Shown: piece after piece, positions 1-64,000 of the stretch
How positions within the stretch are numbered: position 1 is the stretch's first letter
Layout: each line of letters starts with the position of its first letter
Assembly (NCBI GenBank): GCA_903877885.1
Contig: CAIRFN010000007.1
Location: forward strand, 111-64,110
Reading direction: 5' to 3'
Length of the DNA stretch: 64,000 nt
From: an uncultured Candidatus Berkelbacteria bacterium
GTDB taxonomy: Bacteria > Patescibacteriota > UBA1384 > UBA12157
Translations under genes and position numbers: made by a program
Notes under the pieces: model-generated
What the model was told of the DNA's origin: nothing
Database searches by the model: none
Seen by the model: only the letters and a program-made list of their open reading frames with translations

Positions 1-1083
1 ATGACAGTTAAAGATGAACTAAAGTCAAAATATGCGACCGAGCAATCGGACGAGCTTAAGGTTATTAAAGAAAAGTTAAAGTTTGAATCGGAAAAAAGAG
101 CCGAGGCCCAAAAAAAAGAATTGGATTTTATTCAAAAACAAAATGAACTCGAAGATAAATTAAAAAATCAGGAAATTGAAGTCGTCCGCCGCATTCAGGA
201 AGAAAAGAAAAACATTGAGGAAAAATTGCAAATCGAGCTGGAAGAAAAAAAGAACTTTGAAGTTTTAGAACTGCGCAAACAACTTGAAGATACTAAAAAA
301 TCCTTGTCGGAAGCCCAACGCAAGGCTCAACAAGGCTCAATGCAAACGCAAGGCGAAGTAATGGAGCTGGTTTTGCGTGATGCTTTGAAAGCCAAATTTA
401 AGTTTGATGAAATTGAGGATGTGGCTAAAGGCGCCAACGGCGCCGATATTATCCAGAAGGTTATGACTCAAAATGGCGAGCTGGCCGGCATTATCGCTTG
501 GGAATCCAAACAAACCAAAGCCTGGGTTGAGGATTGGGTCACTAAACTCAAAGATGACGGCCATCGCGTCAAAGCCAATTTGCTGGTTTTAGTGAGCAAC
601 GTCTTACCAAAAGAGATTGAGCATTTTGGACCATACAAAGGCATTTGGGTTGCTGATCATGCTTCAGCTTTGGGTATGGCTAGCGCGCTTCGCAACAATC
701 TCTTGTCGATTTATTCCGTCGCGCTCGCCAATGAAAACAGTCAAGACAAAGCGATGGTACTATACAAGCATCTGACCAGCCAAGCTTTTATTAATCGCGT
801 CCAATCAATTTCCGAAACGCATATTGCTATGATAACGGAACTATCTAAAGAAAAGCTGGCTATGGAGCGAATTTGGGTTTCAAGAGAAAAACAAATCGAA
901 AGACTCGGTGCCAACACTCGCCAGGTTTTTAATGAAATCGGCGGCATTGTTGGCGGCCAATATTCTGGTATTGAGATTTTAGAGGAATTGGCGAGTGAGG
1001 CTTTGCCAGAACCAGAATCTAACCAATCCAAAACTGGAAAACCGAAAAATCCCACTGACGAAATCCAAGCTAATTTGTTTTAA
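1..1083 (+). CDS. DUF2130-like protein: N-terminal Lys/Glu-rich coiled coil, C-terminal PD-(D/E)XK-like motif (GADIIQ...ESK). May be 5'-truncated by the window edge.
   Basis: ORF track. The N-terminal half is EK-rich heptad-like. The C-terminal block GANGADIIQKV...GIIAWESKQTKAWV resembles DUF2130 / restriction-endonuclease-like folds. The ORF starts at base 1. Confidence 0.5.
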   Translation: MTVKDELKSKYATEQSDELKVIKEKLKFESEKRAEAQKKELDFIQKQNELEDKLKNQEIEVVRRIQEEKKNIEEKLQIELEEKKNFEVLELRKQLEDTKKSLSEAQRKAQQGSMQTQGEVMELVLRDALKAKFKFDEIEDVAKGANGADIIQKVMTQNGELAGIIAWESKQTKAWVEDWVTKLKDDGHRVKANLLVLVSNVLPKEIEHFGPYKGIWVADHASALGMASALRNNLLSIYSVALANENSQDKAMVLYKHLTSQAFINRVQSISETHIAMITELSKEKLAMERIWVSREKQIERLGANTRQVFNEIGGIVGGQYSGIEILEELASEALPEPESNQSKTGKPKNPTDEIQANLF

Positions 1084-1090
1084 CCTTCCT

Positions 1091-1130
1091 TGTCATTCCA
1101 GACCGGCGGGCCGTAGGATCTGGAATCCAG
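1091..1130. repeat. Repeat A (palindromic about 40-bp element), forward copy.
   Basis: TGTCATTCCAGACCGGCGGGCCGTAGGATCTGGAATCCAG; its ends match all other A copies. Confidence 0.85.
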
Positions 1131-1137
1131 AATTTAA

Positions 1138-1425
1138 ATGAATACATATTATGTTTATATTTTAGCAAGTGATAAAAATGGTACACTTTATATTGGCGTA
1201 ACAAACAATTTGATTCGGCGAATTTATGAACATAAAAATAAACTAGCTGATGGTTTTACAAAGAAATATAATATCGAGCAGTTAGTTTACTTTGAGCAAA
1301 CAACAGATATTGAATCAGCAATAATAAGAGAAAAACAATTGAAAGCCTGGAATCGAAAATGGAAGTTGGATATAATCGAAAAAAATAATCCTAATTGGGA
1401 TGACTTGTATTTAAAAATTCTTTAA
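1138..1425 (+). CDS. Small GIY-YIG nuclease family protein (about 95 aa).
   Basis: N-terminal YVYIL...GTLYIGVTNNLIRRIYEH matches the GIY-YIG motif (GIY...YIG, conserved R and E). The gene is bracketed by inverted copies of repeat A. Confidence 0.85.
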   Translation: MNTYYVYILASDKNGTLYIGVTNNLIRRIYEHKNKLADGFTKKYNIEQLVYFEQTTDIESAIIREKQLKAWNRKWKLDIIEKNNPNWDDLYLKIL

Positions 1426-1465
1426 CTGGATTCCAGATCCTGACGCCGTCCGGTCTGGAATGACA
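1426..1465. repeat. Repeat A, inverted copy.
   Basis: CTGGATTCCAGATCCTGACGCCGTCCGGTCTGGAATGACA. With the 1091-1130 copy it forms an inverted pair around the GIY-YIG gene. Confidence 0.85.
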
Positions 1466-1483
1466 CTAAAATCATTACAAATA

Positions 1484-1520
1484 GATTCCAGATCAAGGTT
1501 GACACCTGTCTGGAATGACA
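1484..1520. repeat. Repeat A, inverted and degenerate copy.
   Basis: GATTCCAGATCAAGGTTGACACCTGTCTGGAATGACAA. Confidence 0.7.
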
Positions 1521-1534
1521 AAATAAATTCACTA

Positions 1535-2392
1535 ATGAAAAACATAATTAATTATCCAATAATTGATTTACATGTTCACCTGCGAGATAAGGTTAGTTTT
1601 TATAGCAAACAAGCTAAATATTCCGGTTTATCAATTTTAGCTTGTATGCCAAACACTAATCCTTGTTTAGATAATTTAGAAACAATTAAACAATATTTAC
1701 TAGTTAAAAACTACACCAAAATAATCCCAGTTAGCGCAATCACGCTTGGTCGAAAAGGAAAAGAGTTAGTTAATATTGATAAGCTAAAAAAGCATGTCTT
1801 GGGCTTTTCCGACGATGGTGATTGTTTAATGAATCTAGATTTGGTTAAAGAAGCTCTGGACAAAGATGTTTTACTGATGGTCCATTTAGAACCAGAAGTT
1901 GAAATGACCCGAAAATATCTCCAAGTCTTATCTAAGGTTAAGTCTGGCCGATTACATATTCAACACGTGAGTCAAAAAGAAACAGTGGATTTAATTCGCA
2001 AAGCAAAGAAAAAGGGACTTTCTGTTACTTGCGAAACTTGTCCACATTACTTTACATTTGATAATGAAATTGAGGACAAAGCAGTTAATCCGCCATTAGG
2101 AAATAGTCAGGATATTAAAGCAATCAAAAAAGGCCTAGCTGATGGTACAATCGATTGTATTGTTTCCGATTTTGCGCCTGTTCCTAGACCTAAAAATACC
2201 GGTTTTGCTTCGTTTGATGCTTTTATCTGGCTAAGTTATGGTTTAGTTTTAGAAAGAACTCTTACGCCACAGCAATTAAAAGAAAAATTATATTTAAATC
2301 CGATGAAAATTATCAAACAAAATTTAAATCCAGAAATACTGGATTCCAGACCTGACGGCGTCAGGATCTGGAATGACAACAATAACCTATGA
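1535..2392 (+). CDS. Amidohydrolase-family protein, dihydroorotase-like and short. The last ~17 codons are encoded by a repeat A copy.
   Basis: IDLHVHLRD metal-binding HxH motif near the N-terminus and an SDFAP block near the C-terminus. The ORF-track start (1460) lies inside repeat sequence, so the internal Met at 1535 is preferred. The 3' end reads through the repeat at 2339-2378. Confidence 0.55.
   Translation: MKNIINYPIIDLHVHLRDKVSFYSKQAKYSGLSILACMPNTNPCLDNLETIKQYLLVKNYTKIIPVSAITLGRKGKELVNIDKLKKHVLGFSDDGDCLMNLDLVKEALDKDVLLMVHLEPEVEMTRKYLQVLSKVKSGRLHIQHVSQKETVDLIRKAKKKGLSVTCETCPHYFTFDNEIEDKAVNPPLGNSQDIKAIKKGLADGTIDCIVSDFAPVPRPKNTGFASFDAFIWLSYGLVLERTLTPQQLKEKLYLNPMKIIKQNLNPEILDSRPDGVRIWNDNNNL
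2339..2378. repeat. Repeat A, inverted copy lying inside the 3' end of the amidohydrolase ORF.
   Basis: CTGGATTCCAGACCTGACGGCGTCAGGATCTGGAATGACA; its core CCTGACGGCGTCAGG is a perfect palindrome. Confidence 0.85.
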
Positions 2393-5300
2393 TCAACAAA
2401 AAATTTATAACTGAATTTAAGAAACTCAATGACCATCAGCGCGAAGCGGTGGAAGCAATTGAAGGACCGGTGATGGTAATTGCCGGGCCCGGCACCGGCA
2501 AGACTCAAATCTTGGCTATGCGGATTGCCAATATTTTAAAAGAAGCTCAAGTTGATGCCGGCAATATTTTGTGTCTTACCTTTACCAACTCCGGTGTTTG
2601 GGCTATGCGAAAAAGACTACTAGAAATTATTGGTCCGGCCAGCTACAAAGTCCATGTCCACACATATCATTCTTTTTGCAATGAAGTCATCCAAACTTTT
2701 CCGGAAAAATTCCTATTTAGCCGCAATTTGGAACAAATTAACGACTTGGACCAAATTCTAACCATTAAAAAGATTTTAGATGAAAATAATTTTCAAAGAA
2801 TTAAAACCCTTAAAGCGCCGTATTATTATCAATCAGCCATCTTGCAATCAATTAATAGCTTAAAGCAAGAAAATATCAGCCCGCAGTTTTTTAAGAAAAT
2901 TGTTCAAAAAGAAATTAAGACCATCGATCAAATTGAAGATCTCTATCACGACAAAGGTCCGAATAAGGGCAAGATTAAGGCTAAGTATGTGGACCTGAAA
3001 GATCAATTGGAAAAAAACTTGGAGCTGGCCGAGGCTTACAAGCTCTATAATTTAGCACTTCAAAAAAACGGTCAATACGATTACGCCGATATGATCTTGT
3101 ACGTTGTTCGTGAACTAAGTAAAGACCAGGAACTTTTGAGTTATTATCAGGAAAAATTTCAGTATTTTTTAGTTGATGAATATCAAGACACCAACAGCGC
3201 TCAAAATGAAATCGTTCGGCTTTTATCTAGCTTCTACGATGAGCCAAACCTTTTTGTGGTTGGCGACGATGAGCAATCAATCTTTCGTTTTCAAGGCGCG
3301 GCCTTGGAAAACATTTTGGAGTTTATGAGCTTACATCCGAATGCTAAAAAGATTGTTTTAGAAGAAAACTATCGGTCGGGTCAACAGATTCTGGATGCAT
3401 CAAGAAGCCTGATTAAAAATAATCAAAAACAGATTTTCAGTGTTTTAAAGATCGATAAACATCTTGTTAGCACTAAAGCGATTGAGTCTAAAATCAACCT
3501 GGCTCAGTTTAGTTCCGATCAAACCGAAAATTTTTTCATTGCCAAGGAAATTAAAAAATTACTCAAGAAAAACATTGACCCAGCCGAAATCGCTTGTATC
3601 TACAAAGAACATCGCGATGCTACCGCTTTAGCCGAAACTTTAGCTAAAAGTAAAATTCCATACTCGCAAAACAATTCTGATAATATTTTGCTTGATCCAG
3701 ACACACAAAAGATTATCAACATGCTTAAAATCGTTGCAAATGCCGACACCGAACTTTTGTTTGAAATAATGCATTATCCTTTTTTTAAGCTTAATAAACT
3801 GGATATTTACCGACTGGCTAATTTGGCTTACAAAAACAAAACCAGTATTTTTAAAACAATGGTTGATCTTAAGAAAGAGGATTTGGCCCTGCCGGCAAAT
3901 CGTAAAAAAACTTTAACCAAATTCATTAACTTGATTTTGACTAGCTCGAGTAATTTTTCCAATCTGACTTTTGCCGCCGCTTTTGAGGTTTTGGTTAACT
4001 CGAGCGGCTATTTAAATTACTTACTTAAACTCCCGGACGCGCCGATTAAACTCAATCGCTTAAAATCACTCTTTGATGAAGTTAAAACCATTAACACTAA
4101 AAATGCCAATTTGAATCTCAAAGGTTTTTTAAACTACCTTAACGAGCTGGAAGAAAATAATTTGAAGATTATGGAACGACCGATGGAGGCGGATTTTCAT
4201 GGTGTTAAATTAATGACTGCTCACCAGGCGAAAGGTTTGGAGTTTGAATATGTTTTTATGATTCATTTAACCGATAATCATTGGGGTAACAAAACGGCTC
4301 GCAAATTAATTAAACTGCCGGCCGGTTTACTGAAAATTGAAAATGATACAGATGAAAACGACGAAGAAGAACGCCGCTTGTTTTATGTTGGTCTAACCCG
4401 GGCTAAAAAAGATATTTATCTAACTTATGCCGATATTTATAATGAAAGCGCAAGTCCGACACTGCCGAGCAAATTTTTATCTGAAATCGAGCCGAAATAT
4501 TTGACTGACTTAAATGTAACTAAATACGAACAAAACTTTGTCGAAAGATTAAAAATCGAGTTAAAACCAAGTCTGCTGGCGCCAGCCAAAGACCTCAAAA
4601 AATACTTGGCAGAACTAGCCGAAAAATTTGTTTTAAGTGCCACCAGTTTTAACGCCTATTTGGATTGTCCACAAAAGTTTTTCTATAATCAATTTTTGAA
4701 AGTGCCGAAATTAAAAGATTTTAATCTTGCCTATGGTTCGGCTGTTCACTACGGTCTGGAACTGTTTTTTAAAAAACAAAAACAGGATTTTGCCTTGCCC
4801 TCAAAGAAGTTTTTACTTAACCAATTTAAGGTTGGCCTAAAACGGGAAATTCTTTCACTGGCCGAGCTTAAAAGAGCCTTACATTTGGGACGGAAGGTTT
4901 TGAGTGAATACTATGATTTTTATGCCGCCGACTGGACTCGCCACATTCCGATTGCCGCCGAATATAATTTTAGCTATCACAATGTTCATTTTGGTCCAAT
5001 TCCAATTACCGGAAAAATCGACAAGATCGAGCTTCTTGATAAAATCGGTAAATCTGTCAAAATCGTTGATTACAAAACTACCACGGCCAAAAGTCAAAAC
5101 TATTTACTGGGGCTTACCAAAGACGAAGATTTGTCCTATTTATATCAAGCTTTCTTTTACAAACTTTTGGCCGAAAATGATCCGTTGTTTGACTGGGTCA
5201 TTGCCGAAGTCGAGTTTGATTTTATTTCTTCGGACAAAGGCAAATTTACTAAAGTCAGTATTCCGATTGACCAAGCGGCCTATGAAGAATTTAAAAAACA

Positions 5301-5406
5301 GGTTGGGACTACTTATCATGACATTTTGGATTTGAAATTTTCGCCTGATTTAACCGCTTGCGCTAAGAGTCGCTACAAATGCGATTTTGAAAACCTGTGC
5401 CATTAG
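2389..5406 (+). CDS. UvrD/PcrA-family SF1 helicase fused to a C-terminal RecB/AddB/Cas4-like PD-(D/E)XK nuclease with a Cys cluster.
   Basis: Helicase motifs: VIAGPGTGKT (Walker A), FLVDEYQDTN (II), VGDDEQSIFRFQGA (III), ENYRS (IV), TAHQAKGLEFEYVF (V) and GLTRAK (VI). C-terminus: IDKIEL...KIVDYKTT (D...E.K) plus a C...CAKSRYKCDFENLC cluster. Confidence 0.85.
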   Translation: MINKKFITEFKKLNDHQREAVEAIEGPVMVIAGPGTGKTQILAMRIANILKEAQVDAGNILCLTFTNSGVWAMRKRLLEIIGPASYKVHVHTYHSFCNEVIQTFPEKFLFSRNLEQINDLDQILTIKKILDENNFQRIKTLKAPYYYQSAILQSINSLKQENISPQFFKKIVQKEIKTIDQIEDLYHDKGPNKGKIKAKYVDLKDQLEKNLELAEAYKLYNLALQKNGQYDYADMILYVVRELSKDQELLSYYQEKFQYFLVDEYQDTNSAQNEIVRLLSSFYDEPNLFVVGDDEQSIFRFQGAALENILEFMSLHPNAKKIVLEENYRSGQQILDASRSLIKNNQKQIFSVLKIDKHLVSTKAIESKINLAQFSSDQTENFFIAKEIKKLLKKNIDPAEIACIYKEHRDATALAETLAKSKIPYSQNNSDNILLDPDTQKIINMLKIVANADTELLFEIMHYPFFKLNKLDIYRLANLAYKNKTSIFKTMVDLKKEDLALPANRKKTLTKFINLILTSSSNFSNLTFAAAFEVLVNSSGYLNYLLKLPDAPIKLNRLKSLFDEVKTINTKNANLNLKGFLNYLNELEENNLKIMERPMEADFHGVKLMTAHQAKGLEFEYVFMIHLTDNHWGNKTARKLIKLPAGLLKIENDTDENDEEERRLFYVGLTRAKKDIYLTYADIYNESASPTLPSKFLSEIEPKYLTDLNVTKYEQNFVERLKIELKPSLLAPAKDLKKYLAELAEKFVLSATSFNAYLDCPQKFFYNQFLKVPKLKDFNLAYGSAVHYGLELFFKKQKQDFALPSKKFLLNQFKVGLKREILSLAELKRALHLGRKVLSEYYDFYAADWTRHIPIAAEYNFSYHNVHFGPIPITGKIDKIELLDKIGKSVKIVDYKTTTAKSQNYLLGLTKDEDLSYLYQAFFYKLLAENDPLFDWVIAEVEFDFISSDKGKFTKVSIPIDQAAYEEFKKQVGTTYHDILDLKFSPDLTACAKSRYKCDFENLCH

Positions 5407-5443
5407 TCTTTAATATCTTAAAAATAACTGATAGAATGAATTT

Positions 5444-6322
5444 ATGAAGAAAAAGCAGAAAAAAACTTCGTTTAAACCCAGATGGTCTATTTTGGTTGTA
5501 GCACTGGCCATGATATTGTTTGGTTCGTTTTTGTTGTGGCAAAATTATCAAGCCATAAAAATTCCGATCCGGCAACTAAAACCAGAAAAAGCCATCGCTT
5601 TAAAATCAGCCGAACCGCAAATATCAGCTAGTCCAATTTCTAACCATAATAATTTAGAAAAATTCCAGGTTCCGATTTTAATGTATCATTATATTCGCGT
5701 CGCTGATCCGGCCGATACGATGGGTGTGGCTTTGTCAGTTACACCGGAAAACTTTGCTGCCCAAATGACTTGGCTTAGCCAAAACGATTACGAATCAATG
5801 AAATTGACTGATTTGGCTGACCCGGCTAAAACCGTTCTTCACAAAATCGAAGCCAAAAATAAAAAACCGATCATTATTACTTTTGATGATGGTTACGACA
5901 ATGCTTATACACAAGCCATGCCAATCCTTAAAAAACACGATTTTACTGGTACGTTTTTCATTATTCGCCATTTTGTCGGCCGACCGGAATATGCTACTCA
6001 AACTCAAATCGATCAAATGGCCAAAGCAAGTATGGAAATCGGCTCGCACACCTTGGACCATAAAGATTTGGCTAAAAATTCAATCGAAGTTGATCATCAA
6101 CAAATTTTTGATTCTAAGCTTGACGCCAACACTTTTTGCTATCCGTCAGGAAGATACACCGAAGAAACGGTTAATTTAGTTAAAGAAGCCGGCTATGTCG
6201 CGGCTGTCACTACCCGCGACGGCATCGCTAATCAAGACTCGAGTTTATTCGAATTACCCCGCGTCAGAATTAAAAATGTTGATTTAGAAACTTTTGCAAA
6301 TAGAGTTAAAGGTTTGAAGTAA
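5444..6322 (+). CDS. Polysaccharide deacetylase (NodB homology domain) with an N-terminal membrane anchor.
   Basis: Hydrophobic N-terminus, then ITFDDGYDNAY and a His-containing catalytic block (SHTLDH). Confidence 0.8.
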   Translation: MKKKQKKTSFKPRWSILVVALAMILFGSFLLWQNYQAIKIPIRQLKPEKAIALKSAEPQISASPISNHNNLEKFQVPILMYHYIRVADPADTMGVALSVTPENFAAQMTWLSQNDYESMKLTDLADPAKTVLHKIEAKNKKPIIITFDDGYDNAYTQAMPILKKHDFTGTFFIIRHFVGRPEYATQTQIDQMAKASMEIGSHTLDHKDLAKNSIEVDHQQIFDSKLDANTFCYPSGRYTEETVNLVKEAGYVAAVTTRDGIANQDSSLFELPRVRIKNVDLETFANRVKGLK

Positions 6323-6366
6323 ATAAACCACGGCCCACTTCCAGGGTGGGTTATAAGGTCAAAAAT

Positions 6367-7077
6367 ATGAAAATAATTTATGAAAATGACAATTATTTGG
6401 TGGTGGATAAACCAGCGGGAGTTTTGGTTCACCCAACCGCAGCCAATGAAACCAATACTTTGGTAGATTGGTTGTGCGACAGATATTCGGATTTTAAAAA
6501 CCAAGCTTGGGCTGAACCAATGCGCGCCGGTATTGTTCATCGACTGGATAAAGACACTTCCGGTTTGATTGTGCTGGCTAAAAATCCGGCGACTTTGGAG
6601 CGACTCCAAAATTTGTTCAAAAGTCGCGAAGTTCACAAAACCTACCAGGCACTAGTAGCTGGACATGCACCGGAAAAAGGCAAAGTTGATTTACCGATTA
6701 TCCGCGACAGCCAAAAAGATCTAATGCGGACTCAAGCGATGAGTTTTTCTTTTAGCCGTGGCACGGCCCGCGAAGCGGTCACAGAATATAAAACAATCGC
6801 AAGATATAAGTTTAAAAAAGATGAATTAAGTTTGGTTGAAGTCTATCCAGCGACTGGCCGCATGCATCAAATTCGCGTTCATCTAAAAAGCGATGGCTTT
6901 CCGCTCATCGGCGACCAACTCTATTTTAATAAACTGTCCAAACGCATTTCCAAGGAATTTAAATTTGATCGTCAGTTTTTGCATGCTGTCAGATTAGAAA
7001 TCGATGGCCAAACATTTGAGTCAGATTTAAGCGATGATTTAAAAGAAATTATAACCAAACTAAAGGTAATCGAATGA
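6367..7077 (+). CDS. RluA-family 23S/tRNA pseudouridine synthase.
   Basis: HRLDKDTSGLIVLAKN catalytic Asp motif. An internal Met with context is preferred over the ORF-track start. Confidence 0.85.
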   Translation: MKIIYENDNYLVVDKPAGVLVHPTAANETNTLVDWLCDRYSDFKNQAWAEPMRAGIVHRLDKDTSGLIVLAKNPATLERLQNLFKSREVHKTYQALVAGHAPEKGKVDLPIIRDSQKDLMRTQAMSFSFSRGTAREAVTEYKTIARYKFKKDELSLVEVYPATGRMHQIRVHLKSDGFPLIGDQLYFNKLSKRISKEFKFDRQFLHAVRLEIDGQTFESDLSDDLKEIITKLKVIE

Positions 7078-7643
7078 GCAAAATCTTTATCATTTCTGGT
7101 CCATCCGGTTGCGGAAAAGGCACGATTATCGATAAGCTTTTGCAAAATCAAGAGCTTAATTTGTACTGGGCTAAAAGTTATACCACTCGGCCCATTCGCG
7201 AATCGGACCGCAAAGAAAATAAATATCTTTTTACTACAGTTAAAGAATTTAAGGAAATTGAACGCCGCGGCGAGATTTTGGAGTCGAATTTGTATAATGG
7301 CAATTGGTACGGCACCTCGCGGATGGAAATTCAAAATGCTTTAAAAAAAGGGGTAAATGTTATTAAAGACATTGATGTTCACGGCGCAATGGCCTATACC
7401 AAAATGTTCCAAAATTTAGTTTTGATTTTTATCAAAAGCGATTTGGTTGATATTGAAACCAGATTACAAAATCGCCAGCAAAATTCCGAAGAAGAAATTC
7501 AAAATCGTTTAGCTGAAGCTATTAAAGAAATGGAATTTGCCAAACACTATGATTATGTCGTCGAAAACAAACAAAATCATTTGGACGAAGCAATCACAGA
7601 AATATCAAATATAATCAAAAAGGAAAATAATGAGAGAAATTAA
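7074..7643 (+). CDS. gmk: Guanylate kinase.
   Basis: P-loop IISGPSGCGKGT, SYTTRP and a GMP-binding region. Overlaps the upstream gene by 4 nt (ATGA). Confidence 0.85.
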   Translation: MSKIFIISGPSGCGKGTIIDKLLQNQELNLYWAKSYTTRPIRESDRKENKYLFTTVKEFKEIERRGEILESNLYNGNWYGTSRMEIQNALKKGVNVIKDIDVHGAMAYTKMFQNLVLIFIKSDLVDIETRLQNRQQNSEEEIQNRLAEAIKEMEFAKHYDYVVENKQNHLDEAITEISNIIKKENNERN

Positions 7644-8100
7644 CAGAGAAATTGTTTCAGCCGTAATTATTTCGAAGGATAATAAAATCTTTATGGGTCG
7701 TAGTGGCGACCAACGCGGCCAGGTTTATTCTGATTGTTGGCGAATTCCTGGTGGTGGTGTTGAAGAAGGTGAGGATCAAATCACTGCCTTAGATCGAGAA
7801 ATGATTGAAGAAACAGGAATTGATACTACAAAATATAATAAAGAATTAATTACTGATCAAAAATTTGGAAATTGCGAAAAATGCCTAAGAACGACCGGCG
7901 AAAAAGTTTTAGTTCATATGCATTTCTTTGATTATAAAATCACAATTGGCGATAAAGACGCCGATGAGATTGTATTAAAGCCAGTTGACGATGAATTTGA
8001 TGAAATTAAATGGTTTACTCCAGATGAAATTAAAAAATTAAAACTTTCCCCACCATCAATCGAATTATTTGAAGAGATGGGGATTATTTCAGGAGAATAA
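7630..8100 (+). CDS. NUDIX hydrolase.
   Basis: Nudix box GGGVEEGEDQITALDREMIEETGI (GX5EX7REUXEEXGU). Confidence 0.8.
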   Translation: MREINREIVSAVIISKDNKIFMGRSGDQRGQVYSDCWRIPGGGVEEGEDQITALDREMIEETGIDTTKYNKELITDQKFGNCEKCLRTTGEKVLVHMHFFDYKITIGDKDADEIVLKPVDDEFDEIKWFTPDEIKKLKLSPPSIELFEEMGIISGE

Positions 8101-8158
8101 ATAAATGACCTTTGATACACCTACGAGGTGTATCAAATTGGTGACATAAAGGATTAAA

Positions 8159-8524
8159 ATGTTAAACGAAAAACAAATTGAACTTTTAAAAAATCAAAAA
8201 ACTGTTGTGCTAACAACATCAGACGCTGATAACCAACCTCGATCGGTTTTTGTTGAAGCCAGCATTGTTAGAAACGATAGTATTTTTATTACAGACAATC
8301 ATTTAGAAAAAACAATAGAAAATATCAAGCAAAATGAAAAAGTTTTTATTTTAGCTTACAAAGAAGATTACAGTTATATTGTTTATATCACTGGCACAAC
8401 AATTTATCATGACAATGGTAATATTCTTGAAGAAATTAAAAATCTCCCAGAAAATAAAAAATACAATCCAAAAAGCGTGATTGAAATAAAAATAAATAAG
8501 ATCGAAGAACCTTTTAATATTTAA
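8159..8524 (+). CDS. Pyridoxamine 5'-phosphate oxidase-like FMN-binding split-barrel protein (putative).
   Basis: Size and N-terminal pattern (LL...TVVLTT...G.P...V) resemble the PNPOx-like fold. This is a weak call. Confidence 0.4.
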   Translation: MLNEKQIELLKNQKTVVLTTSDADNQPRSVFVEASIVRNDSIFITDNHLEKTIENIKQNEKVFILAYKEDYSYIVYITGTTIYHDNGNILEEIKNLPENKKYNPKSVIEIKINKIEEPFNI

Positions 8525-8533
8525 GGAGCTAAC

Positions 8534-9100
8534 ATGGCTGAAGTAAAAGTTTTAATTGAAGGTTGGACCAATGCAGATACAAAAGCAGAGGGTGAAGACG
8601 AAACAACTTGTTGTACAACCTGTTTAATAACTGACGATAATTTAAAAATCGTCACTGATCCAGGCGTACTCGCTGACCAAAAAATTATGACCGATGCGCT
8701 CGCTAAAGAAAATTTAAGCGTCAATGATATTACTCACGTTTTCCTTACTCATTCTCACATCGACCATTATCGAAATATTGGAATGTTTCCAAATGCCAAA
8801 ACCGTGGAATATTGGGGACTTTGGGACGGCGCTAAAACTTGGGACCGACCTGAAAAACTATCTGATAATATCGATATTATCGAAACGCCTGGCCATAACT
8901 ATGATGGTTTATCGCTTATTGTTAATACTAATGAAGGTAAGGTTGCAATTGTGGGTGATGTTTGGTGGAAGGAGGATTATCCAGAAACCGATCCCTATGC
9001 TTCAGATCCAGAAAAACTCAATAAAAGTCGCAAAAAAGTTTTGGAATTAGCCAACTATATAATTCCTGGACATGGGAAGTTGTTTAAGGTGGAGAAGTAA
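8534..9100 (+). CDS. MBL-fold metallo-hydrolase.
   Basis: THSHIDHY (HxHxDH) motif and downstream His/Asp ligands. A strong RBS (AAGGAG) lies upstream. Confidence 0.75.
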   Translation: MAEVKVLIEGWTNADTKAEGEDETTCCTTCLITDDNLKIVTDPGVLADQKIMTDALAKENLSVNDITHVFLTHSHIDHYRNIGMFPNAKTVEYWGLWDGAKTWDRPEKLSDNIDIIETPGHNYDGLSLIVNTNEGKVAIVGDVWWKEDYPETDPYASDPEKLNKSRKKVLELANYIIPGHGKLFKVEK

Positions 9101-9102
9101 TC

Positions 9103-9636
9103 ATGCAAGAATATTTTGATGTTTTGGATGAAAATGGCAAGAAGACAGGACAGATAAAATTGCGGTCCGAGGTTCATCGTGACGGCGATTGGCACGCGGC
9201 AGTTCATATCTGGATTTTGAATTCTAACAATGAATTATTGATTCAAAAGCGATCACCAGAGAAGGACTCGCATCCTAACCTTTGGGATATTTCCGCCGCC
9301 GGCCATATTTCCGCTGGCCATGAAATTATCGATTCAGCTATTCGCGAAATCAATGAAGAACTTGGCCTAAATATTGAGCCATCAGAGTTAGAACATCTCT
9401 ATACCTACACTCAAAAACATACCCACGATGGTTTTAATAATAATCAACTGAATTATGTTTATCTTTTAAAAAAGGACCTTGATATCGATAAACTCGTTTT
9501 ACAAAAAGAAGAAGTTGCCGAAGTTAAATTTATTCCTTATCAAGAATTAGCAGTTTTATCAGCTAATGGCACGATGGTGCCACATCCTGAGGAACATCAA
9601 AAAATCCTTGAAGTTTTGAATGAAAGGTTTAAGTAA
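9103..9636 (+). CDS. NUDIX hydrolase, type-1 IPP-isomerase-like.
   Basis: HRDGDWHAAVHIWILN...LLIQKRS..K...P..WD.S.AGH pattern and a REINEELGL Nudix-box remnant. Confidence 0.6.
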   Translation: MQEYFDVLDENGKKTGQIKLRSEVHRDGDWHAAVHIWILNSNNELLIQKRSPEKDSHPNLWDISAAGHISAGHEIIDSAIREINEELGLNIEPSELEHLYTYTQKHTHDGFNNNQLNYVYLLKKDLDIDKLVLQKEEVAEVKFIPYQELAVLSANGTMVPHPEEHQKILEVLNERFK

Positions 9637-9650
9637 TGAATTGAATGATA

Positions 9651-9687
9651 GATTCCAGATCCTGCGGCCCGCCGGTCTGGAATGACA
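9651..9687. repeat. Repeat A, inverted copy.
   Basis: GATTCCAGATCCTGCGGCCCGCCGGTCTGGAATGACA. Confidence 0.8.
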
Positions 9688-9721
9688 ATAATTATTTATA
9701 AAATAATATAAAAGGAGCTAA

Positions 9722-10036
9722 ATGAACGAAAGCAAATATCAACCACCATATGATGATGAATTAATTGCCGGCACTACGACCGAAAAAAACCGAATTGAAA
9801 TTAATAGCATTCTCGCCGAAGAAGAAATTCAAAAATACGAGACCTATTTGGCTCATTTAAAAGAATCGTTTGCCAAAACAGCCAGTCCAAGAATCGGTCG
9901 GGATATTGCTAGAATTGAGGACATGCTCGCTCGGATGAAACATGACTATAAGGAACAAAAAGAAAATGTCGAGGGTTATAGAAAACAGGTTAGTTATCCC
10001 TTTAAACCAAAAGAAGAACAAAAACAAGTTGACTAA
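9722..10036 (+). CDS. Hypothetical protein.
   Basis: ORF with a good RBS (AAAGGAGC). No recognisable domain. Confidence 0.5.
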   Translation: MNESKYQPPYDDELIAGTTTEKNRIEINSILAEEEIQKYETYLAHLKESFAKTASPRIGRDIARIEDMLARMKHDYKEQKENVEGYRKQVSYPFKPKEEQKQVD

Positions 10037-10065
10037 TTACAGGTTTCAACCTAGAATAGAGACAT

Positions 10066-11148
10066 ATGCAAAATAATAACTACATTGTCATAATGGCAGG
10101 TGGATCTGGGACCAGGCTTTGGCCGGTGTCTCGAGCTAATTTACCCAAACAATTTCACAAGTTCTCGGACAATGAAAAATCGTTAATTCAAGAAACATAT
10201 GACAGGGTTAAGGATTTGGTGCCGCGCGAGAATATTTATGTTTCGCTAGTTAGCAATATTTTCAAAACCACTCGCGAACAATTACCAGATATTCCGGAAC
10301 ACAATTTTATTATCGAGCCAGAAGGCAAAAACACAGCGCCGGCGATTGGACTGATCGCTAGTTTAATCGAGCACGAAAATCCCGAAGCGATTGTTGCTAC
10401 TGTAGCATCAGATCATACGGTTGAAGATGTAGAACAATTTCAAAAAGTTCTAAAACAGGCTTTCAAATTCGTTAAAGACCGTCCAGGGTATTTAGTCACC
10501 GTTGGTATTAAACCGACCGAGCCAAATACTGGTTATGGCTATATTAAACTTGGCCGTAAGTTTCCTAATGAAGAAGTCCATGAAGTCGAAAAGTTTGTGG
10601 AAAAACCAAATTTAGCGACCGCCAAACAATATGTTGATTCCGGCGAATATCTTTGGAACGCCAGCTATTTTATTTGGAAAGCTAGCCAAATGATTGCCAA
10701 TTTCGTTAAACACGCACCACATATTCACTCTCATTTAAGCTCAATTTACAAAGCGGTTAATACCAAAAACTATCAAGAAACTTTGGAAAAAGAATATGCT
10801 AAGTTTTTGAAAGAACCAATTGATACGGCTATTATTGAAAAATTAACCAAAGTCGCAGTTATTCCGGCCGATTTAGGTTGGTCCGATGTTGGCACCTGGT
10901 CCAGCTTGTACGAGTTGCTAAGCAAAAATACTGGTGAAACCAATGTTACGCGCGGTCATCACATTGGGGTTGACGACAAGAACTGTTTAATTTATGCTCA
11001 AGATAAGTTATTGGCTACGGTTGGGTTAGAAAATATCATCATAGTAGACACACCAGATGTGACTTTAGTCTGCGATAAGAGCAAAACCCAAGAAATCAAA
11101 GCCTTAATGGAAAAATTAAAAGAACAAGGTCAAGAAAAATATTTGTAG
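10066..11148 (+). CDS. manC: Mannose-1-phosphate guanylyltransferase (GDP-mannose pyrophosphorylase).
   Basis: N-terminal IMAGGSGTRLWPVSR...PKQF nucleotidyltransferase signature. Typical length. Confidence 0.8.
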   Translation: MQNNNYIVIMAGGSGTRLWPVSRANLPKQFHKFSDNEKSLIQETYDRVKDLVPRENIYVSLVSNIFKTTREQLPDIPEHNFIIEPEGKNTAPAIGLIASLIEHENPEAIVATVASDHTVEDVEQFQKVLKQAFKFVKDRPGYLVTVGIKPTEPNTGYGYIKLGRKFPNEEVHEVEKFVEKPNLATAKQYVDSGEYLWNASYFIWKASQMIANFVKHAPHIHSHLSSIYKAVNTKNYQETLEKEYAKFLKEPIDTAIIEKLTKVAVIPADLGWSDVGTWSSLYELLSKNTGETNVTRGHHIGVDDKNCLIYAQDKLLATVGLENIIIVDTPDVTLVCDKSKTQEIKALMEKLKEQGQEKYL

Positions 11149-11166
11149 AATACAAAGGAGCTCATT

Positions 11167-12486
11167 TTGCGACGAAATCTCTGGATAATTTTAGGTGTAA
11201 TTTTATTAATCGCCATTGGCGCTGGTTTTATGGATTGGCCAACCGGACCAAACATTTCCATTGGTAAGTTTTACAAGGAAATTAAGGTCCATGAAGGTTT
11301 GGATTTACAAGGTGGGACCCATTTAGTTTATGAACTTGACACTTCCAAAATCGACCAAAAAAATCTCCAATCCGCCAGTCAGTCTGTGGTCAATGTGATT
11401 GATCGCCGTATCAACGGTCTTGGCGTTTCCGAACCAGTGATTCAAACTGCCAAAATCGGCGACAAACAAACCGTTATTATTGAACTACCTGGCATTTCCG
11501 ATATTAATGAAGCCACTAACTTGATTGGTAAAACCGCCCAATTAAAATTCAAGGAATTAGATACGACAGCCCAGCCGACAAAAAATGCCGATGGCTCAAC
11601 TACTATTAGCGGTGGTCAAAATGTTGGCACAACTTGGAAAGATACGGAATTAACCGGCGCCAATTTACAAAGCGCAACGGTTGATTTTAGTAAAGATAAT
11701 GGCGAGCCAGAAGTGGCGATTCAGTTTAATAATGATGGCGCCAAAATTTTCTCGGCTCTAACGCAAAAGAATTTACAAAAACCGATTGCCATTGAACTTG
11801 ATGGCGAAATTATTTCCGCCCCAACTGTGCAAACTCAAATCGATAACGGTCAAGCGGTCATCACTGGTAAATTTACTATTCAAGAAGCTAAGAAATTAGC
11901 TTTAGAGCTTAACGCTGGCGCACTGCCAGTGCCAATTAAATTGATTGAGCAACAAAATATCGGCGCAACCTTAGGGACCGAATCAGTCAAAAAGAGTTTG
12001 GTTGCCGGCTTAATTGGACTTTTGCTTGTCGCTGTCTTTATGATTGTTTATTACCGTCTACCAGGCGCTCTCGCCGTCGTGGCTTTGTTTATTTACACTT
12101 TGGTAACATTGGCTTTATTTAAACTTATTCCAGTTACTTTAACCCTGGCTGGCATTGCCGGTTTCATTCTTTCTGTTGGTATGGCCGTGGATGCTAACAT
12201 CTTAATTTTTGAACGCGTCAAAGAAGAATTAAATATAGGCAAGTCTATGGGGTTAGCGATTGAAGAAGGTTTTAAACGCGCTTGGAGTTCCATTCGCGAT
12301 TCCAACATTTCATCGCTTATCACTGCCGGCATTTTGTATTATGGCACTACCGGCGTGGTTCGCGGCTTTGCTGTCACTTTGGCTTTGGGTATTTTCATTT
12401 CACTCTTTACCGCCATTACTGTCACCCGAACATTCTTACGATTGTTTGTCGGCACCAGCTTAGAGAAATATTTAACTGTTAAATAG
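11167..12486 (+). CDS. secD: Protein translocase subunit SecD.
   Basis: GLDLQGGTHLVYEL motif and six C-terminal TM helices. TTG start after an AAAGGAGC RBS. Confidence 0.9.
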   Translation: MRRNLWIILGVILLIAIGAGFMDWPTGPNISIGKFYKEIKVHEGLDLQGGTHLVYELDTSKIDQKNLQSASQSVVNVIDRRINGLGVSEPVIQTAKIGDKQTVIIELPGISDINEATNLIGKTAQLKFKELDTTAQPTKNADGSTTISGGQNVGTTWKDTELTGANLQSATVDFSKDNGEPEVAIQFNNDGAKIFSALTQKNLQKPIAIELDGEIISAPTVQTQIDNGQAVITGKFTIQEAKKLALELNAGALPVPIKLIEQQNIGATLGTESVKKSLVAGLIGLLLVAVFMIVYYRLPGALAVVALFIYTLVTLALFKLIPVTLTLAGIAGFILSVGMAVDANILIFERVKEELNIGKSMGLAIEEGFKRAWSSIRDSNISSLITAGILYYGTTGVVRGFAVTLALGIFISLFTAITVTRTFLRLFVGTSLEKYLTVK

Positions 12487-12498
12487 GAGTCCATCATT

Positions 12499-13404
12499 AT
12501 GAACATTATTGGTTACAGAAAAATTTGGTATACAATTAGCGGCATTTTAATTATTCCTGGCATTATCGCTCTCTTTGTATGGGGTTTAAAACCCGGGATC
12601 GATTTTAAAGGTGGCACCATTATTGAAACAAAGTTTAGTCAAAATACTTCAGTTGACCAGGTTAAAAATGGCTTAGGGGAGTTACAACTTAAAAATCTAA
12701 CCGTGCAAACAACTTCGCCAAATACTTTTTTTATCCGAACTGAACCAATTACGCAAGATCAACACTCAAAAATTGGTGAGAGCCTTATAAAAGTAGGGGA
12801 GAACCAAGAATTAAGTTATCAAACTGTTGGTCCAACTGTCAGTAATGATTTGAAGACAAAGGCGGTTGTGGCTGTTATTTTAGCTAGTTTTGCCATTATT
12901 TTTTATGTCGCATTTGCTTTTCGTCAAGTCCCCCGTCCAGCCAGTTCTTGGAAATTTGGGGTAGCGGCAGTGCTCGCTTTAATCCATGATTTAGCTTTTG
13001 TCACTGGTATATGGGCGATTCTAGGCCATTTTCTTGGTTATGAAATCGATTCCTTGTTTATAACCGGTTTACTTACGATTATGGGTTTCTCGGTTCACGA
13101 TACCATCGTTGTCTTTGATCGTATCCGAGAAAACCTGCGTAAACATCCGTCATTGGGCTTTGAAGAAAATGTGAATAATAGTATTATCCAAACCATCAAT
13201 CGGTCACTTAATACGTCTTTGACCGTTCTAATCGTTTTGGCGGCCTTGTATTTCCTTGGCGGTGCTTCGCTTAAGCATTTTGTCTTATTACTCTTAATCG
13301 GCATTACCATTGGCACATATTCATCGATATTTAATGCTTCGCCGATCTTAGTCAGTTGGCAAGGATGGGCCATGAACCGTCTTAATAAAAAGACTGCGGC
13401 CTAG
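12499..13404 (+). CDS. secF: Protein translocase subunit SecF.
   Basis: GIDFKGGT motif and C-terminal TM bundle. Immediately follows secD. Confidence 0.9.
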   Translation: MNIIGYRKIWYTISGILIIPGIIALFVWGLKPGIDFKGGTIIETKFSQNTSVDQVKNGLGELQLKNLTVQTTSPNTFFIRTEPITQDQHSKIGESLIKVGENQELSYQTVGPTVSNDLKTKAVVAVILASFAIIFYVAFAFRQVPRPASSWKFGVAAVLALIHDLAFVTGIWAILGHFLGYEIDSLFITGLLTIMGFSVHDTIVVFDRIRENLRKHPSLGFEENVNNSIIQTINRSLNTSLTVLIVLAALYFLGGASLKHFVLLLLIGITIGTYSSIFNASPILVSWQGWAMNRLNKKTAA

Positions 13405-13723
13405 GCCCGTGTAGAGCCTTATTTAACAGGTTCAAAGTCTAACTAAAAATACGATCGTAAGCCAAGTAAACGTCTGCAAATCTACTTAACTCACGATCGT
13501 ATTTTTAGTAAAATAACTACTATTATATAGTATATATAGTAGTGGAGACAGGTGAGAGTCAGGTTGAAAAACAGCACTACAGGCTGACTAGTTAGCTCCT
13601 GGTATAAAAAGATAATAGGTTAGTTGATATGATTTTACCTGTTATTCGTCAAAATGATGTAAATAATGCGTCTGAAAATAAACCTTTTGCGACGCAACAA
13701 TAGTATCAGATATAAAGATCTAT

Positions 13724-13752
13724 AAAAACACTTTTATTTAAGAGTGTTTTTG
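13724..13752. terminator. Intrinsic terminator-like hairpin in the secF/ATPase convergent intergenic region.
   Basis: AAAAACACT...AGTGTTTTTG. Confidence 0.45.
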
Positions 13753-13890
13753 ATTAAATAAAGGATTTCAAATTTTGTTAAATTACTCTATTTTGCAATG
13801 TTTAGCGCCCGACATTAAAATAAAACTACTTTTGAAAAAGTGCGAAAAATTCGAAATTCGCCTCTCTCGCCCTCTCCCCCAGTCTATTTC

Positions 13891-13924
13891 CAAAAATAAC
13901 AGGTTTGTGAACCTGTTATTTTTG
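13891..13924. terminator. Bidirectional intrinsic terminator.
   Basis: AAAAATAACAGGTT-TGTG-AACCTGTTATTTTT: an 11-bp stem flanked by an A-run and a T-run, about 70 nt past the stop of the 941-aa ATPase gene. Confidence 0.65.
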
Positions 13925-13996
13925 CGGAAAACTAGAAAACAACATGTCGCTAGACTGTTATTTTTTACTCAATCACCTATTTGTGTCTATATCATC

Positions 13997-16822
13997 TTAA
14001 ATTTTAACCGATTTACCCTCTTCTAAAGGCTCTGCATTACTATTTGCTAGGCTTTTCATAATAATAGCTTTATCTTCTTCAATCTCTGAATTGATTGGCT
14101 TAAGCACTACTGGAGCTATAACAGCTGGCTCTTCGGTAGAAGTTTCTGGCTCTAATGCCGCCAGACGATCCTTTTGCCATTGTTCCATTTTATCATCAAA
14201 AACTTCCGCTTTTTCTTCAGTTTTTTGAATTTTTTCTTGGACCGTTTCTTCAGTTAAAGGTTGATCTTCGGTGCCACCGCCCAAGTACCAACGAACATCG
14301 CCGGGGTTTTGGACTTCGCGGTAATAGGTCTCCCCTATTTTTGGTGGGATTTTCACCACTAACTTCTTTTGCTGTTTAGTCATAATCTCTTCAATTTTTG
14401 GTAAATCCGCAATTTGACCAATTTGGGCTTCAACATATTCCCGATTCTTACTGTAAGTTTTCCGGGAAAACTCAATGATTTTTTCCACATTATTAAACTT
14501 AGTGGCGCTTCGCGGTAAGGTCTTGGCAGAAAACGCCGGGCTCGTCACACTATCAATGGACATCTTCACATAGACATGATAGTTATCGAGGTTAATTAAA
14601 TCATTGGCTTCGAAAATCGGCATAAACTCTGATTGTAGAAAATCCGCATCCGGTGAGCCAACGCGGAAAGTAATAATGGTCCCAACGTTACCGATAACCG
14701 CATCGCGGACCGGTTCAATCATTTGGGCCACATATTGATGAGCCATAATTAAGTTCAAATGATATTTGCGAGCTTCAGACAAAATAGTGGCAAACGATTC
14801 GGTCGCAAAGTTTTGAAACTCATCAACATAGAGATAGAAATCGCGACGATCTTCTTCTTTGATGCTGGCGCGGCGCATCGCAGTTAACTGAATTTTGGTA
14901 ATCATAAGAGAACCAAGCAAGGCCGAAGCATCTTCACCAATCTCACCAGTAGAAAGATTGACCAAGAAGATTTTGCCCGTATTCATAATTTCTTCAATAT
15001 TGATGGTCGACTTTGGCTGGCCAATAATATTACGAATCGTGGAGCTGGAAAGAAACTGACCAACTTTGTTTTGAATTGGAGCAATGGCTTCAGTTCGAAA
15101 CTTTGGATCGTATTGCTCATATTCGTTGACAAAGAAATCTTTAATCACCGGATCGGTAATTTGGGTGACGACTTTGTCGCGATAGGATTTATCAACCAGA
15201 AGTCTGGTTACGCCGAGCATAGTGGAATTTGGCACATCCAAGAGCGCCAGGACCGTGTTACGCAAAATGTATTCCAGTCTTGGACCCCAACTTTCACCAA
15301 AGATTTTTTTGAAAATACCGACGACACCAGAGGCGATAATGTTTTTCAAATCTGGATCAACGTTTTCCAATGGATTAAAAGCCACCGGATAGTTTCGATC
15401 GGCTGGCGAGAAAATAACCACATCTTTAATTCGCTCTTCGGGAATATATTCAATAATATGATTAATCAAATCACCATGAGGATCGACCACGGCAATACCA
15501 CGACCTTCGCGAATATCATCAATGGCCATATTTTCCAGCAAAGTTGATTTACCGGTCCCAGTCTTACCAATGACATACATATGATAGCGGCGATCCGGGA
15601 TCTTAATCCCAAATTTGTGTTTCAAATGCCTGAAGTCGGTTTGACCAAAAATCGTTAAATCTTGCGGGTCCACATTTTCTTCAATTGGCAAGTTCGCTGG
15701 CGGTTCGCCTTTTTTACTTCCGGCCCAAACAATGTTTGGCGTGGCGACGGTAATACTCGGTAAATGGTAAATGCTAGCTAATTCTTCGGTATTTAGAACA
15801 TAGCCTTCATCGATAAACAAACGGTGAGCATAATCAGCCCAGGCCGTCGGAGAGGTGTTAAGCGAACCGGATTTAAAACCATTCATATTTAAAAGATTAA
15901 ATTGTTTAAAAGCGCTCACGATTTCGGTAATTTTAGCTCTAGCTGTATTTTCATTGGGCGCGACTGATAATAAACGGATTTTGGTCCCGAAGCCCAATTT
16001 AGTCACTTTGGTTTCAATGCCTTTAAGTCCTGCCTCTTCAGTCCCGGACAGTTTAGTTTCTTCAGCCTTAACTCCACGAGCCGATTCTGGTGTAGTGCCA
16101 GTCATAATTGTGGTAAAAATCGCCGAGAGACTTCTGGCGACAGTACCCCAGAAAATCTCACTTAGATTTTTGCCTTTGACAGTGCCAGACTTAACCGCTT
16201 TAATATGTTTCATGCCCTTGGATTGCCAATCATCAGGCACAGGTTTAACCATAATTTGCATCCAGATTTGTTCATCACGTTCGATTTTTGATAAGACACT
16301 AGTAATAGCAGACAAAGGATCGACTTCAAAATTTAAGAAGGATTTAATCGGAAAAACATCGTTATTGGTTAAACTAATTTCGGTCCCAGCAACTTTGGCG
16401 CTACCAGAATTAACATGTTCAGCTTCTTCTAGAGTGTAGTCATCGACTTCGTTAATTTCCGCAGTCGGATATTGGGCATAGATCTGACCGGTGACAAAAT
16501 CTTTTAAATGAGTTGGAGTGCAAACATAGAAATAGATGTATTTATCACGCGCCGCAATTTCAAAACTAATATATTCTTGATAAGGATTTTCTGCTCGGTA
16601 AATACCATGAATAGCCGAAAACATTTGTTCGGCAGCTAATGGTGTTTTTTCATTGTTTTTTGGGACCAGAATTCTAAGGACAACAAAACGTATTTTCGAA
16701 AACCATTCGATTTTCTGGTTTTGTTGGCGATTCTTGATGATTTTAGAAATAATCAGCATTGGCATCAAAATAACTCCGAGTAGAATTAAGCCTTTAATAA
16801 ATAGTGGTAATAATGTTTGCAT
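13997..16822 (-). CDS. Membrane-anchored FtsK/HerA-superfamily ATPase, TraG/VirD4 (T4CP)-like, with a long N-terminal domain and an acidic C-terminal tail.
   Basis: N-terminal TM helix; Walker A VIGKTGTGKST followed by AVVDPHGDL (T4CP DPKGE-like); Walker B YLYVDEFQNF. Paralog of the 17384-19900 gene. Confidence 0.7.
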   Translation of the reverse strand: MQTLLPLFIKGLILLGVILMPMLIISKIIKNRQQNQKIEWFSKIRFVVLRILVPKNNEKTPLAAEQMFSAIHGIYRAENPYQEYISFEIAARDKYIYFYVCTPTHLKDFVTGQIYAQYPTAEINEVDDYTLEEAEHVNSGSAKVAGTEISLTNNDVFPIKSFLNFEVDPLSAITSVLSKIERDEQIWMQIMVKPVPDDWQSKGMKHIKAVKSGTVKGKNLSEIFWGTVARSLSAIFTTIMTGTTPESARGVKAEETKLSGTEEAGLKGIETKVTKLGFGTKIRLLSVAPNENTARAKITEIVSAFKQFNLLNMNGFKSGSLNTSPTAWADYAHRLFIDEGYVLNTEELASIYHLPSITVATPNIVWAGSKKGEPPANLPIEENVDPQDLTIFGQTDFRHLKHKFGIKIPDRRYHMYVIGKTGTGKSTLLENMAIDDIREGRGIAVVDPHGDLINHIIEYIPEERIKDVVIFSPADRNYPVAFNPLENVDPDLKNIIASGVVGIFKKIFGESWGPRLEYILRNTVLALLDVPNSTMLGVTRLLVDKSYRDKVVTQITDPVIKDFFVNEYEQYDPKFRTEAIAPIQNKVGQFLSSSTIRNIIGQPKSTINIEEIMNTGKIFLVNLSTGEIGEDASALLGSLMITKIQLTAMRRASIKEEDRRDFYLYVDEFQNFATESFATILSEARKYHLNLIMAHQYVAQMIEPVRDAVIGNVGTIITFRVGSPDADFLQSEFMPIFEANDLINLDNYHVYVKMSIDSVTSPAFSAKTLPRSATKFNNVEKIIEFSRKTYSKNREYVEAQIGQIADLPKIEEIMTKQQKKLVVKIPPKIGETYYREVQNPGDVRWYLGGGTEDQPLTEETVQEKIQKTEEKAEVFDDKMEQWQKDRLAALEPETSTEEPAVIAPVVLKPINSEIEEDKAIIMKSLANSNAEPLEEGKSVKI

Positions 16823-16834
16823 AAGTTATTTTCT

Positions 16835-17347
16835 TTACTTTTTTTCAACTAAATTTTCGATGGCTGCCCAATCGCATTCACCAACTTTTGGTACCACAGC
16901 GGTAACTTTGTCGCCAGCTTTGGCTTTGAAATATGTGACTGATGATTGCAGACATTGATACTTTTTGTTATCACAAGTAACATGCCAGCGTTCACTAGTT
17001 TTTTGCAATTTGCCCATCACACGTTTGCGTTCGACTGGTCCAATTTGTTTAAAGATAAAAGAGCCGTCGGGACTGATGGTTAGTTTCATTTTGTCGCCAG
17101 CCACCAATTTTGATTTGGACGCATAGTTAGCGGGCACAGAATGCTTGGTCCCATCTTTATCAATCATTTCTTCGCCATCAAACACACCTTCGATAATCGT
17201 TAACGGTCCGGTGGTAATCATTTCTAAATTCTCGGCTTCTTCTTGATAAACTTGCTCAAACATAATCCGACGCACCGATCGAACTTTTTCTTCAATTTCT
17301 TCTAATAGTTTTCTAAGTTGTGTAAATTTTTTACCATCTTGATCCAT
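16835..17347 (-). CDS. Hypothetical 170-aa protein encoded between the two T4CP-like ATPase genes.
   Basis: ORF, co-directional and tightly spaced with its neighbours. No recognisable domain. Confidence 0.5.
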   Translation of the reverse strand: MDQDGKKFTQLRKLLEEIEEKVRSVRRIMFEQVYQEEAENLEMITTGPLTIIEGVFDGEEMIDKDGTKHSVPANYASKSKLVAGDKMKLTISPDGSFIFKQIGPVERKRVMGKLQKTSERWHVTCDNKKYQCLQSSVTYFKAKAGDKVTAVVPKVGECDWAAIENLVEKK

Positions 17348-17383
17348 AGTATCCTCATTTTTGTTTTTGTATTTTAAAGTATC

Positions 17384-19900
17384 CTACAAATTGTTTAGTG
17401 GTCCATTTGCTCCAGCTGGTGGAGTAACTGGCGGTTGAGCTGCGAAACTTTCGGCCATAATTTGATTTATTTCGGCTACCGGTCGGCAATAATTTTGGCG
17501 CGACAGGTTCCTCACTTGCTCACGAACTTCCGGATTTGAAGGAACACCGCTTTTAATTCCTTTCATACTAAACGGCTTGGTCGGCGTACCATCAACCAGT
17601 AGTTTAGTATAAGTGTTAAATTTATCTAAATTGGTCATATCGTCAACTGACAGCCCCGGAAATTCCTTGACCATGAACTCGGCGTCAGCCGCACCAATGC
17701 GATAGCAAATCATGGTGCCAGCGTTACCGACGACCGCATCACGAATCTTTTCGGTTAGTTGAGCAATATATTGGTTGGTAATATTTAAGCTTAGTCGATA
17801 TTTGCGCGCTTCAGACAAAATAGTGGCAAAACTGTCGGTGGCAAAGTTTTGAAACTCATCAACATAGAGATAGAAATCCTTGCGGGTTTCCTCTGGCATA
17901 TCGGCGCGGGAGAAGGCGGCCATTTGGATTTTATTAACAATAATCAAACCCAAAAGGCTCATATTGACTTCGCCGATTTTACCTTTACTTAAGTTTACCA
18001 ATAAAATTTTGCCTTCATCCATAATCTGGCGAAAATCAAAAGCCGATTTTTTCTGACCGATAATATTGCGCATCATATCGTTGGTCATAAAACGACCAAA
18101 TTTAGATGTAAAATAATTTAACATTTCCGATTTATGAAAATCAGCGGTTTTAGCCATTTGCTGATCCCAGAAACCCTTGACCACCGGGTCGGTGACATAG
18201 GACACGACTTTTGTTTTGAAAGCATCATCGGTAAAAATACGCGGAATATCGATTAAGGTACCGCCGCCTGGTTGAGCCATAATAGTTAGTGCCGCATTTC
18301 GAAACCAATGTTCAAATTGCGGTCCGACCATACCGGTACGATTCGGGTCAAATAATTTATAGAAAATCTCGATCACTTCTTGAATTAAAAAGTCACGATC
18401 TTCCGCATTTTTAAATTCCATCATGTTAAGACCAGCCGGCCATTCGGTATCCGAGGGGTCAAATAGAATAACATCTTTCATTCGTTCCGGTGGAATTTTA
18501 CCAAGCAAATCTTCGATGGCGTCGCCCAATGGATCAATATAACAACAACCGTGACCGGCCAGAATATCTTGCTCAATCATATTGGTAAACAAAGTGGTTT
18601 TACCCACACCGGTTTTACCAATCATGAAAATGTGGCGGCGGCGGTCATCAGGCTTAATTTTAATAAAAGTTTCTTGGTCCCGATAAACCGACAAGCCCAT
18701 GGTTGTGCCTTCGGTTGGCACATTGGCTGGCGGCGCCATTTCTTTAGCCAAGAGCCAGCGAATGTTTGGGGTTTCAATGTTTTGGTTGGGAAAGTGATAT
18801 AAAGTCGCCAATTCTTCGGTATTTAGGATAAAGCTCTTTTTACCTCGAAGAAAGCGTCGCAAAATGTATTCTTTGGCTGTAGTAGCATCGCCAGATTTGA
18901 TTTTAAAACCATTAAGTTCCGGTGTACCCAAAACCGCAAAAGCCGAAGCCATATTTTGCAAATTAGTGCTCGCCGACATTTTATCGGTGGCCACACTCAC
19001 TAAGCGCAAAGTTGTCTTAAAACCGTTTTTAGAAACCTTTTCATTGAGAGCCTTCATCAAACCATCTTGAATCGGGGTCATTGGTTTGTAAGTATTTTTA
19101 TCCATGCCTGGCGGTTTGTTGGCAATGGAATCGGTCCCGGAATGGACCGCACTGGAAAAACTATCAAAAAACCAATGAATCGCTTTAATATACCATTTGT
19201 CGATTAAAACCGAGGTCTTACCTTCCTGAACTTTTTTAATCGCGGTAATGGCCGGAATGCGCCAGTTCTCACCGGCTGGTCGAATAATCATTTGGAATGC
19301 GGCATTAGCACCTTCGCCCAATTTACTCATGGTGTTAGTAATACTATTTAAAGGATCACTTTCGAGCGCGGCATAGGTTTTGATCGGCAAAATAAATCTT
19401 TTAGTTAATTTCATCGTAGCGGTGGCGAAATCACCGGTTTGAACTTGGCCATCAGCATTTTTAAGTTCAAAAATATTTGGGGTTCGCACTGACACTAAAT
19501 TGGCAGTTGGATATTGCGATTGGATTTGTTTAGAGACCATTTCCTCAATCATTTTGGGACAAGAAACATAGAAAGAAATCAAATTGTCCTTGGCCACAAT
19601 TTCAAAGGAAATTTGTTCTTGTTCCTGAATGATTTGATTAGTGATGTCCGATGAGTACAAGCTGGCAAAAGACGAAAACATTTGCTCAGCCACAGAAATA
19701 AGTTGTTTAAAATCTTTTGGCGCTTCCTTGTCGCTAACATGATGAAGTTCTTTAGGTAGAGTCACCAAGAAAACCCGAGTATTTAAAACCCGTTGAATTT
19801 CCAAGTTTTTGCGATGATTCTCGACCAGCCAATAAATAAAATAAGCTAGGCCGAAAATTGCGACAACTATCAGCCAAAAAATGATAAAATTAAATTCCAT
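17384..19900 (-). CDS. Membrane-anchored FtsK/HerA-superfamily ATPase, TraG/VirD4 (T4CP)-like, paralog of the 941-aa protein.
   Basis: N-terminal TM; MIGKTGVGKTT then YIDPLGD; YLYVDEFQNFATDSFATILSEARKY is near-identical to the block in the 941-aa paralog. Confidence 0.7.
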   Translation of the reverse strand: MEFNFIIFWLIVVAIFGLAYFIYWLVENHRKNLEIQRVLNTRVFLVTLPKELHHVSDKEAPKDFKQLISVAEQMFSSFASLYSSDITNQIIQEQEQISFEIVAKDNLISFYVSCPKMIEEMVSKQIQSQYPTANLVSVRTPNIFELKNADGQVQTGDFATATMKLTKRFILPIKTYAALESDPLNSITNTMSKLGEGANAAFQMIIRPAGENWRIPAITAIKKVQEGKTSVLIDKWYIKAIHWFFDSFSSAVHSGTDSIANKPPGMDKNTYKPMTPIQDGLMKALNEKVSKNGFKTTLRLVSVATDKMSASTNLQNMASAFAVLGTPELNGFKIKSGDATTAKEYILRRFLRGKKSFILNTEELATLYHFPNQNIETPNIRWLLAKEMAPPANVPTEGTTMGLSVYRDQETFIKIKPDDRRRHIFMIGKTGVGKTTLFTNMIEQDILAGHGCCYIDPLGDAIEDLLGKIPPERMKDVILFDPSDTEWPAGLNMMEFKNAEDRDFLIQEVIEIFYKLFDPNRTGMVGPQFEHWFRNAALTIMAQPGGGTLIDIPRIFTDDAFKTKVVSYVTDPVVKGFWDQQMAKTADFHKSEMLNYFTSKFGRFMTNDMMRNIIGQKKSAFDFRQIMDEGKILLVNLSKGKIGEVNMSLLGLIIVNKIQMAAFSRADMPEETRKDFYLYVDEFQNFATDSFATILSEARKYRLSLNITNQYIAQLTEKIRDAVVGNAGTMICYRIGAADAEFMVKEFPGLSVDDMTNLDKFNTYTKLLVDGTPTKPFSMKGIKSGVPSNPEVREQVRNLSRQNYCRPVAEINQIMAESFAAQPPVTPPAGANGPLNNL

Positions 19901-19939
19901 TATCCCCTGCCCTCTTTGTTTTTACAAATATTTTTTGTT

Positions 19940-20350
19940 TTATTTTTGAACTGGTTCGTCAACGGTGTAGGCGCTGACTTTGTCAGCTAAATCACGAAGA
20001 GCATCTAAAGTTGGCGCTGGAGTGTCGATTAAACTTTCGGCGTAGTCCAATGAATTTTCGGCTTTGATCACTTCTTTAGCTGGGATTGGCGCTGGCATAT
20101 TTTCTGGAGTGATAACCGGAGTTGGTTCAATTGGCGGTGGTGGCGGTAGCTCGGTCACGGTTTCTGGCGCTTTAATATTTTGAATTGGTTCAACCGCAAC
20201 TGGAATTTCTGGAGTCGGCAAATTTACTGGAGTTGGTGCAACTTCAGTTGGACTTGGAGTAACAGGTGGCGTATTTGGATTTAGTTCTGGCATTGCGCCA
20301 GGTACTGGCGGTATTACCGGTGGCGTCATTGGATTCTGATTTGGATTCAT
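19940..20350 (-). CDS. Proline-rich low-complexity protein, first gene of the ATPase operon.
   Basis: ORF of 136 aa, about 30% Pro (PPV/TP repeats). Good RBS (GGAG). Confidence 0.5.
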   Translation of the reverse strand: MNPNQNPMTPPVIPPVPGAMPELNPNTPPVTPSPTEVAPTPVNLPTPEIPVAVEPIQNIKAPETVTELPPPPPIEPTPVITPENMPAPIPAKEVIKAENSLDYAESLIDTPAPTLDALRDLADKVSAYTVDEPVQK

Positions 20351-20424
20351 AAAGATTAGCTCCCTTCTAGCTAATATTATACCGCAAATAAATTAGAAGT
20401 AAAATCAAAAAGGGTAATACAACT

Positions 20425-20518
20425 TGTCATTCCAGACAGGTTGGCAACCTAGATCTGGAATCCAGGAAAATTATTCTGGATTCTTGATGTCGAGTTACCA
20501 CTCGGCTCGAGAATGACA
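20425..20518. repeat. Composite repeat A+B unit.
   Basis: TGTCATTCCAGACAGGTTGGCAACCTAGATCTGGAATCCAGG, a 9-nt AT linker, then TCTGGATTCTTGATGTCGAGTTACCACTCGGCTCGAGAATGACA. Lies upstream of the ATPase operon. Confidence 0.85.
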
Positions 20519-20571
20519 TTTGTTATTTATTGATATATTGATTATCTCATAAATTGAGATAAAAAAATACC

Positions 20572-21693
20572 TTAGATCTCTTCTCTAACTCTACGCATGA
20601 GTTCATGAAGGAGCCACAAATTATGAAGGCTTAGCAAACGCATGCCAAGCATTTCACCAGATCGGATTAAGTGCGATAAATAGGCTTTGGTGTAGCCGGC
20701 TCGACAGCTTGGACACTGACAATTTGGCATTAATATAGAATTATCTTCGGCAAATTTTGTTTTAGCAAGATCGGTTTTGGAAAATGATTTCCAGTCTTCA
20801 GTTACCCACACAATCCCGTGACGGCCCAATCTGGTAGGTAAAACACAATCAAACATATCAATCCCCTGCTTGGTGGCAAACAAAATATCTTCGGGTTCCC
20901 CTACTCCCATCAAATAGCGTGGCTTATTTAACGGAATAAGCGGCAAAGTATAGAGCAAAGCGTCTTGTTGTTTCTTTTTGCTTTCGCCGCCGTTAGCGAC
21001 ACCGCCGATGGAAAAACCATCAACTGGAAATTGACTCAAAAAATTATAGGATTTTTCGCGTAAATCTTTGTAGAAACTACCTTGAATAATGGCAAAAATA
21101 GCCGGACGCTTTTCCATATCTTTAGTTTTTAAAGCGAAATGCTCATAGGCTTGTTTAAACCAGATATTGGTGACATCAACCGCGTGTTCAATTTCTTCTT
21201 TGGTCGCATCAGCGCTGGGGCAAAAATCAAGCGGCATGATAATGTCAGAGCCAAGTGCCAATTGAATATCAATCACCTTTTCCGGCGTAAACAAATGTTT
21301 TGAACCGTCCAAATGCGAGCGAAACCAGACACCGCGCTTGACCACTTGAGTTAAGGATTCGGTTCTTTTGCCGTAGACTGTGTATTTATCGGACAGCGAA
21401 AAAACTTGATAACCGCCGGAATCAGTTAACATCGAATGTGGCCAGTTGATGAATTTTTGTAAGCCACCTTGGTTTTGAATCAAACCTTCGCCGGGACGCA
21501 AATATAAATGATAGGTATTACCTAAAATCATTTTGTAACCAATCTCGTCGAGTTCTTCGGCCGAAATTCCTTTAACCGAACCGTTAGTCGCGCACGGCAT
21601 AAAAACCGGAGTATCAATTTTACTTCGGTGAGTTTCCAATTGGCCTAAACGAATGGCTGATTCTTTTGATTGTTTGGTGATTTTAAATTTCAT
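20572..21693 (-). CDS. tgt: Queuine tRNA-ribosyltransferase.
   Basis: TPVFMPCATNGSVKG, LGNTYHL, and the zinc site CQCPSCRAGYTKAYLSHL. Confidence 0.9.
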   Translation of the reverse strand: MKFKITKQSKESAIRLGQLETHRSKIDTPVFMPCATNGSVKGISAEELDEIGYKMILGNTYHLYLRPGEGLIQNQGGLQKFINWPHSMLTDSGGYQVFSLSDKYTVYGKRTESLTQVVKRGVWFRSHLDGSKHLFTPEKVIDIQLALGSDIIMPLDFCPSADATKEEIEHAVDVTNIWFKQAYEHFALKTKDMEKRPAIFAIIQGSFYKDLREKSYNFLSQFPVDGFSIGGVANGGESKKKQQDALLYTLPLIPLNKPRYLMGVGEPEDILFATKQGIDMFDCVLPTRLGRHGIVWVTEDWKSFSKTDLAKTKFAEDNSILMPNCQCPSCRAGYTKAYLSHLIRSGEMLGMRLLSLHNLWLLHELMRRVREEI

Positions 21694-21745
21694 ATGATAT
21701 CATCATACCATAAAAATCAGCTTCTGTCACTTAATTTATACAAAA

Positions 21746-21778
21746 AAACCGCCGTTGATGTGATCGCGAGCGGTTTTT
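21746..21778. terminator. Putative terminator downstream of rplL.
   Basis: AAACCGC-N17-GCGGTTTTT with an upstream A-run. Usable on either strand. Confidence 0.4.
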
Positions 21779-21789
21779 GATACATATTA

Positions 21790-21833
21790 TCTGGATTCTT
21801 GATGTCGGATTACCATCCGGCTCGAGAATGACA
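21790..21833. repeat. Repeat B copy.
   Basis: TCTGGATTCTTGATGTCGGATTACCATCCGGCTCGAGAATGACA, between rplL and tgt. Confidence 0.8.
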
Positions 21834-21845
21834 AGATAAGATTAA

Positions 21846-22229
21846 CTATTTGAGCTCCACTTTTGCGCCGGCAGCTTCAAGCTTTTTCTTGGCTTCTTCT
21901 GCATCAGCTTTTGGCATGTCTTTTTTGACTTCTTTTGGAGCGGCATCAGCTAAGTCTTTGGCTTCTTTTAAGCCTAATTCTTGGTTGATTTCGCGAAGAG
22001 CTTTAATAACGGCGATTTTTTGAGCGCCGGCATCGGCTAAAACCAAAGTGTATGAAGATTTTTCTTCAGCAGCTTCGGCAGTGGCAGCAGGAGCACCAGC
22101 AGCCATCATCATTGGAGCGGCGGCTGAAACACCAAATTTTTCTTCTAAAGCTTTAACTAATTCTGAAAGTTCCAAGGTGGTTAAACCTTCGATTTCAGTA
22201 ATCAATTTTTCGAATTTTTCGTTTGCCAT
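21846..22229 (-). CDS. rplL: 50S ribosomal protein L7/L12.
   Basis: N-terminal dimerisation region, Ala/Glu-rich hinge, and a C-terminal domain ending KVELK. Confidence 0.9.
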
Positions 22230-22290
22230 TGTTTTTCCTTTCCCGCCTCATCGGCGGGTCACCGTAGAGGTGACTTTATATTATTTTAAT

Positions 22291-23079
22291 TTATTCTTTG
22301 TTTGCTTCTTCAGCTGTTTCATTGTCAGTGTTAATCGCAGCAATTTCGGCTGGGATTTCGGCATCAGCGCCAACTGCTTCTTCTTCGGCGGCCGAGACTT
22401 CGGCCACTTCATCAACAGATGAATTTTCTTCAGCTGATGGATTTAAATCAAGCTTGGCCTCAACTTCTGCTTCGGCTTCGGCTTGTTTTTCTTCTTGTTG
22501 GACTGGATTGTCATTTGCCATGGTTTCTCCTTTATCACCTCTAATTTTATTATAACCTCTGGTTTGGTTATATTGATCTAAAATAGAAACTAGACTTCGT
22601 AGGTTACCTTGCAGAACATTGACCAAGCCAACCAAAGGCGCATTCAAGGTTCCCACCAATTTGGCATATAGTTCTTCTCGACCAGGAAGAGCTGCTAATT
22701 GCTTAATGGTGTTAGCGTCTGCAAATTGATTGTTAACAATTCCACCGATAATCTGTAATTTTTCCGCTTCTTTGGTAAAGCTGACTGTTGATTTAGCTGG
22801 TGTAACTTCATCTTCTTGGCCCCAAACGACCGCAACTGGTTGGTCCAAGATTTCAGCCGGAATTTCAATCCCCTGTTTCTTTAACACGATTTTAAACAAG
22901 CTATTTTTCACGATCTGAAAATGAATGCCGACTTCGAGCAATTTCTTTTTCAAATTATGAATTTCTTTAACCTTCAAACCTTGGTAATTAACTAAAACTA
23001 CCGTTTTGGCGGTTTGAATTTTTTCGGCCATTTCGGCCACTAATTGTTCTTTTTCAGTACGATTTAATAACATTATCAC
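22291..23079 (-). CDS. rplJ: 50S ribosomal protein L10 with a ~90-aa acidic C-terminal extension.
   Basis: The L10 core covers residues 1-170 (KEQLVAEMAEK...VLVNYQGLKV). A long E/A-rich tail follows. Immediately upstream of rplL. Confidence 0.85.
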   Translation of the reverse strand: MIMLLNRTEKEQLVAEMAEKIQTAKTVVLVNYQGLKVKEIHNLKKKLLEVGIHFQIVKNSLFKIVLKKQGIEIPAEILDQPVAVVWGQEDEVTPAKSTVSFTKEAEKLQIIGGIVNNQFADANTIKQLAALPGREELYAKLVGTLNAPLVGLVNVLQGNLRSLVSILDQYNQTRGYNKIRGDKGETMANDNPVQQEEKQAEAEAEVEAKLDLNPSAEENSSVDEVAEVSAAEEEAVGADAEIPAEIAAINTDNETAEEANKE

Positions 23080-23321
23080 CTCTTTACAAATTACAAATTT
23101 ATATACAAATTTACAAATAAAAAAAGACTCATGTCGCGAGTCAATAATAATATCAAAATGGATTTGATACTAATTTTGTCTCGTAAGGGAATTAATCCGC
23201 CAACTGGCGGAACCTTATTTCTACGACAGATATATAATATCAAAATTTCTGAATTTTGTCAACAAAAAAAGTTTAACCATATACCAATCTCATACTAACC
23301 TTGGAAGTTAGTATGGGTAAT

Positions 23322-23350
23322 AAAAAAACCGCCAGAGTTGACGGTTGGAG
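23322..23350 (-). terminator. Putative terminator after the small-protein pair.
   Basis: Minus-strand AACCGTCAACTCTGGCGGTT followed by TTTTTTT. Confidence 0.4.
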
Positions 23351-23352
23351 TT

Positions 23353-23721
23353 TTAGATAAAATCGCGGGCATAGACACCAGGCGAATTACCATGAGGTAA
23401 ATCCAGGTAAAGCATGACTCGGCCGCAGGGCCAGAGAAGAATTCGTTTGATTTTATAGGGACCACGACCAAGCCATTGAAGATTAAAAGTACGATGTTGC
23501 TTGGCGAAAAACTCTTCATCGCTTCGCTTTTGAGCTTTTTCTTTTTCTGATAAATCTTTCTTGGCCAACACTTCGTCGACCATTGCCATGTATTGATTAA
23601 CTGGCATCAGGTCCACCATATCGCCGACCACCACTTTTCGGCCGTTTAGTAGAGTAGCTTCATCAATATATTCTGAATTCTGTGATCCAAGTTGTATCAT
23701 AGGTACACCTCCTTCTAACAA
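23353..23721 (-). CDS. Hypothetical small protein, paralog of the adjacent 96-aa ORF.
   Basis: Shares ATL..GR.V.VGD.V-L and WLG.GPY blocks with the 23715-24005 ORF. Locally higher G+C. Confidence 0.5.
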   Translation of the reverse strand: MLEGGVPMIQLGSQNSEYIDEATLLNGRKVVVGDMVDLMPVNQYMAMVDEVLAKKDLSEKEKAQKRSDEEFFAKQHRTFNLQWLGRGPYKIKRILLWPCGRVMLYLDLPHGNSPGVYARDFI

Positions 23722-24005
23722 AAATCGTTCATTTTAGCTGTCGGCTCGCCGACACAGGTACCATTACCGGATGTTTCGAGCGTTAACATTGTCCAGTCAT
23801 TGGGCCAGTGTTCGGTCCGAATAATCGTATAAGGACCGGCCCCGAGCCAACTACACAAATGTTCGTAATGCAACCGCGTCAGATGGTTCTCGTGATCGGT
23901 CCTGGTCAGTCGAGGTGCCAGCGGAATTAATTCCACTTGATCGCCAACTTTAACAGCCCGACCAGAAGTTAAGGTCGCTTCAGCAATGATTTCGATCTTG
24001 TCCAT
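23715..24005 (-). CDS. Hypothetical small protein, paralog of the 23353-23721 ORF.
   Basis: Same conserved blocks. Overlaps the downstream paralog by 7 nt. Confidence 0.5.
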   Translation of the reverse strand: MDKIEIIAEATLTSGRAVKVGDQVELIPLAPRLTRTDHENHLTRLHYEHLCSWLGAGPYTIIRTEHWPNDWTMLTLETSGNGTCVGEPTAKMNDFC

Positions 24006-24111
24006 AGAATCCCCCTTAGTTCCTTTTTGACTTAAAGGAACTTAAATGCATGATAGTCGCTTTATGGAAAAAAGTCAACAAAAAACCGCCGGGTTGCCCT
24101 GGCGGAAGATG

Positions 24112-25344
24112 TTATTTGTGATTTAGAATTTCGGCGTTTATGAGTCGAATTAGATTTTCAACTAATTCTTCTGATTTACTGGTTTGTCGACATCTCTGGA
24201 TTTTGCATGACAGGTCAATGCTGACTCGATAACGCGGACCATATTTATTTATCAAATGGCTCTCATTTAGTTTTTGACAGCCGGTTTTCACAAATTTAGT
24301 CATATTTTGAAGGTTAACTAAATTATCAACTCCGCCGAAATTAATCAGATTTGCCAGCAAATAAGCTGACGAGACTACTTCCAGATTCGCTATCCCGGCA
24401 AAAATCTGATATTGATCAATGTTCTTTGAAGAATGTTTAAGCAAGGCTACCAAATTCATTGTTTTGACAATCAAATCACTTTCAGTCAAAAACGTGGTGA
24501 CAATTTCATGACTTTGAGTAAAACAGCTGATAACATAGGCTTGGGCTAAAAATGCTTCGAATGTTTCCGGCTCAACCGTCTTAATTTTGATAATACAAGA
24601 ATTGAGTTTCTCGCCAAAGGCCGAATAATCGACTGGTTTAGGCATAGACTCAAGTTCTTCATTTTCTATCTCTATTCTCGATTGTTTTCTCCGATTAGCT
24701 AAAATCGACATTGCTTCAGCCACAATCGGTTTAGCTTTTTGGGCCGCTTGTTTCGGCTTTCCAGATTCAAAACATTGATCCATAACATAGGCTTGGAACA
24801 TATTTGGAAAATCAAACCGATAGCACACATATCCTTTTTCGGTGCATTCTTCTTTAGCCTCCACTAAATCCAATTCTATCCAATACTTTATTTTTCGAGC
24901 GGTAACGAGCTCGATTTCCTCAATCAGACCGGCCGTCGGCCGAAACTGTTCGATTAGCACATTAGTGAACAAAGTCTGGATAGAACTAGCACTGTGACGA
25001 CAAAAGATCGAACTGGTAATTTGCGGATCTGGGCCAGAATTAAAAAAGAATTTATGGTAGTTACAAGCTATTTGCGCTTTTCGAATTGAGAAAGTTCCTG
25101 ATCCGAGACTCATTGCCACCATATAGGCTTTAATCATCTCGGAGCCAGTGTACTCACGATTCTTGCCATCGCGGATACAATCGATCATTTCACAATCAGT
25201 CCAATAACCTAATTGCCGAGGACTAATACCGATTAATTCGGCAGCCTGACCAATTTTGTAATGGTGGTTCAAGATTAGCCCAAAATAGTCATCCAAAAGG
25301 GTTTTGGCTGAAGGGACTACTACTGGTGCAGTTGCTTTTTTCAT
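24112..25344 (-). CDS. MerR/excisionase-like HTH-containing protein (410 aa); the remainder is uncharacterised.
   Basis: IGQAAELIGISPRQLGYWTD helix-turn-helix near the N-terminus. Start chosen at MKKATAP, which has a GGAGG RBS 6 nt upstream; the ORF-track start (25401) lacks an RBS. Confidence 0.55.
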   Translation of the reverse strand: MKKATAPVVVPSAKTLLDDYFGLILNHHYKIGQAAELIGISPRQLGYWTDCEMIDCIRDGKNREYTGSEMIKAYMVAMSLGSGTFSIRKAQIACNYHKFFFNSGPDPQITSSIFCRHSASSIQTLFTNVLIEQFRPTAGLIEEIELVTARKIKYWIELDLVEAKEECTEKGYVCYRFDFPNMFQAYVMDQCFESGKPKQAAQKAKPIVAEAMSILANRRKQSRIEIENEELESMPKPVDYSAFGEKLNSCIIKIKTVEPETFEAFLAQAYVISCFTQSHEIVTTFLTESDLIVKTMNLVALLKHSSKNIDQYQIFAGIANLEVVSSAYLLANLINFGGVDNLVNLQNMTKFVKTGCQKLNESHLINKYGPRYRVSIDLSCKIQRCRQTSKSEELVENLIRLINAEILNHK

Positions 25345-25491
25345 GTTCGCCTCCAAAGTGCAGGATGAGCAAATGATAACACAAAAAGCGATTTTAGTCA
25401 ATCATATTTGAATCGATTTGTACCAAAAAGGACAGTCCTTTCGTTCATTGAAGGACTGTCCTTGAGATGCTAATTACTAATTTCTCATCTC

Positions 25492-26382
25492 TTACTTCTG
25501 GATCTTAATACTTGGTCCCATAGTGGCGGAAATATTAATGGAAACAGCTTTTTCAATTGGAAGACTGACAACCAAAGCTTTGTAGTTAGCGGCTAGTTCT
25601 TCAGCTTTGCCGGAAACCTTACCAATGATTTGATGAACAATGCCATAGGAATCGGATTTGAATTCGGCGCGGCCACCTTCAAGTTCAGCTTTAGTTTTGG
25701 CTGGGTCCAAAGTGATAGTGCCAGATTTTGGATTTGGCATTTTACCTTTTGGTCCCAAGATGCGAGCCAATTTAGCCACTTTCGGCATATCAGCCGGAGT
25801 GGTTAGATAGACATCGGCATCGGCTTTACCAGACTTGATAATTTCTTCAATGGTCGCTTCATCCAGAATTTCGACACTGACTTTTTTGCCAGTGGTATGT
25901 GGATAACTAATCATCCCGCGAACTTGTTCTGGTTTGCCAGATTTACCAATTAAGCGGATGTGAACTTCGACATTGCCATCGAATTTGGTTAAAGAGGTTT
26001 TCTTTACCAATTCCAAGGCTTCGGCAATGGTGTATTTCTTGTTTTTATCAACTAATTCCAAAGCTTTAACGTATTTACCGGAGCGGACTTTGACTTTAGC
26101 TTTCTTGGATTTTTTTCCACCGTCGCCTTTGGCTTTGGTGGACTTCGCTTTGCTCGCTTTTTCTTCCGTTTCGATAGTTTCACCAGATTCAATTTCTACT
26201 TCTTCTTCTGCCGCTTCATTAGCTTTAATCCGAGCTTGTTTGATTTCTTCTTCAATATTTGATTTTTGGTCTTTTTCGTGAGACTTTTCTTTACCGTGAT
26301 GATCAGTTTCGATCTCACCTAAATCCCCACCTTTTCCAAGGGTTTCTTCTGCTGATTTTAATAGTTCGTCTAAATCTGCCAT
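25492..26382 (-). CDS. rplA: 50S ribosomal protein L1 with a ~70-aa charged N-terminal extension.
   Basis: The L1 core runs from KYVKALELVDK... to the end (GPKGKMPNPK.GT). Start at MADLDELL, which has an AGAGGA RBS; the ORF-track start lies further upstream and is hydrophobic with no RBS. Confidence 0.85.
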   Translation of the reverse strand: MADLDELLKSAEETLGKGGDLGEIETDHHGKEKSHEKDQKSNIEEEIKQARIKANEAAEEEVEIESGETIETEEKASKAKSTKAKGDGGKKSKKAKVKVRSGKYVKALELVDKNKKYTIAEALELVKKTSLTKFDGNVEVHIRLIGKSGKPEQVRGMISYPHTTGKKVSVEILDEATIEEIIKSGKADADVYLTTPADMPKVAKLARILGPKGKMPNPKSGTITLDPAKTKAELEGGRAEFKSDSYGIVHQIIGKVSGKAEELAANYKALVVSLPIEKAVSINISATMGPSIKIQK

Positions 26383-26501
26383 AGTGTTTTCCTCTGTGGT
26401 ATTAGCGGCTTGCGGCCTCCCACTGGATATTAATTTACTTTTACTAAAACATAACATACCACAAATATGATAGATCGTCAATAAGAATATAATAAATAAT
26501 C

Positions 26502-26530
26502 TTGACACTCATATAAGTTCCCTATATAAT
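26502..26530 (+). promoter_or_regulatory. Sigma-70-type promoter, exact consensus TTGACA-17-TATAAT.
   Basis: TTGACACTCATATAAGTTCCCTATATAAT, about 90 nt upstream of the 26621 ORF. Confidence 0.6.
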
Positions 26531-26620
26531 GATCTGTAGTGATAAATCGCTCGAACCTAATAAAATATAATTGCGTCAGACCATTTTGGCTGATGAGAAC
26601 ATACCCAAAGGAGAACGGAT

Positions 26621-26986
26621 ATGATGCCTGAAACAACGTCGACTGAAACCAAAATTTCTGTGAATACATTTAGCGTCGGTAAGCTTAGTATCGACGTCGA
26701 TAAACAAATTTCTGAAAGCAAACCAATGAAGTTCGATTGGCCAGTAATAGAAATTGATCAAGCAAATCTAAGTCAGTTAGGATCAAAAGGTAAAAAAATC
26801 GTTTTAAAAGTTTTAGCTCTGGACGGAGTGTTAAGCATTACTATTAGTCGCTATCAAATCACGGTTTGTCTTGGAAATTTATTTAATAATAATACCGTCT
26901 ATGAAAACATTCTCCAGATAATCGAAGAAATCTTTCCTGATAGTTCGGTTATCGGCGCCGGTTGGCGACCACACGGTAGTATGTAA
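26621..26986 (+). CDS. Hypothetical protein, a stand-alone transcription unit.
   Basis: Consensus promoter at 26502-26530, RBS AAAGGAGA, and an intrinsic terminator at 27015-27044. Confidence 0.5.
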   Translation: MMPETTSTETKISVNTFSVGKLSIDVDKQISESKPMKFDWPVIEIDQANLSQLGSKGKKIVLKVLALDGVLSITISRYQITVCLGNLFNNNTVYENILQIIEEIFPDSSVIGAGWRPHGSM

Positions 26987-27014
26987 AGTATTTAACTGTA
27001 GATATTATCGCAGC

Positions 27015-27044
27015 ATCCCACTAGAATTATAGTGGGATTTTTTA
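27015..27044 (+). terminator. Intrinsic terminator for the 26621-26986 ORF.
   Basis: ATCCCACTA-GAATTA-TAGTGGGAT then TTTTTT. Confidence 0.7.
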
Positions 27045-27593
27045 ATTAAGATTAATTGATTCAGTTTTAAGACCATTGTCCAAAGAGCTCATTACATAGT
27101 CAGCGGTTTTGTCAACCATATCATTGAGTTTGGCGTCGTCTTCAAAATTCATTAAAACCCATTCTTCGGTTGGGATAAGATCAGACTTACCCACTCCAAC
27201 GCGAATGCGCCAGAATTGATCGGTCCACAGTTGATCAATAATCGATTGAACGCCTTTGTGTCCAGCCGATGAACCACCGAGTGCGATACGGACTTTACCA
27301 AAATCCAAATCAATATCGTCATGGATAACCCAAATATCTTCAGTATCCAGTTTATAGTAACTGCGAAGTTTGCTTACCGATTGGCCGGATTCATTCATGA
27401 AAGTCTGTGGTTTAGCCAGCATGGTTCGGTCATTGATATCGCCAAAATCCCCTTTTTCCGCTTTGAAATCGTTTTCCAAACGCATCACAATTGATTTTTT
27501 TGCGGCGATATCATCCACCACCAAAAAACCCATATTATGACGAGTCTTTTTATACTTCTCACCAGGATTTCCTAACCCAACTATTAGTTTCAT
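27042..27593 (-). CDS. pth: Peptidyl-tRNA hydrolase.
   Basis: MKLIVGLGNPG...HNMGF signature. Confidence 0.9.
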   Translation of the reverse strand: MKLIVGLGNPGEKYKKTRHNMGFLVVDDIAAKKSIVMRLENDFKAEKGDFGDINDRTMLAKPQTFMNESGQSVSKLRSYYKLDTEDIWVIHDDIDLDFGKVRIALGGSSAGHKGVQSIIDQLWTDQFWRIRVGVGKSDLIPTEEWVLMNFEDDAKLNDMVDKTADYVMSSLDNGLKTESINLN

Positions 27594-27601
27594 AATGTTA
27601 A

Positions 27602-27684
27602 TGTCATTCCGGACAGGTTGGTAACCTAGATCCGGAATCTAGTCTGGATCCCCGATGTTGAAATACCATTCAACTCGAGGATGA
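27602..27684. repeat. Composite repeat A+B unit (diverged).
   Basis: TGTCATTCCGGACAGGTTGGTAACCTAGATCCGGAATCTAG then TCTGGATCCCCGATGTTGAAATACCATTCAACTCGAGGATGACA. Confidence 0.8.
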
Positions 27685-27698
27685 CAGAATAAATATTT

Positions 27699-27998
27699 CT
27701 ACATTCCTGGAATATTAAGGTCGCCGGCAATGGCTTTCATTTTTTCCGCGGCAATAGCCTGAACGCGTGAAAGCGCTTCGGCAATAGCTTGTTGCAAAGC
27801 CTTTTCCAGATCCCGTTTGTTTTCCGCTTTCAAGAGACTTTCATCAATGGTAATTTCCTGAACATGCTGTTCGCCGTTAAAAACTACGGTAATTAAACCA
27901 TTGGCCGCTTTGGCTTCGACTTCAGTTTCTTTTAATTCTTTTTGAATGGCACGGGCTTTTTTTTGTAATTCCCACATTTGTTTAGCTTTGTCTAACAT
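27699..27998 (-). CDS. ybaB: YbaB/EbfC-family nucleoid-associated protein.
   Basis: About 100 aa with N- and C-terminal helices and a central conserved block (LITV..NG...V). Confidence 0.85.
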   Translation of the reverse strand: MLDKAKQMWELQKKARAIQKELKETEVEAKAANGLITVVFNGEQHVQEITIDESLLKAENKRDLEKALQQAIAEALSRVQAIAAEKMKAIAGDLNIPGM

Positions 27999-28016
27999 AG
28001 TAACTCCTAATTAATA

Positions 28017-28982
28017 TTATTTTTGATATTTCAGATAGCTTTCGATAAAACCGTCTAAGTCGCCGTTTAAGACTGCGTCGGGATCAGTCGAAGTATAATC
28101 GGTCCGATGGTCTTTGACTTGTTTGTATGGATGCAGAACATAGGAGCGGATTTGCGAGCCAAACTCGGCCGAGATATGCTCACCACGAAGTTTAACTTCT
28201 TCCTCGCGCTGTCGTTTTAATTCTAAAGCAAGCAACCGTGATTGTAAAATCTTCATGGCCATTTCTTTGTTTTGCAGTTGCGAACGTTCGTTTTGAACCG
28301 CAACAACTAGACCGGTTGGCAAGTGTGTTAACCGCACGGCCGAGTCAGTCGTATTGACTGATTGGCCGCCATGGCCGCCAGCGCGATAAACATCAACTTT
28401 CAAATCTTTATCTTCAATCGTAATATCGGTGGACTTATCAACTTCCGGCACGACTTCGACTAAAGCGAATGAGGTGTGACGAGCTTTGTCGGAATCATAG
28501 GGGCTTAGTCGGACTAAGCGGTGAACACCGGCTTCGCCTTTTAGTAACCCGAAAGCAAATGGTCCCTTAATTTCCAAAGTCGCGGACTTAATCCCCACTT
28601 CCTCGCCCGATGAAACTTCCAAAATCGTTTGAGTGAAACTTTTGCGGTCCGCATAGCGCTCATACATTCTAAGCAACATTTCCGCCCAATCTTGAGCGTC
28701 AGTGCCACCGGCTCCGGCGTGAATGGAAATAATAGCATTATTAGTATCGTATTTACCAGACAGCGTCGCTTTAATTTCCAGCGCATGAATTTGATCTTCG
28801 GTTACAGCCTCTGTCCATTCATCAACCAGTTTTTGCAAACTACTCATTTGTTGAGTCTTAAGCCCAGCTTCTTGAGGGTTAGCCCAAAAATCGGGACTAT
28901 TCATCTCTTGGTGAATGGCGGTAATTTTCTCTTCTTTAGCCGCTATATTTAATAAATTATATAATTCTTCTTTACTTGTCAT
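28017..28982 (-). CDS. prfB: Peptide chain release factor 2, encoded in a single frame with no programmed frameshift.
   Basis: GGQ motif (AGGHGGQSVNTTDSAVRLTHLPTG) and SPY (SPF-type) specificity loop RLSPYDSDKARHTSFA. Confidence 0.85.
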   Translation of the reverse strand: MTSKEELYNLLNIAAKEEKITAIHQEMNSPDFWANPQEAGLKTQQMSSLQKLVDEWTEAVTEDQIHALEIKATLSGKYDTNNAIISIHAGAGGTDAQDWAEMLLRMYERYADRKSFTQTILEVSSGEEVGIKSATLEIKGPFAFGLLKGEAGVHRLVRLSPYDSDKARHTSFALVEVVPEVDKSTDITIEDKDLKVDVYRAGGHGGQSVNTTDSAVRLTHLPTGLVVAVQNERSQLQNKEMAMKILQSRLLALELKRQREEEVKLRGEHISAEFGSQIRSYVLHPYKQVKDHRTDYTSTDPDAVLNGDLDGFIESYLKYQK

Positions 28983-29033
28983 GATTAGATTATAACAGGA
29001 AGGTCCAATAAGCTCAAGTCGGTTTAGTTAAGT

Positions 29034-29060
29034 ACAAAAAAACCGCGAAATAAATCGCGG
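29034..29060 (-). terminator. Intrinsic terminator after the 437-aa gene.
   Basis: Minus-strand CCGCGA-TTTATT-TCGCGG followed by a T7 run. Confidence 0.65.
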
Positions 29061-29074
29061 AATAAGTTTCGATA

Positions 29075-30388
29075 TTAATCGCCAGATTTTAACAATCTGA
29101 TAATATCCTGTTGTAAATTGGCTTTGACAAAGATTGGCTGCCAATGTTCAGCCGTGTCTTTGCCAGTATCGTAGGGTAAGACATAAGTCGAATTTTTGCT
29201 CAAATGTTTGATGATATCCAGACCACTTTGGCGCTCGTAGTCTTCGACTTTTGTGCGTTGTATGTCAGACATCTTGGTTTTTCGAACATGACCGCGAACC
29301 GCATGCGGCGATTTAAAGTTATTTGTGCATTCTTTGCGAATCGGTTTTAGTTCATCGGTTTTGAGAACTTTAGTAGAAATAGTCCGCTGAATGTAGATAA
29401 ACCGTGGTTTGTATTCGGAAATTAGCCGAACACCATAGGTTTTGGCTGGTTTCCAATCCTGGCGCGCCTGACTTCGATCATTAACTTTAACTTCCTTGGC
29501 TGTGCATAAGTCATGATAGATCAGCCAAGCAATAAAGTAAGCGAAATTGTAAGGACGGCCGCCATGGTCCATACCGATAGAAGTAAGAACATCGGGATCA
29601 ACGGCAACCATTGTCAATGAACCATAAGTGAATTCGGCTTTAATCATTAAGCCAAAATCGCCGGTCCCATACATCTGTTTGGGTTTAATTTTAACCCATT
29701 TGAGAATCGGATAACCGTGAATAACCACCTCGGTCCCGTCTGGGTCCGGCGCGTAACGGAAATTTTCTTTCAAGTCTTGATAGAGATTAGTAATAATACG
29801 TAAATCATTGAAAATTGGAATCTGATCGACAATTTGTTCAATCTGATAAATATCCGTCGGATCCGAAATGTAATCAAGATCAGTTTCATTGTCATACCAT
29901 AGTAACTGACCTTTGACTGGCAAAATCATTGTTCGCAAATCTTCAACCGATGTAACTTGTTTGCGGAGATTTTTAAACAATGGTTTACGGCCACTATAGC
30001 CGACTAGAACTTTGGTTTCATCGCCGATCAGATAATGAATCTGAACAATGATAATGTAAAGCAAGCTGTAAATATCATCGTCACCATCCACCCGAATTTC
30101 GGCCAGAATAGTATAGAATTCATCGAGTAGACTGAACTGCCGAGTGACTTCGATTTGCTTGGCAATAAGCGAAATTTTTTCAAACAGTCGATCAATAAAC
30201 AGTTCGGCCGATTCTTGATATTTATCGTCCGACATTTCAGTCATCATCGAAGTCAAAAATTTGCCACCGGTAGCGCAATCATCAGGCACCGGCAAAGTGA
30301 TGTTCGGATTAACACAAACTTTTTGAAGTAGTCGATGAGCCGCGCTTCGCGCAAGATAAGTCTTTAAAATTTCTGGCTTCTGCCACAT
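29075..30388 (-). CDS. Hypothetical protein (437 aa), GC-richer than the core genome.
   Basis: ORF followed by an intrinsic terminator at 29034-29060. No recognisable domain. Confidence 0.5.
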   Translation of the reverse strand: MWQKPEILKTYLARSAAHRLLQKVCVNPNITLPVPDDCATGGKFLTSMMTEMSDDKYQESAELFIDRLFEKISLIAKQIEVTRQFSLLDEFYTILAEIRVDGDDDIYSLLYIIIVQIHYLIGDETKVLVGYSGRKPLFKNLRKQVTSVEDLRTMILPVKGQLLWYDNETDLDYISDPTDIYQIEQIVDQIPIFNDLRIITNLYQDLKENFRYAPDPDGTEVVIHGYPILKWVKIKPKQMYGTGDFGLMIKAEFTYGSLTMVAVDPDVLTSIGMDHGGRPYNFAYFIAWLIYHDLCTAKEVKVNDRSQARQDWKPAKTYGVRLISEYKPRFIYIQRTISTKVLKTDELKPIRKECTNNFKSPHAVRGHVRKTKMSDIQRTKVEDYERQSGLDIIKHLSKNSTYVLPYDTGKDTAEHWQPIFVKANLQQDIIRLLKSGD

Positions 30389-30486
30389 ATCAGTCTCTCC
30401 TTTTGTCTGCAGGTTGGATTGTTAAGGTCGCATCGATAATAAGTAATTTTAACACCAAAACGACTAATCGTCAAGATTTTTAGTAC

Positions 30487-30527
30487 TAAAAAAGACTCTT
30501 TTGATATTATCGCCAGAGTCTTTTTTC
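30487..30527. terminator. Bidirectional terminator downstream of the LPXTG gene.
   Basis: AAAAAAGACTCT-N15-AGAGTCTTTTTT. Confidence 0.6.
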
Positions 30528-30538
30528 TTATATTAACT

Positions 30539-31147
30539 TTAGAAGTTTAATAAGTGAGAAACTGAATTGATACCTTGTTTGGTCCGATTAATTAGATAAC
30601 CGGTAGTTCCCAAACCAGCGACCAATAATGAAACAGCCACGTCCGCACCAGTTTTTGGCAAAGTGCCAGAACTGACCGGAGTACCAATTTTCACAACATT
30701 ACTGTTGGAGTTGGCATTGCTGTTCTTGCTGGTTTTATTGCTGGTTGAAGAAGATTTCTTGCTACCAGCAGTAGATTTGGCATTAGCAGTTGCTGAAGCC
30801 GAACCAGAAGCAGAACCAGAACCAATGTTAATAACATTGTTATTGGCATTAGCGTTAGCATTACTATTAGCATTGTTGTTGCCAGTAGTAGTCGCCAACT
30901 GGTGACTGGTTTGATGAGTAGAAGTGGTGTTGTTGGCCGCAGTTGATTTAGCGGTCGAATCAGCATCGGCTGAACCTTTAGCTGAGCCTGAACCAACGTT
31001 GATAACATTGTTGTTAGCATTTGAGCTAGCATTAGAGTTAGCATTATTGTTGGTAATTACAGCATCACTAGCATATGAAATGCCAGTAGTTGCCAATAGA
31101 CACAAAGCCATGGCCACTGCCACGAAAGTTTTGTTAGTTTTGTTCAT
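30539..31147 (-). CDS. LPXTG-anchored Asn/Ser-rich repetitive surface protein.
   Basis: Signal peptide and NANSNA.NNNVIN.GSGSA repeats. C-terminal LPKTG, then a hydrophobic stretch, then a basic tail (NRTKQ). Confidence 0.7.
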   Translation of the reverse strand: MNKTNKTFVAVAMALCLLATTGISYASDAVITNNNANSNASSNANNNVINVGSGSAKGSADADSTAKSTAANNTTSTHQTSHQLATTTGNNNANSNANANANNNVINIGSGSASGSASATANAKSTAGSKKSSSTSNKTSKNSNANSNSNVVKIGTPVSSGTLPKTGADVAVSLLVAGLGTTGYLINRTKQGINSVSHLLNF

Positions 31148-31329
31148 TTTATCCTTTCTTGGATATTATATGTTTTTTGAAATAAAATCAAATTCAAATT
31201 TACAAGACAACCCTGGAAGTTACCTTCTGATTCAAATTGACATTTTTTCGCCTTTCGACAAAGGCCTTGGGATTCTTCCCAAATTCGATTGCCTCGGAAG
31301 TTACTCCGAGGCGTTCGATCTAGAAGGAA

Positions 31330-32151
31330 TCAGCGGGCTACCGCCCAATTGTTGTTGGCGTTGCTATTAACATTTGAATTCAAGTTGTTGTTGGTTATCG
31401 GACCAACCGATCCACCGGTGGCCGATCCACCGGCTCCGCCGGTGGCAGTCGCAGACACATTGATTCGCGTCGGCGACGTTGTCGAAATACCGATCAACTG
31501 CCATGTGTTCATGGTCGCGCCATAAACACCACCCATCTGCGCGCAACCGTATTGTTGCGGTGCGAAGTTGTTCGTGATGTTATACACCACGATTGGTTGC
31601 ATCGGCGGTTGCGGTTGAGGCAGCGTAACTTGTTTTTCGATAACCCGCTCGATCACTCTTGTCTCACCAGGGTCACCTTTATCGCCTTGTTTACCTGTCG
31701 CCCCGACTAATCCCTGAATCACTGTCGTCGTATTCTTTTGAACGACGATTGTTTCAGGTTTGTCAAGCTTGCCATAGAAGAGAATCGCGTTACCGCGGAT
31801 CCCCTTCTGGGCATGCAGGAAATGGCCGTCGCCCGTCTGAAAGGTTACTCCAACCATTTGGGCTGACTCTTGCGGCGTGACATCCGGCCAAGGGACAGCA
31901 TCGTCCGGAGCAATACCCCACCGAAATTTGCCATTGGCACCAACCGGCAGATTTTCTTCAACACCTTCGTGTTTTGTAAAAAAATCCTTCGGCAGGCCAA
32001 ACCAATGAGCAAACCCAGTGTATCGCGCATCGGTACGAACCTCACTGACTGTGAGTTTCGCACGCTGTTCGGTCACATAGCCAGGCACACTAGCCTGGAC
32101 AAGGGTTACTGCCATTACGGCTAGCAGCAAAGCCATCACCAGATTTTTCAT
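31330..32151 (-). CDS. Secreted protein with a short collagen-like G-X-Y run and an Asn/Ser-rich C-terminus.
   Basis: Signal peptide; GATGKQGDKGDPGE; C-terminal NNNLNSNVNSNANNN resembling the adjacent LPXTG protein. High G+C. Confidence 0.5.
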   Translation of the reverse strand: MKNLVMALLLAVMAVTLVQASVPGYVTEQRAKLTVSEVRTDARYTGFAHWFGLPKDFFTKHEGVEENLPVGANGKFRWGIAPDDAVPWPDVTPQESAQMVGVTFQTGDGHFLHAQKGIRGNAILFYGKLDKPETIVVQKNTTTVIQGLVGATGKQGDKGDPGETRVIERVIEKQVTLPQPQPPMQPIVVYNITNNFAPQQYGCAQMGGVYGATMNTWQLIGISTTSPTRINVSATATGGAGGSATGGSVGPITNNNLNSNVNSNANNNWAVAR

Positions 32152-32154
32152 CGA

Positions 32155-33504
32155 CTAATCCTCCTCAATCGTGATGAAATCCGTTTTTATCGTGGGTATT
32201 TCACCACGATAAATATGTATTTCCAGGATATTCACATCCGCGTTGGTACACTGGACGGAATTCGCCGTAGCCGTGGCATAAGCAAGGACGGCACCAGTCT
32301 TATGGTCACAGAGTGAGATACACTGCGGTTTAGCCATTAACTGGTAAAACCACTTACTATTGACCAACTGAGTTGGGCATTTTATATTCTTAATGCCCTT
32401 CCAGATAACGACTGTGACACTCAAATTGAGTGTAACTAACTCTTCAGACGGTTGCGTTTTTATAACAGTTGATACGCTCGCCGTCGCTGTCGATGATGCA
32501 GTCGCGGTTACACTCACCGATGAAGATGAGCTTACTCGTACTTGTCCATCAACATGAATTGTTGGCGGAATATTCGATTCCACCTGCGGTACTGTTGGCA
32601 CAATTGCCTGCGGTACAGCTGGCGGACCAAGTGGTTCTCCTTGCGGCATTGGTGGCTCGATTTTCTGTGGTACCACCACCGGCGGCAACGGAATCGGAAT
32701 CGGAACTGGAGTTGGCGGCGGCGCTTGTTGACTTGGACTTGGCGGCGGTTGGGTATGATTATTAGTCATACCAGCCACTGTGTTATTCAAAGCCACCACA
32801 GCCGGATCAGGTGTTGCCCAACTGGGCACAAAACCTCTAAGATACGTAAATGTCGTATGATCGCCGTCAATAGTATTCGGTATTTGGTCGAAATCAGGCA
32901 TTGCCTGCTGGACCATAATATCGAATCCGACTGTTACCTTGCGAGTTGAGTCATAAGTAATCGGAATAATTACGATTGTGATTTTATTATGTTTATCACA
33001 AACCGCGACTTTCCATTCTAGACTTGACATCTCACCAGGCGTTAACGCGACTGCAATATCGCGCGACTCATAGACATCCTTATCTTTCGCCTTTTTCTTT
33101 GGCATTAGAACTTTACATTTCATTAACACCGGCTCATTGCCGATAGGTAATGATAATGAATAGCCCTTATTGACAAAAAAATTAGTCTGCCAAACAGTGT
33201 TGCCACCATCTGGCGTCATAATCGCCTCTTCGATTTTTCCACCTTCGATACCGACAGTGGAAAGCGAAACTTCGTAAGACATCGATGAATGCGCTGTTAC
33301 CACAGTTAAAACATTCATCTTGGTGCTTGTACCACCGACCGGACGACCAAAGTGCTTGGCATTACAACGTGACGAAAGCCCAGTTAGGTCAGTCCATTCA
33401 GTGATGGAAATTCCACCACTCCATTGAAAGTCTTGCGCCAGAATCGGCGCTACTGTAATCGCTATGATTACAGCAAGAAACCAAATTTTCAAATTACCTC
33501 GCAT
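32155..33504 (-). CDS. Secreted protein with a Pro-rich linker and a Ser/Thr/Ala-rich segment.
   Basis: Signal peptide (AVIIAITVAPILAQ); PPPSPSQQAPPPTPVPIPIPLPP linker; SSSSVSVTATASSTATAS. High G+C. Confidence 0.5.
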   Translation of the reverse strand: MRGNLKIWFLAVIIAITVAPILAQDFQWSGGISITEWTDLTGLSSRCNAKHFGRPVGGTSTKMNVLTVVTAHSSMSYEVSLSTVGIEGGKIEEAIMTPDGGNTVWQTNFFVNKGYSLSLPIGNEPVLMKCKVLMPKKKAKDKDVYESRDIAVALTPGEMSSLEWKVAVCDKHNKITIVIIPITYDSTRKVTVGFDIMVQQAMPDFDQIPNTIDGDHTTFTYLRGFVPSWATPDPAVVALNNTVAGMTNNHTQPPPSPSQQAPPPTPVPIPIPLPPVVVPQKIEPPMPQGEPLGPPAVPQAIVPTVPQVESNIPPTIHVDGQVRVSSSSSVSVTATASSTATASVSTVIKTQPSEELVTLNLSVTVVIWKGIKNIKCPTQLVNSKWFYQLMAKPQCISLCDHKTGAVLAYATATANSVQCTNADVNILEIHIYRGEIPTIKTDFITIEED

Positions 33505-33677
33505 GTCGATACCTCCTCAACTGAATTTCGATTGCGAATTTTTTTGCCAAAAGATTTTGGCCTTGTTAAAGGGCGGAGATCTTTTTGGCGAAAGATTAGC
33601 CGGAGTAAGGGACGAGGGGCAGACCCAATATAATAAGGGTCAACTCTCCACAAACCCCAGCTAATCTTTTGTCAAAA

Positions 33678-33706
33678 AGAAGGGCACCTTGGCCCTCTCC
33701 TTTTTT
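33678..33706. terminator. Putative terminator downstream of cysS.
   Basis: AGGGC-ACCTTG-GCCCT then CTCCTTTTTTT. The stem is short. Confidence 0.4.
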
Positions 33707-33746
33707 TATTTTCAACACTAAATTGTAACACAAACCGACTGGTTTG

Positions 33747-35102
33747 TCAAGGTTTATTTAGTATTTTTGTGCCTTCAGCCGTGTCTTCGATATTAATGCC
33801 TTGCTCGGCCAACTCGCTTCTTATTTTATCAGATTTAGCCCAATCACCAACCTTGCGCGCCGCTTCGCGTTCTTCAACCATTGATTTTTGTTCGACAGAT
33901 AATTCGGTTTTAGCCTCTTTTTGAATTAAGTCCAAACCCAAAACCCTATCCATTTCAGCAACGGTTGCTAGCTTATCTTCAGGGCTAATTTTGTCATCGC
34001 GAACCAATTCCCAAAGAACTGACAATGCCCCTGGCGAATCTAAATCATTAGCCATTTTAAGGTTAAACTGGCCAGAATATTCAGTGTTAATACTACCAAT
34101 ATTTACATCAAAATCCTCGATTATCCGCTTTAATCTGGTTCGCGCGTTTCTGGCACCTTCCAGACCATCCCAGGTAAAATTCATTTTAGTTCGATAATGG
34201 GCCCCTAAGCAAAGATAACGAAAATCGAGCCCGGAAAAACCCTTAGCTTTGATATCGTTTAAAGTATAGAAATTATTTAAGGATTTGCTCATCTTCTTGT
34301 TGTCAACCAAAAGATGTTCGTTGTGGAGCCAGTAATTAACAAATTTAACCCCGGTTTTGCCTTCAGATTGAGCAATTTCGTTTTCATGGTGCGGAAAAAT
34401 ATTATCAACGCCGCCGGTATGAATATCTAGAGTGTTACCCAAAATATCCATCGACATCGCCGAGCATTCAATACTCCAACCAGGCCGACCTTTACCAAGT
34501 GACGTTTCCCAAAAAATCTCGCCGTCAGCTTCGTCCCAAGCTTTCCATAAAACAAAATCAGCCGGGTTTTCCTTGTCATATTCGTCTTGATTGACTCTAG
34601 CACCAGGCTTTAAACTAGTCTGATCCAAATGCGCCAATTTACCATATTCAGGAAATTTGGCAATCGAAAAATAAATTGAACCGTCGCTGGTTTTATAGGC
34701 CAAACCTTTTTCCAGCAATACTTCGATAAATTTAACCATTTTGTCAACGTATTTAGTCGCGTTAGTCACCACATTTGGCTTCAGATTATTAATTTGGGAA
34801 AAATCAGACCAAAACTGGTCTTCATATTTTTTAATCACCTGCTCAAATTCCGCCCTCTTGCCCTCGCCTTTTTTGATTGTTTTATCGTCAATATCAGTAA
34901 TATTCATCACCCGATTCAGATCGTATCCGGCGTGAGTCAAAACTCTGGTCAAAAGATCAGCAAAAATATAGGCGCGCAAATTGCCAATGTGAACCGAGTC
35001 GTAAACCGTTGGACCGCAAGTGTAAAGTTTAACTTTACCCGGTTCGATTGGTTTAAAATCTTCGATTTTACGATCTAAGGTATTAAAAAATTTAATCGTC
35101 AA
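33747..35102 (-). CDS. cysS: Cysteinyl-tRNA synthetase.
   Basis: CGPTVYDSVHIGN (HIGH) and KMSKSLNN (KMSKS) motifs; Zn ligands. Confidence 0.9.
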   Translation of the reverse strand: MTIKFFNTLDRKIEDFKPIEPGKVKLYTCGPTVYDSVHIGNLRAYIFADLLTRVLTHAGYDLNRVMNITDIDDKTIKKGEGKRAEFEQVIKKYEDQFWSDFSQINNLKPNVVTNATKYVDKMVKFIEVLLEKGLAYKTSDGSIYFSIAKFPEYGKLAHLDQTSLKPGARVNQDEYDKENPADFVLWKAWDEADGEIFWETSLGKGRPGWSIECSAMSMDILGNTLDIHTGGVDNIFPHHENEIAQSEGKTGVKFVNYWLHNEHLLVDNKKMSKSLNNFYTLNDIKAKGFSGLDFRYLCLGAHYRTKMNFTWDGLEGARNARTRLKRIIEDFDVNIGSINTEYSGQFNLKMANDLDSPGALSVLWELVRDDKISPEDKLATVAEMDRVLGLDLIQKEAKTELSVEQKSMVEEREAARKVGDWAKSDKIRSELAEQGINIEDTAEGTKILNKP

Positions 35103-35331
35103 ATTTATCTTCTTCCTCTTCGTCAGCCTCTTCTAATGGCACGATTTCAATCTCACCATCTTTTTGAACCATATCTTTCGGATACGATTCCAAATCTTCA
35201 TCGTCAAATTCATCATAAGCGGAATTACCTTCCGAAAAAACACCACCGCAAATGTCGCAAATATCCCCAATTGGACCTTTTTCGCCACATTCACAGACAC
35301 CTTCTAAAAGTTGATCTTCTGTCATTTCCAT
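35092..35331 (-). CDS. Small acidic protein with a CxC...CxxC zinc-ribbon-like cluster.
   Basis: 79-aa ORF with GVCECGEKGPIGDICDICGG and D/E-rich flanks. Overlaps the cysS start. Confidence 0.4.
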   Translation of the reverse strand: MEMTEDQLLEGVCECGEKGPIGDICDICGGVFSEGNSAYDEFDDEDLESYPKDMVQKDGEIEIVPLEEADEEEEDKFDD

Positions 35332-35340
35332 CTCCCTTTA

Positions 35341-35420
35341 TTAATTATTTAATGCAGAATGCAGAATTAATTAATTTATTTTTTAATTCTTTTATTCTGA
35401 ATTCTGAATTATCTAATTAT
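35341..35420. repeat. Repeat D copy 1 (AT-rich palindromic element).
   Basis: Contains ATGCAGAATGCAGAATTAATTAAT...TTCTGAATTCTGAATTA. Immediately downstream of the recR stop. Confidence 0.5.
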
Positions 35421-36022
35421 TAATATTCTTTTCTTCCCTCTAATGCTCTAGTTAGAGTGATTTCATCGGCATATTCCAGATCGCCACCAACCGGCAAACC
35501 TCTGGCAATCCGGGTCACCTTAACTTTGAAGCCTTTTTTATGTATTTGGCTATCCAAATACATACTGGTCGCTTCCCCTTCCAATGATGGGTCGGTAGCC
35601 AAAATCACCTCTTTAATTTCGGGGTTCTTCTCGATTTTAGCTAAAAACTCCGCAATACGCAAATTTTCCGGGCCAATACCATCGATCGGCGAAATTACCC
35701 CGCCTAATGTAAAGTATAAACCATCGTAATCGGTCTTTTCCAGTGCCACAATGTCAAGAGGTTCCTCCACTACCATAATTTTAGTTTTATCGCGTTGAGG
35801 ATTAGCGCAAATTTCGCACGGTTCGCTTTCAGTAATATTAAAACATTCGGAACAATATTTTAGGTTTTTCTTGAGATTTGAAACCGCCTCGCCCAGGTTT
35901 TTAATATCATAATCAGGTTTATTAAGTAAATAAAAAGTCAGCCGCCCGGCGGTTTTAGGCCCAATTCCAGGCAGTTTTCCAAATTCTTCAATTAAATTTT
36001 CGATCGATTTCGGTAACCGCAT
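35420..36022 (-). CDS. recR: Recombination protein RecR.
   Basis: LPGIGPKTAGR helix-hairpin-helix, C4 zinc finger CSEC...CEIC, Toprim domain. Start at MRLPKS. Confidence 0.9.
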   Translation of the reverse strand: MRLPKSIENLIEEFGKLPGIGPKTAGRLTFYLLNKPDYDIKNLGEAVSNLKKNLKYCSECFNITESEPCEICANPQRDKTKIMVVEEPLDIVALEKTDYDGLYFTLGGVISPIDGIGPENLRIAEFLAKIEKNPEIKEVILATDPSLEGEATSMYLDSQIHKKGFKVKVTRIARGLPVGGDLEYADEITLTRALEGRKEY

Positions 36023-36115
36023 ATATTGAATATATAAATTACTGGATGTTTTAGCAAGGGGCATTTTCCACCACCGCCACTTCGGAAGTGGAGGTGAGGT
36101 TTGAGCCCCGTCCTC

Positions 36116-36144
36116 TTGACTTTTGAGGGATTTTGGAGTATGAT
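36116..36144 (+). promoter_or_regulatory. Sigma-70-type promoter TTGACT-17-TATGAT for cassette 1.
   Basis: TTGACTTTTGAGGGATTTTGGAGTATGAT, followed by an AAGGAGG RBS. Confidence 0.55.
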
Positions 36145-36181
36145 ATTATATTGAATCTGGAAATCGAAAAGGAGGAAATAG

Positions 36182-36403
36182 ATGAAAGATTGTATGGACA
36201 TCACGTCCCCAAAGGGGACAAAAGTCCGGTTTTCCTACCCTAAAAATGGGTATGACAGTGACCAGGCCACGGCTAAAAAACATTTAACTGTCGGTCAGGT
36301 CTATACCGTGGACCACACCGTGGTTCACGACTGGCACACTGAAGTCTTTCTCCAGGAAAAGCCTGGAGTAAGCTTCAATCACGTGCATTTTGCGAAAGCA
36401 TAG
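36182..36403 (+). CDS. Hypothetical 73-aa protein in self-contained cassette 1.
   Basis: Own consensus promoter, AAGGAGG RBS and intrinsic terminator. GC-richer than the flanks. Confidence 0.5.
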   Translation: MKDCMDITSPKGTKVRFSYPKNGYDSDQATAKKHLTVGQVYTVDHTVVHDWHTEVFLQEKPGVSFNHVHFAKA

Positions 36404-36417
36404 GCACATTCTAACAG

Positions 36418-36484
36418 CCCGCGAAAAGACCCGTGAAGACATAAATTTATTTTTATTTCTTCATCCCGTCTTCGCGGGTTTTTT
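36418..36484 (+). terminator. Intrinsic terminator of cassette 1.
   Basis: CCCGCGAAAAGACCCGTGAAGAC...GTCTTCATCCCGTCTTCGCGGG then TTTTTT. Confidence 0.7.
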
Positions 36485-36508
36485 CGTATTTAAAAAATAC
36501 ACTTACTC

Positions 36509-36537
36509 TTGACAAATGACGGATTTTACCATATAAT
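36509..36537 (+). promoter_or_regulatory. Sigma-70-type promoter TTGACA-17-TATAAT for cassette 2.
   Basis: TTGACAAATGACGGATTTTACCATATAAT. Homologous to the cassette 1 promoter (CTCTTGAC...TGA.GGATTTT). Confidence 0.6.
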
Positions 36538-36566
36538 TGCTATATCAAAATCCAGAGGAGGACGTT

Positions 36567-36869
36567 ATGTCTTTACGACCATTTCACGAAACGATTGTGG
36601 ATGCCATTAAGCGATGCAAGCCCAGTCCATCTGCTGGCGAGATTCTTCATCTCCATCGATTGATTATGGACACCAAAATCCCGTCAAATCACGATGCAAT
36701 CCTGGAAGCGCTTCGCAAATATTGGGATTTCCCAGGATCCAGTAAATGGGGCCTCGAAATTCAGGACGTTGAAAAATCTCTGCGTGAGCAGAAGCAGAAA
36801 CATCTCGAAGAACAGGCTGAACACCAGCCGAAAATGACCGAAGAGGAAGACTACCGTCTGCGTCGATAA
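36567..36869 (+). CDS. Hypothetical ~100-aa protein in self-contained cassette 2.
   Basis: Consensus promoter TTGACA-17-TATAAT, AGGAGG RBS 6 nt before the ATG at 36567, and a terminator homologous to that of cassette 1. Confidence 0.5.
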   Translation: MSLRPFHETIVDAIKRCKPSPSAGEILHLHRLIMDTKIPSNHDAILEALRKYWDFPGSSKWGLEIQDVEKSLREQKQKHLEEQAEHQPKMTEEEDYRLRR

Positions 36870-36893
36870 AATATAACCAATAACCCGCGAAAG

Positions 36894-36930
36894 CGGCGGA
36901 AAAGCCCGCCCTCTAGTTCGCGGGTTTTTT
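36894..36930 (+). terminator. Intrinsic terminator of cassette 2, homologous to the cassette 1 terminator.
   Basis: CCCGCGAAAGCGGCGGAAAAGCCCGCCCTCTAGTTCGCGGG then TTTTTT. Shares its ends and 3' flank (TTTTTTCGTA.TTAAAAA) with the 36418 element. Confidence 0.7.
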
Positions 36931-37013
36931 CGTACTTAAAAATATAAAATTTATATCTTTTCATACCTTTCCATCCACCTCGTAGGTGGAACAATAGGTT
37001 TAGTAACCAGTTA

Positions 37014-37055
37014 CTGGATTCTTGATGTCGAGTGCCACTCGGCTCTAGAATGACA
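37014..37055. repeat. Repeat B copy.
   Basis: CTGGATTCTTGATGTCGAGTGCCACTCGGCTCTAGAATGACA, downstream of the topA stop. Confidence 0.8.
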
Positions 37056-37068
37056 ACTATAATGAGAA

Positions 37069-39222
37069 CTATTCTTTACACACTGGGCATTGGAGTTCGC
37101 CCTTGGGAGTTTTGGTCATTATACCCTTACATTTTGGGCATTTTTCAGTCGTTGGTTCATTCCAAAATGCGGTTTTGCACTCTGGATAACCTTCGCAACC
37201 CCAAAACATGCGGCCGCGTTTACTGCGGCGTTTTAATAATTTTTTACCGCAATTTGGGCAAGGCACTTCTGCCGCCGGTGCCAAACTCTTAGTTTGTTTA
37301 CATTCCGGGTAACCTGAACAAGCCAAAAATGCACCAAAACGCGATTGCTTTAAAACCATTGGTTTACCGCACTTTTCGCATTTTTCCTCACTCGCCTTTT
37401 CCGCCGCTTCTTGAGTTTTAGCATCAAGTAAAGGTTTAGTATATTTACAATCCGGGTATTTTGAGCAGGAATAAAATCGGCCAAAACGACCGTGTTTGAT
37501 TACCACTGGTGCGCCACAGTCAGGACAAATTTCATCGGTTTCTTCATCCAGATTTTCTTTCACCACGCTTTTGGTTTTTTCTTCCAAGTGTTTTTCAAAC
37601 GGTTCATAAAAATCTTTAATCACTGGTTGCCAACCAACTTTACCTTCGGCAATATCATCAAACTGATCTTCAATCTTGGCCGTAAAATCAAAATCCACAA
37701 TCTCAGGAAAATGCTCGACTAAAATATCGTTAACCCGAACACCAATTTCCAAAGGTTTCAACCGACCTTCCAATTTTTCGACATAACCACGTTCTTGAAT
37801 TGTCGATATGGTTGGCGCGTAAGTTGACGGTCGACCAATCCCCCGTTTTTCCAGTTCTTTTACCAAGGTGCCTTCAGAGTAACGAGCCGGCGGCTCGGTA
37901 AAATGCTGAAGTTTTTCCAATTTTTCTAAATCTAATTTTTCATCAACCTTAAGCGGTGGCAATTGCTGGCTAGCGCGATCATCATCTTCGATATTATAAA
38001 CTTTCAAAAAACCGTCGAATTTAATTTTTGAGCCATTAGCGTTAAAACCGTATTTACCAGCGCTAATTTTGGCTTGAGTTTCGGCAAATACAGCTTCCGG
38101 CATTTGGCTAGCCATAAAACGCTGCCAAATCAATTTATACATTCGCTCGCTTTGACTATCTAATTTGACTGCTTCCGGGCGCAAACCTGGTTCAGTTGGA
38201 CGAATTGCTTCGTGCGCTTCTTGGGCGCCTTTGGATTTGGTTTTGAAAAATCGCGGCGAAGTTAAGGCGTATTTATCGCCAAATTCTCTTTTCAAAACTT
38301 CGGCCGCTTCTTTGGCCGCAATCGGCGAAATATTAACCGAATCGGTACGCATGTAAGTGATTAAACCGTCTTCATAGAGTTTTTGAGCCAGGCGCATGGT
38401 TTGCTTGGCCGAATAACCTAATTTATGGCCAGCGTCTTGTTGCAAAGTACTGGTTGTAAATGGCGGCAACGGATTGCGAACTCGGTCTTTTTCTTCCAAA
38501 CTTTTAATAATATATTCTGCTTTTTCCAAATCAGCTAAGATTTTTTGGGCATCAACATCGGCACAAATTGCCATTTTGTCGATTTTTTTACTATCAATCT
38601 CGGTTAAAATCGCTTTAAACGGTTTTTTGATAGTCGATAACATGGCTTCAATTGACCAATATTCTTCAGATTTAAAATTTTCCACTTCCCGCTCGCGCTC
38701 GACAATCAACCGCAAAGCCACAGATTGGACCCGGCCAGCCGAAAGGCCGCGAGCCACTTTGGCCCATAAAAATGGCGAAAGTTTATAACCAACCAACCGA
38801 TCCAGAACCCGGCGAGCCTGTTGAGCATCAACCAGGTTCAAATCAATCTGACGCGGATTTTTAACCGCTTCCAAAATCGCAGGTTTAGTAATTTCGTGAA
38901 AAGTGATTCGTTTAGTATTTTTATCTTTCAAACCAGTTGCTTGGACAATATGCCACGCAATCGCCTCCCCTTCGCGGTCATAGTCAGTAGCAAGATAAAC
39001 AGTATCGGCTTTAGCTATCGCCTCTTTCAAGGCTTTGATGGTTTTTTTGGCTCCAGCCGGAATAATATAACTTGGTTTGAAATTATCTTTAACATCAACG
39101 CCGATTTTACTTTTCGGTAAATCGCGGACATGACCAAAAGAGGCCAGAACCTTATAGTCCTTGCCTAAATACTTTTCAATTGTTTTGCCTTTTGCCGGCG
39201 ACTCAACGATAACTAAATTCAT
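37069..39222 (-). CDS. topA: DNA topoisomerase I with C-terminal Cys4 zinc-ribbon repeats.
   Basis: Toprim N-terminus (VIVESPAKGKTI), catalytic Tyr region, and four CxxC...CxxC ribbons. Confidence 0.9.
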   Translation of the reverse strand: MNLVIVESPAKGKTIEKYLGKDYKVLASFGHVRDLPKSKIGVDVKDNFKPSYIIPAGAKKTIKALKEAIAKADTVYLATDYDREGEAIAWHIVQATGLKDKNTKRITFHEITKPAILEAVKNPRQIDLNLVDAQQARRVLDRLVGYKLSPFLWAKVARGLSAGRVQSVALRLIVEREREVENFKSEEYWSIEAMLSTIKKPFKAILTEIDSKKIDKMAICADVDAQKILADLEKAEYIIKSLEEKDRVRNPLPPFTTSTLQQDAGHKLGYSAKQTMRLAQKLYEDGLITYMRTDSVNISPIAAKEAAEVLKREFGDKYALTSPRFFKTKSKGAQEAHEAIRPTEPGLRPEAVKLDSQSERMYKLIWQRFMASQMPEAVFAETQAKISAGKYGFNANGSKIKFDGFLKVYNIEDDDRASQQLPPLKVDEKLDLEKLEKLQHFTEPPARYSEGTLVKELEKRGIGRPSTYAPTISTIQERGYVEKLEGRLKPLEIGVRVNDILVEHFPEIVDFDFTAKIEDQFDDIAEGKVGWQPVIKDFYEPFEKHLEEKTKSVVKENLDEETDEICPDCGAPVVIKHGRFGRFYSCSKYPDCKYTKPLLDAKTQEAAEKASEEKCEKCGKPMVLKQSRFGAFLACSGYPECKQTKSLAPAAEVPCPNCGKKLLKRRSKRGRMFWGCEGYPECKTAFWNEPTTEKCPKCKGIMTKTPKGELQCPVCKE

Positions 39223-39227
39223 AAGTA

Positions 39228-39285
39228 ATTATTTAATTCAGAATGCATAATTAATTAATTCTGAATTCTGCATTATCCAATTAAT
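39228..39285. repeat. Repeat D copy 2.
   Basis: TTCAGAATGCATAATTAATTAATTCTGAATTCTGCATTA, immediately downstream of the dprA stop. Shares the CAGAATGCA / TTAATTAAT / CTGAATTCTG blocks. Confidence 0.5.
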
Positions 39286-40393
39286 TTTTCAGTTTCCCCC
39301 TAATAACATACCTTGTGCCTCCGAGGTTGGAAACCGCGCCTTTCATTTCTAACATAATTAGGGTGGTGTTGACAAGGGGTGGAGCCATTTTTGTGGCCAT
39401 AATCAGCTCATCAACCAACATTGGTTCTTTCAATAATCTTAACAGAATTTCTTCGTTTTGGCTATCGGCAACAATCACAGCTTGAGCTTCTTTCTCGAGT
39501 AAACTTTGTTCCATATTAAATTCAACCAAGATATCTTGGGCGTCCATAACCATTTTGGCACCCATTTGAATTAACCGATTTGGCCCTTCCGAAGTTTCCG
39601 AAAAAATTGAACCAGGAACAGCAAAAACTTCACGATTATAATCGAGCGCCGCTCGAGCCGTAATGAGCGAGCCGGAGTCAACCGCGCCTTCAATCACTAA
39701 AGTACCCAGCGACATTCCGGCAATAATTCGGTTGCGCATCGGAAAATTAAATTTTAAGGCCGGCGTACCGACAGGAAATTCCGAAATAATCGCTCCCCGA
39801 CCCTGAATGATCTGGTCTGCAAGGCGCACATTGCTCGCAGGATAGATTTGATCCAGTCCGCAACCTAAAACTGCCAGGGTACGGCCGCCGGCACGCAAGG
39901 CGGCCGTATGAGCCAAGGTATCGATTCCTAAAGCTAACCCTGAAATAATGGTCATTTTTTGTTTGGCCAGCGGATAAATTAACTTTTCCACTGCCCGCTC
40001 GCCATAATCAGTATATTTTCGAGAACCAACTACACCGATTGACAGTTCATCAACCAGTAAAATTTCGCCGCGATAATATAAAATTGCCGGCGGATCAGGA
40101 ATTTCTTTAAGTAGCTGTGGATAACTTTTGTCGGCCAGAGTCCAAACTTTGATTTTAAATCGATCTAATTTGGCCATTTCGCGATCCGGATCAACCCCGG
40201 CCACTACCTCTAAAACCGCTTTGATTTGACTAGAATCTAACCCTGACTCAAGCAATTTTCCTTTTTCACCTGTCCAGATTTTTGACATCTTGCCAAAACG
40301 TTTGTAAAGCTTTGTCAGCGTTCTGGCACCGATTTTCGGGTGAGTTGAGAGCGCGACCCAAAATTTTCGATCAAATTCAACTTCGTTTTCCAT
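39281..40393 (-). CDS. dprA: DNA-processing protein DprA (Smf).
   Basis: Rossmann-like GSRKYTDYG...GLALGIDTLAH...GCGLDQIYP signature. Confidence 0.85.
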   Translation of the reverse strand: MENEVEFDRKFWVALSTHPKIGARTLTKLYKRFGKMSKIWTGEKGKLLESGLDSSQIKAVLEVVAGVDPDREMAKLDRFKIKVWTLADKSYPQLLKEIPDPPAILYYRGEILLVDELSIGVVGSRKYTDYGERAVEKLIYPLAKQKMTIISGLALGIDTLAHTAALRAGGRTLAVLGCGLDQIYPASNVRLADQIIQGRGAIISEFPVGTPALKFNFPMRNRIIAGMSLGTLVIEGAVDSGSLITARAALDYNREVFAVPGSIFSETSEGPNRLIQMGAKMVMDAQDILVEFNMEQSLLEKEAQAVIVADSQNEEILLRLLKEPMLVDELIMATKMAPPLVNTTLIMLEMKGAVSNLGGTRYVIRGKLKN

Positions 40394-40450
40394 GTTTTAA
40401 TTGTACCAAAAAAGCCTGAAAATATCAGACTTTTGAGGTTAAAAATAAAT

Positions 40451-41101
40451 TTAAAATATTTTACTGTCGCTCGGACCATGACTGGAAGATGATTTTGTTG
40501 AGGGTTTGGTCGAAGCATTTAAAGTCGGTGATGGCGCTGTTGGCACTGGAACTGGTGATAATGATAAAGTTGGAGTCGCCACTGGGGCCGGCTTTAAATA
40601 TTGGTAATTTGGACCGTAAATTACTTGCCAAGCGTTATTACTGCTGGCTGTAAAAATCAAATGATCCTGCATCGCCTTTTGCGCTTGCATTACCTGATCT
40701 TTAACTATGGTTGGACCAGATTTGGTTGCGCCTAAAACCGTCGTATGATGAACCAAATTTTCGGCAATAGTTTTATCATCAAAAACTTTTATATTGTAAG
40801 TGACAACTTGACCTTTGACTGGTTTGATTTTTTTGTTATTTTTGGCATCGCTCTTAACCCGATTAACTAAACTAGTAATTGTTTTAGCATTCGCATCAGA
40901 TTTAGCTAAATAAACAATCACCTCTGAACTGCCTTTGGTCGATACGATTTTGTATTTCTGAGTTAGCGCAATGAAACCAAAATAGCCGCCAATAATTAAG
41001 GCAACAATAATCAGACCAACCAAAAGCATTGGCACAAAACTTTTTTTGATTTGGCGCGGCATGATATGCGACGTTGACTGTGCTTGATTCATCGAGTTCA
41101 T
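40451..41101 (-). CDS. Membrane-anchored hypothetical protein with a Pro/Ser-rich C-terminus.
   Basis: A single TM helix near the N-terminus. No recognisable domain. Confidence 0.5.
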   Translation of the reverse strand: MNSMNQAQSTSHIMPRQIKKSFVPMLLVGLIIVALIIGGYFGFIALTQKYKIVSTKGSSEVIVYLAKSDANAKTITSLVNRVKSDAKNNKKIKPVKGQVVTYNIKVFDDKTIAENLVHHTTVLGATKSGPTIVKDQVMQAQKAMQDHLIFTASSNNAWQVIYGPNYQYLKPAPVATPTLSLSPVPVPTAPSPTLNASTKPSTKSSSSHGPSDSKIF

Positions 41102-41188
41102 ATTCCCCTCCGATATTTAAAATTACCCCTCCGGGACCACATATTAATCATACATATTAAATAAAAAGATGTAAAGACGGCCGCTCTA

Positions 41189-41217
41189 TTGACATTTTAG
41201 GTTTAATATGGTATAAT
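41189..41217 (+). promoter_or_regulatory. Sigma-70-type promoter, exact consensus TTGACA-17-TATAAT, driving a non-coding transcript.
   Basis: TTGACATTTTAGGTTTAATATGGTATAAT. No ORF follows before the terminator at 41413-41437. Confidence 0.55.
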
Positions 41218-41223
41218 AGTTTA

Positions 41224-41438
41224 ACAGAGTCGAAAGACCTGTATCAAGGTAAAAGGAAGAAATCTGGTTCGCCTACCCGTTTGTAGCGGATGTACTCAGG
41301 TTGGCCAGTTTCTCTCTGTTACCTTCACCCCAGTCTTGTACTTTAAAAAAAATTTGAGGCTGGTAAAATCCCGTAAGGGTGGTTGAGGTTCAAAGGAGAG
41401 GATAAACAAAAAGGAACTGCGCAAGCGGTTCCTTTTTG
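41224..41438 (+). ncRNA. Candidate small non-coding RNA (~215 nt) of unknown class.
   Basis: Lies between a perfect consensus promoter and an intrinsic terminator (GGAACUGC-GCAA-GCGGUUCC followed by UUUUU). No ORF over 30 codons. Located between convergent/tandem minus-strand genes. Confidence 0.35.
41413..41437. terminator. Bidirectional intrinsic terminator (ends the candidate ncRNA; also usable for yrdC on the minus strand).
   Basis: GGAACTGC-GCAA-GCGGTTCC with a GNRA loop, A5 upstream and T5 downstream. Confidence 0.65.
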
Positions 41439-41456
41439 TGTATAAAATAATTTTAA

Positions 41457-42026
41457 TTACCGAATGTCTTTTTTGAGGTCTAAATGATAAATTGAGCTCG
41501 GAGTGCCTTTGAGTTTTTCATTAGTTTCGATGGTTAGATCGGCTTCTTTTTTGATTTGATCTGAAACCTCAGCAAAATTGGCAGGAGTAGGCTCGCCTTT
41601 TTTATTGGCTGAAGTGGTCACAATTGGACCAACTTCGTCAATGAGCTTAGAAAGCCACGCATGATTTGGCAGTCGAATGCCAATCGTATTGTCTTCGGCC
41701 ACAATCATTTTGGGAAATTCAATGGCGTAATTTACAATATCATCGATAATCGTTAATTCGCCAGAATAGAATTTCTGATCTAATTTTAAGTCCAAAACCA
41801 AATCACTGTTTCTTTTACCATCAAAAACATTGCGACTCATTAAAACTGCAGTTGGTTGAGTCGCCGGCCGATTTTTAATTTTGTAAAGTTTGCGAATCGC
41901 TGTTTTATTTAAAATACAACCAATCCCATAAACCGTATCGGTAGGCATTACCAAAACACCACCAGAAGTTAAAACTTCGGTGGCGTTTTTTAGACTATCT
42001 TTTGATTTAATATCGATGATATTCAT
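41457..42026 (-). CDS. tsaC: L-threonylcarbamoyladenylate synthase (YrdC/Sua5/TsaC family).
   Basis: VLVMPTDTVYGIGC motif; about 190 aa YrdC domain only. Confidence 0.8.
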   Translation of the reverse strand: MNIIDIKSKDSLKNATEVLTSGGVLVMPTDTVYGIGCILNKTAIRKLYKIKNRPATQPTAVLMSRNVFDGKRNSDLVLDLKLDQKFYSGELTIIDDIVNYAIEFPKMIVAEDNTIGIRLPNHAWLSKLIDEVGPIVTTSANKKGEPTPANFAEVSDQIKKEADLTIETNEKLKGTPSSIYHLDLKKDIR

Positions 42027-42033
42027 AGTGAAT

Positions 42034-42086
42034 TATTGCGATGGAATACAGAGCAACAAGGTTCTGCCGCAAGGCAGGTTCTTACT
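42034..42086. repeat. Repeat C copy 1 (about 52 bp).
   Basis: ATTGCGATGGAATACAGAGCAACAAGGTTCTGCCGCAAGGCAGGTTCTTAC, downstream of the rplK stop. Contains CTGCC-GCAA-GGCAG (a GNRA-loop hairpin). Confidence 0.7.
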
Positions 42087-42504
42087 TAACTTCAATCCCC
42101 ATGCTTTTGCAGGTTCCGCGAACGATTTCTTTAGCTGACTCTAGTTCAAAAGCATTGGTATCTTGCATTTTTTGTTTGGCAATTTCTTCAACTTGAGCTT
42201 CGGTGATTTTGCCAACTTTTTCACGATTCGGCACGCCTGAACCTTTAGCCACACCAGCCGCTTTCATAATGAGGTTAGCCATTGGTGGCTGTTTCATAAT
42301 GAAATCAAAAGTACGATCTTCATAAACAGTGATTTCGACCGGAATAACAGTGTCGCCCATGGAACGGGTCGCTTCATTGAATTTGTTTACAAAGTCCATG
42401 ATGTTTAAACCATGTTGACCCAAAGCTGGACCAATTGGAGGCGCTGGATTAGCTTTTCCGGCTGGAGCTTGTAATTTGATGATTGTTTTAATTTTCTTTG
42501 CCAT
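42082..42504 (-). CDS. rplK: 50S ribosomal protein L11.
   Basis: MAKKI...[23 protein letters not shown] signature. Confidence 0.9.
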
Positions 42505-42526
42505 GATATCCTTTGGAATATTTTAT

Positions 42527-43273
42527 TTATACTTTATTTACTTGTAAAAAGTCGAGGGAGACTGGTGTTTCACGACCAAACATATTAACCAAGACTTTAA
42601 TTTTACCTTTGCTTTCATCAATTTCGGTCACTTTGGCTTCAAAACCCTTGAGCGGACCATCATTGATACGAACCAAATCGCCAGGGCGATATTCGATTTT
42701 ATATTTCGGTTCTTCTACACCCATCCGTTTTTTAATTCGATCGATTTCATCTGGCATCATTGGAGTTGGTCGCACCCCGAGACCAATAAAACCAGTCACG
42801 TTTGGAGTATTTCGAACAATATACCATGAATCGTCGGTAACGGTCATTTCGACCATGACATAACCTGGGAAAATTCTTTTTTCGACAGTTTTTCGTTTGC
42901 CATTTTTGATTTCAATTTGCTTTTCTTTCGGCACCAAAACTTGGAAAATTTTATCTTCCATACCCAAAGATTCGATTCTTTGTTTAAGGTTTTCCGCCAC
43001 TTGTTCTTCGTAACCAGAATAAGTATGAATTACATACCAACCACGGTCACCAGTTTGCTTTTGGGTTAAAAATCGATTTTCAGTTTCAACCGCATCATCA
43101 ACAATATCTTCTTCGGATTCTTCTTTAGTGTCTTTAGCCGCATCTTCAGTTGGTTCAGCCGCTTCGATTTCGCGACCAACTTCCTGAATTATATCATCTT
43201 CAACCTTAATTTCTTCGGCTGAAGTTTGATCGATTTGGTCTTTAGTTGTTTGTGCTTGGTTATTTTGATCCAT
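42527..43273 (-). CDS. nusG: Transcription termination/antitermination factor NusG with an acidic N-terminal extension.
   Basis: NGN domain (WYVIHTYSGYE) and KOW (GDLVRINDGPLKGFEAKV). Start at MDQNN, just after the secE stop; about 70 aa of D/E/Q-rich sequence precede the NGN domain. Confidence 0.85.
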   Translation of the reverse strand: MDQNNQAQTTKDQIDQTSAEEIKVEDDIIQEVGREIEAAEPTEDAAKDTKEESEEDIVDDAVETENRFLTQKQTGDRGWYVIHTYSGYEEQVAENLKQRIESLGMEDKIFQVLVPKEKQIEIKNGKRKTVEKRIFPGYVMVEMTVTDDSWYIVRNTPNVTGFIGLGVRPTPMMPDEIDRIKKRMGVEEPKYKIEYRPGDLVRINDGPLKGFEAKVTEIDESKGKIKVLVNMFGRETPVSLDFLQVNKV

Positions 43274-43304
43274 TTTGTCCTCTTTTTTAAAGTGGATTGT
43301 TTGG

Positions 43305-43499
43305 TTAGACTTTAGAATAGATGAGCCATTGAATTGTGGAGAATAATCCGAAATCAATCGCTGCAATTAAAGCCATGGCTACGGCAACTGCCACAATCAC
43401 AATAATCGTATGGTTGATGACTGTTTTACGGTCTGGCCAAATGACTTTTTTTAATTCTTCGTATGATCCGATGAAAAAATTTTGAATTTTTCCAATCAT
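43305..43499 (-). CDS. secE: Protein translocase subunit SecE.
   Basis: About 64 aa with a single C-terminal TM helix. Start at MIGK, immediately after the rplU stop. Confidence 0.7.
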   Translation of the reverse strand: MIGKIQNFFIGSYEELKKVIWPDRKTVINHTIIVIVAVAVAMALIAAIDFGLFSTIQWLIYSKV

Positions 43500-43500
43500 A

Positions 43501-43770
43501 TTATTTAATAGCCTCAATCTTAATTTCAGTAAACGCTTGACGGTGACCCTTAGTTCGTTGATAACGTTTCTTAGAATTGAATTTCAAAACTGTGATTTTA
43601 TCATGACGACCTTGGCCCAAAATCGAAGCGGTCACTTTTTTACCACCTAAAATATCGTCGAAATCGAGTTTGGCGTTATCTTCGCCTTCGATTTTTTCGA
43701 CTTTGATCACGTCGCCGGCTTCAACTTTATATTGTTTTCCCCCAGTTTTGATAATGGCAATTTCTGACAT
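43501..43770 (-). CDS. rplU: 50S ribosomal protein L21.
   Basis: AIIKTGGKQYKV...VEKI and C-terminal GHRQ.FTEIKI pattern. Confidence 0.75.
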   Translation of the reverse strand: MSEIAIIKTGGKQYKVEAGDVIKVEKIEGEDNAKLDFDDILGGKKVTASILGQGRHDKITVLKFNSKKRYQRTKGHRQAFTEIKIEAIK

Positions 43771-43822
43771 AAATCCTCTTTAACTTCTTTAATTTTATTA
43801 TATATAAATTTTTGTCGATTTC

Positions 43823-43840
43823 AAAAAATCCCCGAGGGGA
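43823..43840 (-). terminator. Putative terminator after rodA/ftsW.
   Basis: Minus-strand TCCCCTCGGGGA hairpin followed by TTTTTT. Confidence 0.5.
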
Positions 43841-43884
43841 CTGTTACATATCTATAATATAACAGTTGTCGATGTTTGTCAAGA

Positions 43885-44985
43885 CTAAAAATTAATCTGG
43901 CGATGACGCATGTAAATGCTTTGTAGAATACCAATCGCCGCCATATTAGTTAGCATGGCCGAGCCGCCATAAGAAACAAAAGGTAGCGGAATACCAGTTA
44001 CTGGCATAATTCCCATATTCATGCCAATATTAACCAGAATTTGAAACAAAAACATGGCCGCAAAGCCAACACTCAAATACATCCCAAAGTCATCTTTAGC
44101 CACTTTGGCAACGTTTATGACTCGAAAAACTAAAATCATTAATAGAATAAACAGAAAAATTGAGCCGAAAAACCCGGTCGATTCGGCAGTGCCGGCAAAA
44201 ATAAAATCAGTGTGAGCCACTGGCAAAAAGTTAAGTTGCGACTGCGAACCTTTGCCTAAACCAGTGCCAACTAGGCCGCCGGAGCCAATGGCAATTTTCG
44301 ATTGACTGACATTGTAACCGGCGCCATGCGGATCAGACGCCGGATTAATAAAAGCTTCAATTCGATTTTTTTGGTATGGCTTTAAAAAATGCCAAGCTAC
44401 CGGCATTAAACAGAGGAAAACTGCCAAACTGATAATTAAATACAATTTTTTAATTGGCGAAAGAATTAACATCACAATCGTGACAATAAATACAACCGAA
44501 GCCGTACCTAAATCTGGTTGAACTAAAATAAGTAAAAGCGGCAAACCAATTAATCCTAAAACCCAGAAATATTTTTTTAAATCAAACTCGCCGGCCCAGT
44601 CAGTAAAAAGTTTGGCTAAAAATATCACCACTACCAATTTAAAAACTTCCGATGGTTGAAGTTGGAAAACATATAAATTAATCCAGCGAGTCGCGCCAAA
44701 AGTACTGGCACCCAAAAATAGAACCAATAAAAGTAAACCCAAACCAAGTAAATAGAGAATTAAATATAAACCTTTGAGCGTGCGATAATCGAAAAACATT
44801 AAAGCAACGGCAGCAATTAAACCAATAACTAAATATTCGATTTGATCAATTGCGATATTTGATTTACTACCGTAGCTAATGGAAAAAATAATCACAATCC
44901 CGAAAACAGCTAAAAGAATTGGAATGATGTACAGACTCCAATCAAAACCAAAGTTAAACTTTAGTTTTGGCCAACCAATTTTCAC
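43885..44985 (-). CDS. FtsW/RodA/SpoVE-family peptidoglycan glycosyltransferase.
   Basis: About ten TM helices and the conserved SEAG-family C-terminal blocks (VAHTDFIFA, PFVSYGGS). Confidence 0.8.
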   Translation of the reverse strand: MKIGWPKLKFNFGFDWSLYIIPILLAVFGIVIIFSISYGSKSNIAIDQIEYLVIGLIAAVALMFFDYRTLKGLYLILYLLGLGLLLLVLFLGASTFGATRWINLYVFQLQPSEVFKLVVVIFLAKLFTDWAGEFDLKKYFWVLGLIGLPLLLILVQPDLGTASVVFIVTIVMLILSPIKKLYLIISLAVFLCLMPVAWHFLKPYQKNRIEAFINPASDPHGAGYNVSQSKIAIGSGGLVGTGLGKGSQSQLNFLPVAHTDFIFAGTAESTGFFGSIFLFILLMILVFRVINVAKVAKDDFGMYLSVGFAAMFLFQILVNIGMNMGIMPVTGIPLPFVSYGGSAMLTNMAAIGILQSIYMRHRQINF

Positions 44986-47765
44986 GCTTTTTCTCCTAGA
45001 ATAATGTCAGCGCCTTCTACTTGGCTCACGTTCGACAAGTTAGTTTCTTTTTTCAATTCTTCAGTATATTTTTCAATTATTTCAAAATCAGCAAAATCCT
45101 TGCCGTAAAAAAGTTCTACTTTATCGCCTTGATTTAAGCCAGCCGCTTTTCGCAGATCTTGAACCACTCGTATCAAATCGCGATATCTACCTTCTACTAG
45201 CAAGTCGTTCGTGAGCTTAGTATCGAGCTCGATTTCGCTAGTAATATTTTTGTCAACTTTTATTTCTTTGACATTGATTTCATCTTTCAAAATTTCTTGC
45301 AGTTCATTTGCTAATTCGATTTTAATTGTGGCACTAGCCAAAGGTTGTCGAATTCGGATTTTGGCTTCGGCCCTAGCCGCGTGGGCTTTTTCAACTAATT
45401 CTTTAACTTTCGCCATTTGATCTAAAATTGTTTGATCAATCTCCCCTGCTTTTGGCCAGTCAGCAAGATGGACAGATTCAGCACCATCAGTTTTCAAATT
45501 TTGATAAATTGCTTCAGCTGTAAAAGGGATAAAAGGCGCGGAAAGCTTGGCCAAATTAATTAAAATATGAAATAATGTGGCATAAAAATCATTATCACGG
45601 CGTTTGCGCGATCGGCGTAAATACCAGGTTGAAAGTTCGTTAGTAAATTCACTAATTGCCCTGGCGGCATTCATAATATTATACTCATCTAAATTTTCAG
45701 TCACATCGGTTATTAGTTGATTAAACTCACTTAAAACCCATTTATCCAAAAGATTTTCGGATTTAGATTGCCAATTTGGATCGCGAAGAGCAGGTTTAAA
45801 TTCATCGATATTCGCGTAAGTAGTGAAAAAGGAATAAACATTCCAGAGTGTTAAAATAAATTGACGCAAAGTTTGTTCCATGTTTCGCGCGCTCATTCGT
45901 TTAGGCATGCCTGGATCATTGACTGTGTAGAAAAACCAACGGACCGAGTCGGCGCCGAATTGATCAATCACTTCCCATGGACTGATAATATTACCCTTGC
46001 TCTTACTCATCTTCTTACCAGTTTCATCTAAAATATGAGCATAACAAATGACATTTTTGTATGGTGATTCCTCACCTAAACAAGTTGCAATTGCCAACAA
46101 AGTGTAAAACCAACCTCGAGTTTGGTCGATTGCCTCGCAAATATAATCTGCCGGATAATTTTCCGGAAATTCTCCACTAGCAAAAGGCATTGCACCAGAG
46201 TCAAACCAAACATCAATCACTTCGGAAACTCGATGCATTGATTTGCCACAACTATCACATTTAATTTTTACCTCATCAACATATGGTTTATGCAAATCTA
46301 AATCATCGGCAAAATTTGTTATTGCTTTTTCTTTCAATTCTGTCACACTACCAATAATCTGATGTTGGCCGCACTCGCATTCCCAAATTGGCAACGGTGT
46401 CCCCCAATAACGTTCTCTTGATAATGCCCAATCCTTAATATCTTTGAGCCACTCGCCAAAACGGCCATTTTTGATATAGCCAGGAATCCAGTTAATTGTC
46501 TCATTATTGCTCAATAATTTATCGCGAAGTTGGTTCATTTTGATAAACCAAGTTTGTTTGGCAAAATAGATGAGCGGTGAATCACAGCGCCAGCAAAATG
46601 GATATTCGTGTTTAAATTTTTCTTCTTTATAAAGCAAGTGACGTTCAGCTAAATCGGCTTTGACATCAACATCAGCATCTTTAACAAATTTTTCTTTCGC
46701 AAGATCTGTTAGCATTTTACCGTCTGGCCCAACCGTCATCGGGATAGAAAAACTATTTTCTTCTTGCAAATTTTTATCATCAACACCATAAGCTGGAGCA
46801 ATATGGACAATGCCAGAACCGTCAGTATCAGTCACAAAATTAGCCGCCCAGACACGATAATCTTTAGCTGGATTTAGTTCGACAATTTTAGAAATATCAA
46901 ATAGCGGTAAATATTCTTGGCCGACCAAATCCTGTCCACTTAATTCACGAACAACGTCGTAATTAGGTTTCAAAACTTTCAACCTACTTTCGGCTAAAAT
47001 TAAATTACCTTCTTCAGTTTTTACTTCAACATATTTGAAATTTTTATTAATAGCCAAGGCGATATTGGCAGGCAATGTCCATGGTGTAGTTGTCCAAACC
47101 AGAAAATAAGTATCTTTCTTGTCTTTTAAAGCAAATTTTACATAAGCCGATTGGTCTTCAACGATTTTATAACCTTGAGCAACTTCATGACTAGATAAAG
47201 TTGTGCCACAACGTGGACAATATGGTACTACTTTAAAACCGGAATAGATTAAATCTTTATCCCAGATTTTTTTGAGCACGCCCCAAACTTTTTCAATATA
47301 GGAATTTTCGTAGGTAATATATGGCTTATTTAGATCAACCCAAAAACCGATTCGCTCGGTTAATTTCTCCCACTCGGTTTTATAAGTCCAAACACTTTCG
47401 CGACATTTTTCATTAAATTTGGCAACACCATAATCTTCGATTTGTTTTTTTCCAGAAATACCTAGTTGCTTCTCCACTTCAATTTCCACCGGCAAACCAT
47501 GAGTGTCCCAACCAGCTTTACGACTGACGTGATACCCACGCATAGTTTTGTAACGCGGAATTAAATCCTTAAACGCTCGGCCGATAACATGATGAATGCC
47601 AGGTTTACCATTGGCTGTTGGCGGACCCTCATAAAAGACGAATTTTCCCGATGGAGCGTCTTTTTCTAAGGATTTCTTAAAAATTTCATTCTTTTGCCAA
47701 AATTGCAGAATTTCTTCTTCTAATTGAGGAAAATTTTGTCTTGGATCAACTTCTTTAAAATTCAT
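44982..47765 (-). CDS. ileS: Isoleucyl-tRNA synthetase.
   Basis: PPTANGKPGIHHV (HIGH), KMSKSKGN, CP1 editing domain, C-terminal zinc Cys pairs. Confidence 0.9.
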   Translation of the reverse strand: MNFKEVDPRQNFPQLEEEILQFWQKNEIFKKSLEKDAPSGKFVFYEGPPTANGKPGIHHVIGRAFKDLIPRYKTMRGYHVSRKAGWDTHGLPVEIEVEKQLGISGKKQIEDYGVAKFNEKCRESVWTYKTEWEKLTERIGFWVDLNKPYITYENSYIEKVWGVLKKIWDKDLIYSGFKVVPYCPRCGTTLSSHEVAQGYKIVEDQSAYVKFALKDKKDTYFLVWTTTPWTLPANIALAINKNFKYVEVKTEEGNLILAESRLKVLKPNYDVVRELSGQDLVGQEYLPLFDISKIVELNPAKDYRVWAANFVTDTDGSGIVHIAPAYGVDDKNLQEENSFSIPMTVGPDGKMLTDLAKEKFVKDADVDVKADLAERHLLYKEEKFKHEYPFCWRCDSPLIYFAKQTWFIKMNQLRDKLLSNNETINWIPGYIKNGRFGEWLKDIKDWALSRERYWGTPLPIWECECGQHQIIGSVTELKEKAITNFADDLDLHKPYVDEVKIKCDSCGKSMHRVSEVIDVWFDSGAMPFASGEFPENYPADYICEAIDQTRGWFYTLLAIATCLGEESPYKNVICYAHILDETGKKMSKSKGNIISPWEVIDQFGADSVRWFFYTVNDPGMPKRMSARNMEQTLRQFILTLWNVYSFFTTYANIDEFKPALRDPNWQSKSENLLDKWVLSEFNQLITDVTENLDEYNIMNAARAISEFTNELSTWYLRRSRKRRDNDFYATLFHILINLAKLSAPFIPFTAEAIYQNLKTDGAESVHLADWPKAGEIDQTILDQMAKVKELVEKAHAARAEAKIRIRQPLASATIKIELANELQEILKDEINVKEIKVDKNITSEIELDTKLTNDLLVEGRYRDLIRVVQDLRKAAGLNQGDKVELFYGKDFADFEIIEKYTEELKKETNLSNVSQVEGADIILGEKA

Positions 47766-47766
47766 A

Positions 47767-48198
47767 TTAAACTCCGTTTTGATTATCCAGCGCTTTGTTA
47801 ACTAAAGCGTCGGCTTCTTTATTTTGTTCACGAGGAACGTAACTAAAATTAATTTGACCACCCAAATCCATCATCAACCCGCGAATTTGCCAAAACAAAG
47901 GTTTTAATCCTTCATTTTTCATTTTGTAGTTACCATTTAATTGTTCCACCACTAATTGTGAGTCCAGAAAAAAATCGATTTCCACATCGTCTTTAATATT
48001 TTCTTTGACCCACTCTAGAGCTTTAACAACGGCTGAATATTCGGCAATATTATTTGTAGCCACACCAATAAATTCGGAGATTTCTTCGACTCGATCGCCT
48101 AAATTTATAACCACACCGCAAGCGGCCGGCCCAGGGTTACCACGAGAACCACCATCAGTATGAATAATTATTTTTTGAATTTTTTCAGTTTTTTCCAT
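47767..48198 (-). CDS. rnhA: Ribonuclease HI.
   Basis: IHTDGGSRGNPGPAA and the DEDD catalytic pattern. Confidence 0.85.
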   Translation of the reverse strand: MEKTEKIQKIIIHTDGGSRGNPGPAACGVVINLGDRVEEISEFIGVATNNIAEYSAVVKALEWVKENIKDDVEIDFFLDSQLVVEQLNGNYKMKNEGLKPLFWQIRGLMMDLGGQINFSYVPREQNKEADALVNKALDNQNGV

Positions 48199-48270
48199 AT
48201 CTATATCTTACCGATTTTCCCCTACAATATCAAGACCAAAAACAATCTAAAAAAATATTGTTTAGTTCTT

Positions 48271-48306
48271 TTAACACATTATGCGCATATACGCAAAATG
48301 TGTTAA
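48271..48306. promoter_or_regulatory. Palindromic operator-like site (TTAACACATT-N16-AATGTGTTAA) between the PaaX-like gene and rnhA.
   Basis: Perfect 10-bp inverted arms with a GCGCATATACGC core. Confidence 0.5.
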
Positions 48307-48334
48307 ATAATTATTTTAGATTATATTATTTTAT

Positions 48335-48958
48335 TTATCTTTTCCTTGATCTAAGATCCTTTCCTTGATTTAAGATACCTCGATCGACAAATTCAGAGAC
48401 TAAATCAATTTCTGATTCGATAATATCGGCCACCAAATATTTAACATATAGCTCGATTTGATAGAGATCTCTTAAATAACTAATCTCGCGAGCGCAATCA
48501 TAAGGAAAAACAAAAACTGATTTTTGAATTTGATAAAAACCAATTTCCTGGAGTTTGCGTCGGAAAGCATCCCTGGTTTTACCCTTAGTATTAGGAATAT
48601 CGAAAAGTACAATTCGCCATTTTCCATCCCAACTAGTTTTGGCAACTTTAGGCATTTCTCTAGCCAAATAATTGGGCACCAAATTTTTCCCTTTTTGAGT
48701 CAACTCGACTATCTCCCTGTTATCCTTATGAAAAACTTCGATAATTTTTTCTTTTTTTAACCGGTTTAAAATAGCTCGAAAACGACTTTTATCAAATTCT
48801 CGCCAAGAAAAATAATCGTCAATCGCCTTTTGATAATTCTTACTACCATCAAAAATTTGATACATAAAATTGTGCGCATCGATCAAATAAAGCATAATTT
48901 GTCTGGTAGTCAAAATAACTTTTTTTACCATTATTTTCTTTTGCATTTTTATCTTCAA
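48335..48958 (-). CDS. PaaX-family-like transcriptional regulator (winged HTH plus a Cas2-fold middle domain).
   Basis: WDGKWRIVLFDIPNTKGKTRDAFRRKLQEIGFYQIQKSVFVFP matches the PaaX W.G.W..V.YDIPE..R..R...L...GF..LQ.SVW..P block. Flanked by palindromic operator-like sites. Confidence 0.6.
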   Translation of the reverse strand: MKIKMQKKIMVKKVILTTRQIMLYLIDAHNFMYQIFDGSKNYQKAIDDYFSWREFDKSRFRAILNRLKKEKIIEVFHKDNREIVELTQKGKNLVPNYLAREMPKVAKTSWDGKWRIVLFDIPNTKGKTRDAFRRKLQEIGFYQIQKSVFVFPYDCAREISYLRDLYQIELYVKYLVADIIESEIDLVSEFVDRGILNQGKDLRSRKR

Positions 48959-48972
48959 TTTTTATAATTTTT

Positions 48973-48997
48973 TGCGCATATACGCAAAATGTGTTAA
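48973..48997. promoter_or_regulatory. Second copy of the operator-like core (TGCGCATATACGCAAAATGTGTTAA), just upstream of the PaaX-like gene.
   Basis: A 25-bp exact match to the right half of the 48271-48306 site. Confidence 0.5.
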
Positions 48998-49184
48998 TGA
49001 ATTTTATATTTAAATACTTATAACAAATCTTTGAAATGGTCATTTATATTGAAGATGAAGAAATATTACTTTGGCGAGAGCTACCATCCGTATGAATAAT
49101 TATTTTTTCCATAAACTAATCATACGGATTTTAGAGAACTTTTTCAAGATTAAATTAGTGTTATTTTCATACTAATTCTAATTT

Positions 49185-51131
49185 TTACTGATACACTACA
49201 CCCAAATTACCATTACTGTATTTATTAATCTTAAAATTGCCATTTGTAGCTAGCCAATAGATAGGTTGATCATTAAAACTTATCCCGAAATCATAATATT
49301 GAAAGAAATAACTAAAAGAACTGGAAGTAAGATTAAAAATCTTAAATATATCCTGATCTTGACTAGTCCATGAATAAGAAGCAGTTACTGCTTTCGGTGT
49401 AAAATTATTCCACGGTACAACTCCGAGATTATCATTCAAGCCAATACTCATATTAGATGTCCGATAACCACCATTTAATCCAGTACCAGACCGAAGTGCA
49501 TCTGTGACATCACCTTTAACCGCGATCCAATACATACCGCAAGGATTAGCAACAGGTACCGTAACATCATAAGTATAAGTAACCCATCCACCATTATAAG
49601 GATCATAATTAAAATAAGTTTCTTCAGCGGTTTCGCCAGTCTTTTTCTGATAAGAACAATCTGTAGCCACTGAATCATCCCCGGCATATTGGAAACCATC
49701 TTTAGTCACATTGAAAACTTTGGACATTTGATCATTTCCTTGTCCAGCGTAATTTCTAGATATTACCACAGTAGGCGCCGAGTCAAAAAACCCGGCTGGA
49801 AAATTGACTTGGTTAATATTATCATCAATCGGACTATTAGCATGAAAACCACCAGTAATAACATTTTGAATTTGACCTTTTAGGATAATATAGTAAGCAC
49901 CACAGGTATTTGCAGGTTTACTACTTGAATCAGTACAGCCACTACCACCGGCACCATTAATTCCAAAGCTATTCGAAAAAAGATGATTAATATTTGCCAT
50001 GATACTACTTCGCGCCCAAGAGTTCACAGAGATTGTTATTGCTGACGGTTGAGCATTGCCGGTAAAAGGTTGAAATAATGTATTCCAAGCACCCGTAATC
50101 TGGTCATCATAACTTGCTAAATTAGGGTTAACAAACCCTGACCGGATTTCGGCTGTTTCGATAATTACAGGATTAGCTATCACTGCCACGCTGACCGAAG
50201 CGCTTGCCGGTGTCGTGCCTTCGGCGCCATAACAAGTAATTGAATAAGCCGTGGTAGTTGTGGGCGAAATTGCTTGAGTACCGTTTAGGCCAGAAACAAC
50301 AAAATTAACAGCTGAACAAATATTAGTATTGGTCGATGTCCAGGTTAAAGTGCTGGAACTGCCAGAAGTAATCGTAGTTGGATTAGCAACTAAAGTAACT
50401 GTTGGCGGCACTAATGGCGGTGGGATATTATTTACAGTAACATCGGCCGTTGCATCGACTAAAGCACCAGCGCTATTATAACAAGTCAGATGATAAGTCG
50501 TAGTAGGAGCAGTTGAAGGGGAAATTGGTGCAGAGCCGTTTATTGAATTGGAAGTATTAAAATCTGCGCTAGTACAATGATCAGTATTTATTGATGTCCA
50601 AATTAAAGTCGATGGCGCTCCCAAAGTAACAACACTGGGACTAGCATAGAATGATGTAATTAGTGGCGCTGGCGGCGCCACAGGTGGAGTTACTGTAATT
50701 TTTACGCTAGTATTAGCTGGGGTTGTACCATCAGCACCAATACAATTAATATAATATGTTGTATCTACAGTTGGACTCACTGGTTGTGTGCCATAAATAT
50801 TATTTGGATGAAAATCCGAATTACTACTTGTACAACTAGTAGCATTTTTGGGACTCCAAGTTAAAGTACTAGAACTACCAGAATTAATCGATGTCAGGCT
50901 AGTCGTCAAAGTCACTGTTGGATTTTGAACAATAGTTGGATTTGGTAACAACAAATCAAAATTACTATCAACTTGTTGGCCATTTTCATCCCAAAAAACA
51001 TCAACACCAATGTGGCGACCGGGATTAGTTGCGGCAAAAACTTTGGTACCAAAAGTTAGAACTAGAATAAAAATCAGTCCGGCAAATAACAAGGCTTGAA
51101 AATTGAATTTGTGTTTTGTCATATTTTGCAA
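49185..51131 (-). CDS. Large secreted protein with Ig-like repeats; candidate pilus-associated adhesin, paralog of the 52996-54789 gene.
   Basis: Signal peptide plus a shared N-terminal module TFGTKVFAATNPGRHIGVDVFWDENG. Repeated ~90-aa T/S-rich units (TLTWTS...C...GT...SPT...Y.I.C). Shared C-terminal NGNFKINKYSNG.LG..YQ. Confidence 0.6.
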   Translation of the reverse strand: MQNMTKHKFNFQALLFAGLIFILVLTFGTKVFAATNPGRHIGVDVFWDENGQQVDSNFDLLLPNPTIVQNPTVTLTTSLTSINSGSSSTLTWSPKNATSCTSSNSDFHPNNIYGTQPVSPTVDTTYYINCIGADGTTPANTSVKITVTPPVAPPAPLITSFYASPSVVTLGAPSTLIWTSINTDHCTSADFNTSNSINGSAPISPSTAPTTTYHLTCYNSAGALVDATADVTVNNIPPPLVPPTVTLVANPTTITSGSSSTLTWTSTNTNICSAVNFVVSGLNGTQAISPTTTTAYSITCYGAEGTTPASASVSVAVIANPVIIETAEIRSGFVNPNLASYDDQITGAWNTLFQPFTGNAQPSAITISVNSWARSSIMANINHLFSNSFGINGAGGSGCTDSSSKPANTCGAYYIILKGQIQNVITGGFHANSPIDDNINQVNFPAGFFDSAPTVVISRNYAGQGNDQMSKVFNVTKDGFQYAGDDSVATDCSYQKKTGETAEETYFNYDPYNGGWVTYTYDVTVPVANPCGMYWIAVKGDVTDALRSGTGLNGGYRTSNMSIGLNDNLGVVPWNNFTPKAVTASYSWTSQDQDIFKIFNLTSSSFSYFFQYYDFGISFNDQPIYWLATNGNFKINKYSNGNLGVVYQ

Positions 51132-51133
51132 AA

Positions 51134-51175
51134 CCTAGATTCCGGATCTAGGTTGCCAACCTGTCCGGAATGACA
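51134..51175. repeat. Repeat A, inverted copy.
   Basis: CCTAGATTCCGGATCTAGGTTGCCAACCTGTCCGGAATGACA, between the Ig-like protein and the vWA protein. Confidence 0.8.
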
Positions 51176-51186
51176 AAAAGGAAATT

Positions 51187-52917
51187 CTAATAATTATAGG
51201 TCACGTGGATGGTGGCGCCAGATGGTGGCACAAAGGAACCAACGAAAACAATCGCTTGTTTAAGTTCATTATAAGTCCAACCATTATCACCTTGAGCAAT
51301 AACCGTGCCATTGACCGTAACCTTGATCGTCGAAACGATTGGTTTATTCTTTAGTGTAAAACTACTCGCTAAATCAGCAATATTATTACTGATTAAATCC
51401 ATAATTTTTTGATAGTTAGCTATAGTGCCAGTGGAATTAAAAATGCTAGCAATAAGCCCGCCTGTCTCTGTGGCCGCTTGCTGATATCGATCGCTTCCGA
51501 GAGTATCACTAGTTGTACCACAATTTGGATTTACCGAATCATTAATATTTGAGGGCCTGGTTGTTCTAGATGTATCTACAACTACATCAATCACAACTTT
51601 CTTGGGATTAGCTTTTAACGCTCGAAGTCGATTAATATACGACATCGTACTGCCACAAGATTGATCATTTTCGTCAGACACAATAATCGCAATTAACCAA
51701 GCGTCAGACCTAAGAAAACCATAATTTTTATTAATGGTGGTTCCCCATTTTTGAGGCGCACTGACACTGCCATTTTCAGCAGCTTTGGCTGCCGCTACCA
51801 AACCCTGTTCGACACTTTGACTAATTCCGACCAAAACATTGCTTTTGAAATAATTAATAATATTTGACACTGTCAAATAATTAGGATCTAGAATCGGGTA
51901 AGCGCCAACAAAAAGACCATCGGTGTTTGCTTCAGCACCACCATTTTTAACTGTTGTGATTCCAATTTTATAATCAATTTTATTATTCGGATCGGTCAAA
52001 TTATTAATAAAAGCGGCGGCATTATCTTTTAAAGCATCTTGATCATCGTACATTGAACCAGAATTATCCACCACCCAAATAATATCGGCTTTGTTATTCG
52101 CAGAATTTTGAGTAAAAACTTCATCAGCCGAGTTTGGAAGCGGAGCTGGCGGAGTCGGTGGAGTCGGCGGAGTCGGCGGCGAAGGTGGCGCCGGGTTAAC
52201 CGTAATTATGGCTTCAGCGCTATTTGAAATATCATCATTATTTTTACAGGTTAAGTTATAATTGAAATTTGTAGTAGTGGCTGCTGTTGGTGAAACATCT
52301 TGATTGCCACTAGAAATAGAAGTTGATGTAAAACCAGACCCAGTTCTTGTACAACTTTTAACATCTGGTGATAAAATCCAGGTTAATTTACTTGAATTAC
52401 CAGAAATGATAGTTGTTGGATTGGCAGCCAAAGTCACTTTTGGTTCAACTGTAACGGTTATACTTTGACTAGTATGCGGATTAGTAGCTGTCGGATCGCC
52501 ATCACAATCAATCTTATAAGTTGTCTTGGCTGTTGGATTATCTGATTTATTACCGGATTCACTATTTGTTGCGGTTGAAATTGCAAAGCTACCCAAGTGA
52601 GATGAACTACAACTTTTAACATGTTTCACTGTCCAATTTAATGTTACTGAATCGCCATAGGTAATACTTGTCTGACTAGCAGTTAAAGTAATACTTGGAT
52701 CTGGAGCTGGTGGCGGATTCAAAACTGCAAAAGTGCCAGTGACAGTTTGGCTTTGATCATCCCAAGAAACTAGAACTTGAGCCCGGCGAACCAGATTCAA
52801 AGAACTAGCTTGGAAAAAACCTTCGTTTAAAAAAACGCCAACCATAATCGCTAAAACCACTGCCACCGCGGCAGTATAAAATAGAAATTTTTTGTTTTTG
52901 ATTAGTTTTTTAAACAT
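51187..52917 (-). CDS. Membrane-anchored protein with Ig-like repeats, a (PTP)n linker and a C-terminal von Willebrand factor A domain (MIDAS DNSGS); PilY1-like candidate tip adhesin.
   Basis: N-terminal TM; TLTAS/TLTAN repeats; PPSPPTPPTPPTPPAP; IIWVVDNSGSMYDD...AF..N MIDAS motif. Confidence 0.65.
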   Translation of the reverse strand: MFKKLIKNKKFLFYTAAVAVVLAIMVGVFLNEGFFQASSLNLVRRAQVLVSWDDQSQTVTGTFAVLNPPPAPDPSITLTASQTSITYGDSVTLNWTVKHVKSCSSSHLGSFAISTATNSESGNKSDNPTAKTTYKIDCDGDPTATNPHTSQSITVTVEPKVTLAANPTTIISGNSSKLTWILSPDVKSCTRTGSGFTSTSISSGNQDVSPTAATTTNFNYNLTCKNNDDISNSAEAIITVNPAPPSPPTPPTPPTPPAPLPNSADEVFTQNSANNKADIIWVVDNSGSMYDDQDALKDNAAAFINNLTDPNNKIDYKIGITTVKNGGAEANTDGLFVGAYPILDPNYLTVSNIINYFKSNVLVGISQSVEQGLVAAAKAAENGSVSAPQKWGTTINKNYGFLRSDAWLIAIIVSDENDQSCGSTMSYINRLRALKANPKKVVIDVVVDTSRTTRPSNINDSVNPNCGTTSDTLGSDRYQQAATETGGLIASIFNSTGTIANYQKIMDLISNNIADLASSFTLKNKPIVSTIKVTVNGTVIAQGDNGWTYNELKQAIVFVGSFVPPSGATIHVTYNY

Positions 52918-52948
52918 ATTTTTTTACTCCTCGAACATTTTATGAAAT

Positions 52949-52988
52949 CTGGATTCCAGATCCTGATGCCATCCGGTCTGGAATGACA
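52949..52988. repeat. Repeat A, inverted copy.
   Basis: CTGGATTCCAGATCCTGATGCCATCCGGTCTGGAATGACA. Confidence 0.8.
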
Positions 52989-52995
52989 AGACAGA

Positions 52996-54789
52996 TTACT
53001 GATATGTTGTGCCAAGGCTACCATTTGAATATTTATTAATTTTAAAATTACCATTGGCGCCCACCCAGAAAAATGGTCTCGTGGTCGATGAACCAAAACA
53101 ATAAACTCTTGGGGAAAATTGAAAACTATTCTGGACAATATTAAAAATACTATAAATATCTTGTTGGCCATCAATATAACCCGTGCTGCCAAAAGCAGCG
53201 ACAATCGCTTTAAGATTCGTGGCCGAGCTGATATTTGTTGTGCCTGTAGCATTGTCACCATATGGACTAGCGCCGCAATCTTCTCCTGTACCGGAACGAA
53301 TAGCATCAGTAACATTTCCTTTAATTGCAATCCAATGAACACCACACCAGTTGGCGGCTGAATTGCCATTCAAATCTAAACTGGAAGTATCATCACAGTC
53401 AGTCGTATAATAACAAGGATTATTAACACCATCTTCAACGCATTCAAGATGCGAAGCTACTCCGGCAGTTTGAATATATGTCAAATCGCCAGTATATTGA
53501 AAACCATCTTTAGTAATATTCATCACCATTGGCATTTGCTCACTTTGTTCAAACCAGTTTCTCGAAAGAATAACTGCGGTCGGCGCAGTTGTGAAAGAAC
53601 CGGCTGGAAAATTAACTTGATTAATAGTTTTATTCGGGTCAGAACTAATATTGTAATTTGCATGAAAACCGCCAGTAATTACATCTTTGACTTGACCAGT
53701 TAGGCCGATGTAATAAACACCGCATCGATTCGTGGTTGTAGTTACACCTCTGGCGGTTCTAACGATATCTGGGTAACCAGTGGATGAATCTTTACAGCCA
53801 TCGATTTGAGTTGTGCCATCGCCAGAATAGCTAAAAGAGTTTGATGTCAGACTGTGCGCTTTTGGCATTTGATCGTTGCCACCCCAAAAGTTACGAGCAA
53901 TAACTAAAGCTGACGGATTTCCAAGCGTAAATGGTTTAAAAGTAGCTTTAAAATTGTCTGTGCCGGTATTGGCAATAAACCCAGAACGGATTTCGGCCGT
54001 GCCCTCGATGGTTGGCGTCGGAGTAGGAGGAGAAGCAACAGTAATGCTAACTTGTTTGTAAGCTGATACTGTTTTTGTAGCATCATAACATCTGATTTTA
54101 TAAACCGTATCTGTCGTTGGATGAACAATCGCACTACCATTCAAGCCTGGATTATAACCCGTACCTTGATCGTCACAACTAGTTGCGTTAGTTGAAGTCC
54201 AAACCAAAGTTGCTGTTTCGCCAGAGTTGATAGTCGCACTCGACAGACCATTAACAGTTAAAGTTGTGTCAAGTATTGAAACGGTTACACTAGTAGTAGC
54301 TGGTGGTGTACCCGTCGCACCGACACAATTTATATTATAAGTTGTAGTAGTTGCAATTGGATGAACTATTGCCGAACCACTGGTGCTTATTGGATTTATA
54401 TAATTAGGATCAGTATTAATGGTTGTACAACTGTTAGCATGTGTCGATGACCAAGTCAGAATCGCAGACCCTTGAGAATTGATAATTGCGCTCGACGAAC
54501 CATTTACTGTTAAAGTAACTATCGGAGCCAAAACTACTGGTAAAGGATTATCCGGTGTAGTATCCGAAGGCGGTTCTGCCGGAGGATTAACAATAATATT
54601 CTGGTTTGGTAATAACAGATCGAAATTACTATCGACTGTGATGCCATTTTCGTCCCAAAAAACATCGACACCGATATGGCGGCCAGGATTAGTTGCGGCA
54701 AAAACTTTGGTACCAAAAGTTAGGACTAATACGAAAATAATTAGTGAAAATAACAAGGATTGAGAATTGAATTGTCTTAATTTCTTCAT
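52996..54789 (-). CDS. Large secreted protein with Ig-like repeats; paralog of the 49185-51131 gene.
   Basis: Identical N-terminal module (TFGTKVFAATNPGRHIGVDVFWDENG) and C-terminal module (ANGNFKINKYSNGSLGTTYQ). Confidence 0.6.
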   Translation of the reverse strand: MKKLRQFNSQSLLFSLIIFVLVLTFGTKVFAATNPGRHIGVDVFWDENGITVDSNFDLLLPNQNIIVNPPAEPPSDTTPDNPLPVVLAPIVTLTVNGSSSAIINSQGSAILTWSSTHANSCTTINTDPNYINPISTSGSAIVHPIATTTTYNINCVGATGTPPATTSVTVSILDTTLTVNGLSSATINSGETATLVWTSTNATSCDDQGTGYNPGLNGSAIVHPTTDTVYKIRCYDATKTVSAYKQVSITVASPPTPTPTIEGTAEIRSGFIANTGTDNFKATFKPFTLGNPSALVIARNFWGGNDQMPKAHSLTSNSFSYSGDGTTQIDGCKDSSTGYPDIVRTARGVTTTTNRCGVYYIGLTGQVKDVITGGFHANYNISSDPNKTINQVNFPAGSFTTAPTAVILSRNWFEQSEQMPMVMNITKDGFQYTGDLTYIQTAGVASHLECVEDGVNNPCYYTTDCDDTSSLDLNGNSAANWCGVHWIAIKGNVTDAIRSGTGEDCGASPYGDNATGTTNISSATNLKAIVAAFGSTGYIDGQQDIYSIFNIVQNSFQFSPRVYCFGSSTTRPFFWVGANGNFKINKYSNGSLGTTYQ

Positions 54790-54807
54790 TATTCTTTCCT
54801 TTGTATG

Positions 54808-55224
54808 TTAATCTGCAATTTTAATAGTTCGTCTAAAATCTTTTTTGTCGATAGTTATAACATCTTCATTAGGCATATTTGCACAAACTTTTTGATCAGT
54901 GGACCAATTACCAGCATCATCTTTACAGCGATATAATGATTGATCTGCTATATGAATATAATAAATTCCGGCAGCGCAAGTATCTAAATTTGGACAATTA
55001 CCAGTAGTAATATCTGGAGCTCCGACGGTTCTTTGCTGGTCAGCCATAGATTTAACAATGTTCATCCCCTCTTGAGCAATGCCATTGGCTTGAACTTTGT
55101 ATTTGTCTTGTGCGCCAAATTTAATATTGCCGGTTTCCACGGCAACAAAGGCAATAATTACGATGATAAAAATCACCATAGCGATTAGGACTTCGATTAG
55201 GGTGAACGCTCGTTTAGTTTTCAT
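54808..55224 (-). CDS. Type IV pilin-like (minor pilin/pseudopilin) with a prepilin leader.
   Basis: MKTKRAFTLIEVLIAMVIF: a class III signal with G/A-FTLIE and Glu at +5. Confidence 0.75.
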   Translation of the reverse strand: MKTKRAFTLIEVLIAMVIFIIVIIAFVAVETGNIKFGAQDKYKVQANGIAQEGMNIVKSMADQQRTVGAPDITTGNCPNLDTCAAGIYYIHIADQSLYRCKDDAGNWSTDQKVCANMPNEDVITIDKKDFRRTIKIAD

Positions 55225-55244
55225 TTGTACTCCTTTATTTATGA

Positions 55245-55339
55245 TGTCATTCCAGACAGATTGGCAATCTTGATCTGGAATCCAGGAAAATTGTTACTGG
55301 ATCCCCGATGTTGAATTACCATTCAACTCGAGGATGACA
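55245..55339. repeat. Composite repeat A+B unit.
   Basis: TGTCATTCCAGACAGATTGGCAATCTTGATCTGGAATCCAGG then CTGGATCCCCGATGTTGAATTACCATTCAACTCGAGGATGACA, between minor pilin genes. Confidence 0.85.
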
Positions 55340-55353
55340 AGGAGAAATTATTA

Positions 55354-55899
55354 TTAAAAAGATTCGCTGGTTTGATAAATTCGGATCGTATCTTTATTAT
55401 GAATTCCATTTCCGATAGAATTACCAGAATTATCAGTAATTTTTGCTTTTAATGTAATTTTGCGACCGTTTTTATAACCGGTGCTTAAAATATTGTCGCA
55501 TACTCCACCAGAACATTTGACTTGGTAGATATATACGCCAGCAACCAAAACATCTGAATTACTATTTTTCCAATTTACTAAGTCTGATTGTGATTTTTTA
55601 ATGGTTTTATAACCATCAGTAGGATCATTATAATAAATATTTACTTCATTATCTGACGGAATAGAAGAAATCGACGCACCAGAAACTCCAGATTCAACAT
55701 TAGAAGCTTGTTGTAAATATGCAGTCCAGCCGTTATTAATACCGCTTCGCGCTAGGCTATAGGTTTCGGTAATGGTTTTTGATTGAGAAGTAAGTTTAAC
55801 ATCGGAAACAATCGCCAGAGAAATGGCGGTGATGACAATTAAAACAATGGCAGTAAAAAGTAAGACTAGAATTAAAGCAAAACCTTTTTTTTGACGCAT
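55354..55899 (-). CDS. Pilin-like protein (PilX-like minor pilin).
   Basis: Start at MRQKKGFALILVLLFTAIVL (prepilin-like hydrophobic N-terminus without Glu5). The ORF-track start overlaps the upstream gene. Confidence 0.55.
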   Translation of the reverse strand: MRQKKGFALILVLLFTAIVLIVITAISLAIVSDVKLTSQSKTITETYSLARSGINNGWTAYLQQASNVESGVSGASISSIPSDNEVNIYYNDPTDGYKTIKKSQSDLVNWKNSNSDVLVAGVYIYQVKCSGGVCDNILSTGYKNGRKITLKAKITDNSGNSIGNGIHNKDTIRIYQTSESF

Positions 55900-55927
55900 T
55901 TTTTCCTTTAGAATATTATGGACCAGC

Positions 55928-56575
55928 TTACGGCGCCGCAGTATATTCCGGATTTGGAATTGAAACCATATTTCTGGTATTTTCCCCATCCATAGTGAAA
56001 GTGGTAGCCAAATTAACTTCATCATTAATATCATTAGCGCTAACAGCCGTAATTTTAACTGCTAATTTAGGGATAAATTTAGTATTAGATGGATCTGTCA
56101 TTGGTTTATAACCAGTTAAATCAAAAGTTTTGATATGAACTTTTTCAGGGGTTAAACTACTACCAACTGATGATAAATCTGTTGAATGTAACAAATCTCC
56201 AGAACAATTATTTTGAGCTGTTTTTAATGAATTGTCAGCTAGACCGAAATAAGTACAGACTGTACTTCCGGTCTCGCCTTTTGAAACAATTACAACCATT
56301 TGATTTGGACTAGAATCATAGGCTTTAAATCCATAGACGGAAGTACCACCGATTGTCGCTTCGTCATTCGCATTATTCATTCTAACGGCCATTTCGTCTA
56401 AAGCGCGGCGAATGGAATCATTCAAAATTTTAATTTGCGCGGAGCGAAGTCGGCCGGCAGTAAAATTGGCTAATCCAGAAACCATAACTACAACCATAGC
56501 CAAAATACCCAGCGTGACCAACATTTCTACTAATGTGAAAGCTTTTTTCTTCATATGTTTATAGAGTTTTAACAT
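55928..56575 (-). CDS. Type IV minor pilin/pseudopilin.
   Basis: MKKKAFTLVEMLVTLGILAMV prepilin leader. Confidence 0.7.
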   Translation of the reverse strand: MLKLYKHMKKKAFTLVEMLVTLGILAMVVVMVSGLANFTAGRLRSAQIKILNDSIRRALDEMAVRMNNANDEATIGGTSVYGFKAYDSSPNQMVVIVSKGETGSTVCTYFGLADNSLKTAQNNCSGDLLHSTDLSSVGSSLTPEKVHIKTFDLTGYKPMTDPSNTKFIPKLAVKITAVSANDINDEVNLATTFTMDGENTRNMVSIPNPEYTAAP

Positions 56576-57119
56576 AAGTTACTAAACCAGTTAATTTATC
56601 GATTGTTATAGTAAAACTATTTTCAGGAATAGTGGTGTTATGGATCTTAAAAGATAGATTATTATCAAGCGACTTGCCATTTGATATATCTTCTAGCATA
56701 CCGATTGTTGGCGCATTGTCAGCAACGAAATCAAGACAATAATCAGGTGAGCAAGAGTTAACATCAAAAGTAAAATTTTCTAATTTTATGTCTCCAGTTA
56801 AATCCAAAAGTAATTTTTCACCAGTCTGATTTCCACTTTTGTCAATCTGATAACCCCAAATTTGTGGCGGACTTGAAACAATTCTTATTCTTTCCGCTTT
56901 CATTCCAGATGTAGCGTCAAAAGCCGGCAAAATAGCTAAATTGCGTGTTTCGGCAAAAACATTTTGAATCTGTGAAGCATAGCTTTCAACCATTTTATTT
57001 CGTCTGGCTGATTGATAAACCCCAACGCTAATAGTCATCATAATTGCCATGATCGCCATAACAATCATCGTTTCTACCAAAGTGAAAGCTTTTTTATTTT
57101 GATAAAGATTTTTTTTCAT
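56559..57119 (-). CDS. Type IV minor pilin/pseudopilin (GspH/FimT-like).
   Basis: KKAFTLVETMIVMAIMAIM prepilin leader. Confidence 0.7.
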   Translation of the reverse strand: MKKNLYQNKKAFTLVETMIVMAIMAIMMTISVGVYQSARRNKMVESYASQIQNVFAETRNLAILPAFDATSGMKAERIRIVSSPPQIWGYQIDKSGNQTGEKLLLDLTGDIKLENFTFDVNSCSPDYCLDFVADNAPTIGMLEDISNGKSLDNNLSFKIHNTTIPENSFTITIDKLTGLVTYVKTL

Positions 57120-57120
57120 T

Positions 57121-57909
57121 TTAGCGAATAAGTAAATGTGTATACCAAGTTAAAATTTGATTCCCCCAAAAAATCGTAATAAACAGACCTAAAATTAGAA
57201 ATGGCGCAAACGGTAATTGATCTTTTAATTTGGATATTTTACAAATCATCAGGATAATTCCAACAACAGCGCCTAAAAAGAATGAGAAAAAGGAACTGAT
57301 TAAAACTAATGGCCAACCAATAATGGCGCCAAGCAGAGCGCCAAGTCCAATATCCCCCGCGCCCATCCATTTTTCCTTGGATATTAGAACCATCAAACCA
57401 AGGAAACCACCGAGAGCAAGAGCGCCATAGAATGAAGAAAGAAGCATGGAGTATGGAGCATGGAAAAAGAAAAATGATATTGCTAAATAAATTATCCACA
57501 GGCCGGCGGCGATGATAATTAACCAGTCGGAAATTTCTAGGTTCAACATATCGTAAACCAAGGCCACGATTAAGACACAAGAAATGGCCATCAAGAAATA
57601 TGTTTCAAGATTGGTTAAACCGAATTTCCAAAAAATTAAAGCAAAGATGATAGCAGTACCGGCTTCGACCAACGGATATTGCCACGAGATCGGTTTCTGG
57701 CATTTACTGCATTTGGCGCGAAGTAAAATAAAAGATAAAACCGGAATTAGTTCATACCAAACCAGGGTTTTCTGGCAATGCGGGCACTGCGACCGACCGA
57801 AGAAAATCGTGGTTAAATCATCGAATCGCAAAATAATCACGTTTAAAAACGAACCGATGATCAGTCCAGAAATGATAAAAATTAAGTAATCAAGAATAAT
57901 GTTGTTCAT
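57121..57909 (-). CDS. pilD: Prepilin peptidase (A24 family).
   Basis: N-terminal tetra-Cys (CPHC...CSKC), TM helices and the conserved catalytic Asp blocks. Confidence 0.85.
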   Translation of the reverse strand: MNNIILDYLIFIISGLIIGSFLNVIILRFDDLTTIFFGRSQCPHCQKTLVWYELIPVLSFILLRAKCSKCQKPISWQYPLVEAGTAIIFALIFWKFGLTNLETYFLMAISCVLIVALVYDMLNLEISDWLIIIAAGLWIIYLAISFFFFHAPYSMLLSSFYGALALGGFLGLMVLISKEKWMGAGDIGLGALLGAIIGWPLVLISSFFSFFLGAVVGIILMICKISKLKDQLPFAPFLILGLFITIFWGNQILTWYTHLLIR

Positions 57910-57928
57910 ATGGTATTAAGTTTTTGCT

Positions 57929-58023
57929 TGTCATTCCAGACAGGTTGGCAACCTAGATCTGGAATCCAGGACAATTAATCTGGATTCTTGATGTCGGATT
58001 AACCATCCGGCTCGAGAATGACA
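57929..58023. repeat. Composite repeat A+B unit.
   Basis: Near-identical to the 20425 and 59141 copies, between pilD and the pilin-like gene. Confidence 0.85.
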
Positions 58024-58035
58024 ATTCGATTACGT

Positions 58036-58587
58036 TTACATATCTGCGCAAGTGAAGGTTTTGCCGTTAACTAAACCAGTATCTGGACATTGGCTATTTT
58101 GGAAAGTATTGGGGAAACTGGTACACAATCTAACTTTACCGGCATCATTGGCGCAAATCGTTGGTTGATCCGGGCTATTGGTTACATTTTTACTTGGCAA
58201 AAGCGCGGAAACAGTCCAATGAGTGGCGTCACTTTGAATTGTAACATAACCAGCAAAGTCTGATTGATTATTGTCAATATCACTGGCAAATTTAGCAATA
58301 TTAGTCGCGGTTTCCGGTGAAACTAAAGCTGGTTGCCAGCTAGCTGTTAGCTGACCGCAACTTGGCACGGTTGTCGGGTTGCATTTTCCAACCAGATAAG
58401 TCCCGAGTTGATTATTGACCTGAAAAATCGAAAGTTGTTGAGCTATACCTTTAATATCCGAACGCACCCGAATATCTTGAGAATTTCGTTTAACCGAATA
58501 ACCAGCTATAACTACACCATAAGCTAAACCGCCAACAATTAAAATAGTTAAAGCAATTTCTAAAAATTTAACACCTTTTTCATTCAT
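58036..58587 (-). CDS. Pilin-like protein with a non-canonical N-terminus.
   Basis: MNEKGVKFLEIALTILIVGGLAYG: hydrophobic alpha-1-like helix with a Glu, but no G/FTLIE cleavage motif. Confidence 0.45.
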   Translation of the reverse strand: MNEKGVKFLEIALTILIVGGLAYGVVIAGYSVKRNSQDIRVRSDIKGIAQQLSIFQVNNQLGTYLVGKCNPTTVPSCGQLTASWQPALVSPETATNIAKFASDIDNNQSDFAGYVTIQSDATHWTVSALLPSKNVTNSPDQPTICANDAGKVRLCTSFPNTFQNSQCPDTGLVNGKTFTCADM

Positions 58588-58680
58588 ATTTTCCTTTTGA
58601 TATTATTCATCTATATCTTTTCTCAAGGGATCGCCCCACCTCCGCCGCTTGGCGGTTGAGGCGATTTGCTTGAAAACTAA

Positions 58681-59121
58681 TTATGAAGCAGGACAGACAG
58701 TCGCAGTCAAAGCAATCGGTGTAGAAGTAGAAGCTAAGGCTTTGCTTGTACCTGCACTATCGATACAATAATAACCTGTAGATGTTTTAGCCTCGATAAC
58801 ATAGGTTGTTGCATTCAACGCTTGATAATAATTTCCACCAGTTGGAACATTAGCTAGAATATCCGTAACAACTGTTTTATAATTACCAGTAAGATCGGCA
58901 ACAGCTGGACTTAACACTGTAGGATCAGCAGCAGTGATAGCAAAAGTATTAGCAGTATTATCTGATTCTAACTGGGTGCGAATTTGTGTTAGACCAGAGA
59001 TTACTCTTGTGTCTTTAGCTTTACTACGTGCTGAATTCAATGAAACTAGAACCATGGCGGCCAAGATACCAATAATGGCGATGACGACCAAAAGTTCAAT
59101 AAGTGTAAAAGCTTTTTTCAT
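58681..59121 (-). CDS. pilA: Type IV major pilin (PilA-like).
   Basis: MKKAFTLIELLVVIAIIGILAAMV leader and a C-terminal Cys pair (C...C). Confidence 0.8.
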   Translation of the reverse strand: MKKAFTLIELLVVIAIIGILAAMVLVSLNSARSKAKDTRVISGLTQIRTQLESDNTANTFAITAADPTVLSPAVADLTGNYKTVVTDILANVPTGGNYYQALNATTYVIEAKTSTGYYCIDSAGTSKALASTSTPIALTATVCPAS

Positions 59122-59140
59122 TTTTCTCTCCTTTTATTAC

Positions 59141-59235
59141 TGTCATTCCAGACAGGTTGGCAACCTAGATCTGGAATCCAGGATAATTAATTCTGGATTC
59201 TTGATGTCGGATTACCATCCGGCTCGAGAATGACA
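59141..59235. repeat. Composite repeat A+B unit.
   Basis: TGTCATTCCAGACAGGTTGGCAACCTAGATCTGGAATCCAGG then TTCTGGATTCTTGATGTCGGATTACCATCCGGCTCGAGAATGACA, between pilA and pilC. Confidence 0.85.
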
Positions 59236-59300
59236 AATTTTTTGATTATTTGATTATTCCTTAGGCTTAATCGACCAACTAGCCTTTTATTAAGGATAAA

Positions 59301-60377
59301 TTAAAAGCCTGTCGAGGCGATAGAATAAATCGGTGACATAATAGCGTAAACCAAGAAACCAACACCGCCACCAATAATCACAATAATCATTGGCTCGATT
59401 AAACCAGCCAAACCTTTAATCATATTATCAGTTTCTTTTTCATAAAAATCGGCCATTTTGTTTAAAACAATTTCCATTTTTCCGGTTTGCTCACCGACCA
59501 TAACCATTTCGGAAATCAAAACTGGAAAATTTTTATCACGTTGCATTGGTACCGACATTGGAATGCCGCGTTCAACTTGGGCACTGATGTTTTTCAAACT
59601 GACAGCATAAACACGATTTTGAATCACGTCCGAAGTAATGGCAATGGTTTCGATAATTGGCAAGCCCGCGCCAATTAACATACTCATGGTGCGGCAGAAC
59701 CTGGCCATATAAATTTGAGTATATAAATCTTTAATCACCGGGAATTTGATCTTTAATCTGTCCCATAAACTACCGCCGTTTTCACCGCGGAAAAAGTAGA
59801 ACAAAATTATACTGACAATAATAAGCGCGATTAATTCAGCCCACCAAAATTTAACTGTAAAATCAGACAAAGCCACAATCATAGCCGTAGCAAATGGTAG
59901 TTGTGTGCCGGTCGAGTCGAACACGGTTTTAAGTTTAGGAATAACAAAAATCATCATAATAACGATAATGCCAATCATGGCAATCAAAATGAAAGCCGGA
60001 TAAAACATAGCGGAACGAACTTTACTGGTAAAATCTTGATTCATTTCCAACTGATCAGCCAACTGATCTAAAACTTTGTCGATTTGACCCGAACTTTCAC
60101 CAGAACGAACAACTGAAATAAAAACCGGATCAAAGACATCTTTAAATCGGCTCAAAGCATTAGAAAGGCTTTGGCCTTGTTCGAGATCAGCGATGACTTG
60201 TTGCGCCACTTTTTGCAAATACGGATTAGCGCTTTGTTGGGCGATCACTTTAAAAGATTGGTCGAGAGCTAAACCCGCGCCAAGCATGGTCGCCAACTGG
60301 CGAGTTAAAAAGACTTTCTCTTTTAGTGAAACGTGATTAAAAAGAGAAATGTTGCCACCAAGATTAAGTTTAGCCAT
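59301..60377 (-). CDS. pilC: Type IV pilus assembly platform protein PilC (GspF family).
   Basis: Two GspF repeats, three TM segments, a conserved MLIG.GLP...I block. Confidence 0.85.
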   Translation of the reverse strand: MAKLNLGGNISLFNHVSLKEKVFLTRQLATMLGAGLALDQSFKVIAQQSANPYLQKVAQQVIADLEQGQSLSNALSRFKDVFDPVFISVVRSGESSGQIDKVLDQLADQLEMNQDFTSKVRSAMFYPAFILIAMIGIIVIMMIFVIPKLKTVFDSTGTQLPFATAMIVALSDFTVKFWWAELIALIIVSIILFYFFRGENGGSLWDRLKIKFPVIKDLYTQIYMARFCRTMSMLIGAGLPIIETIAITSDVIQNRVYAVSLKNISAQVERGIPMSVPMQRDKNFPVLISEMVMVGEQTGKMEIVLNKMADFYEKETDNMIKGLAGLIEPMIIVIIGGGVGFLVYAIMSPIYSIASTGF

Positions 60378-60504
60378 GAGTTTACCCCTCCAAAATCGAC
60401 GAATGTCGGTTTTATTTCCCTGATACTATTATAACAAATTCTATAAAAAAACCATAGATGATGTTGCGTCATTGCCATGACGAAAACGCTGCGCGTTTAT
60501 CGGC

Positions 60505-61572
60505 CTAGTAAACCATCATCTTAAACGCCTTGGGATCTAAGGCCCAGGTTAAAGCGCTGTCAATGGTAATATCGCCTTTGGAAACCAGTTCGGCCAAAAC
60601 CTTATCCATACTAATCATGCCTTCGGCGGCCGAAGTTTGAATGATGTTAGTAAGTTGATGAGTTTTGCCTTCACGAATCGTGTTGCGAACCGCCGAATTG
60701 GCAATCATAATTTCGCAAGCCGCCACTCGCCCACCTTGAGCTTTTGGAATTAGTCTTTGACTTACTACGCCTAATAAAACATTAGCTAATTGCATTCTAA
60801 CCTGTTGTTGTTGATGCGGCGGAAAAACATCGACGACACGATCAGCCGTTTGTGCCGCCGAGTTGGTGTGCAAAGTGGTAAAAACCAAATGGCCAGTTTC
60901 TGCCATAGTCAAGGCCGCTTCAATTGTTTCCAAATCGCGCATTTCACCGATTAAAACCACGTTTGGATCTTCTCGAAGAGCGGAACGTAAAGCCCGGCCG
61001 AAAGTGTTAGTATCGGAACCGACCTCGCGTTGGGAAATAATCGACTTTTCGTGTTCAAATACATATTCAATCGGATCTTCAATCGTAATAATATGCTCGG
61101 TTCGAGTGTGATTGATCTGGTTGATCATCGCGGCCAAGGTGGTTGATTTACCATGCCCGGTTGGACCGGTAATAATGACCAAACCCTGACTTGGTGTAAT
61201 GAACTTTTCCAAAATCGGCGCTAGGCCAAGTTCAGCAATATTTTGAACCAATTTGGGAATAACTCGCAAGCTGGCGGCAATATAACCTTTTTGAAAATAA
61301 ACATTAGTTCGAAAACGCATGCTCTGATAACCAAAGGAAAAATCAATTTCCTTGCGGATTTTTAGCCGTTCAACTTGATCTTGAGTCATGAAACTCTGAA
61401 CCAATTGCAACGCCACCTCGCCAGTAACTGGTTGAGTTTGGGCGATTGGCATTAAAACACCATCAATTCGAAGCATTGGCGGCATACCAACCGTGATATG
61501 TAAGTCCGAAGCTTTACGCTCAACTGCCATATCCAATAATTTTTTCATTTCCGGAATTAAACCAATTTGCAT
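60505..61572 (-). CDS. pilT: Twitching-motility retraction ATPase PilT.
   Basis: GLVIITGPTGHGKSTTLAAM Walker A; His/Asp boxes; about 350 aa with no N-terminal GSPII domain. Confidence 0.85.
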   Translation of the reverse strand: MQIGLIPEMKKLLDMAVERKASDLHITVGMPPMLRIDGVLMPIAQTQPVTGEVALQLVQSFMTQDQVERLKIRKEIDFSFGYQSMRFRTNVYFQKGYIAASLRVIPKLVQNIAELGLAPILEKFITPSQGLVIITGPTGHGKSTTLAAMINQINHTRTEHIITIEDPIEYVFEHEKSIISQREVGSDTNTFGRALRSALREDPNVVLIGEMRDLETIEAALTMAETGHLVFTTLHTNSAAQTADRVVDVFPPHQQQQVRMQLANVLLGVVSQRLIPKAQGGRVAACEIMIANSAVRNTIREGKTHQLTNIIQTSAAEGMISMDKVLAELVSKGDITIDSALTWALDPKAFKMMVY

Positions 61573-61593
61573 AGACCCTCCTAATTAATAATT

Positions 61594-61646
61594 TTATTGC
61601 GATGGAATACTGAGCAACAAGGTTCTGCCGTCAGGCAGGTTCTTAT
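61594..61646. repeat. Repeat C copy 2.
   Basis: ATTGCGATGGAATACTGAGCAACAAGGTTCTGCCGTCAGGCAGGTTCTTAT, downstream of the pilB stop. About 90% identical to copy 1. Confidence 0.7.
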
Positions 61647-63937
61647 TCTATTAATGTGACTCTTAAAACTTCGCTGATAGTAGTTAAACCTTGAAGTGCC
61701 TTTATCAAGCCGTCTTGTTTCATGGTAATCATGCCGTCGGCAATGGCCGCCACTTTTATTTCCGAAGCTGGTCGACGGTTAATAGCTAAATCTTCAATTT
61801 TTTCTGTCATCGACAAAACTTCATAAATACCCAATCGGCCGGAATAACCATTATTGCATTCCGTACACCCGGTGCCTTCAAAAAATTTATATGGTTTGGG
61901 TAAATTAAGATTCGCCAATTCTTTTTCAATATCGGCCACAAGTTGCGGCGGAATATTAGCCTCGTGTCTACAATGCGGACAAACTTTTCGCACCAAACGT
62001 TGACCAATCACTAAATTGATTGAAGAAGTAATTAAGAATGGTTCCACGCCCATATTGGTAAGTCGCGGCAAAGCGCCAGCGGCATCATTGGTGTGAAGCG
62101 TCGATAAAACTAAATGCCCTGTTAAAGCGGCGTGAGTCGTCATACCAGCAGTTTCGGCGTCACGAATTTCTCCAACCATAATAATATTTGGATCTTGTCT
62201 TAAAACCGAACGTAAACCTTCAGCAAAGGAAAAACCGATTTTTGGTTTAACCTGACATTGATTAATGCCAGGCATTTCATATTCAACCGGATCTTCGAGA
62301 GTAATCACATTAACCGATGGACCGGCAACTTTTTTAAGAATTGAATACAGAGTAGTTGATTTACCTGAACCAGTTGGACCAGTTGAAAGAATCACGCCAT
62401 ATGGTTTGGTGATATTTTCTTCCAAAACTTTCAAATTTCGACCCGAAAAGCCTAAATCTTCCAAGGTATAAATATTTTGAGATTTATCTAAAATACGCAA
62501 AGCCGCTTTTTCGCCACGAATCGTTGGCAGGGTTGAAACACGCAAATCGATTTCGTGACCTTGAACTTTAACATCAAACCGACCATCTTGCGGCACGCGC
62601 GTTTCATCGATTTTCATACGAGATAAAATTTTAATTCTCGAAACGAGCGCAGCGTGCAAAGCCAGTGGCGCTTTTAAGATATCGCGCAAAATACCATCAA
62701 CACGGAAACGGAAACGCAAATCAGCGCCTTCAGCCTCGATATGAATATCGGAAGCTTTCATGGCTACGCCAAGCGCAACCACGCCAGCTAAAATTTGCGG
62801 AATATTTCCGGTTTGAACGATATTTTTGAAAGTATCGATATTGGTAACTGGCTGACCCAAAAACGTATCCAAATCATTTTCCGGCGCAATCACCGCTTTG
62901 GCTTCCATTTCTTCTTCATTACGATCCGTCAGTTGAGCCTGCTGTTCTTGTTGGATTTTAGCGGTTTCGTAAGGAATCGGCCGACGAACAAATTTTTTGC
63001 GTTCATTTGGCGTAACTGGTTGAACTGAATTCGACGGATTGGATATTGTAGCCGCCAGCGCAACTGGAGCCGGTGTAACATTTTCGGAAATTGGCGCAGT
63101 CGAAGTGATTGTCGGTACATTTTGCGGTGGTGGCGGTACTGGCATATTTGGGCTTTCTGCCGAATTTTCTTCCGGTTTTCGATAATAAAGCTTAATTGAT
63201 TCGTCAATTTCAGTCGGGCTGGCGACAAATTCTTCAATCACAATATTATTTTTATTGCGGACAAAGTCTAAAATTTCTCGAACTTTTTGATCGGTTGGAT
63301 CAGACAATGCCACTTGAATGGTATTTGGAGCGGTGCTGGCAAAAACCACCATTTTATATTTTTGAGAAATTTCCACCGGAAATTTGGAAATAACATCGTA
63401 AGGAATTTTAATTGTCCGTAAATCTACGGTTCGCAGATGAGAAATTTCCGGATAAGAAACGTCTTTATCCAGAGTTTTAACTTCAGCTGTTGGACCGCTG
63501 GCAAATCGAGCGGCCACCTTTTGAATATCTTCTGGTGTGGTAATATAAAGTTCAACAATCAAACCTTTTTTATCTTTAAGATCAGCTAAAATCGCCGGCG
63601 GATTACCGCTTAACTGGCTCGGCGCGCCAATCGCCACTTTAATTTTTCGTTCGCCCAGACGCTCGAAACTTATGAGTTGATATTTTTGCACATCAGCTAA
63701 AGGAATAAGATTAAACGCCTCGGGCGTGATTTCATAACCTTCCAACCGAATAAACGGCAAGTCAAAAATCACCGCGTAGGCTTTAGCAATATCTTCCGAA
63801 GTTGCTAACTTTTCTTGTCGCAGTTTAGCTTCAATTTGCTCGTTTGTCGCTTGTTTATCAAAATCTCCCACCTGATTTGGTGTGAGCCGATTTTTTTCTA
63901 AAAGCACATCGATAATTGTTTTTCGAACTGTATCCAT
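61643..63937 (-). CDS. pilB: Type IV pilus extension ATPase PilB (GspE family) with a long N-terminal region and a Pro-rich linker.
   Basis: N-terminal GSPII-like domains, Walker A STGPTGSGKSTTLYS, and a C-terminal tetra-Cys (CPHC...C..C) zinc site. Confidence 0.85.
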   Translation of the reverse strand: MDTVRKTIIDVLLEKNRLTPNQVGDFDKQATNEQIEAKLRQEKLATSEDIAKAYAVIFDLPFIRLEGYEITPEAFNLIPLADVQKYQLISFERLGERKIKVAIGAPSQLSGNPPAILADLKDKKGLIVELYITTPEDIQKVAARFASGPTAEVKTLDKDVSYPEISHLRTVDLRTIKIPYDVISKFPVEISQKYKMVVFASTAPNTIQVALSDPTDQKVREILDFVRNKNNIVIEEFVASPTEIDESIKLYYRKPEENSAESPNMPVPPPPQNVPTITSTAPISENVTPAPVALAATISNPSNSVQPVTPNERKKFVRRPIPYETAKIQQEQQAQLTDRNEEEMEAKAVIAPENDLDTFLGQPVTNIDTFKNIVQTGNIPQILAGVVALGVAMKASDIHIEAEGADLRFRFRVDGILRDILKAPLALHAALVSRIKILSRMKIDETRVPQDGRFDVKVQGHEIDLRVSTLPTIRGEKAALRILDKSQNIYTLEDLGFSGRNLKVLEENITKPYGVILSTGPTGSGKSTTLYSILKKVAGPSVNVITLEDPVEYEMPGINQCQVKPKIGFSFAEGLRSVLRQDPNIIMVGEIRDAETAGMTTHAALTGHLVLSTLHTNDAAGALPRLTNMGVEPFLITSSINLVIGQRLVRKVCPHCRHEANIPPQLVADIEKELANLNLPKPYKFFEGTGCTECNNGYSGRLGIYEVLSMTEKIEDLAINRRPASEIKVAAIADGMITMKQDGLIKALQGLTTISEVLRVTLIE

Positions 63938-64000
63938 CCCCTCCCTTTTTAGTTCGTCACCACTTTGTCCTTATATTTAGTATATTATAAATAAAGATTT

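Follow-up and report, generated by a model that had tools for sequence, protein, structure and literature searches.

The window analysed here, a 64-kb stretch of DNA from a Berkelbacteria-like CPR bacterium, contains a family of short palindromic repeats which, judging from their sequence, are very probably tagged DNA hairpins of the CGTC/TGTC REP type, equivalent to the Ssn-related motifs (SRMs), accompanied by a partner ssn gene whose product would cut them in single-stranded DNA (ssDNA). The system is a further example of one described in 2013 (Di Nocera et al., BMC Genomics 2013, PMC3733652) and in 2025 (Chenal et al., Nat Commun 2025, PMC11893778), and not a new kind of element. The identification is based on a tag, a stem and a tail conserved in 19/19 units and on their agreement with the published descriptions. 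Two aspects are new, namely that the published SRM pattern misses every copy and that the host lineage, a group unmentioned in the main text of PMC11893778, is new for the system. A conspicuous CPR repeat family is thus accounted for by a published system and need not be chased as an unknown RNA.

A search combining tag and stem recovered 19 units at 14 places, 12 of type A and seven of type B, arranged as five A+B dimers, seven solo units and two A units bracketing a gene of 95 codons. Motif counts in the window are far above expectation, with 14 matches to TGTCATTCCAGAC allowing up to two mismatches (1.25 expected), seven to GCTCGAGAATGACA (0.27 expected) and 12 to GGAATGACA (0.43 expected), and no shuffle came up to the observed count in any of the three; a single TGTCATTCCAGAC match out of the 14, intragenic at 56898, is due to chance. 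The repeat family noticed in the first-pass annotation is therefore real, with five fused A+B units in place of the six it had counted. The units occupy short gaps, at 3-97 nt from neighbouring ORFs, the sole exception being 2339-2378, which makes up the 3′ terminus of an ORF. All seven type B units read forward on the minus strand. The units and the associated gene are as follows.

1091..1130, plus strand: type A hairpin, subtype A1; left arm of the ssn cassette, TGTC tag outward
1138..1425, plus strand: ssn, 95-aa single-domain GIY-YIG nuclease assigned to the Ssn family (Pfam PF01541, E 3e-15)
1426..1465, minus strand: type A hairpin (A1); right arm of the ssn cassette, tag outward
1481..1520, minus strand: solo type A hairpin; short variant of the A2 core
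2339..2378, minus strand: solo type A hairpin; inner stem-loop flipped relative to tag and tail; within the 3′ end of ORF 1460-2392
9648..9687, minus strand: solo type A hairpin (A1); between a NUDIX gene and a 104-aa ORF
20425..20518, plus strand: A+B dimer (A 20425-20465 plus, B 20476-20518 minus), tags outward; flanked by tgt and a 136-aa ORF
21791..21833, minus strand: solo type B hairpin; 12 nt downstream of the rplL stop codon
27602..27686, plus strand: A+B dimer (A 27602-27642 plus, B 27644-27686 minus); fills the ybaB-pth gap
37014..37055, minus strand: solo type B hairpin; 13 nt downstream of topA
51135..51175, minus strand: solo type A hairpin (A2); pilus locus, flanked by two large ORFs
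52949..52988, minus strand: solo type A hairpin (A1); pilus locus, flanked by two large ORFs
55245..55339, plus strand: A+B dimer (A 55245-55285 plus, B 55297-55339 minus); flanked by a pilin gene and a 226-aa ORF
57929..58023, plus strand: A+B dimer (A 57929-57969 plus, B 57980-58023 minus); flanked by pilD and a 183-aa ORF
59141..59235, plus strand: A+B dimer (A 59141-59181 plus, B 59193-59235 minus); flanked by a pilin gene and pilC

Two general features of the window may be mentioned here. A scan for tRNAs and tmRNAs returned none, and the sign of the GC skew reverses near 13.5 kb, at the point where the genes switch orientation, replication and transcription being inseparable in one window.

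Each unit is 40-44 nt long and is built in the same order, with an unpaired 5′ TGTC tag (19/19 units), an 8-bp basal stem starting with AT, a bulged A on the side of the 3′ arm, one C-G or G-C pair above it and then an upper stem of 5-7 bp closed by a loop of 3-5 nt. The basal stem is ATTCCAGA/TCTGGAAT or ATTCTCGA/TCAAGAAT, with ATTC.../...GAAT at its base, and encloses 13-22 nt that fold into the second stem-loop. The palindrome is followed on its 3′ side by an invariant C and a C-Y-A-G tail (CCAG or CTAG). The C immediately 3′ of the palindrome, for which the unit finder set no requirement, is present in all 19 window units and in 96-99% of 413 units elsewhere. Three subtypes, A1, A2 and B, have the tag, stem base and tail in common and differ above the bulge. 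Type B, initially described as a separate kind of repeat, belongs with type A as a further subtype of one tagged hairpin, seen from the opposite strand. Conserved terminal inverted repeats had also been ascribed to the family; the repeat TGTCATTC...GAATGACA is indeed found in the A+B dimers and around gene 1138-1425, and only there, a single A unit starting with TGTCATTCC and ending with GGAATCCAG.

The compensatory variation noted earlier in the variable cores is real. The upper stem is free in sequence but retains its pairing. In the window, 96% of the type A cells are paired, with five pairs changed on both sides (alignment registered by hand), and 90% of those of type B, with four pairs changed on both sides (stated structure), while pairing drops to 5-53% when the partner column is slid. 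Likewise, the upper-stem arms of type A form 3.86 of 5 pairs within a copy vs 1.76 between copies (23 distinct perfect arms), and those of type B 4.43 vs 2.96 (17 distinct arms). Predicted DNA folds of the units range from -4.6 to -11.7 kcal/mol. Shuffling only the core of each copy and refolding it is a weak test, since short GC-rich cores fold easily (1-120 of 200 shuffles fold equally well); pair counts and the comparison of pairing within and between copies were used in its place. The proposal that selection acts on structure and not on sequence thus holds for the structure, but the sequence itself is fixed at the TGTC tag, at the stem base and at the C that follows the palindrome. The fixed positions are those critical for Ssn, whose cleavage depends on the GTC before the palindrome and whose binding depends on the C after it (PMC11893778).

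Near-palindromic intergenic sequences, one of them adjoining topA, could be duplex-DNA binding sites for a dimeric protein or a nucleoid/topology factor, as for classical REP/BIME, the palindrome then reflecting two-fold symmetry. Such a role is highly improbable. The units are consistently asymmetric, the tag being confined to one end and the bulged A to one arm, and an upper stem that keeps its pairing but not its sequence suits a folded single strand rather than a site recognized in duplex DNA.

A function in RNA deserves longer discussion, the first-pass annotation having suggested a transcribed hairpin that serves as an RNase or terminator site. More generally, the hairpins might be transcribed within operons and act as terminators, RNase sites, mRNA stabilizers or translation modulators, the compensatory changes being explained by selection on RNA folding. 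Most units do stand in runs of same-strand genes, 3-20 nt from a start or stop codon, and are probably transcribed; both strands are predicted to fold well, and many REPs were proposed to be RNA elements by Di Nocera et al. (PMC3733652). Nevertheless, this explanation is unlikely. A terminator/promoter scan of 20-28.5 kb showed no unit overlapping a terminator-like site, and a T-run 3′ of the hairpins is absent. Rfam searches, of the whole window at the gathering threshold and of 55.2-59.3 kb with E values relaxed to 1, gave nothing relevant. Relative to the genes, the solo units run antisense between 1 and 13 kb but sense between 14 and 64 kb, so that there is no consistent transcript orientation. 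Moreover, the same hairpin class occurs in many phyla in unrelated gene contexts, and what the units conserve, an unpaired tag and a C following the palindrome, is what a nuclease specific for ssDNA requires, the Ssn family neither binding nor acting on RNA (PMC11893778).

The key feature missed by the first-pass annotation is the gene at 1138-1425, which is bracketed by hairpins 1091-1130 (plus) and 1426-1465 (minus) with their tags facing outward, forming a hairpin-ssn-hairpin unit of 375 bp (1091-1465). Its ATG start lies 7 nt past the left hairpin and its stop codon abuts the right one. Pfam PF01541 spans residues 4-77 of the protein and no second domain was found. The protein is 57.8% identical to the Neisseria gonorrhoeae SsnA orthologue over 95% of the query (E 3e-29), a value below the E < 1e-10 used as the homology criterion for the Ssn family (PMC11893778); the gonococcal gene, the only match in N. 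gonorrhoeae, lies among canonical NTS, CGTCATTCCCGC..GCGGGAATCC. The catalytic Y6, Y17 and E64 of N. meningitidis SsnA correspond here to Y7, Y18 and E65, which do not vary among ten aligned sequences, the gonococcal protein included. The possibility that the closest relative is an E. coli YhbQ-type housekeeping GIY-YIG protein was rejected, as the match to Neisseria SsnA is strong. NCBIfam contains no specific model for this nuclease, a PDB sequence search found no solved structure matching it, and searches of PADLOC and PHROGs with it returned nothing informative. By homology, 1138-1425 very probably encodes a nuclease of the Ssn family, whose CDD entry is cd10448, and is the partner gene of the hairpins in the window, where it is the only ssn gene.

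Agreement with the system of Chenal et al. (PMC11893778) extends to most of its features. There, Ssn is a GIY-YIG protein of ~94 aa (95 aa here) with a Tyr/Tyr/Glu set, its gene is bracketed by oriented hairpins, the palindrome is preceded on its 5′ side by a (C/T)GTC tag and followed directly by a C, there are many additional intergenic copies, and the family occurs in many phyla; all of this is found here, and the 40-44 nt units fall in the SRM size class (hairpin-forming inverted repeats of 20-50 nt). The main difference is architectural, two-tier hairpins of 40-44 nt with a basal stem, a bulged A and a variable upper stem standing against an NTS of 28 nt. The published SRM pattern, HGTCWYN(0-2)YYVSBRHN(0-5)WNVSBRGN(0-2)RNCYNB, which permits only 0-5 nt between the arms and is a hand-made search tool and not a definition, has no match in the window and recognizes 0/19 units, so that this genome, judged by it, would count as motif-free. 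The two-tier bulged class is common in Alphaproteobacteria, Bacteroidales, Patescibacteria and groundwater metagenomes; surveys using the pattern therefore undercount Ssn-hairpin pairs.

By analogy with SsnA of Neisseria and Wolbachia, the enzyme would bind a hairpin only when its tagged strand is single-stranded and would then cut a few nucleotides 5′ of the tag, presumably leaving duplex DNA, RNA and the opposite strand untouched; the homologues behind this prediction are 58% identical. Suitable single strands could arise during DNA uptake, replication and repair. The window also encodes a type IV pilus locus, dprA and recR, and the pilus and DprA make DNA uptake likely in this CPR bacterium. 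In Neisseria, the hairpins mark incoming single strands for cutting and reduce their integration (PMC11893778); the most likely effect here would be similar to that in N. meningitidis, with cutting of sequence-marked ssDNA modulating recombination of incoming DNA. Since an A+B dimer carries a tagged hairpin on each strand, either strand, once exposed, should present a cuttable site. Whether one Ssn serves A1, A2 and B is not certain, because there is a single ssn in the window and, in N. meningitidis, altering the sequence of the palindrome while keeping its structure abolished activity (PMC11893778). For those who study the enzyme, the window thus provides a new candidate Ssn with three natural substrate subtypes which, alike in tag, stem base and tail but different above the bulge, constitute a ready-made test of the hairpin parts it reads. 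In addition, a type IV pilus locus, DprA, RecR and dense Ssn sites make the proposed link with uptake testable in CPR, a lineage thought to depend on DNA uptake.

The suggestion of a DNA uptake or recombination signal made earlier was near the mark, but its sign is opposite to that of an uptake sequence, integration being lowered in Neisseria. Neisseria DUS resemble the hairpins as short, abundant genomic signals influencing natural transformation. Unlike hairpins, they are non-palindromic 10-12-mers, often intragenic, that promote uptake via a pilus protein, whereas NTS/Ssn reduces integration of marked DNA after uptake. DNA uptake sequences were accordingly rejected as the identity of the repeats.

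The description as REP/MITE-like structured palindromes, in contrast, was borne out. The CGTC REP superfamily, which includes Neisseria dRS3 and Rickettsia RPE-4/RPE-6 (PMC3733652), shares with the window units a CGTC/TGTC tag at one end, an 8-9 bp stem starting with AT, a tail close to CCA, occasional copies within gene ends and a preference for inverted dimers, often of two different subtypes (here five A+B). Loops differ, being 4-5 nt in CGTC REPs and 13-22 nt with an additional stem-loop here; odd loop lengths were reported for only a few families (PMC3733652). No dedicated enzyme was found for CGTC REPs in 2013 (PMC3733652), whereas ssn here lies between two units. REP/REPIN sequences and their RAYTs (IS200/IS605-type Y1) are similar in having tetranucleotide-tagged short hairpins, commonly in inverted pairs, and one repeat-flanked enzyme gene per family acting on folded ssDNA. 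However, RAYT REPs carry a GTAG tag and the present units TGTC, of the CGTC class, and a RAYT is an HUH/Y1 transposase that cuts and rejoins, while Ssn, a GIY-YIG hydrolase, is not known to join DNA. With a TGTC tag and no Y1 transposase in the scanned adjoining ORFs, a RAYT-type system was rejected.

A broader version of this idea is that some ordinary transposase with its gene elsewhere (RAYT/IS200-type or other) mobilizes the repeats as miniature transposable elements, the GIY-YIG gene being a passenger. In its favour, the dimers are bounded by terminal inverted repeats and have spread as units, RAYT transposases mobilize the GTAG-type REPs, and other transposases for CGTC REPs were left open by Di Nocera et al. 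(PMC3733652). We consider this quite improbable, in that scanned ORFs adjoining units in the window contain no transposase domain, CGTC REPs lacked transposase association in that study (PMC3733652), target-site duplications are not visible and the association with ssn is systematic. Indeed, 71% of ssnA homologues have a motif nearby (PMC11893778), and all four strong ssn matches in metagenome loci with type B abut a hairpin.

Evidence on the spread of the tagged hairpins comes from several sources. The copies are not confined to the window. The type A pattern was found in >113 stretches (Alphaproteobacteria, Desulfobacterota, Bacteroidales, Ignavibacteria, Patescibacteria and others) and that of type B in >120 metagenome stretches, both hairpin types being present across many phyla in unrelated gene contexts; this wide distribution rules out a species-specific REP. 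Across 75 nt that include the spacer, the two dimers starting at 20425 and 57929 share 95% identity, and a common spacer sequence means that dimers spread as whole units. The comparison with related genomes advocated earlier showed orthologous gaps without hairpin units, in relatives that are only 63-76% identical in Pth; the ybaB-pth gap, for instance, measures 105 nt here (8 + 85 + 12) but 29 nt in the closest relative, and a further relative has 2 nt. Hairpin density differs as well, with two units in ~72 kb across five relatives vs 19 in 64 kb here. The nearest Ssn homologues, which bear names from other phyla, are 70-84% identical while the nearest Pth reaches only 76%, which points to movement of ssn between phyla. 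Metagenome contigs of the same species have identical sequence at both the ybaB-pth and the rplL-tgt site, with no insertion polymorphism. Neither target-site duplications at the units nor a derivation of dimer spacers from the ends of the ssn gene could be seen convincingly, and current mobility is unproven for lack of a visible target-site duplication.

The hairpin-ssn-hairpin unit nonetheless has the layout of a minimal insertion sequence, an analogy already raised for Ssn cassettes by Chenal et al. (PMC11893778), and the A+B dimers (85-95 bp) have the layout of the cassette minus the gene. It is therefore conceivable, if doubtful, that the 375-bp unit is a self-contained mobile element, that the dimers are its gene-less derivatives marking incoming strands and that Ssn mobilizes CGTC-type REPs. 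The unit would then be among the smallest known mobile elements and Ssn the long-missing mobilizing enzyme of these REPs; it would have colonized the operon junctions of a CPR host that has DprA and a type IV pilus, its units there perhaps serving as a strand-symmetric mark for cutting incoming single strands. What allows such a scenario is the identical polarity of cassette and dimer, the existence of an A-ssn-B cassette in a relative, the copying of dimers as wholes, the empty orthologous gaps and the movement of ssn between phyla. The tags-outward ssn cassette also occurs in Rhizobium, Aeromonas and metagenome loci L223 and L155, the last being A-ssn-B, i.e. the dimer layout enclosing the gene; this polarity is not universal, the cassettes at L016 and L131 having tags inward. 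Among neighbouring units elsewhere, tags-outward pairs prevail by 78 to 5 and 59 to 3, or by 78 to 9 and 59 to 14 against other arrangements.

The short palindromic repeats of the window are a further example of the CGTC-REP/Ssn-SRM system, and the observation is real and well described. CGTC-tagged REPs were defined by Di Nocera et al. 2013 as carrying a CGTC or TGTC tag, an 8–9 bp stem starting with AT and a tail of approximately CCA; they occur mostly as inverted dimers, often of two subtypes, are found in five phyla and include Neisseria dRS3 and Rickettsia RPE-4/6 (PMC3733652). What is new here is modest, namely a two-tier bulged hairpin class missed by the published pattern, a CPR host for the system, and clearer evidence of dimers mirroring the gene cassette. 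A single design, with A and B as its two subtypes, is read from the strand starting with TGTC and consists of the following parts.

Tag: unpaired TGTC at the 5′ end
Basal stem: 8 bp, starting with AT; ATTCCAGA/TCTGGAAT in type A, ATTCTCGA/TCAAGAAT or ATCCTCGA/TCGGGGAT in type B
Bulge: an A on the 3′ arm
Pair above the basal stem: a single C–G or G–C
Upper stem: 5–7 bp, with a loop of 3–5 nt
Tail: C-C/T-A-G

Reading of the copies, a repeat finder and a tag-plus-stem search yielded 19 true units at 14 places in the window (12 of type A, 7 of type B), arranged as two A units bracketing a small gene (1091-1130 and 1426-1465), five fused A+B dimers and seven solo units. The three terminal motifs singled out in the first-pass annotation are strongly enriched (14, 7 and 12 matches versus 1.25, 0.27 and 0.43 expected, equalled by no shuffle), while its count of six fused units is corrected to five; a motif match at 56898 is a chance one inside a gene. 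The window has a G+C content of 39.3% and contains no tRNA genes and no Rfam families at the gathering threshold. Within a dimer, the forward reading lies on the plus strand for A and on the minus strand for B; both TGTC tags therefore point outward, hence the TGTCATTC...GAATGACA terminal inverted repeat seen at first pass. The minus strand is the forward reading for all seven B units and for all seven solo units (1481-1520, 2339-2378, 9648-9687, 21791-21833, 37014-37055, 51135-51175 and 52949-52988); the five dimers, too, all have one orientation among themselves, in a sample too small to interpret. In the A unit at 2339-2378 the inner stem-loop is flipped with respect to tag and tail, and the interior is the reverse complement of that of 1426-1465 with one change; such a flip occurs in only 1–2 of 113 distinct copies elsewhere.

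The compensatory variation of the cores, claimed earlier from inspection, is upheld by pair counts within the window and by comparison of within- and between-copy pairing elsewhere. In the B units (n = 7), 90% of cells are paired, both sides have changed in 4 of 15 pairs, and pairing falls to 23–53% when partner columns are slid. The corresponding values for 11 of the 12 A units, hand-registered with N placeholders in an alignment fitted to the structure, are 96%, 5 of 14 pairs and 5–47%. Because of this fitting, and because the copies are related by descent, the counts are modest evidence on their own. Copies outside the window are much stronger evidence. Across 113 distinct type A copies, 3.86 of the outer five core bases are paired within a copy versus 1.76 between copies, perfect upper-stem arms are of 23 different kinds, and the bulge-adjacent C–G covaries with T–A (85 and 23 cases, with 5 exceptions); for 94 distinct type B copies, with 17 different arms, pairing is 4.43 within versus 2.96 between copies. 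A core-shuffle energy test per copy was weak and is not relied on. The GTC of the tag and the C after the palindrome are present in 19/19 window units, and this C, not demanded by the finder, recurs in 96–99% of 413 units elsewhere.

The bracketed gene, ssn (1138-1425, plus strand), encodes a 95-aa protein with one GIY-YIG domain; its ATG lies 7 nt past the tail of the left A unit and its stop codon abuts the tail of the right one. The product matches one gonococcal locus (57.8% identity, 95% of length, E 3e-29), found in a plasmid collection that contains two mislabelled N. gonorrhoeae chromosomes, and around this locus lie canonical CGTCATTCCCGC..GCGGGAATCC repeats. Invariant residues among ten aligned Ssn homologues are Y7, Y18, R28, H32 and E65, the first two and the last corresponding to Y6, Y17 and E64 of N. 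meningitidis SsnA, mutation of which abolished activity (PMC11893778). With a cut-off of E 1e-20, the family numbers at least 7,619 proteins. The closest homologues, with 70–84% identity, carry names from Doudnabacteria, Campylobacterota, Zixibacteria and Omnitrophota, whereas Pth reaches no more than 76% identity in the same database, a comparison that points to transfer of ssn between phyla.

SsnA (cd10448), a GIY-YIG protein of ~94 aa, binds the hairpin of Neisseria solely in single-stranded form and cuts a few nucleotides upstream of it, leaving duplexes, RNA and the reverse strand alone (Chenal et al. 2025, PMC11893778). Cleavage depends most on the three bases before the palindrome and binding most on the C just after it, and motifs are found near 71% of ssnA homologues, on both sides for 42% (PMC11893778). 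The published degenerate SRM pattern finds 0/19 window units; it allows only 0–5 nt between the arms, where the window hairpins hold a second stem-loop. Short NTS-like hairpins surround a 78%-identical Campylobacterota Ssn, and other stems accompany a homologue of 82% identity; all the hairpins of these close homologues retain TGTCAT, an ATT(T)CC/GGAA(A)T base and an ATCCAG end. Such differing upper parts suggest that the enzyme reads tag, stem base and tail, and that the distal part need only pair; the fixed and variable columns of the window units fit this reading. The single ssn of the window may serve all three subtypes (A1, as at 1091-1130; A2, as at 20425-20465; and B, as at 21791-21833). 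A Bdellovibrionales contig (L016) bears two ssn homologues 1.5 kb apart (1400-1816 and 3318-3608), each adjoining a different hairpin subtype (CGTCATGCCAGC..GCTGGCATCC and TGTCATTCCGGAC..GATCCGGAATCC), which hints at matched enzyme–hairpin specificities within one genome.

Some units fall within reading frames. The unit at 2339-2378 provides the final 17 codons of the amidohydrolase-like ORF 1460-2392 (...LDSRPDGVRIWNDNNNL-stop), the ssn frame of the 82%-identical homologue at outside locus L254 (4001-4315) enters the downstream hairpin and gains a tail ...DWIPNQVGNDRQ, a case noted together with the stretch downstream of the gene at locus L117, and the gonococcal repeat translated through reads PVIPAQAGIR. 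Many of the unusual C-termini and very small hypothetical ORFs in annotations are probably due to peptides encoded by such hairpins.

Copies are not confined to the window, as both patterns are widespread, and the repeats are therefore not a genome-specific REP. Among the matches listed in species-representative genomes, the type A pattern occurs in more than 113 stretches, with hosts including Bradyrhizobium, Afipia and other Alphaproteobacteria, Desulfosarcina, Bacteroidales, Ignavibacteria, Bdellovibrionales and Patescibacteria, and most outside copies listed are followed, after a few to 60 nt, by an inverted partner. The type B pattern recurs in metagenomes, in more than 120 stretches with a median G+C of 39%, groundwater being the source of many. 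Tags of neighbouring units point outward, inward and in the same direction in 78, 5 and 4 cases in a first set of loci, and in 59, 3 and 11 in a second.

The tags-outward hairpin–ssn–hairpin layout recurs in Rhizobium, Aeromonas and two metagenome loci, L223 (B-ssn-B) and L155 (A1-ssn-B), the latter arranged precisely as an A+B dimer with the gene in the spacer. Tags point inward at two cassette loci (L016 and L131), so that outward polarity is common, not universal. A spacer of 10–11 nt (GA-N-AATT-R-W-T) is common to 4/5 dimers, and those at 20425 and 57929 are 95% identical across 75 nt; dimers were therefore copied as whole units. The dimer spacers hold no convincing trace of ssn-derived sequence. 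GIY-YIG enzymes hydrolyse DNA, and no rejoining activity is known for them. Chenal et al. likened NTS-ssnA-NTS to an insertion sequence (PMC11893778); movement by a conventional transposase is unlikely here, no target-site duplication was found around the window units, and CGTC-REPs are stated to be without a dedicated transposase (PMC3733652).

Gene context places the host and reveals empty sites. The Pth of the window has its best named relatives in Candidatus Berkelbacteria, and the order dprA-topA-recR ... prfA-ybaB-pth-L1 ... L10-L12 ... tgt-TrwB-like ATPases matches Berkelbacteria genome CP011213.1. The ybaB-pth gap of 105 nt (8 nt + 85-nt dimer + 12 nt) corresponds to 29 nt in the closest relative, whose Pth is 76% identical (gap from coordinates only), and to 2 nt in another, and a gene occupies this position in other relatives. 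After tgt, the gap is 221 nt with a dimer; three relatives, with no hairpins there, have 98, 37 and 48 nt. Overall, ~72 kb of syntenic DNA from five relatives contains 2 tagged hairpins versus 19 in the 64-kb window; at the sites checked, same-species contigs from other samples show no difference.

Beyond the observed anatomy, conservation pattern, gene and placement, wide distribution, unit-wise dimer copying and presence or absence at orthologous gaps, a mechanism can be proposed from characterised homologues. Ssn would bind the tagged strand of each hairpin when single-stranded and would cut just 5′ of the tag. A tags-outward dimer would, as we infer, offer one cuttable hairpin per strand, so that either strand of incoming or exposed DNA could be marked. 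The window encodes a type IV pilus locus (PilB, PilT, PilC, PilD and pilins), DprA, RecR, TopA and two TrwB-like ATPases. SsnA reduces integration of transforming DNA bearing hairpins (PMC11893778). The units are unlikely to be a DNA uptake sequence or sites for a duplex-binding protein. The terminator or RNase site in RNA proposed at first pass is unsupported: incidental effects on operon expression are possible with units 3–20 nt from start or stop codons, but no terminator-like site overlaps a unit in the scanned 20–28.5 kb, no unit has an Rfam match at the gathering threshold or, over 55.2–59.3 kb, at E up to 1, the orientation of solo units to transcripts is inconsistent (antisense to the left genes and sense to the right, with the switch in gene orientation and GC skew near 13.5 kb), and the partner enzyme family does not bind RNA (PMC11893778).

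Several minor observations concern the surroundings of the units. At 27580-27607 (minus strand), the outward hairpin-tag end (GGAATGACA) gives ATGACA, which resembles a −35 hexamer and has AATAGT at a spacing of 16 nt, shortly ahead of pth, by consensus match only; units could create outward promoters, which arise at some insertion sequence ends. Around 13400-14000 genes converge (plus on the left, minus on the right) and GC skew passes from positive to negative, which may mark the replication terminus or only an orientation switch. Two adjacent TrwB/TraG-like coupling-type ATPase paralogues (13997-16822 and 17384-19900; 941 and 838 aa) are 71% identical over 275 nt (14640-14914, 17676-17950), and the same pair occurs in Berkelbacteria relatives. 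Beside the pilin genes, three large tandem ORFs (49185-54789; 648, 576 and 597 aa), without a Pfam match, share several repeated segments of 61–81% identity (repeat families D5, D6, D11, D17, D18 and D20). Their products are probably paralogous surface proteins associated with the pilus, and the gaps between these ORFs hold solo hairpins. A 133-nt direct repeat (30749-30881 and 30920-31052; 71% identity, spacing 171 nt) within a 202-aa ORF (30539-31147) presumably reflects a repeat within the protein. A second palindromic repeat, AT-rich and with no relation to the tagged hairpins, TTAAT[G/T]CAGAAT[G/T]CA[G/T]AATTA with an inverted partner, lies beside the recR 3′ end and in the topA-dprA gap (35349-35412 and 39233-39276), with 6 matches versus 0.07 expected.

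Follow-up and report, generated by a model that had tools for sequence, protein, structure and literature searches.

A stand-alone GIY-YIG nuclease gene between long hairpin repeats in a Berkelbacteria-like genome: a probable member of the Ssn/SRM family

Introduction

What relationship exists between a small, stand-alone nuclease gene and the pair of inverted hairpin repeats that closely encloses it? The question is posed by a locus in the window, by which we mean the whole 64-kb stretch of DNA analyzed here. A sequence-only reading of this DNA had noticed a 95-aa GIY-YIG open reading frame at positions 1138-1425, lying between inverted copies of a palindromic repeat, A, and had likened the arrangement to that of REP-associated tyrosine transposases (RAYTs) between inverted REP sequences, while regarding a GIY-YIG nuclease as an unconventional partner for such a repeat. 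This last judgment has been overtaken, since pairs of exactly this kind, the RAYT analogy included, have been in print since March 2025 under the names of the Ssn nuclease family and the Ssn-related motifs, or SRMs (Chenal et al., Nat Commun 2025;16:2388; PMC11893778).

The gene ssnA (NMV_0044) encodes a 94-aa protein with a single GIY-YIG domain (CDD cd10448), and its motif in Neisseria, termed NTS (CGTCATTCCCGCGMAVGCGGGAATCYRG), has as its palindromic core the dRS3 element (ATTCCC-N8-GGGAAT) and is itself the prototype of a wider class of repeats that has been named SRM and is described as hairpins of 20-50 nt (Chenal et al., 2025). Purified SsnA binds the motif solely in single-stranded form, and on one strand only, and cuts a few nucleotides upstream of it; it acts on neither duplex DNA nor RNA, and the Y6A, Y17A, and E64A mutants of the N. 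meningitidis (Nm) enzyme exhibit no cutting. Cutting depends on the three nucleotides 5′ of the palindrome, and binding on the C that immediately follows it on the 3′ side. The loop of the substrate is dispensable and its stem can be extended, but altering the sequence of the palindrome while maintaining its structure abolishes the activity of Nm SsnA (Chenal et al., 2025), and each homolog must therefore have a specificity of its own. Homologs encoded by N. elongata, by N. wadsworthii, and by Wolbachia act like SsnA with partly distinct specificities, such that the interaction between enzyme and repeat has been demonstrated biochemically for four homologs, whereas the lowering by SsnA of transformation with NTS-bearing DNA has been shown in N. 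meningitidis only (Chenal et al., 2025). Among ssnA homologs from many phyla, 71% are flanked by at least one motif and 42% by motifs on both sides. The same authors note in their Discussion that the NTS-ssnA-NTS arrangement resembles an insertion sequence, and they raise the analogy with IS200/IS605-REP-BIME-RAYT systems as a hypothesis; CPR/Patescibacteria go unmentioned in the paper (Chenal et al., 2025). Our literature search found no later papers on Ssn mobility or structure. The pairing of an Ssn enzyme with its own hairpin repeat is thus a recently found and poorly understood system, with four enzymes tested and a role established in one species.

Results and Discussion

Sequence relationships of the encoded nuclease

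The coordinates given for the open reading frame and its position between inverted copies of repeat A were confirmed, and its 95-aa product matches the Pfam GIY-YIG domain (PF01541) with an E value of 3e-15 over residues 4-77. It is the sole GIY-YIG gene that a tblastn search reveals in the 64-kb window. An AlphaFold (AF2) model of the protein (pLDDT 93.6) predicts one compact domain with the GIY-YIG fold, and neither this model nor searches of Pfam and NCBIfam revealed any domain beyond GIY-YIG. NCBIfam holds no model specific to this type of protein; its model of group I intron endonucleases, TIGR01453, gives a sub-threshold match that scores 21.6 bits where 56 is the cut-off.

To place the protein relative to the published family, we used the ssnA ortholog of N. 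gonorrhoeae, which was obtained from two chromosomes labelled as plasmids in PLSDB. The two proteins are 58% identical over 90 aa and align with no gap; the E value is 3e-29 by tblastn and 2e-40 in a pairwise comparison. As judged with this ortholog, the window protein falls well within the limit of E < 1e-10 by which homology to Ssn was defined against Nm SsnA (Chenal et al., 2025). By way of the same alignment, the catalytic residues Y6, Y17, and E64 of Nm SsnA correspond to Y7, Y18, and E65 of the window protein. These three residues are invariant across an alignment of 22 sequences, and the window protein possesses every residue that is invariant in the family. At 95 aa, as compared with 94 aa for SsnA, it also has the build of an Ssn protein, which consists of a single domain of roughly 90-100 aa with no additional DNA-binding domain. 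Its relatives number in the thousands, at 60-83% identity, and are distributed over very different phyla, whereas the exact protein recurs in one metagenome-derived population only. The host genome is low in GC, and the closest named homologs of the dihydroorotase-like protein encoded next to the nuclease come from Candidatus Berkelbacteria.

No Ssn structure was found in the PDB. The top Foldseek matches of the model are the stand-alone GIY-YIG protein BH0048 (1zg2) and Slx1, with the N-terminal domain of UvrC also among them. Stand-alone GIY-YIG proteins of the UPF0213/YhbQ type and Slx1 thus share the GIY-YIG core and provide the nearest solved structures, but their similarity to the window protein at the level of sequence is weak (profile E 3e-4). 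Slx1 depends on Slx4 and has branched duplexes of DNA as its substrate, and to our knowledge neither of these families pairs with flanking hairpin repeats.

A repeat family with two sub-families in the window

Repeat units were sought as GTC followed by an 8-nt stem, the complement of this stem within 70 nt, and then C, and the results were supplemented by inspection. This yielded 19 units in the window (Table 1), all of them intergenic and many no farther than about 10-20 nt from the end of a gene. The repeat family recognized by the sequence-only reading is therefore real, and the further A copies that it placed close to the cassette are indeed present, but its members had been under-counted, and they fall into two sub-families. 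Sub-family A comprises 12 units (TGTCATTCCAGA...TCTGGAATCCAG), and sub-family B comprises seven (TGTCATTCTCGAG...ATCAAGAATCCAG, or a variant with CCTCGAG/ATCGGGGAT).

Table 1. Features of the window discussed in the text. The names ssn and SRM follow the probable assignment made below.
Feature	Coordinates	Strand	Remarks
Left flanking SRM, sub-family A	1091-1130	+	TGTCATTCCAGA-inner hairpin-TCTGGAATCCAG; DNA fold -7.9 kcal/mol
Putative ssn gene	1138-1425	+	Encodes a single-domain, 95-aa GIY-YIG protein assigned to the Ssn family; nuclease activity predicted by homology
Right flanking SRM, sub-family A	1426-1465	-	Motif on the - strand
Solo SRM (A)	1481-1520	-	Between cassette and dihydroorotase-like gene
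Solo SRM (A)	2339-2378	-	At dihydroorotase/helicase junction, an overlap in relatives
Solo SRM (A)	9648-9687	-	Intergenic
Gene-less doublet A(+)/B(-)	20425-20518		A(+) 20425-20465, 10-nt spacer, B(-) 20476-20518
Solo SRM (B)	21791-21833	-	TGTCATTCTCGAG...ATCAAGAATCCAG
Gene-less doublet A(+)/B(-)	27602-27686		1-nt spacer
Solo SRM (B)	37014-37055	-	
Solo SRM (A)	51135-51175	-	CCGGA/TCCGG stem variant
Solo SRM (A)	52949-52988	-	
Gene-less doublet A(+)/B(-)	55245-55339		
Gene-less doublet A(+)/B(-)	57929-58023		
Gene-less doublet A(+)/B(-)	59141-59235		

Members of both sub-families share the termini TGTCAT...ATCCAG, of which the 5′ T-G-T-C-A-T and the C directly 3′ of the palindrome are invariant in 19/19 units. 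The unit is thus asymmetric and has an orientation. A chance origin is excluded by the abundance of its defining sequences, as ATTCCAGA-N10-24-TCTGGAAT is found without mismatch at 10 places in the window, compared with 0.00 expected (100 shuffles), and TCTGGAATGACA, when at most one mismatch is permitted, at 14, compared with 0.24 expected. Individual units are predicted to fold as DNA hairpins with energies between -4.6 and -11.7 kcal/mol. Double compensatory changes are seen at three of the eight pairs in the outer stem, and 93.8% of cells are paired, versus 87.3% in shuffles. Within this outer stem, the inner part of the unit forms a second hairpin that varies freely, and the distance from GTC to the 3′ C spans 36-40 nt.

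The two units that enclose the nuclease gene constitute inverted arms of 40 nt each that are 88% complementary and 295 nt apart. A gap of 7 nt separates the left arm from the ATG, and the first base after the TAA stop codon is already the start of the right arm. Ten other units are organized as five gene-less doublets, all of them arranged as A(+)-spacer-B(-), in which the spacers are alike and the sequences beyond TGTC...GACA are unrelated. No consistent pattern was apparent when the strands of the units were compared with the direction of transcription or of presumed replication, although the numbers are small, and an Rfam scan of the whole window gave no match. A function of the hairpins as transcription terminators was considered and rejected because no T-run follows any of them. 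Between positions 900 and 2600, terminator-like matches occur at the rate expected by chance and none corresponds to a repeat hairpin, the sole match being a short stem formed by the outer end of the unit at 2339-2378 and adjacent sequence.

Oriented hairpins flank homologs across bacterial phyla

The sequence-only reading had proposed examining whether homologs of the gene carry flanking repeats, and most of them do. Scanning one genome per species produced 80 loci, which include representatives of Planctomycetota, Omnitrophota, Saccharibacteria and other CPR groups, all classes of Proteobacteria, Ignavibacteria, Chloroflexi, Cyanobacteria, Actinomycetota, and others. An oriented hairpin of the form TGTCAT-YCC...GGR-ATCCAG is present on at least one side of the gene at 75/80 loci and on both sides at 55/80; counted separately, it occurs upstream at 69 loci and downstream at 61, as compared with a background away from the gene of 0.34 hairpin sites per kb. 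Usually the upstream flank reads TGTCAT(T/C)CC-hairpin-GG(A/G)ATCCAG and the downstream flank is its reverse complement. At several loci that were scored as one-sided, the open reading frame runs into the downstream repeat and reaches its stop codon at ...GGAATGA. Bracketing by oriented hairpins is a family-wide property, and the likeness to a RAYT gene between inverted REPs, as originally perceived in this one locus, holds for the nuclease and its palindromic repeat as a pair.

Over 145 flanking units, the consensus reads T(84%)-G-T-C-A-T-Y-C-C ... G-G-R-A-T-C-C(87%)-A(95%)-G(64%), with a modal span of 24-25 nt from GTC to C, so that the 36-40 nt of the window units lie in the long tail of this distribution. 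The typical form of these repeats, TGTCATTCCCGCGAAAGCGGGAATCCAG, contains the dRS3 core of Neisseria. At the N. gonorrhoeae locus the flanking NTS units are reversed, with their GTC ends directed inward, and the outward-facing geometry is thus not universal.

Probable assignment of the window locus to the Ssn/SRM system

These observations support the assignment of the open reading frame to the Ssn family, with repeat A and, putatively, a second sub-family, B, as the cognate SRM and a mechanism of cutting that is predicted by homology. We place the probability of this reading at about 0.88. The kind of system is already known, having been published in 2025, and the window locus adds a member to it. 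As in the Ssn/NTS pair of Neisseria, a single-domain GIY-YIG protein of about 95 aa with aligned catalytic Y/Y/E residues is encoded between inverted, oriented hairpins with 5′ (T/C)GTCAT and 3′ ATC-C/Y-A-G termini, many more copies of which are located in intergenic DNA. GTC and the 3′ C are found in the units at 1091-1130 (+) and 1426-1465 (-), and their retention in all 19 units fits the positions that are critical for cutting and binding (Chenal et al., 2025). The compensatory changes in the stem and the variable inner hairpin are likewise in keeping with the dispensable loop and extendable stem of the published substrate.

The window locus differs from Ssn/NTS in its stem, ATTCCAGA/TCTGGAAT, in the second, variable inner hairpin, in its low-GC, CPR/Berkelbacteria-like host, and in the presence of two co-resident sub-families with fixed A/B doublets. 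From the dRS3/NIME repeats of Neisseria it differs in both the sequence and the length of the stem, and the dRS3 core has no match in the window even when one mismatch is permitted. Moreover, neither the NTS consensus nor the published degenerate SRM pattern, HGTCWYN(0-2)YYVSBRHN(0-5)WNVSBRGN(0-2)RNCYNB, has a match on either strand of the window. Recognition of the long, two-tier hairpin by the window protein is for this reason an extrapolation. The pattern does perform elsewhere, identifying in the 80 homolog loci 30 units upstream of the gene and 24 downstream of it, and the window units escape it because their hairpin is longer. Given that SRMs were described as hairpins of 20-50 nt, what has failed here is a search heuristic rather than the concept of the SRM, and surveys that rely on the pattern will undercount the family.

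Filled and empty sites among relatives

In three syntenic relatives (L085, L086, and L088), the order of genes is thioredoxin, DUF2130, dihydroorotase-like, and UvrD/PD-(D/E)XK helicase, and the cassette is absent; here the stop codon of DUF2130 directly adjoins or overlaps the start codon of the dihydroorotase gene (TAAAACATG, TAATG, and TGATG). No repeat unit and no GIY-YIG match was found in the 41.5 kb of sequence available from these cassette-less relatives, in which approximately 12 units would be expected at the density of the window. A fourth relative, L090, carries an SRM-ssn-SRM cassette of its own at the same DUF2130/dihydroorotase junction, and its Ssn protein is 83% identical to that of the window.

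A second site of this kind is provided by the solo unit at 2339-2378. The 3′ end of the dihydroorotase gene overlaps the start of the helicase gene in 4/4 relatives (L085, L086, L088, and L090), whereas in the window these genes are separated by the repeat unit and about 24 nt, and the C terminus of the dihydroorotase-like protein has been recoded by the repeat to end in ..LDSRPDGVRIWNDNNNL*. This unit is present in the window lineage only, being absent even from the cassette-bearing L090. No target-site duplication is evident at the insertion of either the cassette or the solo repeat.

The comparison shows that cassette and solo unit have been gained or lost among these relatives, and it is silent as to the agent of their movement. 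As to whether the cassette was gained or lost, the markers that flank it in L090 conflict. The L090 dihydroorotase protein is nearest to that of the empty L086 (75.6%, versus 69.1% to the window), the 3′ end of its DUF2130 gene is nearest at the nucleotide level to that of the window (70%, versus 54.5%), and the affinity of its dihydroorotase gene at the nucleotide level is undecided. We therefore make no claim of independent insertion or of recombination.

Cassettes elsewhere delimit the unit from the outside. For two paralogous cassettes in one MAG (L020 and L028), homology begins exactly at cTGTCAT; their repeats are 100% identical, whereas their genes are about 80% identical. Both sub-families of the window also recur around ssn genes on metagenome contigs, as L118 is an A-ssn-A cassette (76% identity) and L100 an A(+)-ssn-B(-) cassette (73% identity), the latter displaying the same pairing as the five gene-less doublets of the window.

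Origin of the arrangement

Could the enclosing hairpins be generic intergenic structures, such as terminators, RNA stabilisers, or regulatory sites, that flank a small gene by coincidence? The intergenic location of all 19 units, many of them so close to gene ends, is what such structures would display. The orientation of the units, however, is inconsistent relative to transcription, their asymmetric and sequence-specific termini are conserved far past the needs of a hairpin, and the repeats have no match in Rfam. Above all, bracketing with a fixed orientation recurs at 55-75 of the 80 homolog loci, in unrelated phyla and against so sparse a background of hairpin sites, and coincidence is thereby effectively refuted; we assign it a negligible probability. 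A different objection can be brought against the notion of a homing endonuclease, in which a selfish, free-standing GIY-YIG gene would cut older host repeats and insert itself into them or in the space between two of them. The GIY-YIG domain is characteristic of homing endonucleases, the weak match to the model of group I intron endonucleases points the same way, and the gene lies exactly between two repeats of a type that elsewhere form gene-less pairs. Yet enzymes of the I-TevI type join a catalytic domain to a separate DNA-binding domain and cleave duplex DNA, and the window protein is a bare catalytic domain of 95 aa without those DNA-binding domains. Homing requires the cutting of duplexes, which the tested homologs leave uncut (Chenal et al., 2025). 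There is one gene per 19 repeats in the window, none of the five doublets is occupied, and the relatives that do not have the gene do not have the repeats either (41.5 kb), while Ssn is encoded by 81% of the genomes that carry more than 200 SRMs (Chenal et al., 2025). A homing parasite is accordingly very improbable, although slightly less so than coincidence.

A more serious alternative holds that SRM-ssn-SRM is, or was until recently, an autonomous mobile element whose nuclease drives the expansion of the repeats. The outward-facing ends would be nicked in single-stranded DNA and the unit copied by host replication or repair, with doublets and solo units as non-autonomous derivatives. In its favor are the filled and empty sites, both for the cassette and for the solo repeat that is found in the window lineage alone; the contrast between 19 units in 64 kb and none in the 41.5 kb of cassette-less relatives; the onset of homology between L020 and L028 at the TGTCAT end, with repeats better conserved than the gene; and the shared A(+)/B(-) pairing of L100 and the gene-less doublets, whose spacers are alike and whose outer flanks are not. 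The resemblance to REP/REPIN sequences and their RAYT (TnpA_REP) also extends beyond the placing of a single-copy gene between inverted copies of a short hairpin repeat. Both kinds of repeat are dispersed intergenically as singlets and inverted doublets, and recognition of both, predicted in the case of the window units, relies on a single-stranded hairpin with an asymmetric, tetranucleotide-like 5′ flank. The two systems are related by analogy and not by membership. A RAYT, however, is an HUH tyrosine transposase related to the Y1 enzymes of IS200/IS605 that forms a covalent intermediate, whereas Ssn belongs to the hydrolytic GIY-YIG enzymes, which have an unrelated fold, and GIY-YIG is the only domain in the window protein. 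GIY-YIG enzymes hydrolyse DNA with no covalent intermediate and therefore cannot carry out strand transfer in the manner of HUH/Y1 transposases. The activity demonstrated for Ssn homologs is the hydrolysis of single-stranded DNA on the 5′ side of the hairpin and not strand transfer. The replicator hypothesis has been raised for them as well (Chenal et al., 2025). Neither of the two sites in the window displays a target-site duplication or a defined insertion target. The gene, present once in 64 kb and occupying one and the same junction in two genomes that have diverged, looks vertically inherited, the conflicting affinities of L090 leave the filled/empty pattern without polarity, and host processes could equally have expanded repeats that the nuclease merely recognizes. 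An autonomous element of this kind agrees with all of our observations and draws partial support from the insertion data. The strand transfer that it would need has no plausible chemistry. We consider such an element possible, and somewhat more apt to be the wrong account than the right one. The specific form of the idea, in which the cassette is a mobile unit with outward TGTCAT...hairpin...ATCCAG ends, the A/B doublets are its REPIN-like derivatives, and a nickase drives the process, strikes us as rather unlikely. If true, it would reveal a second and mechanistically distinct replicator of the REP/RAYT type, distributed across most bacterial phyla.

Proposed mechanism and implications

Under the preferred reading, an Ssn nuclease with its cognate SRM, homology to the four tested enzymes suggests the following course of events. 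The strand 5′-TGTCAT-stem...stem-ATCCAG-3′, when single-stranded, would fold into a hairpin, and the protein would bind the stem at its base, along with the GTC on its 5′ side and the C on its 3′ side. The strand would then be hydrolysed a few nucleotides 5′ of the motif, whereas duplex DNA, RNA, and the complementary strand would be left alone. Because the motifs of the cassette face outward, cuts are predicted just outside position 1091 on the + strand and just outside position 1465 on the - strand. The cassette itself appears as an insertion in an otherwise tight operon, and the scattered solo units and A/B doublets would represent gene-less copies of its ends. By analogy with Neisseria, the protein would most likely serve to cut, in an orientation-dependent way, single-stranded DNA that bears an SRM when DNA is taken up, recombined, or replicated. 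It may also contribute to spreading or maintaining the repeats.

With this locus the Ssn/SRM system is extended to a genome of the CPR type and gains a hairpin variant that is long and two-tiered. The locus provides filled and empty sites at base resolution for both a cassette and a solo repeat, and L100 links the gene-less A/B doublets to an A-ssn-B cassette. Taken together, the filled and empty sites and the doublets are the observations needed for testing the mobility of Ssn that has been raised as a hypothesis (Chenal et al., 2025). The compactness of a CPR-type lineage, in which a repeat resides within what is otherwise an overlap of genes and has recoded the C terminus of a protein, offers material for studying the chemistry of insertion. 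The variable inner hairpin is relevant to the proposed use of Ssn proteins as programmable cutters of single-stranded DNA. When metagenomes were scanned with the outer stem of the window units, 28 contigs were recovered that have the same termini and inner hairpins that are highly diverse but always self-complementary. B/A doublets are found at L107 and L120.

Translation of repeat units in annotated genes

In 13 of 74 loci within the homolog set drawn from many phyla (L005-L084), the ssn reading frame extends into the repeat that follows the gene, at distances between -23 and -26 nt. Where the stop codons of these loci were read, the run-on frame terminates at the TGA of ...GGAATGACA, so that the protein gains a C-terminal extension of translated repeat. 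The upstream repeat is also translated in some ssn gene calls, as exemplified by protein P0015 ('MCHPRLDRGS').

Translated repeat also occurs in the public gene call of the dihydroorotase-like protein P0121, encoded next to the window cassette, in which residues 1-25 (MTLKSLQIDSRSRLTPVWNDKINSL) correspond to hairpin repeats in translation. Homologs of this protein are 260-280 aa in length and start at an ATG matching window position 1535. The C-terminus of the window protein is likewise encoded by a repeat, because the unit at 2339-2378 was inserted into the former overlap with the helicase gene.

Coordinates of genes, cassettes and gene-free repeat doublets
Feature	Source	Coordinates	Detail
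Dihydroorotase-like protein P0121	Window	1460-2392	310 aa in public gene calls
A(+)/B(-) doublet	Window	20425-20518	
A(+)/B(-) doublet	Window	27602-27686	
A(+)/B(-) doublet	Window	55245-55339	
A(+)/B(-) doublet	Window	57929-58023	
A(+)/B(-) doublet	Window	59141-59235	
ssn cassette L020	MAG DSAB01	2725-3260	
ssn cassette L028	MAG DSAB01	4300-4777	
ssnA homolog locus L093	N. gonorrhoeae NZ_CP119142.1	1881119-1882588	Homolog at locus 580-875

Repeat doublets and related cassettes

Five A(+)/B(-) doublets that lack a gene occur in the window. Their spacers (1-11 nt) are AT-rich and alike, their outer flanks are unrelated to one another, and their arrangement resembles that of REPIN/BIME elements. 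The same A/B pairing brackets the ssn gene in the metagenome contig L100.

Two paralogous ssn cassettes, L020 and L028, reside in a single MAG, and the homology between them starts exactly at the TGTCAT end. Whereas their flanking repeats are 100% identical, the ssn genes share only ~80% identity, a disparity suggesting that the repeats have been homogenised or are under more constraint than the gene. The end of the L028 contig coincides precisely with a repeat.

L090, a syntenic relative carrying the cassette at the same junction, exhibits conflicting affinities: the 3′ end of its DUF2130 gene is nearer to the window (70% versus 54.5% nucleotide identity), but its dihydroorotase protein is nearer to that of the cassette-less relative L086 (75.6%, versus 69.1% to the window). 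This may reflect short-sequence noise or a recombination breakpoint close to the cassette.

The ssnA homolog of N. gonorrhoeae L093 lacks an in-frame ATG, the one nearby lying in a different frame, and no annotation is listed for it; it is thus a possible pseudogene in this strain. The NTS units (the Neisseria form of the repeat) closest to the gene have their GTC ends facing it, the reverse of most of the 80 loci. This 2.17-Mb chromosome is entered in PLSDB as a plasmid.

Window-wide features

An Rfam scan of window 1-64000 yielded no family at gathering score, tRNA and rRNA families included. Cumulative GC skew is maximal at 12-14 kb. Genes are encoded on the + strand as far as ~13.4 kb, whereas all of the window beyond ~14 kb has its genes on the - strand. 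Such convergence is suggestive of either a replication terminus or a major strand-switch point at ~13400-14000.

Follow-up and report, generated by a model that had tools for sequence, protein, structure and literature searches.

Paired TrwB-like ATPases with a predicted VirB4-like N-terminal fold represent a family that is widespread in Patescibacteria, already catalogued, and unstudied

The two large ATPases encoded at this locus (hereafter A and B) belong to a family that is catalogued but unstudied and is present in nearly all ultrasmall Patescibacteria. Our leading reading, which we hold with middling confidence, is that A and B form a membrane-anchored nucleic-acid translocation motor, probably one that works with a chromosomal T4SS-like machine. 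Within the window, by which we mean the whole 64-kb stretch of DNA that was analyzed, the earlier note had described four closely spaced open reading frames on one strand, and these match exactly (minus strand, 13997-20350), with gaps of 39, 36, and 12 nt from gene 1 through gene 4 in the ORF map. The features of the locus, in the direction of transcription, are as follows.

20422-20521, minus strand: hairpin-rich repeat of ~100 nt, the "A+B repeat" of the earlier note, flanked by the tgt stop codon and the operon promoter
20376-20403, minus strand: sigma-70-like promoter candidate, TTTACT-16 nt-TATAAT, 10/12 consensus matches
19940-20350, minus strand: gene 1, ORF of 136 aa
17384-19900, minus strand: gene 2, A-type ATPase, ORF of 838 aa
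19814-19900, minus strand: A, TM helix (residues 1-29)
18701-19783, minus strand: A, DUF8128 / VirB4-NTD-like domain (residues ~40-400)
17501-18673, minus strand: A, TrwB-type nucleotide-binding domain (NBD) with all-alpha region (residues ~410-800)
18593-18619, minus strand: A, Walker A (G428-T436)
17855-17860, minus strand: A, Walker B (D681-E682)
16835-17347, minus strand: gene 3, ORF of 170 aa
13997-16822, minus strand: gene 4, B-type ATPase, ORF of 941 aa
Residues 1-32, minus strand: B, TM helix
15668-16696, minus strand: B, DUF8128 domain (residues ~43-385)
14453-15634, minus strand: B, TrwB-type NBD (residues ~397-790)
Residues G419-T427, minus strand: B, Walker A
Residues D667-E668, minus strand: B, Walker B
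Residues ~791-941, minus strand: B, Glu/Lys-rich C-terminal tail, differing in length among orthologs
13452-13499, minus strand: terminator-like hairpin from a consensus scan, a 20-pair stem followed by a T-run

The surroundings are those of a core chromosomal locus, with housekeeping genes in the flanks (SecDF, tgt, L10, L7/L12, RF1, Pth, and dprA-topA), a type IV pilus cluster at 49-64 kb, and a GC content at the locus that equals that of its surroundings and shows no compositional anomaly. No VirB4, relaxase, or T4SS channel genes were found in the window, nor any integrase, VirB6, or pilin genes in the same 64 kb, which bears out the view that no VirB-type channel or relaxase is adjacent and that this is not an obvious conjugative element. 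The promoter candidate sits ~25 nt upstream of the gene 1 start codon, in a region that overall shows no enrichment relative to shuffles, and the terminator-like hairpin, placed in the gap where gene 4 and secF converge, is a candidate for the 3' end of the operon transcript. Synteny analysis revealed that the order tgt, small gene, A, 170-aa gene, B, secDF recurs in two related loci (L090 and L091) with gaps of 1-5 nt, the tgt and secDF flanks being kept there although protein identity is no higher than ~55%; Berkelbacteria-like relatives thus retain the four-gene operon.

The repeat in the operon leader is real, a structured element with an RNA fold of -36 kcal/mol (z -4.85) whose hairpins are kept by compensatory changes between copies. 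Five near-full and at least eight half copies occur in the window, none was found in the loci from other genomes, and Rfam gave no match. Since copies also lie beside Pth/RF1, tgt/L12, topA, and uvrD-region genes, this is a dispersed REP/MITE-like element, probably no specific part of the ATPase system, and it therefore does not tie the ATPase operon to the pilus genes. The suggested connection with the pilus and dprA is further undercut by a survey of 80 related loci, in which neither recurs among the annotated recurrent neighbors.

Evaluating the ATPases themselves, we found A and B to be 36% identical over 763 aa (BLASTP, E 4e-163), each with one N-terminal hydrophobic helix and no second TM-grade segment in a Kyte-Doolittle scan. 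The motifs described earlier are all present, namely ISFEI..FYV..P...QYPTA, GKTGxGKT followed by DPLGD or DPHGD, and, in both proteins, the Walker B block YLYVDEFQNFAT(D/E)SFATILSEARKY. Among 33 orthologs representing the two paralogs, Walker A, Walker B, and ~90 further positions do not vary, and because the catalytic residues are so conserved both paralogs look functional. In a neighbor-joining tree the A and B clades part at the midpoint root, which marks a deep split between old paralogs; a recent tandem duplication with one copy pseudogenized, raised as a way in which the proposal could fail, is ruled out by this age and by the intact catalytic motifs.

Their description as membrane-anchored TraG/VirD4-like ATPases held up well. 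Pfam PF10412 (TrwB_AAD_bind) and PF12696 (TraG-D_C) score above their cut-offs, TraD/VirD4-like models are the best in NCBIfam although sub-threshold (41-56 bits against cut-offs of 250-650), and the only PDB sequence relatives are TrwB and DotL. Aligning the family profile to R388 TrwB (PDB 1E9R) with hhalign gave a probability of 96.8% (E 2e-10) over 270 columns running from Walker A through Walker B, so that the P-loop NBD is homologous to that of TrwB/VirD4/TraD. The two groups also have in common three motifs (DPxGD following Walker A, DE(F/L) at Walker B, and (A/G)RK(Y/A)), homology across the region corresponding to the TrwB all-alpha domain, and N-terminal membrane anchoring. They differ in that TrwB-type proteins have two TM helices where A and B have one, and in that A and B carry a ~350-aa VirB4-NTD-like cytoplasmic domain between anchor and NBD, lack linkage to relaxase or T4SS genes, lie among chromosomal core genes, and form two deep paralogs. 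The ATPase domain falls outside the clade of VirB4 (R388 TrwK, PDB 7O42/7O43/8RTD): hhalign of the family profile to TrwK gave 1.8%, the alignment to pGO1 TrsE covers only a 73-column P-loop stretch, the CagE_TrbE_VirB, AAA_10, and P-loop_TraG Pfam models do not match A or B, virB3, virB6, and virB8 are not neighbors, and VirB4 proper is a separate bona fide protein in Patescibacteria.

It is the N-terminal domain that resembles VirB4. This ~350-aa domain, earlier taken to be novel, is catalogued in Pfam as PF26449 (DUF8128), and it must lie on the ATPase's side of the membrane because there is a single TM helix. Structure prediction gave it the fold of the VirB4 N-terminal domain at moderate TM-scores (0.37-0.46), and as no sequence similarity to the VirB4 N-domain was found the likeness is structural only. 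The earlier note had treated such a match, if combined with full T4SS genes elsewhere in the genome, as a sign of ordinary conjugation genes; the modeled fold does match, yet the genes are not thereby ordinary conjugation genes. What the predicted fold does is place A and B firmly in T4SS ancestry. Homologs of the domain outside Patescibacteria point the same way, since their surroundings are of the conjugation type: the Pontibacillus homologs have an Mbov_0395 pilin-like gene and a DUF87/VirB4-like gene nearby, Priestia has a fused, frameshifted copy 6 kb from a P-loop_TraG/AAA_10 fragment, and on haloarchaeal megaplasmids the domain is an ORF immediately before a T4CP-like gene.

The gene 1 protein is low-complexity (25% Pro), without a TM segment, probably disordered, and without a match in Pfam, NCBIfam, or PADLOC; of 74 related loci, 72 have a small same-strand ORF in its place, but homology among these ORFs was not detectable between lineages. 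The 170-aa gene 3 protein is predicted to consist of a long N-terminal helix (residues 3-39) followed by two small OB-fold barrels of cold-shock/S1 type, closest to RNA-binding cold-shock/S1 domains. Its gene adjoins A-type genes in 18 of the 80 loci and a B-type gene in L092, and from the predicted structure we consider it a putative single-stranded nucleic-acid-binding partner. Of the "dedicated DNA or protein translocation system" proposed earlier, it is thus the nucleic-acid role that the tandem OB folds of this partner make plausible.

Beyond this genome, the family extends throughout Patescibacteria, forming 5,430 clusters at the 50% identity level and always lying among housekeeping genes, and T4SS channel, VirB4, and relaxase genes are absent from the recurrent neighbors annotated in the 80 loci. 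Quinonero-Coronel et al. 2025 (PMC12102498) report 5,713 VirD4-type homologues in 2,918 of 3,035 Patescibacteria genomes, with virB4 nearby for just 148 of these homologues. They find VirB4 in fewer genomes (80%) than the T4CP homologues (96%), and a Southlakia T4CP homologue that proved non-essential although the T4SS was essential in the same screen. Presuming that the protein sets are the same, A and B have already been counted there as orphan "T4CP homologues" with no role assigned, and the passages of that paper covered here describe neither the N-domain and its VirB4-like fold nor the A/B paralogy, the OB-fold partner, and the conserved operon. The 96% versus 80% occurrence and the Southlakia result argue, on the same presumption, that A and B do not simply serve the T4SS machine.

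One alternative, unlikely in our view, is an autonomous motor that imports scavenged host RNA or DNA independently of any T4SS, perhaps together with ComEC, the type IV pilus, or another pore, with the OB-fold protein taking up the incoming single strand. The family is almost ubiquitous among members of a phylum without nucleotide synthesis, the partner is nearest to RNA-binding domains, Microgenomates-type loci repeatedly carry RNR, NrdR, and a cobalamin adenosyltransferase gene upstream, CedD sets a precedent for a VirD4-like ATPase in import (PMC11823120), and a 2026 preprint describes host-RNA uptake by a Patescibacterium by a mechanism it calls unresolved (10.64898/2026.06.21.733656). Nucleotide acquisition should, however, be essential, whereas the Southlakia homologue is reported otherwise (PMC12102498); no channel gene is conserved beside the ATPases, and the pilus/dprA proximity seen in this window is not a recurring one, the shared repeat being the dispersed element described above.

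Next, and quite improbable, is an FtsK/SpoIIIE- or Streptomyces TraB-like pump acting on the cell's own chromosome during division, to segregate it, clear it from the septum, or resolve dimers. Membrane-anchored FtsK/HerA-class ATPases amid core housekeeping genes would suit such a role, as would a XerC/D-type tyrosine recombinase gene that lies convergent and directly downstream in 17 of the 80 loci, neighbors DivIC/FtsB (14) and DnaX (16), RuvC, YebC, and an integrase near the family gene in L092, and the dcw cluster in L093. These neighbor sets vary between classes, however, and resemble ordinary conserved gene order, while A and B have no FtsK_SpoIIIE Pfam match and no gamma domain, the hhalign result is specifically TrwB-like, TM7x carries a separately annotated ftsK (PMC10768705), and FtsK works on dsDNA without need for an OB-fold partner.

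We doubt, more strongly again, that the coupling proteins act as a receptor for secreted effectors, exporting protein rather than nucleic acid via the Patescibacteria T4SS. Protein export has been proposed for these T4SS loci, which are without relaxases (PMC10633639; PMC12102498), and the charged C-terminal tail of B may by comparison resemble the substrate-receptor tails of some T4CPs; against this, the conserved partner has a nucleic-acid-binding-type OB fold, no effector or chaperone genes are linked, and co-occurrence with VirB4 is weak and the Southlakia homologue reportedly non-essential (PMC12102498). An anti-phage defense module akin to the MADS component mad8 or HerA-type defense ATPases is very improbable: mad8 (PADLOC PDLC04140) is the best profile for the ATPase domain (E ~1e-17, at 1.7e-17 and 5.4e-17, over ~265/314 positions; HerA matches are weak) and many plasmid relatives of that domain are standalone genes on non-mobilizable plasmids, but the match is confined to the generic ATPase core without DUF8128 or TM anchor, methyltransferase, nuclease, and other MADS genes are not adjacent, and phylum-wide vertical conservation, fixed tgt/secDF synteny, and unremarkable GC content are unlike defense islands. 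An ordinary set of conjugation genes from an integrated conjugative element is hardly credible, since the T4CP homology, VirB4-like N-domain, and conjugation-like clusters of non-Patescibacteria relatives are set against the missing relaxase, integrase, VirB4, VirB6, and pilin genes, the even composition, the flanks kept in divergent relatives, and relaxases in just 103 of 3,035 Patescibacteria genomes (PMC12102498).

Returning to the motor coupled to a T4SS-like machine, the best functional analogy is CedD/TedD of the crenarchaeal Ced/Ted DNA-import systems. This VirD4-like ATPase is chromosomal and membrane-bound, its Sulfolobus gene lies apart from those for the rest of the system, DNA import cannot proceed without CedD, and it works with a T4SS-like apparatus lacking a relaxase (PMC11823120). 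CedD is archaeal, its NCBIfam model, with a cut-off of 600 bits, gives a score of only 21 bits here, and a VirB4-like N-domain and OB-fold partner are not described for it (PMC11823120). By analogy with TrwB and other FtsK/HerA-class coupling proteins, A and B would assemble as membrane-bound hexamers, possibly as mixed rings or with A:B dimers of the kind VirB4 makes via its N-domain, and the VirB4-like N-domain would serve as a docking and oligomerization module onto a membrane channel. Their use of ATP would drive the threading of single-stranded nucleic acid, which the OB-fold protein would bind and present, or receive; either import or export, of DNA or RNA, would fit. The likeliest channel would be the relaxase-less chromosomal T4SS-like machine encoded at another site in most Patescibacteria genomes, for which A and B may be unlinked "orphan" coupling proteins as CedD is for archaeal DNA import, in a family that is phylum-wide and not special to this genome.

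The operon consists of four open reading frames on one strand, separated by gaps of 39, 36 and 12 nt and given here from its upstream end.

19940-20350, minus strand: open reading frame of a 136-aa protein with 25% proline (the small gene)
17384-19900, minus strand: open reading frame of the 838-aa ATPase (A)
16835-17347, minus strand: open reading frame of a 170-aa protein (S170)
13997-16822, minus strand: open reading frame of the 941-aa ATPase (B)

All four, together with the transmembrane (TM) helix and the motifs quoted in the earlier note, are present, and the genes are real and intact. A sigma-70-like promoter candidate, recognized by consensus match, lies directly upstream of the small gene, and at the other end a convergent gap of 592 nt between secF and the B-type gene (13405-13996) holds a 20-pair terminator-like hairpin at 13452-13499. 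In two relatives that share the operon (L090 and L091) a DUF1290 membrane-protein gene stands between the B-type gene and secF, of which tblastn detected no remnant in the gap of the window. The flanking genes are housekeeping, with a UvrD/PD-(D/E)XK helicase, guanylate kinase, NUDIX genes and SecD/SecF on one side and tgt, L7/L12, L10, L1, Pth and RF1 on the other, and the operon has the same GC content (0.40-0.41) as its surroundings. The window belongs to a metagenomic scaffold of 159 kb (ERZ18624736 scaffold_20), for which MAGs of Candidatus Berkelbacteria and of the "Patescibacteria group" are the nearest named relatives. Farther out are dprA-topA and recR, and a type IV pilus cluster occupies 49-64 kb. 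Neither VirB4, VirB6, a relaxase, an integrase nor a type IV secretion system (T4SS) channel was found within the 64-kb window, which bears out the earlier observation that no relaxase or VirB-type genes are adjacent.

At the distal end of the pilus cluster, after several N_methyl pilin-like genes, three minus-strand genes (49185-51131, 51187-52917 and 52996-54789) encode large proteins of ~645, 576 and 597 aa that have no recorded Pfam match and are possibly adhesins or tip proteins associated with the pilus. Four successive minus-strand genes in the RF1-cysS interval (29075-33504; 437, 202, 273 and 449 aa) also have no recorded Pfam family, and in the 35100-36100 region (L003 13991-14212) a 73-aa ORF beside recR matches Phage_T4_Y07B (PF27001), which is unexpected among housekeeping genes. 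Just beyond window position 1, on the same scaffold (L005 1-1189), a ribonucleotide reductase large subunit carries a LAGLIDADG-endonuclease intein, and its gene is followed by a CobA/BtuR-type adenosyltransferase gene.

Sequence comparisons of the two ATPases, which are 36% identical over 763 residues (E 4e-163), revealed that curated models match only their C-terminal halves. Pfam TrwB_AAD_bind (PF10412) scored 30.8 and 28.6 bits against a cut-off of 20.5 and TraG-D_C (PF12696) 22.3 and 24.0 bits against a cut-off of 22, with weaker matches to DUF87 and T4SS-DNA_transf, whereas the NCBIfam thresholds were missed (SXT_TraD, 56.1 bits against 366; conj_TOL_TraD, 40.3 against 647; CD1115, 40.2 against 250). 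TrwB and DotL were the sole PDB sequence relatives. Using a 33-sequence profile drawn from both paralogs, hhalign aligned the ATPases with TrwB, the type IV coupling protein (T4CP) of R388, over 270 columns from Walker A to past Walker B (Prob 96.8%, E 2e-10); this alignment is unbroken over TrwB residues 117-393, a span that includes the all-alpha domain of TrwB, with ~245 residues between the Walker motifs. In contrast, the R388 VirB4 (TrwK) reached a Prob of 1.8%, the VirB4-like TrsE of pGO1 aligned over a 73-column P-loop stretch only, and pGO1 TrsK aligned in the Walker B region only. Taken together, the Pfam matches, the PDB relatives and the TrwB alignment set against these poor alignments place the motor among coupling proteins of the TrwB/TraD type. 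The TraG/VirD4-like class proposed earlier was right. As Walker A, Walker B and many further positions are invariant across both paralogs, both look catalytically competent.

The FtsK/HerA-class P-loop nucleotide-binding domain that A and B share with T4CPs (VirD4/TrwB/TraD) is homologous to that of TrwB, but it is differently attached. Instead of a two-TM anchor running straight into this domain, each protein has one strongly hydrophobic N-terminal helix (residues 1-29 in A and 1-32 in B), no second TM-grade segment, and then a soluble domain of ~350 aa. The earlier note had taken this N-domain to be novel; precomputed Pfam matches record it as DUF8128 (PF26449) in A, in B and in every listed ortholog, and across 5,430 clusters at 50% identity the DUF8128 profile is invariably N-terminal, beginning 35-85 residues from the N-terminus. 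A structure model of the N-domain predicts a VirB4-type N-terminal domain fold. Homology to VirB4 (TrwK) at the sequence level gave a null result in hhalign, such that the relation is visible by fold comparison alone, and hhalign likewise returned nothing between the N-domain and pGO1 TrsD. A and B have no Pfam match to the profiles of VirB4-clade ATPases (CagE_TrbE_VirB, AAA_10 or P-loop_TraG). The supposedly novel domain is a catalogued DUF with a probable VirB4-NTD-like fold; we found no mention of DUF8128 in the literature, and the fold identification is our own.

S170 is predicted to form a tandem, five-stranded OB barrel fold (cold-shock/S1-like). No Pfam or NCBIfam match was obtained even at E <= 10, the curated CSD, S1 and SSB families included, and a profile of the S170 family found no relative among PDB sequences. 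A homolog of S170 directly follows the A-type gene in 18 of the 80 best-matching loci and, in one further arrangement (L092), comes after a standalone B-type gene with a 17-nt gap. The UniRef label of two S170 homologs (P0282 and P0305) starts with "50S riboso..."; no ribosomal-protein family matches S170, and the label seems to be an annotation error that has spread. Upstream of the A-type gene, a small same-strand ORF with a low-complexity product is found in 72 of 74 loci. We detected no homology among these small proteins across lineages, and what is conserved is position and composition only.

Scanning a single genome for each GTDB species gave at least 600 matching stretches, and the best 80 loci came from Saccharibacteria, Doudna-, Levy-, Davies-, Woese-, Roizman-, Curtiss-, Magasanik-, Uhr- and Staskawiczbacteria and Paceibacterota. 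Neighbour joining of 164 full-length proteins gave a tree, crude because of its midpoint rooting, with two clades, one holding A together with 79 of the 81 proteins from multi-class loci and the other holding 30 diverse representatives along with the B orthologs and the two B-type proteins from L006 and L008. This division into A and B clades argues that the duplication is old. A recent tandem duplication with a decaying copy, which the earlier note had named as an alternative, is ruled out by the 36% identity, the intact motifs, the separate orthologs of each paralog and the deep split in the tree.

The order tgt / small gene-A-S170-B / secDF is kept, with gaps of 1-5 nt, in relatives that share only ~55% identity in their B proteins; A-type and B-type genes are neighbours in L006-L008 too, and elsewhere the two types occupy separate loci. 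Flanks, composition and this conserved synteny rule out a mobile-element origin of the locus. Other recurrent neighbours of the ATPase genes have housekeeping functions and vary with the class; they include DnaX, an XerC/D-type recombinase, DivIC, ribonucleotide reductase (RNR), NrdR, cobalamin adenosyltransferase, CorA and CysS. Directly upstream of the A-type gene, Microgenomates-type loci repeatedly carry NrdR, RNR and a PduO-type adenosyltransferase (clusters 6, 7 and 11). Standalone B-type genes adjoin YebC-RuvC and a tyrosine recombinase at L092 12230-15651 and the dcw cluster (RsmH, FtsI, MraY, FtsW and MurG) at L093 4883-12476; these neighbours, together with the DivIC and XerC/D-like genes by A-type genes, hint at a division/recombination neighbourhood, or else at plain conserved gene order.

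Upstream of the operon lies the ~100-nt leader repeat, which belongs to an intergenic family whose members have inverted repeats at their ends (GTCATTC...GAATGAC) and two or three hairpins inside. A profile search located five near-full copies, and at least eight half copies are present.

20422-20521: near-full copy in the operon leader (fold -36 kcal/mol, z -4.85)
27600-27687, 55242-55343, 57926-58027 and 59139-59238: the other near-full copies
1089-1133, 1421-1467, 1484-1521, 9649-9689, 21789-21835, 37009-37059, 51134-51177 and 52948-52990: half copies

Compensatory substitutions between copies preserve the hairpins. A 41-nt core occurs five times in the window; the pilus cluster has four of these, and the copies there stop ~20 nt upstream of ribosome-binding sites. 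A pilus-regulon link through the repeat was dropped, with nhmmer placing further copies, near-full and half, beside Pth/RF1, tgt/L12, topA, the uvrD region and NUDIX genes. The repeat has no match in Rfam, and the nhmmer search was negative in loci from other genomes, relatives with the same operon among them. It is a genome-specific REP/MITE-like family that gives no evidence of pilus co-regulation; alternatively, it may be a signal for mRNA stabilisation or processing. A link of the operon to the pilus and dprA genes, as had been suggested, is unsupported.

Outside the Patescibacteria, the ATPase domain retrieved 637 plasmid records, including standalone ~395-aa proteins in Sulfitobacter and Bradyrhizobium and relatives on Streptomyces and Bacillus plasmids, haloarchaeal megaplasmids and Sulfolobus plasmids, and the N-domain retrieved 21. 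Haloarchaeal megaplasmids carry a 355-aa N-domain ORF immediately before a 932-aa T4CP-like gene, and in Pontibacillus an N-domain ORF is close to an Mbov_0395 pilin-like conjugal transfer gene and a DUF87 (VirB4-like) gene. The fused, frameshifted copy on Priestia megaterium pFDU301A (L095 11671-15252) is 6 kb from a P-loop_TraG/AAA_10 (VirB4-like) fragment. From these three contexts we conclude that the DUF8128 plus T4CP-like module has T4SS/conjugation ancestry in monoderms and archaea. On a Haladaptatus halobius plasmid (L087 8740-12689) the module is divided into two neighbouring genes, beside large hypothetical proteins.

Beyond the architecture, paralogy, conservation, synteny and predicted N-domain and partner folds, which we regard as established, we infer that A and B would assemble at the membrane as hexamers, possibly heteromeric, and would thread single-stranded nucleic acid handled by S170 as a putative OB-fold binder, with the VirB4-like N-domain perhaps used for docking or oligomerisation. 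The most parsimonious placement would make A and B unlinked coupling ATPases of a relaxase-less, chromosomal T4SS-like machine of Patescibacteria. This placement is by analogy with CedD of Sulfolobus, a chromosomal, membrane-bound VirD4-like ATPase that is encoded apart from the other ced genes and is essential for DNA import (PMC11823120). Against the CedD model (NCBIfam NF053655, equivalog cut-off 600 bits), B scores 21 bits and A has no match. Published counts, in a survey by Quinonero-Coronel et al. (PMC12102498), give 5,713 VirD4-type homologues spread over 2,918 of the 3,035 Patescibacteria genomes, with VirB4 in 2,417 genomes and relaxases in 103. About two homologues per genome fits the A/B pair, the published set and the DUF8128 family being matched by count only.

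Three points tell against this placement and keep autonomous roles alive, namely the import of host nucleic acid or chromosome handling at division. The family has a wider distribution than VirB4, linkage to virB4 is very rare (only 148 of the homologues are near it), and the ATPase is reported to be dispensable in a setting that needs the T4SS, the same survey describing the Southlakia VirD4-type homologue as non-essential and the T4SS genes as essential; its authors write that exaptation "cannot be ruled out". A bolder version, which we consider improbable, holds that A and B are a VirB4/T4CP hybrid, either a surviving intermediate of an ancient VirB4-T4CP split or a fusion, that together with its tandem-OB partner would form a phylum-wide motor importing host-derived single-stranded RNA or DNA. 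Host RNA is taken up by a Patescibacterium through a mechanism that its authors leave open (2026 preprint, 10.64898/2026.06.21.733656), and this motor, if real, would be the missing machine behind the reported host-RNA feeding.

Replacement of FtsK is a minor alternative: A and B have no FtsK_SpoIIIE or Ftsk_gamma match at E <= 0.01 and a single TM helix rather than a multi-TM N-terminus, and TM7x has an annotated ftsK (PMC10768705). A defence module is unlikely, as the best PADLOC match of A and B, mad8 of the MADS system (E ~1e-17), is confined to the ATPase core and, unlike in MADS, no other defence gene (methyltransferase etc.) is present in the operon or its flanks. Ordinary conjugation genes are also unlikely despite the TrwB-type motor, since neither the window nor the recurrent neighbours in the 80 loci tie A and B to a relaxase/Dtr module or T4SS channel; no T4SS, pilus, competence or relaxase genes were among the annotated neighbour clusters, and virB3-, virB6- and virB8-type genes are not encoded alongside.

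The picture is of a T4CP motor with a predicted VirB4-type N-domain and OB-fold partner that is phylum-wide and to which no role has been assigned. Patescibacteria, a large part of bacterial diversity, are without nucleotide synthesis and live on other cells, and the passage of nucleic acids or effectors across their envelope is a standing question. With about two copies per genome the DUF8128 ATPases are among the most widespread envelope ATPases of the group, and the literature treats them simply as orphan coupling proteins. If their function is routine T4SS coupling, the result would be a useful annotation rather than a discovery. Their architecture informs the relation between the VirB4 and T4CP families of T4SS ATPases, and the VirB4-like N-domain, the two ancient paralogs and the travelling tandem-OB-fold protein make them a defined candidate for tests in tractable Saccharibacteria.
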